Positions 1-64,000 of a stretch of 64,000 nt of DNA are shown here, in pieces (the stretch's first letter is position 1; the number at the start of each line of letters is the position of its first letter). The stretch lies in contig OZ024743.1 in assembly GCA_964016885.1 (NCBI GenBank), positions 171,616,001 to 171,680,000 of the forward strand, written 5' to 3'. Position numbers and translations under genes: made by a program. The DNA is from Eledone cirrhosa. Its lineage: Eukaryota. The notes beneath the pieces were generated by a model. It saw nothing but the letters and a program-made list of their open reading frames with translations, did no database searches and had not been told where the DNA came from.

Positions 1-1215
<1,215 letters not shown>

Positions 1216-1369
1216 GCACTCCACTGCATATTAACACACGCAAATAAATATAAGAAAAAAATATATTAATATATATTAACAAAATTTTTGACAGCGATAC
1301 ATGCCCCAGTTAACAGGACAGACACGCGTGGTAAGTAATACACACATAAGCACATATACATACAAAGAG

Positions 1370-2248
1370 TCTTGCCATCCTCCTATAGTTTTTAATAATC
1401 TTATTCCTAACATTAGCCGTAGGATTTCTACCTTATCTTCGTCTATAGACATTTTTAATAAAGCCGCCCCTTATTATAATAAAGCCCTTAAGAACAGCGG
1501 TTTTACAGAAAATATTTCTTATCTACCTACTCCCCCCCCCCCTAAAACTAACCATAATAACAGGAAAAGGAAGATTATTTGGTTCACACCCCCCTTCTCT
1601 CTAAATGTCAAAACTAATGTAGGAAGGAAATTCCTTGAACTATTAGACAAACATTTTCCTCCTATTCATAGATATTATAAGATTTTTAATAGGAATGTAG
1701 TTAAGATCAGCTACTCTTGTTGCCCATCCATGAAGTCCAAAATCACCAGTTCAAACCGTACGAGGATCAATCCAGGATGCAGTTGCAGGAAGCCGGACGA
1801 ATGCCCATTGCAGGGTAAATGTAACACAAAATCTGTCGTTTATGAGGCTAAAATAACGCCAGTTATCAACAACCAGCCAGCCAGAAGCGAGCGATATGTC
1901 GGTATGACCCAGGACAGGTTTAAAACCAGATTTTACTCACATGTCGCTTCTTTTAAACACTCAGATAAACGAACATCAACGGCCCTCGCAAGTAAGGTAT
2001 GGGATCTCAAGGATAGTAATATCCCGTACTCTATTGATTGGTCTATATTAGACCATTCGAGGGAGTACCAAAGGGGCACAAAGAATTGTTCTTTGTGTAC
2101 CACAGAAAAGTATAGGATTTTGCTAAACTTGAGAGACACTTCCGCTTGCCTTAACTCTAAGACTGAGATCTTCAGATGCTGTCCTCATTTGAAATCGCAT
2201 CTGATCTGTAACTGGATTGACACTCCTACGATAAATCAACCGCCTTGA
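1370..2248 (+). mobile_element. Penelope-like element (Naiad-type), 5'-truncated: RT C-terminal/linker region plus GIY-YIG endonuclease
   Basis: ORF 1301-2248 contains HPP..NISRRISTLSS, RKRKIIWFTPPFSLNVKTNVGRKFL, KIFNRNVVKISYSC, CSC-x5-CPLQGKC, VVY..YVG (GIY-YIG), CSLCTTEK, LNSKTE..CPH. The first ~23 codons are flanking sequence. Confidence 0.88.
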
Positions 2249-2409
2249 ACTCCTTCTCTGCTCTTTACTTTTGCTACGGTTTTTATTTTGCAGCTTCTAC
2301 CTTCTGTACTCTTGTATATTTAAAATTTTTTTTTTTTTTTCTCCCTTACCTCCCCTTATATTTTTACCTCCTCTTAGCCCCCCCCCCATATATTCTTCTT
2401 GTTTTGCCC

Positions 2410-3197
2410 TTCACATACCTATGTGTATGTGTATGTATTTTTGTGTGTATATATGTATATGTGTACGTATATGTTTGTGTATGTATATATATGTGTATGT
2501 ATGTATGTATATGTATGTATATGTATATATATATATATGTATATATGTCTGTGTATATATGTATGTGTATATATATATATATGTGTGTGTGCGTGTCTGT
2601 ATGTGTGTATATATTTGTATATTTGTGTGTGTATATGTATGTATATGTGGATAAACCAGGCCTTTTTTTCATTCTGAAGATTGAAGGAAATTTTTTTTGC
2701 TTTTAAGAAACCTCTGGTGAATGGATTAATTGCCTTGTATGGCTTTATTACTTTACTACTATATATACGTTTATGTAAGGTTCATTTGTCTTATCTAATA
2801 CTGAGCTTTACACATACACACATGTATATGTGTGTGTGTATGTGTATGCATGTGTGTATGTGTACGTGTATGTGTGTATATATGTATATTTTTTTATATA
2901 TATATGTGTATATATATATATGTATATGTATATATGTATATATGTATATGTATGTGTATGTATGTATATGTGTGCGTGTGTATTTATTTATTTTTATGTA
3001 TGCGTGGGTTTGTGTGTGGGTGTGTGTGTGTGTATATGTGTGTGTGTTTGTATTTGGTTGTGCGTTCTTTTGATATATACGTATTTGCATGTGTATAATT
3101 GTTTAGCTATGTATGTATATGTGTGTTTACGTATTTATATGTGTGTGTGCGTTTATATTTTTATATTTTCGTATGTATATATATATATATATGTATG

Positions 3198-3252
<55 letters not shown>

Positions 3253-3408
3253 ATATAATTACATATACATGTGTGTGTTTATATTGTATACGTGTACGTG
3301 TTTGTGTATGTATGTGTATGTACGTGTTTATGTATTTGTATATGTATATTTATGTGTGAGAGTGTGTGTATGTGTTTACTATTTCGAACGTATGTATATG
3401 TGCTTATG
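2410..3408. repeat. (TG)/(TA)-rich low-complexity tracts flanking the 2668 hammerhead motif
   Basis: Direct reading. Confidence 0.9.
2668..2725 (+). ncRNA. Type I hammerhead ribozyme motif, probably inactive (G at the cleavage position)
   Basis: TTCATT-CTGAAGA-TTGAAGG..CTTTTAA-GAAA-CCTCTGG-T-G-AATGGA; stems I-III pair; lies downstream of the PLE ORF. Confidence 0.65.
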
Positions 3409-3608
3409 NNNNNNNNNNNNNNNNNNNNNNNNNNNNNNNNNNNNNNNNNNNNNNNNNNNNNNNNNNNNNNNNNNNNNNNNNNNNNNNNNNNNNNNNNNNN
3501 NNNNNNNNNNNNNNNNNNNNNNNNNNNNNNNNNNNNNNNNNNNNNNNNNNNNNNNNNNNNNNNNNNNNNNNNNNNNNNNNNNNNNNNNNNNNNNNNNNNN
3601 NNNNNNNN
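3409..3608. other. Assembly gap (200 N)
   Basis: Run of N. Confidence 1.
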
Positions 3609-4405
<797 letters not shown>

Positions 4406-4503
4406 TCTACCTGGAGTTGCGACCGATAGATAGTATTAGCAATTGGAAAGACCAACGGAAACATAGTTTCCTCGGTCCGATTTGACGAAAGTCGGTCGAC
4501 TAG

Positions 4504-6454
<1,951 letters not shown>

Positions 6455-6455
<1 letters not shown>

Positions 6456-7177
6456 AAAACAAATAACGAAACGAAATTAAATTTCGTTTCGTTTGTAACT
6501 CACTTTTGTATGACTGACGCTTAAACAATTAAGTTTAAAATGTACATCTACATATGTATACTGAAATACTAGTGTGTATATGAATACACACACGTATACA
6601 TATGTAGGTTTAACAAGTCTTTCACTGGTTGCTTTACTGTGAGCAGCCCAGCTATTCTGTATGTAAACACACAGACAAACCGGTTTTTTAGAGTCATACT
6701 GGTTTTCGGGGGAACACCTTCCCTCTATTCTCCAGAAAGCCAGACAAGGAATATTGAACTAGTTTCGTTGTTGTTACACCTCATCAGCAATATTTACCTA
6801 TCTACCGGCCCTTCTGGAGAATTGTAAAAGCACATATCGTTATATGCTTTTTCTATGAAAACAACGAAACTAATTCAATATTCCTTGTCTGGCTTTCTGG
6901 AGAATAGAGGGAAGGTGTTCCCCCGAAAACCAGTATGACTCTAAAAAACCGGTTTGTCTGTGTGTTTACATACAGAATAGCTGGGCTGCTCACAGTAAAG
7001 CAACCAGTGAAAGACTTGTTACACCTACATATGTATACGTGTGTGTATTCATATACACACTAGTATTTCAGTATGCATATGTAGATGTACATTTTTAACT
7101 TAATTGTTTAAGCGTCAGTCATACAAAAGTGAGTTACAAACGAAACGAAATTTAATTTCGTTTCGTTATTTATTTTT
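6455..7177. repeat. Long near-perfect inverted repeat (arms ~6455-6772 and ~6860-7177), likely inverted Penelope pseudo-LTR
   Basis: Arms are reverse complements over ~318 bp with few mismatches; ~87-bp spacer; a hammerhead overlaps the left arm/spacer boundary. Confidence 0.92.
6750..6794 (-). ncRNA. Minimal type I hammerhead ribozyme with palindromic stem III
   Basis: Minus strand reads AATATTG-CTGATGA-GGTGTAACAACAAC-GAAA-CTAG-T-T-CAATATT; 7-bp stem I, ACTAGT palindrome. Confidence 0.85.
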
Positions 7178-8469
7178 TAGTGCCTTAAATAAATGCTTCC
7201 CTCCCTCACATATCTATAGTAAAATATTTAACAAACACACCATCTAATTTTCGTATTCTACATCCTCCAATATTTCCAACATCATCTCTAAACACAACAA
7301 CAAAATATTAAATACTAAATCTCTTCCTTCCAATATTGAATTTCATAATAACAGTAATAGTACTCCCGACGTCATTGTAAACCCTAGGCTAACTTCTGTA
7401 AACCCAAATACAACGTCAAACACAACTTCGCTAAATGTTCATAATCCAACTCTAAATCAAGAAACTATTATTCTTATTATTCCTATCGCAAACAACTTCT
7501 CCAATCCAATTCCTTCTATAGATAACACTAGATCACTCATTAATAATCTCTCTAATTGCAACTGCCGCATTAAAAATAAATGTCCTCTCAACAACCATTG
7601 CCACGATAAAAACTTAATTTATGAATGTAAAATTATAACTAGCACCAATTCCTTCACCTATTTTGGCTCCACTTCCACCTCTTTTAAAGCTCGTCTCTAT
7701 AATCATCATTCATCTTTCAAATACAAACTTAAAAGAACTAACACTGCTCTCTCAGAACTCATATGGTCCTTAAAAGACAAAAACATTAAATATAACATCT
7801 TTTGGAAAAAGATTTCTTCTGCATCCTCATACTTGAACAGCTCTCTATCTAAAATCTGTAATCTCTGCCTAAATGAAAAATTTACCATTATCTCTAACCT
7901 AGAATCTATAATAAATAGACGCTCAGATTTGTTTTCTATCTGCCTGCATAAATTCCATAGAACTTTTCACAAAGTATACAGTTAATATTCAATTCTTTAT
8001 CAATTTAGAATCTTTTCTCAAAGGCACATATACATACACCTCTTTAAAATATATCCATCTACCTTACTTTAAAGGGCATTATACACTCTATAATACTCGT
8101 TTACTCATTACCCTCATTCTATCTTCTCGTAAAATAATAACATTTGTTTTTGACATTTTGAATATTCATCCGCAATCATTATTATTTTTTCTCTCTATCA
8201 TAAATCTTTTTAATCTCAATTTCATCCTTAATTTATTATTATTATTATTTTTTTTTTCTCCCCATCAACGAACTCATTATTAATACATATCAATTCAATA
8301 TACAAACTTTAACTTCACAATATTTTTCTCAAATCCTTCTACACACAAACCCTAACAATTTTTCTCTTCGCTAATTTTGAAATTGCCACAATACATACAT
8401 TTCTTCTTTTGACGTTAGAATATTCACCCACAATTATTATTTTTTTCTCTCTATCTTCATACATAATTT

Positions 8470-8876
8470 CCCTTCGTTAATTTTCAAATTCCTTTAATTT
8501 ATACATTATCTTCCAACGGTTCCCAACCTCTCTATATTAAAACAATATATCTTTTTCTCAGTTATAAAAACTATCTCTTTCTCTCTATCACCCATCTCTC
8601 CCTCTCCACCTTCACTCTCATCTCCTCCCCCCTTTTTTTCATCCTTCCCCCCCCCCTCCCTAAATAAAATATTTTTTCCTCGCACATATCCTCCCTTCGT
8701 TAATTTTCAAAATTTTTAATTTATACAGTATCTTCCAACGGTTTTCAACCCCTCTATGTAAAAAATATATCTCCTCTCAGTTATAAAAACTATCTCTTTC
8801 TCTCTATCACCCATCTCTCCCTCTCATCTCCTTCCCTTTTCATCCTTCCCCCCCTCTCTAAATAAAATATTTTTCC
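8470..8876 (+). repeat. ~200-bp imperfect tandem duplication in the PLE 3' region
   Basis: CCCTTCGTTAATTTTCAAA...TAAATAAAATATTTT occurs at ~8470-8676 and ~8694-8876. Confidence 0.85.
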
Positions 8877-8971
8877 CAATATCACACATCAATCTAAAAC
8901 CACTTTTCATATGTTGATTTAAAACTGCACTATCAACAAGTGTTTTTTTTAGCCTTCATATCATGTTCTCC

Positions 8972-9042
8972 TGTTTTATCTGATGAAAACACAAACATTA
9001 TTGCTTGATGATGTTTGTTTTTGAAATGCGCATAATAAAATA
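8972..9042 (+). ncRNA. Type I hammerhead ribozyme, long stem II, palindromic stem III
   Basis: TGTTTTAT-CTGATGA-AAACACAAACAT..ATGTTTGTTTTT-GAAA-TGCGCA-T-A-ATAAAATA. Confidence 0.88.
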
Positions 9043-9075
9043 TATGGAACTCCTTTAACCATCTTTTGATCTTAT

Positions 9076-9796
<721 letters not shown>

Positions 9797-10311
9797 GGTG
9801 GCTGCCAACTCGTTTTCGAGTACGGCCACCACTTTATATCCATGTAGGAGAACCCCTACCGATGCACTCTGGTACAAACACTACACTTGTGACAATTATT
9901 GACACAGTGCTGAGCCCATAGTACCATGTGACAACAAGTGCAGAGCGATCTCCAGATATAAAGCAATGCCTGTGCCGTGAAGCTTTTATAGTGAGCAAAG
10001 GCACTGCACATATCCAGTCCCACTCTCTTAACCAAGATGATATTTACCAAAAAGAAGAACACGTCAACATCATTGGATACTATTAGAGTTGCAGGTGTTA
10101 TATCAGAGTTTTCCATCTCCTAGAATTCTGCCTTGACAAAGGCTAAGGGGTCATCTCTCCCGGTGATTTTGGATAGCCATTGACTCTTAAGAGCTCCTTT
10201 GCCCTTTGACATATATATATACATATAAGTATTGAAATTTCCGTTGGAAACAGAAAAGGTCATAGAAGTGAAGAGTGCTCTATGTAAGTATCAGAGCAAA
10301 ATTTAATGTAT

Positions 10312-10385
10312 AAAAATCAATACAAGAGGTTTCCCGAATGAAGCGAATACGAAAGAAACGTCTTCATTCGTTCGTCAGACGAGGC
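10312..10385 (-). ncRNA. Degenerate hammerhead ribozyme motif
   Basis: Minus strand: CTGACGA-A-CGAATGAAG..CTTCATTCG-G-GAAA-CCTCTTG-TA; 9-bp stem II but weak stem I; lies at the end of a T/TG-rich tract (10230-11640, -) resembling the 3' region of the first PLE. Confidence 0.55.
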
Positions 10386-11163
10386 AATATAAAACATGGG
10401 TAAATACTTGGAAAGTCTCGTCAAGAAAATCAAAAAAAATATAGACAAATGAATTAGAAATTGAAATATATAATAATAATATATATAAATCTATCAAGAA
10501 ATATAGTTAGGTGTGTGTATATATATGTATATACGCTCACAGATGTGCATATATGTGTATGCACACATGTATACGTATAGTGAAAAAGTGTGAGTAAATA
10601 TAAAATTTAGGGCAAATGTATCTGTATGTCTGTAATTTACAGACAGAATAGATACATCATAAGAATATGAAGGCGCGCGCATAAACACACCTACACACAC
10701 GTACACTTAGATGCGGAAGTAAAAGGGGTAAGGGAGTGTAATAACTAAAGGAAAGTATCAATCTCGATATATTTATAAAAATGGAACAATAAAATAGAAA
10801 GAAAAAAGTTTTTAGAAAGAAAAAATTAAAGAAAAGAAGACAAAAAAGGGGTACATACATACACACACACACGCATATCTCACAAAAGAAACGCAAAAAT
10901 ATACATGCTTATATACACACGCACACTTACACATCCATACGTTCGATACGTACATACACACACACACAACACACATACTTACACTCACGCATATTGACCT
11001 GTTTGCATGCACACGCATAAAAATGAGTAAGTAAAAAAAAGAGGGGTGAGAAGAAAAAAGGAACAAAACATAAAACCTAGATGTCAAAACACGGATATAA
11101 AGACACATACACATACGCATAATATATACATACACACACACACATACATACATATATATACAT

Positions 11164-11212
<49 letters not shown>

Positions 11213-11645
11213 CACGCACGCGCGCGCACATACGTAGTCGTTCATGCACATATATAGAAAATATAGAAAGTATACACACATTAAGGCGTTCAGCCATATT
11301 GATACATGGTGTAAAAAACTTGTGGATAAGTAAGTACAAATATAAAATTGTAAGATTGGCTGCGCAAAAATAAAAAAGTAAAAATAAAAATGAAAAATAT
11401 ATCTGGATTGGAAAACACAAATGAACTCTGTAATCAGTTAGTGAGGGAAAAGGGGAAGTAAAAAGGGGAAGTAAAAAATGGAAAGTAAATCGGAGAATAA
11501 GGGGGGGGGTTATTGGTGGATGTGAAGTAAAAATAAAAATAAAAATAAAAATAAAAATAAAAATAAATGAAATTAATGACAAGGATAAAAAAGAAGGTAA
11601 GTCAGAAAGGGTAATTAAAAAGTAAGTCAGAAAGGGTAATTAAAA

Positions 11646-11896
<251 letters not shown>

Positions 11897-12027
11897 GCAA
11901 AAGTTATATTTAAAATTGTTGGGATACAACAAGTAAATATTTTTATAACTGATATAAAGCACTCGACAAGGATTTGGAGTAGATATACGATATTAATAAA
12001 TGGAAACTACATTTTTAAAACCATATT

Positions 12028-12092
12028 TATTTCATTATACATATTTCAGGGATACCAAATTAAATGATGGTATGCCTTCATCAGACAAAATA
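12028..12092 (-). ncRNA. Type I hammerhead ribozyme
   Basis: Minus strand: TATTTTGT-CTGATGA-AGGCATACCA..TGGTATCCCT-GAAA-TATGTA-T-A-ATGAAATA. Confidence 0.85.
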
Positions 12093-12199
12093 CAATATAT
12101 AACAGTTTTACAAATAAGCGTTGACGTACCCTATTAAAATGCAACCATTGTTTTTGGAAGTCATCCGGATAGTTTATCAGTCATAGTGTTAAGGACAAT

Positions 12200-13340
12200 T
12201 AGAAAAAGACGGAAAGAAAAAAAAAGACAGAGAGAAAACAGATGAGGGGAAAATATAGCTAGTAGAGGTATGGAGAGCAAAAGAGAATTGATCAAGGAAA
12301 GGGAGACAAGTAGGAATAATTATAATTATAGGGAGGGATGAATTATATATATCTATACATTTGGGCATAGCTATACGATAGAGTAAATTCGAATCATTGA
12401 ATTATTGAATTATTTAGAAATATTCATCAATCTAAGTCCTAAATATAACTGGATGTAATTAATTGTTTCTACTTTTGGCACACGGCGAACAATTACCCAG
12501 TACATTACTGGTACTTTATTTTATCGACCCCGTAAGGATGAAAGGCAAAGTTAACCTCGGCGGGATTTGAACTCAGACCGTAAAGGGACCGTAAAGGGAC
12601 GTGACTGTGCTGGAAAGCATGGCGTCTGACTCTCTACCGATACTGCCAATCCACACCACAATCCAACCTTTATTAATTATAACTGGATGTAATTAATAAA
12701 GGTTAATTTCCTTAGTTAATTAGTTATATATAGTATCCAAACGTATATACTATCCAAAAGTTTATAAATATCTGTATTATCATGTTTGCAAATAGTTTAA
12801 ATATGAATTCATGAAATATGATTTTATAAATTAAATATGATAGTATACTTTAATATTAATACAGATATTTATAAACTTTTATGGCCTGAAATATTATACA
12901 CTTTAATTAATTCATTACTCTGAACTAACTTAAATGATTTGAAAGTTAACGGTCAACCGGATACGTTTGGATAGTATATATAACTAATTAACTAAGGAAA
13001 TTAACCTTTATTAATTATACCCAGTAATACACTGAGTAATTGCTAGCCTTGTACCAAAAGTAGAAACAATTAATTACACCCAGTTATATTTAGGATTTAG
13101 ATTGATGAATATGTCTAGATAATTCAATAATTCAATGATTCGAGTTTACTCTATCGCATAACTATGCCCAAATGTATAGTTATGTATAAATATATATAAT
13201 TCATCCGTCCCTATAATTATTATTATTCCTCTTTGTCTCCCTTTCCTTGATCAATTCTCTTTTTCTCTCCATACCTCTACTAGGTATATCTCCCCCTCAT
13301 CTGTTTTCTCTCTGTCTTTTTTTTTCTTTCCTCTTTCTTC
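12200..13340. repeat. ~1.1-kb nested imperfect palindrome
   Basis: 12200-12512 pairs with 13020-13340; 12690-12746 with 12961-13017; 12756-12779 with 12857-12880. Confidence 0.9.
12463..12655 (-). mobile_element. SINE family 2 (B box plus Meta-domain-like GCCTTTCATCCTTACGGGGTCGATAAAATAAAGTACCAG)
   Basis: Reverse complement of the copies at 21846, 22052 and 59464; TATAACTGGATGTAATTAAT is repeated at 12444 and 12678 (TSD-like). Confidence 0.85.
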
Positions 13341-13550
13341 AATAATAATTTGAATATCTAACAGTTATGTAAATTACTGTTATGTAATTTTAAGCCTTCT
13401 TACATGCACCCTCTGTATTATATGTATTATATGTAAGTTTTTTCATGTATCAATCTTAAGGTATATAAATATTGAGTTTTGTCATATCTTACTCACTACC
13501 ATGACTGGATCTTAACCATCTACTATGTCAGGGTATGTCATGCATCATCT

Positions 13551-13617
13551 TATTTTATCTGATGAGGACGTGCTGTTGAAGTTAGCTCAGTACCTCTGAA
13601 ATATGTATAATAAAATA
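13551..13617 (+). ncRNA. Type I hammerhead ribozyme
   Basis: TATTTTAT-CTGATGA-GGACGTGCTG..CAGTACCTCT-GAAA-TATGTA-T-A-ATAAAATA; 8-bp stem I; followed by (TA)n. Confidence 0.82.
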
Positions 13618-13680
13618 TACTTGATCACAAGAAGTTCTATTTTTGTTAATATTTTGAATTTATATATATATATATATATA

Positions 13681-13897
13681 ACGAAGGAAATGTGGTAAGG
13701 AACCAGGTGGACCATAACGCACCAAAGTACTCAATACTTAGGGTAGTAGAGTGGGTAATAGGAACAAGTAAGACCCCGGCGGCTGAGCTCAAGCCGTTTC
13801 GACGGCTAATTCTGGACTGAATTAGCCGACTGAATCAGTCTAGAATTAGCCGTCGAAACGGCTTGAGCTCAGCTGCCGGGGTCTTACTTGTTCCTAT
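13681..13897 (-). mobile_element. PLE terminal (pLTR) fragment with a 63-bp fold-back, flanked by (TA)n
   Basis: 13681-13820 closely matches 16371-16510; 13758-13820 is inverted at 13835-13897; both arms carry the GAAA-CGGC..GCYG stem III half of a hammerhead. Confidence 0.8.
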
Positions 13898-13992
13898 ATA
13901 TATATATATATATATATATGCGCGCGCGCGTGCGTGTGTGTATTCGTGAGTGAACAATAATATTGCTTGAAGCATTGTGGAATATATAAAAC

Positions 13993-14470
13993 AGCCATTT
14001 TGGAAGCCTCAACAATGCAGATGGGTAAATCTCCGGGTAACAAAATTAGGTGGTATTGAGCTGGGGGAGAGAGAGAGAGAAGTAGGAGCAAGCGTAAAAA
14101 GAGACGTAGAGAGCGTAAAAGAATGTAAGGAAGGTGTAAAAAGATAATAAGAGATACCTTAGAAGCGATTTAATCCCTATATTTCGGGCGCACACGGTAA
14201 ACAACGAAGGCCACGGTTTGTTCTTCTCCGACACAACTCTTTCCCCTCGGAAAACCCCTGTTGATGGATGTGAAATCCGAAATATAGGGGCTATTAAATC
14301 ACTTCCAAGGTAACTTTATTTCTTGTAATCTTTTTACAACTTTCTCCCGTTTTTTTACGCTCTATACGTCTCTTTCTAAGCTTCATCCTATTTCTCTCTC
14401 AGCTCAATACCACCTGATATTGTTACCCGGAGATTTACCCATCTAGACTGTTGAGGCTTCCAAAACGACT
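13993..14470. repeat. Diverged ~190-bp inverted repeat (fold-back/MITE-like or inverted pLTR)
   Basis: TTTTGGAAGCCTCAACA..GGGTAAATCTCCGGGTAACA..TATATTTCGG (13993-14188) is complementary to 14277-14470. Confidence 0.85.
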
Positions 14471-14627
14471 ATTTAACAATAATATTATAATGATACCATA
14501 ATGTTATAATAATATTATTGTTATCCACTCATGAATACACTTAGATATCCACCACGTTAAAAGCGAAAACATAACTCTTTTTAACTTGTTTTGATTATCA
14601 TTTCTTTTCAGATAAATGATTGCAGAC

Positions 14628-15135
14628 ATGAAACTAACCCAGCCAATGAAAAGGCACGCTGTAATTGTTGCCTTAAAGGCAAGGCATTTAGAGATTTCTT
14701 GATTCCTGAAAGTTGGACGGTCATTTGTTGTCAAATTTCGCAAAAAAATGGAAGCCGCTGTCAGGGAATCAACAGCCGTAGCCAAATGTAAAACACCTAA
14801 ATGTCCTAATACAATCAGAACATTCAAATGTGTACGAAAGATGCAGAACATTATCGATAACAACCCCAGAAGGTCAATCAGTCCTATTTCAAAGGAACTC
14901 AAGGTTTCAGGGTACATTAATGGAAGAATTGTGCATGATGACGTTTGATGCAAGTCATACGTTGATATGCGCATAGCCTTTGTTGAGCAAGTAGATACAC
15001 CAAAGAGCCTGGAAATTATTATTTTTTCTCTGATGAGAAAAGAACTTTGATCAGCAGCGCCAAAAAATAAACCAAATGAATGACATATGGTTATGTAGAG
15101 AACATAAAGTCGTTCCAGCGATCATGCACACAAAT
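14628..15135 (+). pseudogene. Decayed Tc1/mariner-superfamily (maT-like) transposase fragment
   Basis: MKLTQPMKRHAVIVAL..TIRT..IIDNNPRRSISPISKELKVS..RIVHDDV*CKSY..FFSDEK..KINQMNDIWL; HTH region and first catalytic Asp motif, with stops and frameshifts. Confidence 0.7.
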
Positions 15136-16050
15136 ATATTGATTAAATATTTTGTCTGGAACTTATTTTATCAATCCCTATTAAATGACTTTGTCAGTCT
15201 TAGCTCAAAGCTACGCAATTCAGGCTAAATATCAAAGAGTATTTTTGGTTGACGCATCGATTTATTGCTGAAATAAACACACATGTATATATATGTGTGT
15301 GCGTAGTGTATAAATGACGGGCTTTCGTGAACCCAAAATTGTGGTTTTGAATCACATGGTTTTGAATCACAGGGGTTTTGAATCACATGGCTGTAAAACC
15401 TCACACGGATATGTACATGCATAAGCATAATATATAGAATATTATCTCGTTAGTCTTCTATCAAAAGATAGAATGAGAAATAAAAGAAGAAATAGAAAGA
15501 TAAACGAATGGGAGTCGAGGAAGGAAGGGAAAAGAATTCTTGGTGAAAAAGCACGTGTGTTTAGTTAGCTATATATAATTTATTTCACATAGAAATTACT
15601 TCTACAGGATTAGAGGTCTTGAGATGTTTCATTAATTTCAAATCACTAGAAAGTCACTGGGAAAGTCCAGATGGTTACAAACGAATGAAACAGTTTTAGC
15701 CATCAAAAAGTTATTCCTACATGAAAAATACCATGCATCTTTTCTCCTGAATGTCCTCATTACCTTATTTAACTGCGGCCTCCCTTCCCCTTATTTTCAA
15801 ATGTAAAAACGAAAACGGTTCTAAACAAAACAAATGATCGATATGTTCCTCCTTAACTGGTGTCATTTTAGCCCTGAAATAATATGTTGAAATATACCGG
15901 GTAAAACATTACTTCGTGTTGTATTATTTGTTATTCTTTGTATTATTTGTAATTCTTTCTGAAACTTATCGTGTATATATATATCAGAGCGTGAAATTAA
16001 TAAACATTCATTGTACTGCCTCTCCGTTTTGTCCCTGTTCAAATTTTTCC

Positions 16051-16116
<66 letters not shown>

Positions 16117-16370
16117 AGAAAATGAGTTTTTTTTTCCAAAATGAAAAAAAAACGAGATGTCCGACAAGAATGAAAGTATAAGGAAAAAAGATGAAATCGA
16201 AAATGGAGTTTTTTTAAGAATATTGATTTGGTTCCTTTACCGGTTTCGCAGTTCTTATGCTTTTAAAGAGTAGAATTGAGATGGAGGGTTTGTGGTTTTT
16301 CTCATACACACACACAGACACACATACACACACACAGACACACACACGCACACACATATATATATATATA

Positions 16371-17557
16371 ACGAAGGAATTGTGTAAAGGAACCAGATGG
16401 ACCATAACGAACCAGAGTACTCAATACTTAGGGTAGTAGAGTGGGAAATAGGAAAAAGTATGACCCCCGACGGCAGAGCTCAAGCCGTTTCGAAGGCTAT
16501 TTCTGGACTAAATTAGAATTTTTAGCCTGGTGAATAAATAGCCGAACTTGCCAAGGGGTACTTCCTTATATGGGAAGATTGTAGTTGTCAAGAGGATTGG
16601 TTAAAATTTCTTGTAAACACAAATAAGTCTATCATGGCATTTGGTGGGAGGTAGGGGTGGCTGAACTTGCTTGTAGAACAATAGGGGAGTGAGTGGAGCC
16701 GGTCAAGCGTTGAAAGTGATATGTATACAGCAGATTCTAAGGATAGTGTATGAAATGGAGGAGGGATGTTATAGAATAGGTAATTCGGATGAGAGTAGGA
16801 GACAATAACAGATAATAGAAAGAAATAAAAAAATATATATAAAATTAGATAGTGAGAAATGAATAAAAAAAATCACAATGCAGGTTAATAAGTTGAGAAT
16901 GGAAAAAAATTGTAGAAATGGAGTAGTAACAAAAATGATACAAGATTAAATGAATAAAAAATGAATAAAATGAAATAAATGAATAAAAAAAATCACAATT
17001 ACAGGTTAATAAGTTGAGAATGGAAAAAAATTGTAGAAATGGAGTAGTAACAAAAATGATACAAGATTAAAGGGGTCTAACACATCTGCTATAAGTAGTT
17101 AGTAAAACGTATTCGGCCAATTCTATCTTAAAATTACAGGGGTGAGGGAACTGATGCTACAGAGGCCCGATGGGCTGCATCGGGGTAGGCGAAAGGGGAA
17201 AAGCTGACGAGGAAGAAAATAGGAGGTGGAAGGAAGTGATAGGATGAGACAGGAGGAAGAAGAAGACATAGAGGAAAAAAAAATATATACATCTACCTAT
17301 GTAAGCTGGGGTTTCCCCTTACTTATTTGGCAAGTGGGGAGGGGGGTATCAGCCCTTGTCTACCCACCCGGGTCGTTATGGGGTTTGAGAGCGTGGTAGG
17401 TCCTACGCAATCTGTGTTTGCATGCGGTTTCCAGTTCGTCTTTCTTGTTTAGGAGTTGGTCCTTCGAAAACATAATTTGTAATGTTTCCTCCGAGCATAA
17501 GTTACACGGACCGCGTCCTCCCGTGTAAGAGTTAGCTCTGAATAGTAAGCTCCAAGT
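16371..17557 (-). mobile_element. Third Penelope-like (Naiad-type) 3' fragment: GIY-YIG C-terminus (17557-17360) plus ~1-kb 3' region
   Basis: Manual translation TWSLLFRANSYTGGRGPCNLCSEETLQIMFSKDQLLNKKDELETACKHRLRRTYHALKPHNDPGG* matches the W..Y..CxLC..E..LN..E..CxH tail of the other two; ends in (TA)n; internal ~93-bp direct repeat at 16858/16978. Confidence 0.82.
16458..16562 (-). ncRNA. Hammerhead relic with mutated core
   Basis: Minus strand: TACCCC-TTGGCAA (three transitions from CTGACGA)-G..GGCTATTT..AAATAGCC..C-GAAA-CGGC..GCCG-T-C-GGGGG. Confidence 0.6.
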
Positions 17558-17859
17558 GCGCGTGTGTGTGTGTGTGCGCGCATGGGCGCGTGTGTGTTGG
17601 CGTGTGTGCTTGTGACCTTGTACTAACCTACCATTTCCACAAATGTTCGATCAACTACTTATATACCTTTTGTTCAAAATTGTACTATAGAATAAGGAAG
17701 TATTTATTTCAATTGCAACCTGCCACTAAACGTCTTTCTCTAAATAAATTTTGTTTTTTCTAAGAATCCCCATCCTTTAATCCCACCATGACCTCTACCC
17801 CCCCCCCCCACCACTACCATGGCAAAATGTATAAATACCAGAAATTTACATTGACAGTC

Positions 17860-17910
17860 GGCTTTCTGATGATTTCCTCCGAATGAAACAGTTCTAGTCC
17901 TGTAGAAGCC
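17860..17910 (+). ncRNA. Type I hammerhead ribozyme (GUA cleavage triplet)
   Basis: GGCTTT-CTGATGA-TTTCCTCCGAAT-GAAA-CAG..CTG-T-A-GAAGCC; ~85 bp upstream of a short (TA)n. Confidence 0.85.
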
Positions 17911-18489
17911 ATTTCTATATTAAATTACTTTTACTCTGCTGTGTATTGAGTACCTTACTTACTGTGGTTATCCTCGATTTAACTCGGGATCTACATATAT
18001 ATAGGAATATAAAAAAAAATAAGAACAACGCAGGAGTACAAGGTATAAACGGTTTAGGTTCACGCTTAGTGAGAGTGTGTGTGTGGGGGGGGGCTGAGAA
18101 GGGGTGAGGGGGGAGTTAGTGGAAAATAGAAGAAAAAGATAAAACATGAAGTGGAAAATAAAAGTTAAAATACAAGTTGAAAAAGATGTGAGGTGTGTAG
18201 GCGTCGTGGCGCATGAGGGCTGGATGGAGGGGTGAGGGAAAGAGAGGGGGAAAGGAAAAAGAGGTCCGAGCGGGAAGGTGAGGTGTGTAGGGGTACGTGT
18301 GTGTGTGTTGCGTGGATGTAAGTGTGAGAGTCTTGTGGAGAGCGGGGTTACGTGCTTGTGCTTTTGGAAAACCATTGTGTATGTTGGAGTGGAGTATAAG
18401 TCTATGTGTGTGTGTGGATGGAAAGGTGTCGGATGGGGTGGGGGAGAGCGTGCGGAATCCGGAGGCAGAGTGGGTCTATGTGAGGATGC

Positions 18490-18557
18490 ACACGTGTGTG
18501 CGTGTACTTTTGTGTATATATATATCTGTGTGTGTGTGTATGTGTGTGCGCGTGCAT

Positions 18558-18625
<68 letters not shown>
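18490..18625. repeat. (TG)n microsatellite
   Basis: Direct reading. Confidence 0.97.
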
Positions 18626-18626
<1 letters not shown>

Positions 18627-18649
18627 TATTATAGATATATGTTTTACTG

Positions 18650-19480
18650 ATTTGTTTTGGAAAATGGATCTGTCTATAATTTTTGTAGACACATCGAGAC
18701 TGGTGAGATAGTTGACTCCTACAGGAAAGGAACGGGACAAAGATGAACTTTCAGATAGTTTATATTCTGGGAAAGAACGGTTGTGAATAGTAATTATTGC
18801 AAGGCTTAGGGTGGTGTGTAACAAGAGGAGGAGATTAGAGTGTATCATGGTTGAGAACGGTGGCATGATTTCAGCAAGCTCGAAGAAGAGGTGATAGTAG
18901 TAATGGTAGAAATGGTGGTACAGTGAGGAGATGGCATGTCTGAGTTCAGATGCTGAATTAAATTAACGAGTGACTACATATCGTTTTTTTTGTATGTAGC
19001 AACATCATTTCCTTGGTGAAGAGCAGTATTCTCCTGTGGGTCTTACATGAGCTTTGTAGGAAGTCAGAAACTGGTGGGTCTGAAATATTATCTGACACTA
19101 AACAGGAAGGTCAGTCTTTGTGATGCAGCTTTTGGTATGTTGTGAATGTGTGATCAACAAGAGAGATTGTCAGTGATTTTAAGGATTACCATTAGTAGTG
19201 ACTTCAAAAATATTAGTTGCGCGTTGTCTATGTACATGATTATCGCTTTGATATGTGCAGCGATAAAGTATTTTGGCTGCTAGAGGATATAAGATTGATA
19301 TAATCTCATTGGACAATGGCTTCGAAATGTCTATGTATGTGGATGGAGTTTGCATGAAGAAGGTTAAGAGAGAATGAGGGATTTGCATATAAGAAGGTGC
19401 TGTTGTATTTGAGACGGTGAATGTAAATATTTCATATCTGTGAACCCATAACGATTTTAGTGACTTAACTAAAGCGTTTC
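18650..19480 (-). mobile_element. Heavily decayed CR1/L2-group LINE ORF2 3' fragment
   Basis: Patchy motifs IDISK, AASQRLTFLF..YFRP, LRHAISSL..FYHYYY..ELAEIMPP; many stops. Confidence 0.45.
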
Positions 19481-19551
19481 CAACATAGAATCGAAGGAAA
19501 ATTTGTATATCAAACATAGTTTCTTAGAGACTGTAATATATCTGTACTCAC

Positions 19552-19706
19552 CGTATGAGCGATTTCGTGGGCAACGATTAATGTCACTATGTATTTATTT
19601 GAACTTGATGATACGTCAGGATCATAAAGTAAGGCTGTTTCTCTATAGATAACCAGTCCCCAATTTTCCATAGCTCCTCCGTGGAAATCAGGCACAGCCA
19701 CATGAT
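19552..19706 (-). CDS. Internal exon of an M1-family zinc aminopeptidase (aminopeptidase N-like), catalytic GAMEN/HEXXH exon
   Basis: ttacAG|AT CAT GTG GCT...GCT CAT ACG|GTGAGT; 155 bp, phase 1 to 0; (D)[51 protein letters not shown]. Confidence 0.95.
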
Positions 19707-19779
19707 CTGTAATTGAAAACGTTATTTAACATTAAGAGACCTATCAGGAGGTAGGTGTAAAAAACCAAACACGCTATCG

Positions 19780-20030
19780 TCAATTCGGTATTGGTGCCAA
19801 ACCTTACCTATAGTCATGAATCTTGGGTAATGACCGAAAGAATACTATCACGAATACTAGTGGCGAAATGGGTCCTTGGAGTAACGTTACTCGATAGAGT
19901 GTGTAGCTCGGAGATCAGAGAGTCGCTCTAGGTGGAGCCCTACTTCTCCAAATTGAGAGATCACAGCTCCGGTCAGAATGTCTAAGGAAAAAATCACTGG
20001 TCAGAGTTTACGGGCAGGATACTCAGAAAA
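19780..20030 (+). mobile_element. RTE-clade LINE fragment (Rex3/Expander-like C-terminal region)
   Basis: SVLVPNLTYSHESWVMTERILSRI..GVTLLDRVCSSEIRESL*VEP..LQIERSQLR. Confidence 0.75.
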
Positions 20031-21104
20031 GGCGTCTCTTTTTATTGGTTTTATTAAACTGAGGCAAACGGAAAAGAACAATTGTGATATTGGGTTTTCT
20101 TGAACGTAACAAAATGTCGCCGTCTCTCATTCATTGCTAGAATTACTATGGGGATTAAACACATTTCATTATTAATTTACATCCCTTATGAATACTTTGA
20201 GCAGTTAGGGAGCGTCTAAGAGGTTATTCTATCTGATAGAAATAGCAGTGCAAACTCAATCAAATATGCACTAGTGTTAAGTAAAAATACACAAAATACT
20301 GCTGCTACCGATATACAAAAAGAAGAAGAAATAAATATAATGGGATCATCATAACTGGAACGTCTCTAAATACAAGTCTGTTCAATCGGAGGTGACTTCG
20401 GATTTATGGATAACAACAACAATAACAACAACGGCAATAACAACAACAAAACAACAAAAACTACAACTACAGCAAAAACTATGTATACAATTACACCTAC
20501 AACTACATCAAAATCTACAACTCTTCGGAAAGACTTCATCCTGCGTTTTCTCCTCTGTGTGTCTCTATAACAAAATTCCTGCATCAAGATAATACGCTCA
20601 GTTATTTTCTTGCAGACCTTGCCAACAATTAGATCTTTTAAAAAAAATTTAGCATTATAATATCTACCTAAGCAACCTTATCTTAATATCCAAGCCTAAA
20701 ACTCTAGGAAGTTCCATAAAGCTCATATACAATCATGTCCAAACTTTAAAATCCCACAAAACTCCCTAAGCATCTTCACTCAATACCTGCTAAATGTGAA
20801 TTTCTGAAAGAAATGTCAGTAAATTTGGTCATTTAATCTCCACAAAAAATTAACGAAGTTAATGTTTAGTTTGTACATCTGGTAATTTATGGTTAATGGT
20901 TTGTGTTGATGTCGTTTATACTCGATTTAAGACTTGTCAAACAGATTCATGAACAAAGGTATTTATTTGTAACCATCACATGGTGGGATCAAAAATATTT
21001 TCTGGTTCTAAAGAGTTTTTCTGGTGTAGTTTTTCTGATGCAGCTTTTGCCATATTGTGAATGTGAGATTGTCTGGAGAGATTGGGATGACTACCTTTTG
21101 TAGT

Positions 21105-21403
21105 GAGATTTTAGGGGTAAATTCCTTTCCGAGGCACAAGCACGAGCAAAGTGTTTTTGAGAAGACCAACAGTTACCCATACATACCAGTTTCCCCTTTC
21201 CACGCCTCCGATGTTGTCTAAGGAAAAGGGAGAGGCCGATACAGTTTGGCACTTGAAACGTCGCAATACATTTCTACAGCTGAGTGGAATGGAGCAACGT
21301 AAAATAAAGTGTCTTATTGAAAGGACATAACGGTCAGGAAATCGAACTCGCAACCTTACGATTGTAAGTCCAGGACTCTAATCACTGAGCCACGCGCCTT
21401 CAC
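21105..21403 (-). mobile_element. tRNA-derived SINE family 1
   Basis: Minus strand GTGAAGGCGCGTGGCTCAGTGATTAGAG..GAGTTCGATTTCC..AAGACACTTTATTTTACGTTGCTCC matches 4283-4405. Confidence 0.8.
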
Positions 21404-21827
21404 ATAGGGTATCAAAGACTAGATTATTAGCCGTGAGCGAGACAAGCCTGTCTGACCGGTTTAGATTGAGATTGGGTCTGGCTACAGGTTCTTTTCAACG
21501 GGCCATCCAGAAAACAAGTTCTGGTACATCGACGATGTATTTGCAGTCAACATCTGCTACTACCTGCTTCTTAGCTCTCCCTGACGCTCGGAGGTAAATG
21601 ATCAATTGATCGTGTTGGTCCTTCATCTTAACAGTAGCTACGTAATATGAGTAATATGAGTAAACAGTAGCTATGAGTAATATGTATGTGTTTATGTACC
21701 AGGCATAACACATAGGAAAGAGACCAAAGAGCAGTTGTAAGAAGAACCAGACAAACTCAACCAAGTCACCTCTCACTCCTACAAACTCAAGCAAGACACA
21801 ATTTTATGTTCCAAACCTCCGCCAATC

Positions 21828-22256
21828 ATTATTTATCTGTTTCTAAGGGCGGTGGATTGGCAGTATCCGTAGCGGGTCGGACACCATGCTTTGCAGTATA
21901 GCCTTACGGTCCTTGCCATTCTGAGTTCAAATCCCGCCGGGGTTAACTTTGCCTTTCATCCTTACGGGGCCGATAAAATAAAGTACCAGTAATGTACTGG
22001 GTAATTGCTGGCCTTGTGCCAAAAGTAGAAACAATTATTCATCTGTTTCTAAGGGCGGTGGATTGGCAGCATCGGTAGCGGATCGGACACCATGCTTTTC
22101 AGTATAGAGTTACGGCCCTTGCCATTCTGAGTTCAAATCCCGCCGAGGTTAACTTTGCCTTTCATCCTTACGGGGTCGATAAAATAAAATACCAGTACTG
22201 TACTGGTAATTGCTGGCCTTGTGCCAAAATTAGAAACAATTATTTATCTATTTCTA
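21828..22256 (+). mobile_element. Tandem dimer of SINE family 2 (21846-22033 and 22052-22238)
   Basis: Two ~190-bp copies; the 18-bp motif ATTATTYATCTRTTTCTA is present before, between and after them. Confidence 0.9.
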
Positions 22257-22877
22257 TTATATTATTTCGTACTATGCCCTTTACTTATATATAACAGATA
22301 TCCTTAATATATATGCAATAGCATACTAAATTTGTTTCAGTACTATTTCTGATGAGATTGAAAGAAAAAATGCAATGATATTCAGCATTTTTCATTCACA
22401 ACCACACACACACTCTCTCTCTCTCTCTCTCTCTTTATATATATATATATATATATAGACATACATAAACACATATATATGTACGCACACTGATATGTTA
22501 AATATGCATATTTAGTATATAGAAAATAATTAGGCATGTGTATAATTGTACAGTGTCGACGAAGAGGTTAATACTATAATGATATAATTGTATAGCTGAT
22601 AACCGTTGGAGTTGAGATAACCAGTGCTAATTAAGTAGAAATTAGCATAGTAATAGCAGTAAATTGAACAGTCGGCGCTGAATAACCAGTACTGTGGCCG
22701 AACCAATTAAAAATTCATTGCTTGTTATTATAAAGTTAATGCGTATTTTATACATAATTTAGTCTATCGTATGATTCGGTAGCTGTTGCGGTTATTTGTT
22801 TGAACTACCGCTGTCGTAATTCTTAGCTCATTGAAATCTATAAAGTGTGCTCTGAAAATTATAGTATTCTAAGTATC

Positions 22878-23254
22878 CAGTGGATATAACACGGCAGAAT
22901 AGTTAAGAAGTTCGCTATGCTCAATCCTACTGCGTGGCATTGTGGGTAAATATCACTAACGGAACTATCTGCACACGGAATAAGCGTGCAAATGATTGAG
23001 CATTCCACAGGTATATGTACCCTTAACGTAGCCCTGAAGGAGATTCAACGTGACTCAGTGCTTCAGAAGGCTGGTCCTTTGAATTACAGTTTCCGTATAC
23101 CCAATTTCATTCACAAAAAAAGGGTAAACTCGAAAGTATGGTAAATGACATTTTCTCTAAGATATCACGCATCCAAGTCACGTCTCACTCCGACCCCAGG
23201 AGCTAATATTTGTAAAGTGAACTTCTTAACTGTTCCGCCATGTTATATCCACTG
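22878..23254. mobile_element. Repeat remnant bounded by ~39-bp inverted repeats (MITE-like, or SINE with an inverted 5' copy)
   Basis: CAGTGGATATAACACGGCAGAATAGTTAAGAAGTTC at 22878; reverse complement ends at 23254; no TSD seen. Confidence 0.55.
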
Positions 23255-23534
23255 ATGTGTATGCTAGAATAGTAAAATATTTTTTTTCAAAACGGTTGTT
23301 ACGACACAGTGAGGCATGCTAAAGTTTTATTTAAAGTTTTAGAGAGATCTATCCCCAGCATTTCTCTTTGACGTCGCCCCTGGACAGGCGTGGTGTTCAT
23401 TCTGTCTAGTGTAGAAGAGTTTCCTTTGTTGTAACAATTGTGGTTAACCAAGCCAATGAACTTCACCTGCTGTAAGTTAATATTCCTGCCATTGCTGCTG
23501 TTGCTGTTGTTGTTGTTGGTGGTGGTGGTCGTCG

Positions 23535-26500
23535 TTGATCGTTGAAGTGAATGGACGTACTATCGTGAACTCAAGTAAGTTTGTTATTTCTACGGTTTTG
23601 AATACGTTTGTTATTAATTTTTTGTATCAAAAGGGGCCTAAGACTTTAGTCTTTACCTTCAAGAAAGGACTCCCCATAATGTTGGGCATTTTGGCCCAGA
23701 TATTTTACATTTGTGTGTTTAAAAGAAATTATTTATCGAAAAAAAAAAATGCCGAAACACGCCCCACAACTTTTAGTTCGCTGTTGTGCGACAGCGAGTC
23801 AAACGTTGAGGCTAATAATGTTGCCCCTCCTGTAACAATTTTAAAATGTAACAACACGTCAGGCAATATCACCGACACCACCACCAACAACAACACCAAC
23901 AACAGTGAGTACATTAATATAAATAACAATGACATCACCAACAACAGCAGCAACAGCGACATTACCAAACGCAGTAAAAACACACTCGTGAACAAGAGTG
24001 ACAACAGCACCAGCAACAACGACAGTAGCGAAGATGACAACTGTAGTGATGACAACAACCCACCAACAACAGCGGCAACGACAAAAAAGACAACTATAAC
24101 AACAACAGTGACAATCACAACAACAACAAAAGTAGCAGTAACGACGAAACCACACAACAGACAGGAGCCGCCCAATGTACATCATTCGCGAAGGCTCCCA
24201 AAAAACGTTGAGCGTGTACGTGTCAGTGACACGGAGATGAGGCAAGCCAAGGTGTTGATAAAAAACCCCAGACACCGGGTAAGCCTCACCCACCCACCCG
24301 ATGTCATTAAAATCCGACGTTTGTGTACGGCATTCTATCATACAGTTGGACTGAAATCGTGCCAGGCGGAACGGGTGACCGACTCACAGGTCCAAAGGGC
24401 TATGCATACCGTCTGGGCACAGAAAATCTACATAGCCCGAGAATCGAAGTATGGCACAGTGGATGTTCTCTTCGCTACACCCGAAGAATCCATAGCACAC
24501 TCCATTACGCCACTCCGCAGTGACGAAATAGTGATAGTGCCCACATACTGCGGCCAGAGAGTCGCGAGGCTGATGGCGGTTGTCCTCGCTGACGTTGTTG
24601 AGTAGACAATAATCCTAGACATCATGCATATAAGACAGAAAAACTGGTCAGGCTAGGGGATGGAGCTAATCATCCAACCTGGGCGACGGGACCCATCTAC
24701 ACGTGACTATCGAAGGTAGGCGTCCTAATTGTCATCGGTGCGGGACAAGACGCACCTTAAGGCCTCTGCCTCAAACTCACCAAGACGGGCACGCGTTCCC
24801 CCTTCTGCCTACGCTGTGCCCCGCGACTGGAGTAGCCAAACCACCCGATGCCGCATAGGCAGAAAAACTACCAGCAGCAACGACAAAACACCATCTCCTC
24901 CATCACCAACAGTGACAACAAGACCAATGGAGAGCATGCCCCTTCCCGATATCGCTAAATCGGACAAGGAGTGTTATGACGCCGAATAGTGGAAAGCCGT
25001 CACAGCGAAAAAGAAAAGAAAGAACTCCCTACCTTTGCCCTACAAAAAAAAAAAGAGGAGCAAAAAAACAAAAAAAGGAAAAAAAAACAATGACCCCCCC
25101 CCCCCCCCCCCAATATCACCATCAATAGCCACACCATCACAATTAGCATCTACCCCATCGTCACCTCCAACAACACCACAGCAAACACAGAAAGCACCAA
25201 CATCTCAAAAGCAGACAGAATACACAGCTATAGACACAGACAACACAAAAGTTTTAAATTTCAGTCAACACCAGACCAACATCACAAAAACAAACTACAT
25301 ACAAACCACCAAAATTGCACCTTCCGCACACAAAATAATTGGAATCTCTCAAAAGAATTACACATCATTAAAGAAAAAGTTTCCCGTGGCAATTGGGGAT
25401 CTTTACTGACATTCTCGTGGAGAAATCCACCACTGGTCGGAGGGATGGATCACCCATGCCCTTCCTAAAAAAAGCTACAGGTAAAGTTTTATTTACTTTT
25501 CCTCTCTCACTTGTTTTCCTCCTATCTTAGCTTCTCTAAGGATAGGCAGTATAAATGCACATGGCCTGAAGTCATCTTGGAGCAGGGCCACCTGCTCAAC
25601 GATCTCAGGTCGCTAAACATAGATGTGATGGCCATCAGTGAGACCAGAATCTTCGATGCACGGGCATTCGTACCCATTTTCGGCAACTACGAGGTGAACA
25701 CATTTCCGAGCCGTCCCGGATTGGGTGGGGGGAGTTGCTGTGTTGTTCCGGAGAAGTCTGGATCTAGAAATACATGCCGTTTGCTTGGAACCAGAAGGTA
25801 AGTCGGTGGTGCTAGACGTCACCAGCGGAGGAAAACAAGCTTTCAGGCTATTGGCCATCTATGCCCCGACAGGGGCAGGATGTCCTGACTTCTTCCGGTG
25901 ACTGGAGACCTTTCTTGGAACGTCGCGCTCCTTAGTGTTAGTGAGCGACTGGAACGGTATCTTGGATGACGCTGGGACTGTGTGGGATTAGAGGATAGGG
26001 GAGGAGAGTATAAAGGCCTTGCAAACCTGCTCAGACGTTTTCAAATGTCTGACAGGTACCGGTTGGATTCCACGAATGTGCCAATGTGGACATGGACAAA
26101 CCGCATCGGGACATTCCGATCGTATCTAGATAGGGAAATAAATAGTTCTAGCATAGGATGTCCACAATTCAAGCAACAACTGCTCTGTAGTGAGAGTGAA
26201 CGGTCACCTTTCGGAACCGTTCAACATCATGCGCTCGGTCCGCCAAGGATGTCCCCTCTCGTCCTCGTTGTATGTATTGACTATCGAGCCATTACTACAC
26301 AAACAGATCTTGAGGGGCGTCCCGCGTTAACTGGGATGCGGGAGAACCGTGTGAGCATATGCCGACGACGTCAAAGTAGTGGTGTCGAGCGCCAAACACA
26401 TCGAGGCGATCGAGACTACTCTAAGAGAATACGAGGCGGTGACAGGAGCCATGATCAACCAGGAAAAGTCGTTGGCCCTGCGGCTCAGCTCCTGGAGAAG

Positions 26501-27947
26501 CAGGTCGATCCCGTTCAACAACGTCGTCGGTCGCTGGACGGACGGACCGGTTAAATTGCTAGGGGACTGGTTTAGTCCAGCCCTTCAGACGGACAAAACT
26601 GGGACGTGGTGACGAGCAGGGTGGCCTCTCTCACACACAAATGGGTCGAGAGGAAGCTATCCTTGAAAGGTCGGATGGAGTCTACTATCACCTGACAGTC
26701 GTGCCTTCTCCTAAGCCTCACCTGACTGCGCTGGAGCGTTTGCTCTTTCGATTTTGTGCATGGGACTCGTTCCGATGGTTAGGCGGTCCAACTGCTGTCA
26801 GTATCCGCTACGTGGAGGGCTGGACATGATGTGGCTGATGATGCGCAGATATGCGCTGAGGCTATGAGATCTTCAACCCTTTCTCGACGGTGAACAGGTG
26901 TGGTCACCGTTTGCCTGAGGCGCTTTTCCCCATCTCGTCTCCATAACGGAGCTGCATTCTTGGGTCAAGCGAAGACCGAGAGGAAGCGTTTGGAGACTGG
27001 AATGTCTTCAGGCGCTCACAGCCCTCGACTAATCGGGCGATGCGATCGGTGGAAACTCCACACTGGCGTTCTATAGAAGGTTAGAGGAGGGAAAGAACGA
27101 CGACGTCATAGGGGAGACACTGGGCGTCGACGAAAATCAACTAGCCAATCTCATCGGGAGTACTTTCGGGCCGGGGCCCATGGACAATTTCCAGCAATCT
27201 CTGACCTGGCAGTGCTATCGTGGAGGTTTGCCAGTTCGGTATAAACTCTACAGGCAAGGAAGTTCCGTTAGCCGAGCCTGTCCGAGATGCGGGCAGGGCA
27301 ACGAAACCATCCTACACGCACACATCCAGTGTCCGAGCATTGCTGACTTGTGGGCTTAAGTTGAACACCTGCTGTCGCGTGTAGGACGGATCCGGCTATC
27401 AGCTGAGTCCATCGTGAGGATTGCACCACCGCCTTCCTTTAGCCAGGAAGGGTAGGCTGTTTTTATCTGTCTGGTGGTCATGGCAAAAGAGGTCGTGTGA
27501 TGGACGCATTTGAAAGGGCTGAAGACGAGCACTTACTTCTTCGGTAGTGCACTGATTAACTTTTACAGGTTTCCCCTGAAAAGGAAATCAGAGTGGAGAG
27601 GGAAGTGCTCTCTTCCCAACAATTTGTTGAAAGGTAGGTGAGAGAGGCAAGCATGGCTTGAGTGAATGGGCCTACTATGAAAATCCGCCTGTAGATTGGA
27701 AGTGGAGAACTGGAAGAGTGCACTTTCCCTTGTGGTCAGAGTCACCGTGGCTTATTTAATGGGCTTTCTCCACGAGTCGCCCTCGGAAGTCTCCCCACAT
27801 ATTAGGGAATTTTACTTTGTTTCTTTTTTTGTCATTTCCTTTGTTCTTTCTTTACACGCAGAAATGCCCATTTGCACCGTCCTGTACCGTCCTGTGCTCT
27901 CCTTAATGATAAACTTTATGTCAATCCTTGTGGTTAATAAAGAAAGC
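23535..27947 (+). mobile_element. Tx1-clade LINE copy A (most decayed; ORF1 plus ORF2 with ~1.2-kb internal deletion)
   Basis: ORF1 homologous to copies C-F (KYGTVDVLFATPEE, PTYCGQR); APE remnant; jump from APE end to RT at ~26175; YADD; AATAAA then (ATT)n. Confidence 0.88.
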
Positions 27948-27959
27948 ATTATTATTATT

Positions 27960-30018
27960 TTTTCATTTATCTTGCTTGATGTTCATACGAGTTATCACAA
28001 AGCCACATCCAGTGACCTCAAGTGACAACATGTATCTTTAGGTGTTTAGACTTGTGATGTTTAGACTTGTGATGTACAGAATCTTCCTTAGTATATGGGC
28101 AGTTCCAATTAGAACTATCTTTTGTATTTCTTCTATAAGCGGGTTTCCTGGGATTAATCATTAGACCCGTTAGGTATCATTCCTAGAGCGCCTACAACCA
28201 CTGGTATTGTTTTAGTTCTCAATTTCCACGTTTTTCCAATCTCTATCTCCAGGTCTTTATACTTGTTCAATTTTCCAAATGTTTTTATAGATACATTCTT
28301 GTCTATTGGAACAGACATATCAATTAGCAGGCATATCCTCTTTTTAAAGTCCTATCAGGTCTATTTGTTTCTATTTTTCGGTCTGTTTGAGATGTGACCT
28401 TTTTCAAGTACGGGCGGTGGTTGATGCTCCCACCAATTCTTTTGATGGAGCAGGTCAAAATGCTTACACATTACCTAATGTATGTATTGTGTAGCTCTGT
28501 CGTGCCTGTTTAGGTATTCAGATGGGAGCTATATGACTGTACATTGAAATTATATGATCAATGGTCTCTGGTTGTTTTTTACATTACAGCATAATGGGTT
28601 GCATCCATTTTTTATGATGTTGGCTTGTTAACTTTTTGTTGGCAGACACTGATCTTGTGCTGATATAATCAGTCCTTCAGTCTCCGATTTCAGTTCAGAG
28701 AATGCCAACCACTGATGGGTTAAAGTTTTGTCAACATCAGGATTGTTAGCTCTTTCTGGTTATTTTCCATATAGAGGCTTTTCTTGCCATTTCTTAGCCA
28801 GTTTCTGTAGCAGTTTTCTTTGCAGTTACTTTTTACCTGCTTTGCTTTTTCTGTTTTTTTCATTTCAGCAGTAAAGGGAACTTCTGAAATGTGTAGTTCA
28901 TTACTGTATCTTTGTGCATCTTTTGTAATGGAGTATGATCATTTGATGCTTTCATATTTCAAAACAAGTTTGATCATGCAATCATAGATATGTAGATAAT
29001 CCAATTGTTGCAGTTTTCAAAGCAATATCTAACTGGATTAATCCACGTCCTCCTTCTTTCCTAGCTAGGGAGATATATTCTATCTGTATCTGCCTTAGGG
29101 TGATGCATTCTGTGCATGGTTAAGAATTTTCGAATTTTTGTATCGAGCCTACGGATATCTGTGCTTGACCATTTGATGACATTGAAACTGTAGGTTACTA
29201 CTGGTATGGCAAGCGTGTTTATGGCATCGATCCTATTCCTTGCATTCAATTCCGTTCTTAAGATTGCTCTTACTCTGCGGTAACATTCCTTCCTTATCCC
29301 TTCCCTCATTGTGAGTGCTTGATTCCGTCTCCTTCACAAACACCTAGATATTTGTAAATTGTTTTTTTATCAAGTTCTCTTACCACATTCCCTCGATCAA
29401 GATTAATGTCTGAACTTCTCAGGGGCTTTCCTCTGGTGAACGTTGTTTTTGCGCATTTATCTAGTCCAAACACCATTTTAATGTCATCACTGAATTGCTT
29501 CACAGTGGATAATAAACCTTGCAATTGCTCATCATTTTTTGCAAATAGTTTCAGGTCCTCCATGTAGAATAAGTGATTAATGGTTTTGTCATAGACTCTA
29601 TATCCATGTTTTGTTTCATTGAGCATTTTATTTAATGGTATAAGTGCGATGCAGAATCAAAGCGGTGATAAAGAGTCACCCTGAAAAATTCCACAATTAA
29701 TTTTAACTTCTCCAGCTTCCAGTGATTTTGTTTCACTATTCAAAAGGAGTGTCGTTTTCCATGTCTTCATACTGAATGACAAAAACCTCCTGACAACGGA
29801 AGATATTTTGAAAATCTCTAAACACTTTTCACTCCAACTGTGTGGCAAACTTTCAAATGCTTTTTTGTAAATTATCCACGCAATTGATAGATTTGTGTGT
29901 CTATTATGACAATCTTCCAGTATGATTTTGATCCTTGCAGCCATATGAGCCTCGTTTCCATCCTTTCTGCTCCTTGCGAAATAGATAATTTGTTATCTGG
30001 TGATCGTATGTATATTCA

Positions 30019-30019
<1 letters not shown>
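27960..30019 (-). mobile_element. R4/Dong-like RLE non-LTR retrotransposon, family 2, 5'-truncated and decayed
   Basis: EQKG, AWI.YKKAF, GIFQGDSLSPL, NHLFYMEDLKLF, YKYLG, MHHPKADTDRIYL, then RLE domain; (TAA)n on both sides. Confidence 0.9.

Positions 30020-30059
<40 letters not shown>
30020..30059 (+). repeat. (ATT)n junction microsatellite (also at ~27948, 33582, 38482, 39257, 45887, 51979, 57910, 63454)
   Basis: Same-polarity (ATT)n at nine element junctions. Confidence 0.97.
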
Positions 30060-30061
<2 letters not shown>

Positions 30062-33000
30062 CTTCGGCGGCTACGATGTGTACGCATCTCCCAGCCGTCC
30101 TGGATCGGGTGGAGGAGTTGCTGTGCTTTTTCGGAGAGGTTTGGATCTCGACATACGGGCCATCTTCCTGGACCCAGAGGGTAAGCTGGTGGTGCTGGAC
30201 GTGACCAGCGGAGACGGGCAAGCTTTCAGGCTAGTGGCCGTCTATGCCCCGACAGGAGCAGGGCGGCCTGATTTCTTCCGGCGTCTGGAGACCTTTCTTG
30301 GAACGTCCCGCTCTTTAGTGTTAGTGGGCGACTGGAACGGGATCTTAGATGCACGCTGGGACTGTGTGGGATTAGCGGATTGGGGTGGAGGGTGCAAGAG
30401 CCTCACCAACCTGCTCAGGCGTTTTGAACTGTCTGACAGGTACCGATTGGATTTCCCGAATGTGCTAATGTGAACTTGGACAAACCGCATAGGGTCATCC
30501 AGATCATATCTAGATAGAGTATTTTGTAGGGAAATAGATAGGTCTAGCATAGGCTGTCCACAATTCAAGATAGTCAGCTACACGGACCACAAATTCGTGA
30601 TCTGTGTGCTTGACTTAGATAGGCTTCATAGATGAGGACCCGGCTACTGGAAACTAAACGCGTCCTTACCAGCGCGCAAGGCCTACAGAGACCGGATTAG
30701 CGAACTAGTTAAGCGGGCGTTGACGGGGGCCATCGTCAACAACAAGTGGTGGTTTGCTCTGAAAAGAGCGATTAGAATAGAATCGATTAGGTTTAGTAAG
30801 GCTTTAGCAATAGAGAAAAATAGAGCAGAGGGAGAACTAGTTAGAAAATTAGACGAGGCGCTTAGCAAAGGCATTGCGACCGACGTGCTTGCGGCGAAAT
30901 TGGGCCTTGACAAATTTTTCAATGCAAAGCACGAAGGCTGCGTTGTCAGAGCAAGGGTGCGTGCTCTCAGACACGAGGGGACGAAAGCCGTTCAATGGGC
31001 CCGAGTGGCGGAGGCGCGTCGTGGCAACAAAGCCACGATCCGGTCTTTGGTGGACCACGACGGGCGCATGCTACTCGATCCCGGGCAAATGTGTGAAGCT
31101 TTTCAGCGACACTTCGCTCAGCTGTTCGGGGGCAGCGGTGGGCCGGGTAGAGGGATGGACTTTAGTGTCTACCTCGACGGACTGCCGCGGCTCTCGGCCA
31201 CTGAGGCGAAGTGTTGCGAAAAGCCGATAACAGCCGCTGAAGTAAGGGAGGCAATGACTGGCTGCACAAGGGGTAAATCGCCTGGTTTGGATGGTCTGCC
31301 CTATGAACTTTACGTACAGATGCCAGACTTGTTCGGAGGCCTCTTGGCGGACGTCTACTGCAACTGGCAACAGAACGGGAGAATTCCCAGTTCTGTGAGC
31401 CGAGGAGCGGTGGCACTGCTGAGAAAGGATCCGAACAAGAGGGATAACATAGATAATTTCCGGCACATAACTCTGCTAAACACAGAGTTCAAGTTTTTGG
31501 CCAAGGTGCTAGCAAAGAGGTTGGCGCTTGTCGTTGGTGGTCTGGTGGGAGAGGCGCAGACATGCGCCATTCCCGACAGATCCATCCACGACAACCTCCA
31601 CCTCATGCGATACATCATAGAGAGGGTAGCTAATGAACCTGGCACGGGTGGGTCCTTGATCAATTTAGATCAGTCGAAAGCTTTCGATAGGGTCGACCAT
31701 CGTTACCTAGCGGCAGTCCTGAGGGCGGCTGGCTTTGGGCTCGTCTTCAGAGGCTGGATCGCTGCCATGCACAGCGACATCTGCTCTGTGGTGAGAGTGA
31801 ACGGTCACCTGTCGGAACCGTTCAACATCATGCGCTCGGTCCACCAAGGATGTCCCCTCTCGTCCCTCTTGTACGTATTGACTCTCGAGCCATTACTGCA
31901 CAAACTGGAGACGTTGAGGGGAGTCCCGCGCGAACTAGGATGCGGAAGATCCGTGTCAGCATATGCGGACGATGTCACCGTAGTGGTGTCGAACGCCAAA
32001 CACATCGAGGCGATCGGCACTACACTAAGAGAATACGAAGCGGTGACAAGAGCAATGATCAACCAGGAAAAGTCAGTGGGCCTGCAGCTCGGCACCTGGA
32101 GAGGCAGGTCCATGCCGTCCAACAGCGTCGTCGGGCGCTGGACGGACGGACCGATTAAATTGCTAGGGGTCTGGTTCGGTCCGGACCTCCAGACGGACAA
32201 AAACTGGGACGAGGTGACGAGCAGGGTGGCTTCTCTCACCCAGAAATAGGCGGAGAGGAAGCTATCCCTGAAAGGTCGAGCGGAGGTGGCTAACGCGTAC
32301 ATCGCGTCTGTCATCTGCTACCGCCTGACCGTCGTACCTTGTCCTAAGCCTCGCCTGACTGCGCTGGAGCGTTTGCTCTTTCGCTTTTTGTGGAAGGGAC
32401 GTGCTCCGATGGTCAGGCGGTCCATCTGTTGTCAACACCCGCTACGTGGAGGGCTGGGCATGCCGTGGCTGATGATGCGCAGGCACGCGCTCAGGCTACG
32501 ACATCTCCACCTCTTCCTCGACGGTGATCAGGTGTGGTCGCCGTTTGCTAGACACGTGTTTCCCCAGCTCGTTTCCTTGACGGAGCTGCAGTCCTGGGTC
32601 AAGCGAAGACCGAGAGGGAGAGCTTGGAGACTGGAATGTCTTCAGGCGCTCACAGCCCTCGACCAATCGGGCAATGTGATCGGTGGAAACTCCACCTCGG
32701 CGTTCTATAGAGGATTAGTGGAGGGGAAGAGCGACGACGTACTTGGGGAAACTCTAGGTGTCGACGAAAATCAACTAGCCAATCTCTTCGGAAGAACTTT
32801 CGGGCCGGGGCCTATGGACAACTTCCAGAAATCTCTGGCCTGGCAGTGCTACCGAGGAGCCTTGCCAGTTCGGGATAAACTCTACAGGCATGGAAGTGCC
32901 GTCAGCCGGGCATGTCCGAGATGCGCGCAGGGCGACGAAACCGTCCTGCACGCACTCGTCCAGTGTCCGAAAATTGCTGACTTGTGGGTTTATGTCGAAC

Positions 33001-33580
33001 ACCTGCTGTCGCGTTTAGGACGGATCCGGCTATCATCTGAGTCCATCGTGAGGATTTCCCCGCCCTCCTCCTTTAGCCGGGAAGGGCAGGCAGTTTTTAT
33101 CTGTCTGGTGGCCATGGCGAAAGAGATAGTATGGTGGACACGTTTGAAAGGGCTGAAGACGAGCACTTACCTCTTCGGTGATGCTCTGATTGACTTTTTC
33201 AAATTTCATTTGAAAAGGAAAATCAGAGTAGAGAGGGAAGTGCTCTCTTCCCAGCATTTTGTTGAAAGATGGGTGAGAGAAGCAAGAATGGCCCGAGTGA
33301 ATGGGCCTACTCTGAGTATATATCTGTAAATTAAAGGTGGAAAACTGGGAGAGGGCACTTGCCTTGGTGGTCAGGGTCATTGTGGCTTTTTACTGGGCTT
33401 TCTCCACAAATGTCCCTCCGAAGTCTCCCCCCTATTGGGGAAATTTTGATTGTTATTTTTTTTGTTACATCCTCTGTTTTTGTTTTTTACTCGCAGAAAT
33501 GCCCATTTGTACCGTCCTGCATTGTCCTGCACTGTCCTTAATGTCTACTTTATGTAAACCCTTGTGGTTAATAAAGAAAT
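30060..33580 (+). mobile_element. Tx1-clade LINE copy B, 5'-truncated within APE; ORF2 broken by three point stops
   Basis: VYAP, GDWN, SYLDR, TDH (APE); KSPGLDG, LDQSKAFDRV, QGCPLS, YADD (RT); CPRC..ET..HAL..C zinc finger; stops at ~30471, ~30633, 32247. Confidence 0.93.
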
Positions 33581-33682
33581 CATTATTATTATTATTGTTA
33601 TTGTTATTCCTTGAATCTCAGTCATTGATGTTGGTTAACTGGAAAGTCCGTTGGATTGAATATCAAGCCACTACCTGCAGCC

Positions 33683-36600
33683 TCAGATATTCAGGACGTA
33701 TCGGAGGGTTCTTGCCGTTCCAAGCAAGCATGCCTTTTGAAGCGTTCCAAAAAGCGTGAAGGGGCCGATTTTCTTTAACCATCCCTGGAAACCTTTGGAG
33801 ATAGTCCCCAGTGCGCCTATGACAATCGGGATCACTTTGACTTCATGGCAGTTCCAAATCCTTTTCACCTCCCACTTTAGGTCCTGGTATCGGTTAATTT
33901 TCTCCCTCTCCTTCTCTTGCACTCTCGTGTCGAACGGGCAGGCCACATCCACAATCAGGCACGATCTTTTTTCTTTGTCCACAACCACCAGGTCAGGTCT
34001 ATTGTGTTCCAGTTTTTTGTCCGTCTGTATCCTGAAATCCCACAGCACCTTCACCTGACTGTTCTCCATCACCGCCTCTGGCCTATGCTCATACCATTTC
34101 TCAGAATGTGGTAGATTGTTTACTTTGCACAGGTGCCAGTGGATCACCCTGCCCATCACATCGTGTCTCCAGCCCTTATAGTGGGTCTGGGCTAGGTGTT
34201 TACACTCGGACACAATGTGAGCCGCAGTCTCCTCTCTCTCTCTCCACAGATCCTGCACAGTGGGCTAGCCTCCTCCTTGTAGATATGGTGCTTCAACCAC
34301 TTCGTTTTGAGGGCCTGCTCCTGCGCAGCCATTAGCATTCCTTCTGTAGCCTTTTTGAGGTCTCCTCTTCTCAACCAGTTCCATGTCTGTGGATCTCTAA
34401 ATTCAGTTTTCTCAAAGAAGGTACTATGAAGGGATTTTCCCTTAAGGCTGCTCTTCCTCCTTGATGTTATTTCCTCCTTGGATATCCCCTGGCCTACTGT
34501 CCCCTCCTTCAGTACAGCTCTGAGCATTGGCTCCTTACTATAGGTCACGTATTTGTATAGGTTGTTTTTCTCCATCTGAACACAGTCCTCTATGCTGATA
34601 AGACCTCTTCCACCCTCAGATCTCCTTAGGTAGAGTCTATCGACATCACTCCTCTTGTGGAACATGTTGTAGATAGTCAATAGCTTCCTAGTCTTCCTAT
34701 CCATTTCTTTTTGTTCAGCAACATTCCATCTCAGAATTCCCGCACTGTACCTAATAATAGACACAGCTCGGGAATTTACTGCGCTTATGGCATTTCTGCT
34801 GTTCAGATGTGACTTCAATACGCTCCTTACTCTCCGAATGTATTCAGTTCTTAACAATTCCTTCATTTTTTTGTTCTTTATGCCATCAGCCTCCAAAACG
34901 CCCAAATACTTGTATCCTTCCTCAGAGTCAATTTCCTTTATCATCTCACCTGTTGGTATCTGGATCCCGTTACTTCTGCTCAACCTACCCCTCCTCATCA
35001 CAATGACTCCACATTTACCAATACCAAACTGCATACATATATCACTGCTGAAAATACGGACAGTGACAACAAGCACATCCAACTCCTTCTCACTTTTCCC
35101 GAAGAGCTTAAGATCGTCCATGAAGAGGAGGTGATTGATGGTAAGCTCTCCCCTTCCCAACTTGTATCCTGCTCTCACTTTTCGCAGCATAATGGTCAAG
35201 GGCATCAGGGCAAGGACAAACAACAGAGGGGACAGGCTATCTCCCTGGAAGATACCTCTCTTGATCTTCACGCTTCCCAAGGATACTCCAGTTGATGTCA
35301 ACTCTGTCTCCCAGGACCCCATACTCCTGCCCAGCAACTGTCTGATGTTATCTGCCACCCTGAAGATCTCCAGGCTTTTGGTGATCCAGGAATGAGGCAC
35401 CATGTCAAATGCCTTTCTGTAGTCTATCCATCCCATGGCAAGATCAGTGTGTCTCCTCCTGCAATTCCCCATTACCATCTTATCAATAAGCAACTGGTCC
35501 TTTGTACCACGTGACTTCTTTCGGCATCCTTTCTGTTCGTCGGGCAACAAGTTGTTTGTGTGGAGGTGATGGTAGATTTCCTCAGACACAATGCTCGTCA
35601 ACAGTTTCCACATTACGGGCAGACATGTGATAGGTCTATAGTTGGTAACATCATTACCCTTGATTCGGTCTTTCATGATCAGAACTGTGGTACCTTTTGT
35701 CAACCACTCTGGCACCTCACCCGACACCAAGCAGTCATTGAACATGGCCGTCAGCTTCGGGTGGAGGGATGTTAAATGTTTAATCCAATACCCCTGCACA
35801 CCATCTGGGCCTGGTGATTTCCAGTTGGTTAGTTTTTTGGCTTGCCCCTTAAGAGTTTCAACTGTGATACTCAAATCAGTCTGTTGCTGTGCCTGCTCAC
35901 CGATCTCCCTCTGTACTGTCTCAATCCACCCTGCCTGGGCATTGTGTCTAACATCCTGCTCCCATATTCCTCTCCAGAATGTTTTAGCTTGTTCCGCCTC
36001 AGGGATCAAGTCGTTGCCTCTTTCTTTCCCCTCAAGCTGTCCAAACAGCATCTTCTGGTTGTTGTCGAACATGCGGTTCTGTTTATACTGACTGACTCTG
36101 TTCTCGTATCGCCTGATTTTGGCACTCTTTGCTACAATGCGTTGCTTCAATTCCTCTATGATAATATTTAGCTTTTTACTCCTAGTTTTGTATTTTATTT
36201 CCAGTCTATTTTTAGTGCCTATGTTCTTTAGTGTCCCATTCAGTAGTGACTCAAGCTTTCCTATGCCATTTCTCATTTCCCCGATTTGCACACTCAGTCG
36301 CTTCTTCCACCACGGCTCTGCTCTTTCTTGTCTGTTGTTTCCTCTCGCTTTTATACCAAGTAGTTTCCTCACCGTATTTGCTGTTGCTTTGAGGATATTG
36401 TTGCACTGGTGAAGACTCCTCGCCTCAAGGTATGGGATGACTTTGTTTACCTTAGCTGTTGTTTCTTTTAACTTTTTCCTGTCTACAAATCTTAGGTTCA
36501 TAGGTCTCCCACTATCATTGTTCAACTCATCTACCACTAAATTTAGGATGTCAACCGAATCTTGTCTTAGCCCGTCAGCATTCATCTCCTCAGTGGCCGT

Positions 36601-37077
36601 ATCTCTGTTCCAGGTATTATTTATCTCAGTATTCAGATCATTGTCTGCTTCGGGTGGTTCCTCCGTTCTCAGGACCTCCTCACCTTCATTTCCCGCTGGC
36701 TCGCTTGTCTGGCATACTACACCCGCCATCTCCAAGCCATTCTCTCTGCTCAGTTCCTCCAGTTCCAGCTCGCTTATCCACCCATTAGTTCTTATTACCC
36801 GAGCCTGCCCGGCCAATTTTTGTTCATCTAATTTAAATAAACCAATCTCGTTCCAGATGTTATGCATCCGTCTCCTGTAGCCCCTCTCCTTGGGGTTACT
36901 TTTCAGGTAGCATTGCATAACAGTTCTATTCAATTCTTTCGTCCAGTTGGTTCTGGCCCCTTTCCTTCTTCTTCTTCCTCCAACATCAGCAGTATTTGGT
37001 TGACAGTCAGGTTCCTGCTGCTGAGCCAGGGGGCACCTGTTGGGTGAGAGTCTGTCACATGACGTTCTAGTCTCCAT
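33683..37077 (-). CDS. RT-RLE polyprotein (~1130 aa), one 2-bp frameshift at ~34235
   Basis: NWKSPGPDG, YRPITCL, EQKGCR, DYRKAFD, GIFQGDSLSPLLF, LFMDD, YKYLG; CRIC..ET..HIVSEC, RHD, RPDLVV, IVDVACP, EKINRY. (GA)6 here versus (GA)5 in the 39.9-kb copy. Confidence 0.92.
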
Positions 37078-37650
37078 TTCACCGTTATTCGAACTGTTTA
37101 TGTTCGATATTTAAACACTCTTATCGAGAATTGGCGAATGTATGTTTACATAGCCATCTGTGGATCCGCTATCCCACTTGGCCCTTGTGTGGCATTATCA
37201 CCACGCTGTATACGGACACACATAAACAAACAAACACACGGGAAGAAAGGGCCCCAAAAATGAATAAGCATAAGTTTCATTGTAATGTAGTATTCGAATG
37301 TCTGACTTAGTTTTTGTTTTTTAAGTTCTACTTTTTCCCCCCTCTTCTCTGTCCGTCCGCTTGCTTCTCTCTTCATTCTTATTTTCTTTACGTTTTTGGG
37401 GTTTCTTTTTTTGTTTTTGTTTTTCTCTGTTTGTTTTTCTCGTTTTTTGCTGTTGTTGCTGTGCTGCTTTTGTTGTTTGTTTTTTCTTTTTTCTTTTGAG
37501 TCTATCTATATATTTTGATGCCTTCCTCTTTGTTAGTAGTAAGAATTCTATAATGTGGAAGTGGCAGCCAGCAGAGACTGGCGGCGTTGGCGATACTGAG
37601 ACAGTGGTGGTGGTGATGTCGATACCGAGGCAGTGGTGGCGGTGATGCGA

Positions 37651-38296
37651 CCGTATTACTGTAGTGATGGTGCTGTAGCGGTGGCAGCAGCAGTGAAGGA
37701 GTCAAGGGGTGGTGGCGGCGGTGATGGGATAGTGGTGGTAATGATGGCCGTAGTGAGCGGTGGCGGTGAAGGTGAAAATGCTGTTGTGTTTAGTGTACAC
37801 AGATGATGGGGTGGGTGGTGTATCTAGTTTCTGGTGTTGGTGAGTTTCGCTGTCCTATATAGTGTAGCCAGAGGAGAGGAGGGGGGGGGGGGTTCTTCTT
37901 CTTCCATTTATAGCCATTTTATTTTTTTTGGATATACAGTGTACAATACAAAGTTGAATATTTGAATATTTGAGCCGTATTACTGTAGTGATGGTGCTGT
38001 AGCGGTGGCAGCAGCAGTGAAGGAGTCAAGGGGTGGTGGCGGCGGTGATGGGATAGTGGTGGTAATGATGGCCGTAGTGAGCGGTTGCGGTGAAGGTGAA
38101 AATGCTGTTGTGTTTAGTGTACACAGATGATGGGGTGGGTGGTGTATCTAGTTTCTGGTGTTGGTGAGTTTAGCTTCCTATATAGTGTAGCCAGAGGAGA
38201 GGAGGGGGGGGGGGTTCTTCTTCTTCTTCCATTTATAGCCATTTTTTTTGGATATACAGTGTACAATACAAAGTTGAATATTTGAATATTTGAGCC
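37651..38296. repeat. 324-bp tandem duplication in the RLE element 5' region
   Basis: CCGTATTACTGTAGTGATGG...TTTGAATATTTGAG at 37651-37974 and 37975-38296. Confidence 0.93.
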
Positions 38297-38480
38297 TTAT
38301 AACAATATATTTTGGGTCCGAATTTTTTTGGGGCTCAAGCCGGGTGCTTTACGTAGCATTTGTACTAAGAGTTGTTATTTCACAAATGATTTAAATATGT
38401 TAAAAATTCAAAACTTACGGGAGCGATTTCATGGCCTCCGTCACCTCGTGCGTCTTCTTCCCATCTTCTTCTTCTTCTTC

Positions 38481-38526
<46 letters not shown>

Positions 38527-39256
38527 AGTTGCATTTATCTTGCTTTATGTTCATACGAGTTATCACCAAGTCACAACCAGTGACCTCAAGAGACAATAAG
38601 GTCCGCCATGTTCAAGAAAGAACATACATACTCACACATTCATCTTTAGTGTTTAGACTTGTGATGTACTTATATTGACAGAATCTTTCTTAGTATATGG
38701 GCAGTTCCCATTAGTACTATCTTTTGTATTTCTCCTATACGCGGGTTTCCTGGGATTTGCGATAAGTAATCATTAGACCCCTTAGGTATCATTCCCAGAG
38801 CGCCTACAACCACTGGTATTGTTTTAGTTCTCAATTTCCACATTTTTCCAATTTCTATCTCCAGGTCCTTATACTTGCTCAATTTTTCAAATGTTTTTAT
38901 AGATACATTCTTATCTATTGGAACGTACATATCAATTAGCAGGCATACCCTCTTTTTAAAGTCCTTCAATATTATATCAGGTCTATTTGCATCTATTTTT
39001 CGGTCTGTTTGGATGCTAAAGTTCCACAAGATTGAGATGTGATCTTTTTCAAGTATGGGAGGTGGTTGATGCTCCCACCAATTCTTTTGATGGGGCAGGG
39101 AAAAATGCTTACACATTATCCAATGTATGTATTGTGCAGCTCTGTCATGCCTGTTTAGGTATTCGGTTGGAGCTATAGGACTGCACATTGAAATTATATG
39201 GTCAATGGTCTCTGGTTGTTTTTTACATACACGGCATAATGGGCTGCATCCATTTT
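38527..39256 (-). mobile_element. R4/Dong-like family 2, short 3' fragment (CCHC plus RLE domain, open frame)
   Basis: CRVC..ETIDHIISMC, RHD, RPDIILKD, EKLSKYKDL; matches 27960-28610. Confidence 0.9.
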
Positions 39257-39289
39257 TTATTATTATTATTATTATTATTGTTATTGTTA

Positions 39290-40068
39290 TTCCTTGAATC
39301 TCAGTCATTGATGTTGGTTAACTGGAAAGTCCGTTGGATTGAATATCAAGCCACTACCTGCAGCCTCAGATATTCAGGACGTATCGGAGGGTTCTTGCTG
39401 TTCCAAGCAAGCATGCCTTTTGAAGCGTTCCAAAAAGCGTGAAGGGGCCGATTTTCTTTAACCATCCCTGGAAACCTTTGGAGATAGTCCCTAGTGCGCC
39501 TATGACAATCGGGATCACTTTGACTTCATGGCAGTTCCAAATCCTTTTCACCTCCCACTTTAGGTCCTGGTATCGGTTAATTTTCTCCCTCTCCTTCTCT
39601 TGCACTCTCGTGTCGAACGGGCAGGCCACATCCACAATCAGGCACGATCTTTTTTCTTTGTCCACAACCACCAGGTCAGGTCTATTGTGTTCCAGTTTTT
39701 TGTCCGTCTGTATCCTAAAATCCCACAGCACCTTCACCTGACTGTTCTCCATCACCGCCTCTGGCCTATGCTCATACCATTTCTCAGAATGTGGTAGATT
39801 GTTTACTTTGCACAGGTGCCAGTGGATCACCCTGCCCATCACATCGTGTCTCCAGCCCTTATAGTGGGTCTGGGCTAGGTGTTTACACTCGGACACAATG
39901 TGAGCCACAGTCTCCTCTCTCTCTCCACAGATCCTGCACAGTGGGCTAGCCTCCTCCTTGTAGATATGGTGCTTCAACCACTTCGTTTTGAGGGCCTGCT
40001 CCTGCGCAGCCATTAGCATTCCTTCTGTAGCCTTTTTGAGGTCTCCTCTTCTCAACCAGTTCCATGTC
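39290..40068 (-). mobile_element. R4/Dong-like family 1, 5'-truncated 3' fragment
   Basis: Nearly identical to 33608-34388; frame intact through CRICGEREETVAH. Confidence 0.93.
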
Positions 40069-43000
40069 TTTGTTATTTCCGTTTGTTAAAAATTGCCATT
40101 TATGGAAAATTTTATTGTTAACTGTTTATAAGCACACATACATTGTTTTCCGAAAAGGACACCCAAAAAGATTGGGGCCTTGTGCCCCAAATTTTAACTT
40201 TTATTATTATCAAAAAATTTATTTTAAAAAAATGGCTACTTCACCTCTGCACGAAGCAGCTGAAAGCCTTCCTCACAAAATAACACCTCACACCGACACC
40301 ACCATTGTAAATTTTACTACGTTTGCCAACACAAACAAAATATAAGCAGTAGCAATATTTTAAATTTGTCTCAGGCAGACATTCATTTCCCGACATTACC
40401 AATGACTGCAGGTGTTAAAGCCTCCACCACCACCACCACCGCGACAACCACCACCACGACCACCACCACCGCGACAACAGAAACAAAAGAAGAAAAAAAT
40501 AAATTAACTCGTGATGTCGAAATGAAATCAAGCAAAATGGACTCTTCCCCACCAAAGACGACTGACGTCACCACCACCACAACTGAAACTAAAATTAATA
40601 TTAACGATAGCAACAACAACAACAATGACATTATAAACTCCCCCCCCCCCCTCAGTTTCGCCAGAGTAGCAAAACAATTCGAAGCATTTACAGTAACTCA
40701 GGAAGATTTAGAAAATGCCAAACAAATGGTAAAGAAAGATGGGTACAGGGTCAGCCTCACCCCCCCCCCCACCTAATAAAATGGAGCATCGGCGCCTATG
40801 CACCGTGTCGTATAGAACAATAAATGTAAAATTGCGCCGAGTGGAACGGGCATCCGAGTCCCAAATCAAAAAAGCTTTGGGACATGTGTGGGCAAGAAAA
40901 ACCCACATCAGACGTGGGCAAAAGTATGGAACCGTGGACGTGTTCTTTGAAACACCAGAGGAGGCTAGAGAACACTCCATGGCCCCATTAAAAAGTGACG
41001 ACTTCACACTCGTCCCAAGCTATTGTGGCCAGAGACTCGTAAAGATCAGGGTGACCCACGTTCCACCGGCCATCGAAATTCCCTGGCTAATAGCGGCTGT
41101 CCTCGCCGGCATCGAAGCCAACACGAAAATAATAGCAATAGCAAAAGAAAAGCAGGAAAACTGGTCCGGATCTGGGATGGAGCTCCTGATCCAAGCGTAC
41201 CAAAAAAGCATTGAGGAGATCCCAGAGGTAATAGACTTCACTGACGGCAGCCACCTCACGGTAATTGTCGAGGGCAGAAGACCTAGGTGTGTCGTTTGTG
41301 GTGAAGGAACCCACCTAAGTGTTTTCTGCCCTCAGGCTAAAAGGTTGAGGCCACCTCTCCTACCCACCCCAGTGACACAACCATCAACACCACCAGTAGC
41401 AGAGATGGCAGTAACAACTGTAGCAGCAACAACAGAAGCAACTATAACAGCAACAACGCCAGCAACAGTAGCAAAACCAACACCACCACCACCCAACGCT
41501 TCAGAACTAGCACCAGCGCCTACACCATCCACCACACCACAACTAAAACTAACGGCTGTAGAGGAATTTCCACTCCCCGGCCTATCACAACTGGAGACAG
41601 ATTGTGACGGCGAGGAGTGAGAAACGATATCAGGAAAAAAAAAAGAAACCAAAAAACAAAAAATTCTCTTCCTTCCCCCTCCAAAAACAAAATACAGAGG
41701 GAAACAAATAAACTAAGAAACAAAAAAGTTAGGACAGATATGCCACCATCCACACCAGCATCACCAACCCCATCAACCCAAACACCAACACCATCACCAT
41801 CATTAACTCCAACACCACCATCACCTACACCACAAAAGTCACCAAAATGCGAAACAGAAACAAACCCACAACAAACGCAAACAAAACAAAACCAAAACGA
41901 TACACACTGCACAGCATTAAATTTGAACAACAAGCAATTATTACACTACATCCAACACAACACCAGCATCACAGAAAAAGACTACACAACAACCCCAAAA
42001 TTCACACCACCTCCACACATACAAATCACTCGCATCACACAGAAAACGTACATGACACTAAAACAAAAATTCCCCAAAGACATCGGAGACTTCCGACAAG
42101 CACTCTCCAGGAGGATTTATAAGGACATCCTTCCTGAGGAGGCCACAAGCAGTGAAAAGGATGGAAAAACCGTCCTTCCCCTACGAGAAGTAAGGTAAGT
42201 GGTATTTCCCATCTTTTCCACTCCTTTTCAACATGACCTCACTCAGAATAGGCAGCATAAATGCGCGTGGCTTGGGGTCGTCATGGAAGCAGTGCCACCT
42301 GCTCAACGACCTCAGGTCACTAAACATAGATGTAGTGGCCATCAGCGAGACCAGAATCTCCGAAGCACAGGCTTTCGCACCGATCTTCGGCGGCTACGAT
42401 GTGTACACATCTCCCAGCCGTCCGGGATCGGGGGAGGAGTTGCTGTGCTTTTTCGGAGAGGTTTGGATCTTGCCATACGGGCCATCTTCCTGGACCCAGA
42501 AGGTAAGTTGGTGGTGCTGGACGTGACCAGCGGAGACGGGCAAGCTTTCAGGTTAGTGGCCGTCTATGCCCCGACAGGAGCAGGGCGGCCTGATTTCTTC
42601 CGGCGTCTGGAGACCTTTCTTGGAACGTCCCGCTCTTTAGTGTTAGTGGGCGACTGGAACGGGATCTTAGATGCACGCTGGGATTGTGTGGGATTAGTGG
42701 ATAGGGAAGGAGGGTGCAAGAGTCTCACCAACCTGCTCAGACGTTTTGAACTGTCTGACAAGTACCGAATGGATTTCCCGAATGTACCAATGTGGACTTG
42801 GACAAATCGCATAGGGTCATCCAGATCATATCTAGATAGAGTATTTTGTAGGGAAATAGATAGGTCTAGCATAGGCTGTCCACAATTCAAGATAGTCAGC
42901 TACACGGACCACAAATTTGTGATCTGTGTGCTTGACTTAGATAGGCTTCATAGACGAGGACCCGGCTACTGGAAGCTAAACGCGTCCTTACCAGCGCGCA

Positions 43001-45885
43001 AGGCCTACAGAGACCGGATTAGCGAACTAGTTAAGCGGGCGTTGACGGGGGCCATCGTCAACAACAAGTGGTGGTTTGCTCTGAAAAGAGCAATTAGAAT
43101 AGAGTCCATTAGGTTTAGTAAGACTTTAGCAATAGAGAAAAATAGAGCAGAGGGAGAAATAGTTAGAAAATTAGATGAGGCGCTTAGCAAAGGCATCGCG
43201 ACCGACGTACTTGCGGCGAAATTGGCCCTTGACCAATTCTTCAATGCAAAGCACGAAGGCTGCGTTGTCAGAGCTAGGGTGCGTGCTCTCAGACACGAGG
43301 GGACGAAAGCCGTTCAATGGGCCCGAGTGGCGGAGGCGCGTCGTGGCAACAAAGCCACGATCCGGTCTTTGGTGGACCACGACGGGCGCATGCTACTCGA
43401 TCCCGGGCAAATGTGTGAAGCTTTTCAGCGACACTTCGCTCAACTGTTCGGGGGCAATGGCGGGCCGGATCGAGGGATGGACTTTAGTGTCTACCTCGAC
43501 GGACTGCCGCGGCTTTCGGCCACTGAGGCGGAGTGTTGCGAAAAGCCGATAACAACCGCTGAAGTACGGGATGCAATGACTAGTTGCACAAGGGGTAAAT
43601 CGCCTGGTTTGGATGGTCTGCCCTATGAACTTTACGTACAAATGCCAAACTTGTTCGGAGGCATCTTGGCGGACGTCTACTGCAACTGCCAACAGAACGG
43701 TAGAATTTCCAGCTCTGTGAGCCGAGGAGCGGTGGCGCTGCTGAGAAAGGATCCGAACAAGGGGGATAACATAGATCATTTTAGGCCCATAACTCTGCTA
43801 AACACAGAGTTCAAGATTTTGGCCAACGTGCTAGCAAAGAGGTTGGCGCTTGTCGTTGGTGGTCTGGTGGGAGAGGCACAGACATGCGCCATTCCCGACA
43901 GATCCATCCACGACAACCTCCACCTCATGCGATACATCGTAGAGAGGGTTGCTAGGGAACCTGGCACGGGTGGGTCTTTGATCAATTTAGATCAGTCGAA
44001 AGCCTTCGATAGGGTCGACCATCGTTACCTAGCGGCAGTCCTGAGGGCGGCTGGCTTTGGGCCCGTCTTCAGAGGCTGGATCGCTGCCATGCACAGCGAC
44101 ATCTGCTCTGTAGTGAGAGTGAACGGTCACCTTTCGGAACCGTTCAACATCATGCGCTCGGTCCGCCAAGGATGTCCCCTCTCGTCCCTATTGTACTCTC
44201 GAGCCATTACTGCACAAACTGGAGACGTCGAGGGGTGTCCCGCGCGAACTAGGATGCGGAAGATCCGTGTCAGCATATGCCGACGATGTCACCGTAGTGG
44301 TGTCGAACGCCAAACACATCGAGGCGATCGGCACTACACTAAGAGAATACGAAGCGGTGACAAGAGCAATGATCAACCAGGAGAAGTCAGTGGGCCTGCA
44401 GCTCGGCACCTGGAGAGGTAGGTCCATGCCGTCCAACAGCGTAGTCGGGCGCTGGACGGACGGACCGGTTAAATTGCTAGGGTCTGGTTCGGTCCAGACC
44501 TCCAGACGGACAAAAACTGGGACGAGGTGACGAGCAGGGTGGCTTCTCTCACCCAGAAATGGGCCGAGAGGAAGCTATCCCTGAAAGGTCGAGCGGAGGT
44601 GGCGAATGCGTACATCGCATCCGTCATCTACTACCGCCTGACCGTCGTACCTTGTCCTAAGCCCCGTCTGACTGCGCTGGAGCGTTTGCTCTTTCGCTTC
44701 TTGTGGAAGGGACGCGCTCCGATGGTCAGGCGGTCCATCTGCTGTCAACACCCGCTACGTGGAGGGCTGGGCATGCCGTGGCTGATGATGCGCAGACACG
44801 CGCTCAGGCTACGACATCTCCACCTCTTCCTCGACGGTGATCAGGTGTGGTCGCCGTTTGCTAGACACGTTTTTCCCCAGCTCGTCTCCTTGACGGAGCT
44901 GCAGTCCTGGGTCAAGCGAAGACTGAGAGGGAGCGCTTGGAGACTGGAATGTCTTCAGGCGCTCACAGCCCTCGACCAATCAGGCAATGTGATCGGTGGA
45001 AACTCCACCTTGGCGTTCTATAGGGGATTAGTGGAGAGGAAGAGCGACGACGTACTTGGAGAAACGCTAGGCGTCGACGAAAATCAACTAGGCAATCTCT
45101 TCGGAAGGACTTTCGGGCCGGGGCCTATGGACAACTTCCAGAAATCCCTGGCCTGGCAGTGCTACCGAGGAGCTTTGCCAGTTCGGGATAAACTCTACAG
45201 GCATGGAAGTGCCGTCAGCCGGGCATGTCCGAGATGCGCGCAGGGCGACGAAACCGTCCTGCACGCACTCGTCCAGTGTCCGAGCATTGCTGACTTGTGG
45301 GTTTATGTCGAACACCTGCTGTCACGTGTAGGACGGATCCAGCTATCAGCTGAGTCCATCGTGAGGATTGCTCCGCCCCCTTCCTTTAGCCGGGAAGGGC
45401 AGGCAGTTTTTATCTGTCTGGTGGCCATGGCGAAAGAGATAGTATGGTGGACACGTTTGAAAGGGCTGAAGACGAGCACTTACCTCTTCGGTGATGCCCT
45501 GATTAACTTTTTCAAATTTCATTTGAAAAGGAAAATCAGGGTAGAGAGGGAAGTGCTCTCTTCCCAGCATTTTGTTGAAAGATGGGTGAGAGAAGCAAGT
45601 ATGGCCCGAATGAATGGGCCTTCTCTGAGTATGTGTCTGTAAATTAAAGGTGGAAAACTGGGAGAGGGCACTTGCCCTGGTGGTCAGGGCCACTGTGGTC
45701 TTTTAATGGGCTTTCTCCACAAATGTCCCTCGGAAGTCTCTCCCCTATTGGGGAATTTTTCTTTGTTATTTTATTTCAACCTCTGTTTTTTTTACACGCA
45801 GAAATGCCCATTTGTACCGTCCTGTATTGTCCTGTACTGTCCTTAATGTCTACTTTATGTAAATCTTTGTGGTTAATAAAGAAAA

Positions 45886-45886
<1 letters not shown>
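40069..45886 (+). mobile_element. Tx1-clade LINE copy C, nearly full length (ORF1 ~40232-42198, ORF2 42233-45642, several frameshifts)
   Basis: ORF1 with Thr/Asn/Pro low complexity and CX2CX4HX4C knuckle (CVVCGEGTHLSVFC); ORF2 starts LRIGSINARGL..ISET, with APE, RT (YADD) and zinc finger. Confidence 0.94.
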
Positions 45887-45931
<45 letters not shown>

Positions 45932-45950
45932 TTTTTTTTTTTTTTATTAT

Positions 45951-48900
45951 ATGCCATAGTTGACAGAGGCTCGGCTCTGTAAGGTATTGTAATTTTTAAC
46001 AGTTATAACAATTGTAAATTGTTTAAATCTTGAACCAAATTGTAGATAAAGACACCCTCCTCCTCGTGAGAGGGGTCTTTCTGTCCGTTATTTGGCTCTT
46101 CGGGGTTAAATACCAGTTATTGGGTATTTGTGCCCAATACTCATTTTAAACCCTAAAAAAACATGGATACAAAAAATAATTTTCACAAGTCACTCCTTCC
46201 GTCTTCTTCTTCCCCGATCGTCATTACGTCAGAGAAATATTGTCTCTCTCCCTCCCTTCTCTAAATGTGGTGTCACCTCTGTCGCCTCTTTCGCAAGCGA
46301 CGCCATTAAAGAAAAAGAAAAATGTAGTTTTTCGTAGCGTTCTTCATCAAGAGAACGCGCGTGCCGTGGAACATTTCTCCACGACGACGACGATGAAAGA
46401 TGTGTGCGGTAAATACGGAAAGCCATTTCATTCGTCTGACGTCATGAAGAATAGCAGCAGCAGCCGTAATAACAGCAGCAGCCGTAATAACAGCAGCAGC
46501 AGCAACAGTGGCGAGAAAAATACTAGTAGCAGCCGCAACAACATCAGCAGTAGCATAAAAACAACAGCAACAGCAACAGCAACAACAACAACAGCAGCAA
46601 CAACAGCAACAACAAAAAAACAGCGGCGGCCGCGGTCGTAGTACCAGCAGCAACAACAAAAGTAACAGCAGCTCTGACGACAACAACAACAAGAAAGAAA
46701 AACCAATCTCATTTGCAGGTATCGCAAAGAACCTGGAAACATCTTTATAACAAATGAAAAATTACAGGAAGCAAGGAAAACCGGACACCGAGCAATTTGC
46801 AAGGCAGCCGAAGAATGTTTCGAAATCCAACAGCACAGGTCACGTACCGTACAGTAAGCAAAAAATCACGTAGTGTTGAAAGAGCCACAAAGAGTCAAAT
46901 ACAAAAAGCCTTAGGGTTTGTGTGGCAGCGGAAAACGCATATCACCCGAGGCAAGAAATATGCCACCGTGGACATGCTTGTTGCTACACCCCAGGAGGCA
47001 TAGGCTCAATCCTTAGTGACTCTAATGAGCAAGGAAATGGTGTTGTTGCCTTTCTACTGCGGGCAAAAATTTGTGAGGGTCAAACTGACCTAAGTCCACC
47101 CCCCTCGGATGGCCCCTTCTTGCCTGGCCGCGTGTGTCCTCGTCGGAATCGTGGACAAAACAACCGTACTGCAAGTACAGAAAAAAGTACGAGAAGATTG
47201 GGTCGGCGTATCCATTGAGATGTTAATTCAAACCAACCAGGAGTGCACATAAGCTATGCCGGATATGATAGACTTCGATAACGGCACTCAACTTCCCATA
47301 AGTGTTGAAGGCAAACGCCCGAAATGCTTTCGCTGTGGATCGAAGACTCACCTCAGGGCCTTCTGCAATGAGAAGACCCTGAGAAAGGAGAAAACCCCCC
47401 TCCTTCCGAAACCGGCTTCACGGCTACCAGCAACAGGACAGGCGGCAAACAGGAAGGAAAGGTCCTTGGCACCCATACCCACGCCACGGAAATCAAGAAC
47501 AGCAGCAGCAGTGGAAGTATTAACAACAACAACAGTAATACCAACTGCAGCTGCAACAGAGACGCCACCGCAACCATCACCAACAAGAACAAGTGAAAGA
47601 GTGTAGCTGGTACCCCTCCCCGACCTCACAGAATCGGACATGGAGTGTGAGGTGGGAGAGGGATGGCAAAAGGTCGCAAGAAGACGCAACGCAGAAGCAA
47701 CGCATCGTCTCTTTCGGAAAGGGAGGGAAGAGAAGGGTAAAGGCTACTGCAAAGAGATTTACAGCAGCAACACCACCAACACTATCACCACCCACACTAG
47801 CATTACCATCACCACCGGCGGCAACTCCACCGCCAACAACAACAACACCTTAAAAAATACCACCACAAGCACCAACATCGCAAACACAACAACAAAACAC
47901 ACACACCCAGCAACAACGACGAGAAAATAGCAGAACCACCCCACACCCCCAGAAAAAGAAATGCATAGTAATAAATACACTACTGACTTACATAATTGAA
48001 CACACAGACAGTTCACAGCACGACTATATAATACCAGCACCAATCAAAACACCAACGAACATAAGACTGGTAAGAATATTACAGAAACAATACACTAACA
48101 TTAAAATGAAATTCTCCAACGCAGTTGGTGATTTCAGAGACCTAGGAGGGACATTCAACCGGAGAGTATACTCGGAAATACTCACAGAAGAGCCGACGAC
48201 CAGCCGAAGGGACGGTTCAACGGTCCCTTCACCAGACGATCAAGGTAAGTGATCCTTTCTCACTTGCCCCGTTCCTCACCCAACATGGCCGTATTCAGGA
48301 TCGGAAGTGTAAACGTGTGTGGCTTGAGCTCGGTTTGGAAGCAGGGCCACTTGCTTAACGATCTCAGGTGACTAAACATAGATTTGGTGGCCATCAGCGA
48401 GACGAGAATCTCCGAAACGCAAGCTTTCGCACCGATCTTCGACGGTTACGAGGTGTACGCATCACCGAGCCCTCCGGTAGCGGGGGGCGGAGTGGCTGTG
48501 TTGTTTCGGAAAGGCTTGGGTCTCGCGATACGGACCATATTCCTGGACCCAGAAGGTAAGTCAGTGGTGCTGGACGTGAACGGCACCGAAGGCAACGCTT
48601 TCAGGCTAGTAGCCGTCTATGTCCCGACAGGGACGGGACGGTCAGATTTCTTCAGACGTCTAGAGACCTTTCTGGGAACGTCCCGTTCTTTAGTGTTAGT
48701 GGGCGACTGGAACGGTATCTTGGATGCACGCTGGGATTGGGTGGGGCTATTGGATAGGTGAAGAGGGTGCAAGAGCCTCACCAACCTGCTCAGACGTTTT
48801 GAACTGTCTGACAGGTATCGACTGGATCACCCGAATGTGCCAATGTGGACATGGACAAATCATAACGAGTCATCCAGATCGTATCTAGATAGGGTATTCT

Positions 48901-51900
48901 GCAGGGAACTAGACAAGGCTAGTGTAGGTTGTCCACAATTTTAAATAGTCGACTACACAGACCACAAATTTGTGATCTGTGAGATCGACATAGATAGACT
49001 TCATAAACAAGGACATGTTTATTGGAAGCTGAACGCCTCTTTCTCGGCGCGCAAAGCCTACAATGACCGGGTTAGCGTATTAGTTAAGCGGGCGTTGACG
49101 GGAGCGGTCGTCAACAACAGGTTGTGTTTTGCCCTGAAAAGGGCAATTAAAGTAGAGTCGATTAGGTTTAGCAAAGGAGTAGCGATAGAGGACTATAGAG
49201 TAGAGGGAGAGCTAGTCAGAAAGATAGAAGAGGCGTTTAGGATAGGCATCGCAACCGACGTTCTTGCGGCGAGATTGGCACTCGACCAATTCTTCAACAC
49301 AAAACACGAAGGCTGCGTTGTCAGAGCTAGAGCGCCTGCCCTTAAACACAAGGGGACGAAAGCCGTCCAATGGGCCCGGGTGGCAGAGGCGCGACGTGGC
49401 AACAAAGCCACAATTCGGTCTTTGTCTGACCAAAATGGGTACATGTTGTTCGAACCCGAGCAGATGTGTGAAGCTTTTCAGCACCACTTTGCTGAACTGT
49501 TCGGGAACGGCGGCGAGCCGGGTCGGGGTATGGATTTCAATGCATACCTCGATGGACTGCCTCGGCTCTCGACGACCGCAGTAGAGTGTTGCGAAAAGCC
49601 AATAACAGCTGGTGAAATACGGGAAGCGATAGCTAACTGCACAAGGGGTAAATCGCCAGGTTTGGATGGTCTGCTCTACTATCTTTATGCATTTATACCA
49701 GACTTGTTTGGTGAACTCTTGGCAGACGTCTACTGCAACTGGCAGCAGAACGGGAGTATTCCCAATTTTGTGAGCCGGGGAGCGGTGGTGCTGCTGAGCT
49801 AAGACTCGAAAAAGGGGGATGTTATCGATAATTTCAGGCCCATAACCCTGCTAAACGCAGAGTTCAAGACTTTGGCCAGGGTGTTAGCAACGAGGTTGGC
49901 GCTTGACGTCGAGGGTCTGGTGGGAGAGGCGCAGACATGCACCATTCCGAACAGATCCATACACAACAGCGTCCACCTCATGCGATACATTGTAGAGAGG
50001 GTGGTTAAGGAACCTGGCACGTGTGGGGCCCCTGATCAACTTGGATCAATCCAATGCATTCGATAGGGTCGATAATCGGTACCTAGCGGCGGTCCTCGAG
50101 GCAGCCGGTTTCCGGCCCGTTTTAAGGATTTGGATCACTGCGATGTACAGCGACATCTGCTCAGTTGTGAGGGTGAACGGTCACCTGTCGCAGCCGTCAG
50201 CATCATGCGCTCGGTCCGCCAGGGTTGTCCCCTCTCGTCCCTCTTGTACGTATTGGCTCTCGAGCCGTTACTGCACAAACTGGGAGCGATGAGAGGCGTC
50301 CCACGCGAACTAGGATGCGGGAAATCCGAGTCGGCTTACGCTGACGACTTCACCGTCGTTCTGTCGAGCACTAGACACGTCCAGATGCTCTGCATCGCTC
50401 TCAAGGAATACGAAGCGGTGACAGAAGCAAAGGTAAACCAGGAAAAGTCGGTGGGCTTGCAGCTCGGCACCTGGAGAGGCAAGTCCATGCCGTCCGCCAG
50501 CGTCGTGGGGCGTTTGACGAACGGACCGGTTAAATTGCTCGGGGTCTGGTTCGGACCGGACCTCCAGATGGAGAAAAACTGGAGCCAGATGACGAGCAGG
50601 GTGGCCTCCCTCACTCAGAAATGGGCCGAGAGAAAGCTGTCCCTGAAATGCCGGGCGGAAGTGGCGAATGCGTACATCGCATCCGTCATCTGCAACCGCC
50701 TCACTGTCGTCCCTTGCCCCGGCCCAACTCTCACCAAAATGGAGTGCCTCCTCTTCCGCTTTTTGTGGAAGGGACGCGCTCCCATGGTCTGCTGTCAACA
50801 CCTGTGCATGCCATGGCTGATGATGCGCAAACATGCGCTGAGGCTGCGACATCGCTGGTGCTTCCTTGACGGTGAACAGATGTGGTCGTCGTTCACCGGG
50901 CACGTTTTCCCACAGCTCGTCTCCTTGACGAAGCTGCAGTCCTGGGTCAGGAAAAGACCGACGGATAGCGCTTGGAAACTGGAATGTCTCCAGTCGCTCA
51001 CTGCCCTCTGCCAGCTCGGCACCAGTATCGGTGGAACATCCACTTCGGCGTTCTATAGAGGACTAGTGGAGGAGAAGAGCGACGACGTTCTCCGAGAGAT
51101 CCTTGGCGTGGGAGAAAATCAATTGTTTCCTCTCTTCCGGAGAACTTTCAGACCAGGGCCTATGGATAACTTCCAGAAATCCCTGGCCTGGCAGTGCTAC
51201 CGGGGAACGTTGCCGGTTCGAGATAAACTCTACAGGCACGGAAGTGCCGTCAGCCGGGCCTGTCCGAGATGCGCGGAGAGCGACGAAACCGTCGTGCACG
51301 CACTCGTTCAGTGCCCGAACATTGCTGACTTGTGGAGCTATTTCGAACAGTTGCTGTCGCATGTAAGACTGATCCGGTCATTGACTGAGTCCATTGTGCT
51401 GATGGTCTCGCCGTCTTCCTTCGAGGAGGAAGGGCAGGTGATTTTTATCTGCCTGGTGGCCATGGCGAAAGAGATTGTGTGGTGGACAAGATTGAAAGGG
51501 TTAAAGACAGACACTTTCCTCTTCGGCGAATCGCTAATTAACTTTTTCAAGTTTCACTTGAAGAGGAAAATCAGGGTGGAGAGGCAAGTGCTGCCTTCTA
51601 GCAAGTTTGTTGAAAGGTGGGTGAATGTAGCGAGAATGGTCCGAGTGAACGGGACCACTCTGAATATACGTCTGTGGTTTGAGAAATGGAAAAATTGAGA
51701 GAGGGCGCTTGCCCTGGTAGTCAGGGTGGCCGTGGTCTTTTGTGTGGTTTTCGCCACGAGTATCCTCGGAGGTTTCCACCCTATTGGGGAATTATTCATT
51801 GTTTCAATTTTCATTTTTATTGTTTATATATATAAATGTTTTATGTCCTTTTTTTCTTTTCTTATATAAATAATAAAAATATTTACACGCACAAAACCCA

Positions 51901-51976
51901 GATCGTACCGTCCTGTACCGTCCTGTGCCGTCTGTAATGTTTTTCTTGATGTCAGCCCTTGTGGCCAATAAAGAAA

Positions 51977-51977
<1 letters not shown>
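45951..51977 (+). mobile_element. Tx1-clade LINE copy D, full length, second subfamily, decayed
   Basis: Distinct 5' UTR and ORF1 N-terminus; knuckle CFRCGSKTHLRAFC; ORF2 ~48284-51698 with stops and frameshifts; (ATT)n on both sides. Confidence 0.93.
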
Positions 51978-52017
<40 letters not shown>

Positions 52018-55000
52018 GTTGGTGAAGCCACGCTTCTTATCGCCTCCAGTCTTTTTCAACGTTTTACCTCTTTTTCAACCGTTCTAAACCTTTTATTCAA
52101 GTTTTAAATTTGATAAAAGTTTAGAAGAAGTGACCCACCTAATACAGGGGTTCACTAGTAAATAATACGGCACCCCTTTCCGGGGTGTCGTATTCGTATT
52201 TGTGTAAAAAAAATTTTTTTTTTTAAATTTCAACATGGATAACACAAAGAGAGAGAGCGCTGTCAGACAACACAGAGATAGGGAGACTTTATCAGCATGT
52301 CAACAAGACAGCGTTCCAGCGGAGGTAAATATAAACGAAAATATTACAAACGAAAAAAAGATTGTTACAGATTTAAAATTAACAAATATTTCTAACACAA
52401 ACAACACCAACAATAACACCAACAACATCACCAAAAATAACAGCGGTAAAGTCGAGAACGACAATAACAAAAATAACAGCGGTAAGGTCGAGAACGACAA
52501 TAAAAATGACAATAACAACAGCCACAACAACAATAATAGTAGGATTAGTATCAACAAAAACAACAATAATAACAACAGCCACAATAACAGTAACAGCAGC
52601 AACAGTATCAACGAAAACAACACCAACAACTGTACCAGCGAAAAGAACAACAATGACACCGATACCAGTAATAGCGACCTCAGCACCACCAGTAAGACCA
52701 GTAGCGGCAGCAATAGTGGTGCTGCTGAAAAAGGGACCACTTCTTTTGCAGGTGTCGCCCGAAATATCGAGACAGTGTTAGTCACAGAGGAGGAGATGGC
52801 AGTCGCAAGGGCCATGGTGACAAGAAGCGCAAATAGAGTTTCCCTGAAACCTCCACCCGATTTTTTCAAGGACCAGCAGCTACGGACGGTGACTTACCGC
52901 ACCGTAAGCAAAATCTGACATCGAGTGGAGAGAGCCAGGGAGGCTCAAATCCAAAAGGCTTTGGGGTGCGTCTGGGCACGCAAAACCCACATCACCCGAA
53001 GCAGAAAGTACGCACCGTAGACGTACTTTTCGCCACCCCCCAGGAATCAAAGTCTCACTCTTTAGAAACCCTAAAGAGTGAGGAGATAATCTTGGTGCCC
53101 TCTTACTGCGGGCAGAAAATTGTGAGGGTCAAAGTAACCCAAGTCCCACCCGACGTGCCCATACTTTGGCTGGCCGCGTCTGTACTTGCTGGAATTGAGA
53201 ACAGGGCGACCATGCTGCAAGTAGAACAAATAGGGAGAGAGAACTTGTCAGGTATAAGCATGCAAATGCTTATACAAACTGACCAGGAATGTATCGAGGC
53301 TATCCCCGATATCATAGACATCGAGGAAGGACTCCAACTCCCTATAAGTGTAGAAGGAAGACGGCCAAAATGTTATCTCTGTGGGTCGAAGGGTCACCTC
53401 AGGGCCTTTTGCCCGCAGAAGACAGGGAAGAGGGCCCCTCTCCTTCCAATACCTGGTCCGCTGCTACCAAGAGCAGGACAGGCAACAAACGAATAAGCCC
53501 CTTCCACGGTGAGTAGGAGGGCAACGTCTGTAGCACTCGTACCAAGGCCACGGATAACTAAAGCAGCATCATCAGTAGCGGTAACACCAATAGCTACATT
53601 TGAAGTAGCTACACCAGCAACAAAATTGCCGAAGATTGCTCCACTACCACCACCTCCCAGACGCCACAGAATCCGACATGGAGATTGAAGCGGGAGTGAA
53701 GTGGCAAACAGTCTGCCACAAAAAAGAAAAAAGAAAAAAACCCTTAGATTCATCCTCCAAAAGCGAAGGCATACAAAGAGGGGTAAAGGCAGCAAGGAAA
53801 CTTGCAGCAACACCACCACCATCACCACCACAAACACCAACAACGCAAACACAACAAGACACACACACCAAACAGCAACAAGAAGAAAACAGCAACAAAA
53901 TCACCCCTCCCCACAAAAAGTACACAGCCATAAACATGGCAAAAAAAGAACTCATACAATATATAAAGCAGCACACAGACATCACAGAAAAAAACTATTA
54001 CACCCCACCAACACCAAGAACTCTCTTGACAAACATAAGAATCATCGAAATCTCAATAGAACAGTACAAACCTTTAAAACAAAAATTCCCCAACGCAGTT
54101 GGAGACTTCAGAGAGACGGTTACCAACAGGATATACACTGACATCCTCTTGGAAACACCCATGACCAACGAAAGGGACGGTTCTACTGTCCCTTCACCAC
54201 ACGAACAAGGTAAGTGACCCTTTCTCACTTGCCCCGTTTCTCATCCAACATGGCTGTACTCAGAATAGGCAGTATAAATGCACGTGGCCTGGGGTCATCT
54301 TGGAAGCAAGGTCACCTGCTCAATGACCTCAGGTCACTAAACATAGATGTGGTGGCCATCAGTGAAACCAGAATCTCCGAGGCACGGGCCTTCGCAACGA
54401 TCTTCGGTGGCTACGATGTATACGCATCTCCCAGCCGTCCAGGATCGGGGGGAGGGTTTGCCGTCCTTTTTCGGAGAGGCTTGGATCTCGCGATACGGGC
54501 CATTTTCCTGGAACCAGAAGGTAAGTCGGTGGTGCTGGACATGACCGGCACCGAAGGCAATCCTTTCAGGCTAGTAGCCGTCTACGCCCCAACAGGGGCA
54601 GGACGGCCCGATTTCTTCAAACGTCTAGAGACCTTTCTTGGAACGTCCCGCTCTTTAGTGTTTGTGGGCGACTGGAACGGTATCTTGGATGCACGCTGGG
54701 ATCGTGTGAGGCTAATGAATAGGGGAGGAGGGTGAAGAGCCTCACCAACCTGCTCAAACGTTTTGAACTGTCTGACAGGTATCGACTGGATCACCCGAAT
54801 GTGCCAATGTGGACATAGACAAACCGCATCGGGTCATCCAGATCGTATCTCGATAGGGTTTTCTGCAGAGAACTAGATAAGGCTAGTATAAGTTGTCCAC
54901 AATTTTAAAATAGTCGACTACACAGACCACAAATTTGTGATCTCTGAGAACGAAATAGACAGACTTCATAGACAAGGGCCTGGTTACTGGAAGCTGAACA

Positions 55001-57909
55001 CGTCTTTCCCGGCGCGCAAAGCCTACAGAGACCGGATTAGCGTATTAGTTAAGCGGGCGTTGACGGGAGCGGTCGTCAACAACAGGTGGTGGTTCGCCCT
55101 GAAAAGGGCAATTAAAGTAGAGTCGATTAGGTTTAGCAAAGGAGTAGTGATAGAGGAATATAGAGTAGAGGGAGAGCTAGTCAGAAAGATAGAAGAGGCG
55201 TTTAGGATAGGCATCGCAACCGACGTGCTTGCGGCGAGATTGGCACTCGACCAATTCTTCAACACATAACACGAAGGCTGCGTTGTCAGAGCTAGAGCGC
55301 GTGCTCTGAAACACGAGGGGACGAAAGCCGTCCAATTGGCCCGGGTGGCAGAGGCGCGACGTGGCAACAAAGCCACAATTCGGTCTTTGTCTGACCTAAA
55401 TGGGTGCGTGATGCTCGAACCCGAGCAGATGTGTGAAGCTTTTCAGCACCACTTTGCTGAACTGTTCGGGAGCGGCGGCGGCACGGATCGGGGCATGGAC
55501 TTTAGTGCATACCTTGATGGACTGCCTCGGCTCTCGACAACCACAGCACAGTGTTACGAAAAGCCAATACCAGCCGGTGAAATACGGGAAGCGATGGCTA
55601 ACTGCACAAGGGGTAAATCGCCAGGTTTAGATGGTCTGCCCTACGAGCTTTATGCATTTATGCCAGACTTGTTCGGTGACCTCTTGGCAGACGTCTTCTG
55701 CAACTGGCAGCAGAACGGGAGCATTCCCAGTTTTGTGAGCCGGGGAGCAGTGGCGCTGCTGAGAAAAGACCCGAACAAGGGGGATGTTATCGATAATTTC
55801 AGGCCCATAACCCTGCTAAACGCAGAGTTAGAGATTTTGGCCAAGGTGTTAGCAACGAGGTTGGCGCTTGTCGTCAAGGGTCTGGTGGGAGAGGCGCAGA
55901 TATGCGCCATTCCGGACAGATCCATACACGACAACCTCCACCTCATGCGATACATCATAGAGAGGGTGGTTAAGGAACCTGGCAAGGGTGGGGCCCTGAT
56001 CAACTTGGATCAATCCAAAACATTCGATAGGTTCGACAATCGGTACCTGGCGGCGGTCCTCGAGGTAGCCGGTTTCGGGCCCGTTTTCAGGGGTTGGATC
56101 GAGAGCAATGTACAGTGACATCTGCTCAGTTGTGAGGGTGAACGGTCACCTGCCGCAGCCGTTCAGCATCATGCACTCAGTCCGCCAGGTTTGTCCCCTC
56201 TCGTCCCTCTTGTACGTATTGGCTCTCGAGCCGTTACTGCACAAACTGGGAGCGATGAGAGGCGTCCCACGCGAACTAGGATGCGGGAAATCCGAGTCGG
56301 CTTACGCTGACGACGTCACCGTGACGTTGTCGAGCACCAGACACGTCCAGCAGCAGACAAGTCGGTGGGCTTGCAGTTCGGCACCTGGAGCGGCAAGACC
56401 ATGCCGTCCGACAGCGTCGTGGGGGCGTTGGACGGACGGACCCGTTAAATTTCTCGGGGTCTGGTTCGGACCGGACCTCCAGATGGAGAAAAACTGGAAC
56501 GAGGTGACGAGTAGGGTGGCCTCCCTCACCCAGAAATGGGCTGAGAGGAAGCTGTCTCTGAAAGGCCTGGCGGAAGTGGCGAATGCGTACATCGCATCCG
56601 TCATCTGCTACCGCCTCACCGTCGTCCCTTGCTCCAGCCCAACTCTCACCAAAATGGAGCGCCTCCTCTTCCGCTTTTTGTGGAAGGGACGCGCTCCCAT
56701 GGTCAGACGATCCATCTCCTGTCACCACCCGTTGCGTGGAGGACTGGGCATGCCATGGCTGATGATGCGCAAACATGCGCTGAGGCTGCGACATCTCTGA
56801 TGCTTCCTTGATGGTGAACGGGTGTGGTCGTCGTTCCCCAGGCACGTTTTCCCACAGCTCGTCTCCTTGACGGAGCTGCAGTCCTGGGTCAGAAAAAGAC
56901 CGAGGGATAGCGCTTGGAAACTGGAATGTCTCCAGGCGCTCACTGCCCTCTCCCAGTTGGGCACTAGTATCGGTGGAACATCCACCTCGGCGTTCTATAG
57001 AGGACTAGTGGAGGGGAAGAACGACGACATTCTCGGAGAGATCTTGGGCGTCGAAGAAGATCAGCTGTCTGCTCTCTTCCGGAGAACTTTCAGCCCGGGG
57101 CCTATGGATAACTTCCAAAAATCCCTGGCCTGGCAGTGCTACCGGCGAGCGCTGTCGGTTCGAGATAAACTCTACAGGCACGGAAGTGCCGTCAGCCGGG
57201 CCTGTCCGAGATGCGCGCAGAGCGACGAAACCGTTGTACACGCACTCGTTCAGTGCCCGAGCATTGCTGACTTGTGGAGCTATGTCAAACAGTTGCTGTA
57301 ACGTGTGGCACTGATCCGGTTGTCGACTGAGTCCATTGTGTAGATGGTCTCGCCGTCTTCCTTCGAGGAGGAAGGGCAGGCAGTTTTCATCTGCCTGGTG
57401 GCCATGGCGAAAGAGATTGTGTCGTGGACAATGTTAAAAGGGTTATAGACAAACACTTTCCTCTTCGGCGAATCCCTAATTAACTTTTTCAAGTTTCACT
57501 TGAAGAGGAAAATCAGGGTGGAGATGCAAGTGCTGCTTTCTAGCAAGTTTGTTGAAAGGTGGGTGAATGTAGCGAGAATGGTCCGAGTGAACGGGACCAC
57601 TCTGAATATACGTCTGTAGTTTGAGAGATGGAAAAATTGAGAGAGGGCGCTTGCCCTGGTTGTCAGGGTGGCCGTGGTCTTTTGTGTGGTTTTCGCCACG
57701 AGTAACCCTCGGAGGTTTCCCCCACTATTGGGGAATTATTCATTGTTTCAATTTTCATTTTTATTGTTTATATATATAAATGTTTTATGTCCTTTTTTTC
57801 TTTTCTTATATAAATAATAAAAATATTTACACGCACAAAACCCACATCGTACCGTCCTGTGCCGTCTGTAATGTTTTTCTTGATGTCAGCCCTTGTGGCC
57901 AATAAAGAA
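52018..57909 (+). mobile_element. Tx1-clade LINE copy E, full length, D-like ORF2/3' UTR with a different 5' end
   Basis: ORF1 52235-54217 (Asn-rich N-terminus, CYLCGSKGHLRAFC); ORF2 ~54250-57619 disrupted; (ATT)n on both sides. Confidence 0.93.
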
Positions 57910-57924
57910 ATTATTATTATTATT

Positions 57925-60900
57925 GGCGACCTACGTAGTAAATCGTATCATCGTGAGCTCCGCAAAGGTTTGTTATTTCCGTTTGTTAAAAATTGCCATT
58001 TATGGAAAATTTTTATTGTTAACTATATATAAGCGCACATACATTGTTTTCCGAAAAGGACACCCAAAAAGATTGGGGCCTTGTGCCCCAAATTTTAACT
58101 TTTATTATTATCAAAAAATTTATTTGAAAAAAAATGGCTAATTCACCTCTGCACCAAGCAGCTGAAAGCCTTCCTCACAAATTAACACCTCACAACGACA
58201 CCACCATTGTAAATGTTACTACGTTTGCCAACACTAAAACAAATATTAGCAGTAGCAATATTTTAAATTTGTCTCAGGCAGACATTCATTTCCCGCCATT
58301 ACCAATGACTGCAGGTGTTAAAGCCTCCACCACCACCACCACCGCGACAACCACCACCCGACCACCACCGCGACAACAGAAACAAAAGGAAAAAATAAAT
58401 CAACTCGTGATGTCGAAATAATTTCAACCAAAATGGACTCTTCCACTTCCACACCGAACACCAGAGGAGGCTAGAAAACACTCCATGGCCACATTAAGAA
58501 GTGACGACTTCACACTCGTCCCAAGCTATTGTGGTCAGAGACTCGTAAAGATCAGGGTGACCCACGTTCCACCGGCCATCGAAATTCCCTGGCTAATAGC
58601 GGCCGTCCTCGCCGGCATCGAAGCCAACACAAAGATAATAGTAATAGCAAAAGAAAAGCACGAGAACTGGTCCGGATCTGGGATGGAGCTCCTGATCCAA
58701 ACGGACCCCAAAAAAATTGAGGAGATCCCAGAGGTAATAGACCTCACTGACAGCAGCCACCTCACCGTAATTGTCGAGGGCAGAAGGCCTAGGTGTGACG
58801 TTTGTGGTGAAGGAACCCACCTAAGGGCTTTCTGCCCTCAGGCTAAAAGGTTGAGGCCACCTCTCCTACCCACCCCAGTGACTCAACCATCAACACCACC
58901 AGTAGCAGAGATGGCAGCAACAACTGTAGCAGCAACAACAGGAGCAACTATAACAGCAACAACCCCAGCAACAGTAGCAAAACCAACATCACCACAACCA
59001 GCAAAACCAACACCACCACCACCCAACGCTTCAGAACTAGCACCAGCGCCTACACCATCCACCACGCCACAACCAAAACTAACGCCTGTGGAGGATTTTC
59101 CACTCCCCGGCCTATCACAACTGGAGACAGATTGTGACGACGAGGAGTGGGAAACGGTATCTGGGAAAAAAGAAAAAAAGAAACCAAAAAAGAAAAAATT
59201 CTCTTCCTTCCCCCTCCAAAACCAAAATACAGAGGGAAACAACTAAATTAACAATCAAAAAAGTTAGGACAGATATGCCACCATCCACACCAGCATCACC
59301 GACCCCATCAACCCAAACACCAACACCATCACCATCATTAACCCCAACACCACCATCACCTACACCACAAAAGTCACCAAAATGCGAAACAGAAACAAAC
59401 CCACAACAAACGCAAACAAAACAAAACAACCAAAACGATACACATTACACAGCATTAAATTTGGGTGGATTGGCAGTATCGGTAGAGGGTCGGACGCCAT
59501 GCTTTCCAGCATAGTTACGTCCCTTTACGATCTGAGTTCAAATCCCGCCGAGGTTGACTTTGCCTTTCATCCTTACGGGGTCGATAAAATAAAGTACCAG
59601 TAATGCACTGGGTAATTGCTGGCCTTGTGCCTAAAGTAGAAACAATTAAATTTGAACAACAACCAATTATTACACTACATCCAACACAACACCAGCATCA
59701 CAGAAAAAGACTACACAACAACCCCAAAATTCACACCACCTCCACACATACAAATCACTCGCATCACACAGAAAACGTACATGACACTAAAACAAAAATT
59801 CCCCAAAGACATCGGAGACTTTCGACAAGCACTCTCCAGGAGGATTTATAAGGACATCCTTCCTGAGGAGGCCACAAGCAGTGAAAAGGATGGAAAAACC
59901 GTCCTTCCTCTACGAGAAGTAAGGTAAGTGGTCTTTCCCATCTTTTCCACTCCTTTTCAACATGACCTCACTCAGAATAGGCAGCATAAATGCGCGTGGC
60001 TTGGGGTCGTCATGGAAGCAGTGCCACCTGCTCAACGACCTCAGGTCACTAAACATAGATGTAATGGCCATCAGCGAGACCAGAATCTCCGAAGCACGGG
60101 CCTTCGCACCGATCTTCGGCGGCTACGATGTGTACGCATCTCCCAGCCGTCCGGGATCGGGGGGAGGAGTTGCTGTGCTTTTTCGGAGAGGTTTGGATCT
60201 TGCCATACGGGCCAACTTCCTGGACCCAGAAGGTAAGTTGGTGGTGCTGGACGTGACCAGCGGAGACGGGCAAGCTTTCAGGTTAGTGGCCGTCTATGCC
60301 CCGACAGAAGCAGGGCGGCCTGATTTCTTCCGGCGTCAGGAGACCTTTTTGGAACGTCCCGCTCTTTAGTGTTAAAGGGGCGACTGGAACGGGATCTTAG
60401 ATGCATGCTGGGATTGTGTGGGATTAGTGGATAGGGGAGGAGGGTGCAAGAGTCTCACCAACCTGCCGATTGGATTTCCCGAATGTACCAATGTGGACTT
60501 GGACAAATCGCATAGGGTCATCCAGATCATATCTAGATAGTATATTTTGTAGGGAAATAGATAGGTCTAGCATAGGCTGTCCTTACCAGAGCGCAAGGCC
60601 TACAGAGACCGGATTAGCGAACTAGTTAAGCGGGCGTTGACGGGGGCCATCGTCAACAACAAGTGGTGATTTGCTCTGAAAAAAGCAATTATAATACAGT
60701 CCATTAGCTTTAGTAAGGCTTTAGCAATAGAGAAAAATAGAGCAGAGGGAGAATTAGTTAGAAAATTAGACGAGGCGCTTTGCAAAGGCATCGTGACCGA
60801 CGTACTTGCGGCGAAATTGGCCCTTGAACAATTCTTCAATGCAAAGCACGAAGGCTGCGTTGTCAGAGCTAGGGTGCGTGTTCTCAGATACGAGGGGACG

Positions 60901-63452
60901 AAAGCCGCTCAATGGGCCCGAGTGGCGGAGGCGCGTCGTGGCAACAAAGCCACGATCCGGTTTTTGGTGGACCACGACGGGCGCATGCTACTCGATCCCG
61001 GGCAAATGTGTGAATCTTTGCAGCGACACTTCGCGACACTTCGCTCAACTGTTCGACTTTAGAGTCTACCTCGACGGACTGCTGCGGCTCTCGGCCACTG
61101 ATGCGGAGTGTTGCGAAAAGCCGATGACAGCCGCTGAAGTACGGGAGGCAATGACTGACTGCACGAGGGGTAAATCGCCTGGTTTGGATGGTCTGCCCTA
61201 TGAACTTTACGTACAGATGTCAGACTTGTTCGGAGGCCTCTTGGCGGACGTCTACTGCAACTGGCAACAGAACCGGAGAATTCCCAGTTCTGTGAGCCGA
61301 GGAGCGGTGGCACTGCTGAGAAAGGATCCGAATAAGGGGGATAACATAGATAATTTTCGGCCCATAACTCTGCTAAACACAGAGTTCAAGATTTTGGCCA
61401 AGGTGCTAGCAAAGAGGTTGGCGCTTGTCGTTGGTGGTCTTGTGGGAGAGGCGCAGACATGCGCCATTCCCGACAGATCCATCCACGACAACCTCCACCT
61501 CATGCGATACATCGTAGAGAGGGTAGCTAGGGAACCTGGCACGGGTGGGTCTTTGATAAATTTAGATCAGTCGAAAGCCTTCAATAGGGTCGACCATCGT
61601 TACCTAGCGGCTGGCTTTGGGCCCGTCTTCAGAGGCTGGATCGCTGCCATGCACAGCGACATCTGCTCTGTGGTGAGAGTGAACGGTCACCTTTCGGAAC
61701 CGTTCAACATCATGCGGTCGGTCCGCCAAGGATGTCCCCTCTCGTCCCTCTTGTACGTATTGACTCTCGAACCATTACTGCACAAACTAGAGACGTTGAG
61801 GGGGGTCCCGCGCGAACTAGGATGCGGAAGATCCGTGTCAGCATATGCGGACTATGTCACCGTAGTGGTGTCGAACGCCAAACACATCGAGGCGATCGGC
61901 ACTACACTAAGAGAATACGAAGCGGTGACAGGAGCAATGATCAACCAGGAAAAGTCAGTGGGCCTGCAGCTCGGCACCTGGAGAGGCAGGTCCATGCCGT
62001 CCAACAGCGTCGTCGGGCGCTGGACGGACGGACCGATTAAATTGCTAGGGGTCTGGTTCGGTCCGGACCTCCAGACGGACAAAAACTGGGACGAGGTGAC
62101 GAGCAGGGTGGCTTCTCTCACCCAGAAATGGGCAGAGAGGAACCTATCCCTGAAAGGTCGAGCGGAGGTGGCTAACGAGTACATCGCGTCCGTCATCTAC
62201 TACCGCCTGACCGTCGTACCTTGTCCTAAGCCCCGCCTGACTGCGCGGAGCGTTTGCTCTTTCGCTTTTTGTGGAAGGGACGCGCTCCGATGGTCAGGCG
62301 GTCCATCCGCTGTCAACACCCGCTACGTGGAAGGCTGGGCATGCCGTGGCTGATGATGCGCAGACACGCGCTCAGGCTACGACATCTCCACCTCTTCCTC
62401 GACGGTGATCAGGTGTGGTCGCCGTTTGCTAGACACGTCTTTCCCCAGCTCGTCTCCTTGACGCAGCTGCTGTCCTGGGTCAAGCGAAGACCGAGAGGGA
62501 GAGCTTGGAGACTGGAATGTCTTCAGGCACTCACAGCCCTCGACCAATCGGGCAATGTGATCGGTGGAAACTCCACCTTGGCGTTCTATAGAGGATTAGT
62601 GGAGGGGAAGAGCGACGACGTACTTGGAGAAACTCTAGGCGTCGACGAAAATCAACTAGCCAATCTTTTCGGAAGGACTTTCGGGCCGGGGCCTATGGAC
62701 AACTTCCAGAAATCCCTGGCCTGGCAGTGCTACCGAGGAGCTTTGCCAGTTCGGGATAAACTCTACAGGCATGGAAGTGCCGTCAGACGGGCATGTCCTA
62801 GATGCGCGCAGGGCGACGAAACCGTCCTGCACGCATTCGTCCAGTGTCCGAGCATTGCTGACTTGTGGGTTTATGTCGAACACCTACTGTCACGTGTAGG
62901 ACGGATCCGGCTATCAGCTGAGTCCATCGTGAGGATTGCCCCGCCGCCTTCCTTTAGTCGGGAAGGGCAGGCAGTTTTTATCTGTCTGGTGGCCATGGCG
63001 AAAGAGATAGTATGGTGGACACGTTTGAAAGGGCTGAAGACGTGCACTTACCTCTTCGGTGATGCCCTAATTAACTTTTTCAAATTTCATTTGAAAAGGA
63101 AAATCAGGGTAGAGAGTGAAGTGCTCTCTTCCCAGCATTTTGTTGAAAGATGGGTGAGAGAAGCATGTATGGCCCGAGTGAATGGACCTACTCTGAGTAT
63201 GTGTCTGTAAATTGAAGGTGGAAAACTGGGAGAGGGCACTTGCCCTAGTGGTCAGGGTCACTGTGGTCTTTTAATGGGCTTTCTCCACAAATATCCCTCG
63301 GAAGTCTCCACCCTATTGGAGAATTTTTCTTTGTTATTTTATTACATCCTCTGTTTTTTTACACGCAGAAATGCCCATTTGTACCGTCCTGTATTGTCCT
63401 GTACTGTCCTTAATGTCTACTTTATGTAAACCCTTGTGGTTAATAAAGAAAA

Positions 63453-63453
<1 letters not shown>
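57925..63453 (+). mobile_element. Tx1-clade LINE copy F, same subfamily as B/C, intact 5' end, internal deletions and SINE insertion
   Basis: 5' UTR matches C plus ~45 extra bases; ~400-bp ORF1 deletion near 58450; RT motif mutated to YADY; (ATT)n on both sides. Confidence 0.93.
59464..59644 (+). mobile_element. SINE family 2 inserted in Tx1 copy F ORF1 with a 10-bp TSD
   Basis: ATTAAATTTG duplicated at 59454-59463 and 59645-59654; empty site visible in copy C at ~41916. Confidence 0.93.
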
Positions 63454-63489
<36 letters not shown>

Positions 63490-64000
63490 TTCATTATTTT
63501 TATGTTATTTCGTTTAACTTAGTTCTGTTTCTCTATTGCCGGGTTCAGGCCTTAAACCGGGGGCAATAGATGTTTTCATTGTAGACAGAATAGATATTTT
63601 TATCATCTGAGAATGTGTGCCGATCTTCTGTAACTCATATTTGCTGATATTGGGTGCAATTTTGGGAATTTCAGTATTAATCATAATGTTCCAATTACCA
63701 CAGAGATAGTTTTTGTCGTCATCCTCCACATGCCGTTGATCTCTATTTCCAGGTCTTTGTAGTTTGAAAGTTTTTCCATTGTTTTTATTAATGTATTCTT
63801 GTCATCTAGTACGGAAATATTTATAAGGTTACTTATCCGATCTATTATTTTTAAGGTGATATCTGCTCTGTTGGCAGCGATTTCTCAGTCGGTTATCACA
63901 GGCATATCCCACAAGATGGATAAGTTGCCCTTTTCCATGACTGTTTTTGGTTGATGTTCATACCATTTGTCAAAGGATTTGATGTCATGTGAGCGGCGTA
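63490..64000 (-). mobile_element. Third R4/Dong-like RLE family, decayed 3' end (continues beyond the window)
   Basis: Minus-strand translation DKWYEHQPKTVME..SILWDMPVITD*EIAANRADI..EKLSNYKDLEIEI..MW; 3' end abuts (TAA)n. Confidence 0.85.

Follow-up and report, generated by a model that had tools for sequence, protein, structure and literature searches.

In Bombyx telomeres, the LINE families TRAS and SART build arrays in which they face opposite ways within a single tandem repeat (PMC7265360, PMC10088271), and the TRAS1 endonuclease nicks one of the two strands of its own repeat (PMC7265360). Some Tx1 families target microsatellites, namely (TC)n for Kibi, (TTC)n for Koshi and (TTCC)n/(TTTC)n in crocodilians (PMC4494074), and Tx1-1_ACar is a telomeric Tx1 (PMC10088271). 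Dong elements of the R4 clade (Bombyx Dong, DongAg, the snail DongBg and an ostracod Dong) are reported to insert usually into (TAA)n in insects, molluscs and cnidarians (PMC3812793, PMC7998251), and Dong-R4 families have recently been active in Octopus vulgaris (PMC13282606). U2 snRNA genes are a target on which Keno (Tx1, APE) and Utopia (RLE) have converged (PMC4640811). These descriptions, like the citations below, follow excerpts of the papers.

The window analyzed here, 64,000 nucleotides of Eledone cirrhosa DNA, contains six Tx1-like (APE) elements on the plus strand and five Dong/R4-like (RLE) elements on the minus strand, with (ATT)n or (TTA)n at 9 of 10 junctions, as described in a sequence-only reading of the same DNA (Table 1; all coordinates are in window numbering, and some features run beyond 64000). 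That reading let the train end at 64000. However, D5 reaches 65377 and is followed by three more elements; the whole train comprises 14 LINEs over 54 kb, with the repeat absent from 2 of 13 junctions. The left flank of T1 is a decayed run of GTT/GGT/GCT units and not ATT, at a position where T1 relatives have (ATT)n in 21 of 29 cases. The claim that no host DNA separates the elements was borne out: D2 has a 5′ UTR of 1.35 kb, including a 330-bp tandem duplication, and this fills the space from its ORF to D3. A separate minus-strand Tx1 fragment at 37110–38462 was ruled out, as this stretch is the D2 5′ UTR and recurs at 97–99% identity in other copies. The D2 ORF (37110–34192) is frameshifted at a (GA)n run ahead of its CCHC/RLE end. 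At the D4/T3 junction (~40069) there is no repeat, and the T3 5′ end is short by ~44 bp.

Table 1. Features of the host intron and the LINE train
Feature	Position	Strand	Remarks
Host exon, M1 aminopeptidase N (GAMEN + HEIAH motifs)	19552–19706	-	PF01433 E 1.4e-18; tblastn exon map
Decayed trinucleotide tract (ATT/GCT/GTT/GGT units), left of T1	23491–23536	+	From sequence; not clean ATT
T1, old full-length Tx1-like LINE	23537–27947	+	Internal deletion, many stops; 85% to best sampled relative
(ATT)4, tail to tail	27948–27959	+	
D1, 5′-truncated Dong-like, family D1/D3	27960–30019	-	
(TTA)13 between two truncated 5′ ends	30020–30058	+	Tail of neither neighbour possible
T2, young 5′-truncated Tx1-like	30060–33581	+	RVT_1 + zf-RVT; 98.7% to a relative
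(ATT)5	33582–33596	+	
D2, full-length Dong-like	33597–38462	-	
(TCT)6 + (TTA)15	38464–38525	+	
D3, 5′-truncated Dong-like	38526–39256	-	98.7% to a relative
(TTA)7	39257–39277	+	
D4, youngest copy, 3′ fragment of D2 family	39278–40069	-	Open CCHC + PD..D RLE frame; 99.9% to a relative
T3, near full-length Tx1-like	40070–45886	+	ORF1, APE, RT, zf-RVT
(ATT)15 plus T run	45887–45945	+	
T4, full-length decayed Tx1-like	45946–51978	+	Second subfamily
(ATT)13	51979–52017	+	
T5, full-length Tx1-like	52018–57909	+	ORF1 with CCHC-type motif (PF00098 E 0.0033, under cut-off)
(ATT)5	57910–57924	+	
T6, Tx1-like, both ends present	57925–63453	+	Two internal deletions
SINE, 185 bp, nested in T6	59464–59648	+	
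(ATT)12	63454–63489	+	
D5, old 5′-truncated Dong-like	63490–64000, on to 65377	-	Third RLE family
Mirror-image block: T7 -, (AAT)20, D6 +, (AAT)8, T8 -	65377 to ~77717		

The train sits in one intron of what is probably an octopus gene, for an M1 aminopeptidase N. The intron upstream of the exon in Table 1 extends from 19707 to 78686, with GT..AG ends and equal phase, and the train occupies 92% of it. Its upstream exon was missed by motif scans and was located by tblastn with homologues; the same searches did not locate the exons encoding aminopeptidase N residues 258–348. An Rfam scan of the window gave no matches. The intron lies centrally in a contig of 379 Mb, and three further arrays were found within the gene, where both polarities occur. 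Control of polarity by the host gene strand was ruled out because both array polarities are present in the gene and the genome strand counts are even. The earlier description of a strand-polarized train applied to the single tract and not to the locus: just outside the window polarity flips, and the reversed block of the last three elements indicates that it is set per repeat tract.

That the train was stitched together through (ATT)n during assembly is hardly credible. The tracts measure only 12–60 bp and the copies differ by 5–30%, there are no N gaps from 23.5 to 78 kb, and aminopeptidase N exons stand on either side in the right order and phase, in agreement with the intronic site proposed earlier. 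The same junction types were also seen at dozens of loci, in one random 10-kb window and in the three other arrays. Compatible with a mis-assembly are the public contigs that contain the flank (three sets, one sample), which cannot span the train, and the 99% identity of D2 and D4 over the 813 bp they have in common. No RNA set was listed among the public runs holding the flank.

Flank and orientation were then tabulated genome-wide and proved non-random, as the sequence-only reading had supposed. In the T6 family, ATTATTATT stood immediately before 1366 of 1489 exact 5′ ends, in one phase, and the 1489 ends were evenly divided between the strands (753/736). Exact Dong 3′ ends numbered 3757, with even strands in this exact-pattern count; each total covers one subfamily. 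Further ends were sampled with the train's own copies left out, and the samples are mostly young because mostly best-matching copies were taken. In three Tx1 samples, ATT was present at 29/29, 29/29 and 21/29 (T1 family) of the 5′ ends, and Tx1 3′ ends had it in 29/29. Dong 5′ ends were preceded by (TAA)n in 28/29, and the repeat was present at 30/30 and 20/29 (D5 family) of the 3′ ends; the old families T1 and D5 were less strict. The chance of (ATT)≥4 ending ≤15 bp upstream was 5e-4 per position (399,400 random bases), and the repeat at the junctions is therefore not a chance occurrence. Read on the sense strand, it was ATT at both ends of Tx1-like elements and TAA at both ends of Dong-like elements. 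Full-length Tx1 copies joined the repeat at their 5′ ends in a single phase (TTATT|G, 29/29). In hand-picked single copies both flanks held a tract (Tx1 13/14, Dong 6/6), which agrees with the proposed renewal of repeat flanks on both sides. The upstream tract was kept in 42/47 5′-truncated Dong copies and in 6/10 truncated Tx1 copies, the remaining 4/10 having partial or converted tracts only. Its retention in the truncated Dong copies indicates that the tract is the target and not merely a tail.

Across the tract from 204 sampled ends, a LINE neighbour was recognized in 89 cases, a SINE in 31 and nothing in 84. Same-clade neighbours ran in the same direction (45/45) and cross-clade neighbours were opposed (44/44), so that all 89 LINE neighbours followed the earlier prediction of one target common to both clades with fixed opposite orientations. 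On the C1 position lists, pairs ≤10 kb apart were opposed in 8/8 cross-clade cases and agreed in 24/25 same-clade cases; at 10–20 kb the orientation rule was gone, with 3 of 9 further pairs opposed. The next intron holds a sister Tx1 lineage whose target is (CTAT)n and whose endonuclease hairpin loop differs. It is most improbable that targeting plays no part, the repeat being carried on both RNA ends or the elements surviving passively in repeat-rich DNA. This would leave unexplained how unrelated clades abut in fixed orientation (89/89); moreover, the truncated copies lost the RNA 5′ end and kept the upstream tract, and the nearby CTAT lineage was never on ATT. Tract length speaks for this reading without targeting, with medians of 11–19 units beside young families versus a longest background tract of 7 units (n = 76). 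Since the flanking tracts far exceed the background, some of the repeat may arise at insertion.

The clade assignments were examined by protein and structure comparison. A T3-family copy with an intact ORF2 of 1152 aa gave Exo_endo_phos, RVT_1 and zf-RVT above cut-offs, and its endonuclease aligned with L1-type endonuclease structures, with the catalytic residues present. The ORF1 of intact copies measured 504–715 aa, and the sub-cut-off PF00098 match of T5 was absent from two intact ORF1s. In a quick RT tree built without curated Tx1 or L1 references, the Tx1-like elements grouped with two elements from metagenomes which, like Keno, adjoin U2 snRNA sequence (SH-aLRT 96). One weak match carries the name Transposon TX1, and target-specific insertion, a Tx1 trait, was present in the T6-family count given above. 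Metagenome relatives matched at 25–53% only, and an (ATT)n flank was found in 0 of 13 inspected (of 31). For the Dong-like elements, a single ORF of 1141 aa was intact in 4 of 6 full-length copies fetched. The RT, the CCHC knuckle and the PD..D(x)K restriction-like endonuclease motifs were read directly in it, and R2 was nearest to its RT among solved structures. The N-terminal model was helical (pLDDT 84), and many of its top matches were Myb/SANT at Z 5–6 only. Among the 120 homologues listed for the Dong-like elements, none was a named reference element. For the Dong/R4 N-terminus, the excerpt of PMC7998251 gives a Myb/SANT-like domain and no zinc fingers. The (TAA)n target at 5′, 3′ and truncated ends is as counted above. 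An Atlas look-up returned no clade name for the elements.

The RLE elements fell into three families (D2/D4, D1/D3 and D5) with 41–47% amino-acid identity between them, consistent with the minimum of three that had been claimed. Identity to relatives was 82–85% for the outer copies and 95–99.9% for most inner ones, and the earlier view of several families of different ages was thus upheld. D1, an inner copy with 85% identity to its relatives at the 3′ end, is an exception. The arrays contain copies of differing age, with the most diverged ones outermost.

Both clades occupy (ATT)n/(AAT)n in fixed opposite orientations across this genome, and we consider it probable that this is because their proteins nick and prime on opposite strands. 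With target-primed reverse transcription the primer strands would differ, AAT for the Tx1 APE domain and ATT for the Dong protein; both Tx1 junctions lie at ATT|ATT, a TpA step. Every insertion would turn one tract into two, so that later copies of either clade could enter between earlier ones, and the array would expand from inside with its outer tracts decaying. Two arrays of opposite polarity were likely joined at 65377 via a 6-nt microhomology. Opposite-strand nicking would not be the only route to this orientation, which RNA-tail pairing to a nicked strand also predicts. In that alternative, which we regard as unlikely, nicking on either strand would be loose and pairing of the RNA 3′ end (AUU in Tx1, UAA in Dong) would set the orientation. 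All 29 sampled Tx1 3′ ends passed from AATAAA plus 6 nt directly into (ATT)n without poly(A), from which the Tx1 RNA likely ends in read-through AUU. AAC/AAT units recurred at Dong 3′ ends, and annealing of SART1 RNA to its target has been proposed (PMC7265360). However, the single-phase Tx1 5′ junction fits a defined cut more easily, and in studied APE elements the endonuclease is the main determinant, with a domain swap cited (PMC4494074). The CTAT lineage differs in both tail and endonuclease and thus does not separate RNA pairing from endonuclease choice. With intact copies in both clades and this sister lineage in the same gene, the question is directly testable.

Beyond priming on opposite strands, the two clades may farm their common target. 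We hold this only tentatively: insertion would split and lengthen (ATT)n into fresh long targets, leading to intron and genome growth in octopods, and in the same joint proposal a SINE would supply short seed tracts. The proposal leans on flanking tracts longer than the sampled background and on an intron that is 92% array.

Compared with the known systems as far as the excerpts describe them, the Dong-like elements share with Dong the single ORF, the RT, the C-terminal RLE and the (TAA)n target, and this half is itself not new. Unlike Dong, they share tracts with an APE LINE and build long mixed arrays; a literature search (Repbase outside its scope) found no report of mixed arrays of this sort at interstitial sites. 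Like the microsatellite Tx1 families, the Tx1-like LINEs are two-ORF APE elements in a simple repeat with fixed orientation; here, however, the repeat is (ATT)n, the host is an invertebrate, and a (CTAT)n sister lineage is nested. In the same search no report of the ATT target was found; it appears to be undescribed for Tx1-like LINEs, and (ATT)n joins the list of their targets. Keno and Utopia also bring a Tx1 and an RLE element to one target, but that target is a low-copy gene and their identical 3′ flanks imply the same direction, whereas the two clades here take opposite strands of a microsatellite that is renewable. On a genome scale, APE and RLE elements would use a single non-telomeric, renewable target from its two opposite strands. 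This also offers a mechanism for transposable element hotspots and for the very long introns of octopods. TRAS and SART likewise oppose each other in one repeat, as the cross-clade neighbours do here; both are R1-clade APE elements at telomeres, whereas here an APE and an RLE element share thousands of interstitial tracts, including introns. The system works like TRAS/SART and is not a member of it, one partner being RLE and the site intronic in mid-contig.

Eleven adjoining LINEs were traced from T1 to the end of the window by self-alignment, Pfam and tblastn, in a genome of 3.0 Gb. The claim of the sequence-only reading that they abut, with the Tx1-like copies (T1-T6) on the plus strand and the Dong/R4-like copies (D1-D5) on the minus strand, was confirmed. 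The nine (ATT)n junctions it had claimed were present as (ATT/TTA)n tracts of 4-15 units each, with a single polarity throughout; the D4/T3 junction had no repeat, and ~44 bp were absent from T3. APE, RT and zf-RVT were present in the T elements; in the D elements the RT was accompanied by a CCHC knuckle and an endonuclease motif of the PD..D type. The clade names are putative, being based on how the domains are arranged and on a tree that contained no curated references. At least three RLE families had been proposed, and three were seen among the D copies, with 41-47% protein identity between them. Element-adjoining tracts were sometimes turned into GTT, GGT, CAA or CTT units with the register kept, which may reflect decay or microsatellite turnover.

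Features of the locus (window numbering; positions beyond 64,000 lie past the window end)
Feature	Position	Strand	Detail
Degenerate (AT)n arrays	within 1-6455		several kb
N gap	3409-3608		200 bases
Open frame	7248-7985		245 aa; matches GIY-YIG weakly (E 0.015); may be part of a Penelope-like element
SINE copies	12457-12654; 21828-22256; 59464-59648
Host exons	78807-78687; 19706-19552	-	GT..AG, one phase
Left flank of T1	23491-23536		decayed GTT/GGT run
LINEs in the window	23537-window end	as listed	T1+, D1-, T2+, D2-, D3-, D4-, T3+, T4+, T5+, T6+, D5-
D2 5' UTR	37110-38462
Tandem duplication, Dong 5' UTR	37651-38303		330 bp; common to other family copies
End of D5, polarity flip	65377
Beyond the adjoining Tx1-like copy	to ~77717	as listed	(AAT)20, Dong (+), (AAT)8, final Tx1 (-)
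(CTAT)n train	91.6-108 kb		~4 Tx1-like copies, ~70% to ATT lineages
Mixed arrays, other aminopeptidase N introns	165-174 kb; 191-208 kb; 218-226 kb

Flanks and orientation were then tabulated genome-wide, as the reading had proposed. An exact 24-mer of the T6-family 5' end occurred 1489 times (753 forward, 736 reverse) and was directly preceded by ATTATTATT in 1366 of these; an exact 28-mer of the D2-family 3' end occurred 3757 times. Flanks were tallied at 204 sampled ends, with copies from the window itself excluded. The D2 3' set comprised the first 30 matches in positional order; the other six sets were the best 30 of 40 listed matches and therefore lean to young copies. On the sense strand, ATT flanked the 5' ends of the T6 (29/29), T5 (29/29) and old T1 (21/29) families and the T6 3' ends (29/29), and TAA flanked the D2 5' (28/29) and 3' (30/30) ends. 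Old D5 3' ends had TAA in 20 of 29 cases (remainder: 1 ATT, 1 both, 7 none), and flanks were looser in old families than in young. The background per position was 5e-4 in 40 random 10-kb regions, and a mixed array was met in 1 of 40 such regions. Across the tract at the sampled ends, same-clade neighbours ran in the same direction (45/45) and cross-clade neighbours were opposed (44/44). All 89 LINE neighbours faced as predicted; beyond the tract of the remaining ends lay a SINE in 31 and nothing recognised in 84. On another contig, C1, the comparison took the 100 positions listed first for each of the two patterns. Within 10 kb, cross-clade pairs were opposed in 8 of 8 (local shifts gave an expectation of 2.9 pairs; P 0.026) and same-clade pairs agreed in 24 of 25. 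At 10-20 kb only 3 of 9 further pairs were opposed; polarity therefore belongs to each tract.

Targeted insertion is well supported as a real, genome-wide property. After removal of 11 internal deletions, the upstream tract was kept by 42 of 47 5'-truncated Dong copies and 6 of 10 Tx1 copies, although some of these junctions came via a neighbour and are hence not independent. At D1/T2, 13 repeat units separated two truncated 5' ends. Among 20 full-length copies picked by hand, the repeat lay on both flanks in 13 of 14 Tx1 and 6 of 6 Dong copies, and both clades have copies with intact ORFs. A sister Tx1 lineage in the neighbouring intron, which served as a control, had its own train on (CTAT)n. 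Both trees placed this lineage within the ATT lineages, its exact position varying between them, which suggests a target switch; in its two readable copies the endonuclease hairpin loop was unlike that of the ATT lineages. Tx1 subfamilies with ~95% identical ORF2 had unlike 5' UTR and ORF1 (702-715 aa vs 504 aa), and the 5' end of the T2 family was T4-like; this looks like module swapping. In metagenome contigs, distant relatives stopped right at U2 snRNA sequence, as Keno elements do.

In target-primed reverse transcription the primer strand is the complement of the RNA, and Tx1 would therefore prime from the AAT strand of the repeat and Dong from the ATT strand. The 5' junctions of full-length Tx1 copies shared a single phase (TTATT|G in 29/29), and Dong 5' junctions were ragged, the commonest form accounting for 15 of 29. 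The strand is probably picked by endonuclease or DNA-binding choice. Selection through pairing of the RNA tail with the repeat is less likely, though favoured by the Tx1 3' ends, which have no poly(A) and pass from AATAAA into the repeat.

Past the window, D5 adjoined the 3' end of a minus-strand Tx1-like copy with no repeat between, one of two repeat-less junctions in the whole train. The complete train comprised 14 elements over ~54 kb in two mirror-image blocks, both keeping the same orientation rule relative to their own repeat. The strand polarity described for the train thus stood within each tract and block but not as a locus-wide property. At the flip, the final six bases of the Tx1 copy were identical to the Dong sequence there; 16 D5-family loci were fetched, and of the 4 spanning the flip point 3 had the same six bases and 1 had five. 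The flip likely arose by a microhomology join of two arrays. The apparently intronic setting was borne out, since exons of an M1 aminopeptidase N gene flank the train, which occupies ~92% of a 58,980-bp intron. For the first coding exon, identity was 75% with the aminopeptidase N of Octopus bimaculoides and 71% with a protein from Argonauta, making an octopod host probable. Other introns of the gene contained three additional mixed Tx1/Dong arrays, with both polarities occurring.

The different ages claimed for the copies were recovered when age was measured as the highest identity that the 3' 700 bases of a copy showed to any sampled relative. T1, D1, D5 and T8 reached 82-85%, T7 (like T8, past the window end) had no long match, and the other nine elements reached 94.6-99.9%. 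Old copies lay at the block edges (D1 one step inward) and the outer tracts were decayed, a layout that fits growth from inside. Tracts flanking young families had medians of 11-19 units, and the longest of 76 background tracts had 7. Where a SINE tail was followed by a young Tx1, 6-17 units were counted (6 cases) vs ~2 at 35 random SINE ends. The greater lengths could mean that tracts grow on insertion, or that the elements pick long tracts and exhaust them. The SINE made up 1.8% of random sequence, its terminal ~25 nt were similar to the Tx1 3' end, and it had Tx1 polarity at 30 of 31 junctions. ATT repeats lay upstream of 10 of 26 random SINE copies (~6% expected). The SINE is possibly mobilised by these Tx1 elements. 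It was also often seen to seed Tx1 insertions.

Among known systems, the Dong elements of insects, molluscs and cnidarians use (TAA)n as their target (PMC3812793, PMC7998251), and the targets described for Tx1 families include (TC)n, (TTC)n, (TTCC)n and (TTTC)n (PMC4494074) as well as telomeric repeats (PMC10088271). In octopus surveys Dong-R4 elements and L1-Tx1 elements are reported to be abundant or active and hotspots are described; the portions consulted contained no target analysis (PMC13282606, PMC9115989, PMC8967140, PMC10294476, PMC4758252). Within the literature passages covered, no ATT-targeting Tx1 was found, though the PMC4494074 supplements, Repbase Reports or Kojima and Fujiwara 2004 may record one; nor was a mixed Tx1/Dong array, of which a prior record is possible. 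Every ingredient has precedent, and the ATT target of a Tx1-like lineage and its opposed interstitial sharing with Dong appear new. Close parallels are TRAS and SART, which enter one repeat from opposite directions (PMC7265360, PMC10088271), and Keno/Utopia, in which Tx1 and RLE elements converge on U2 (PMC4640811).
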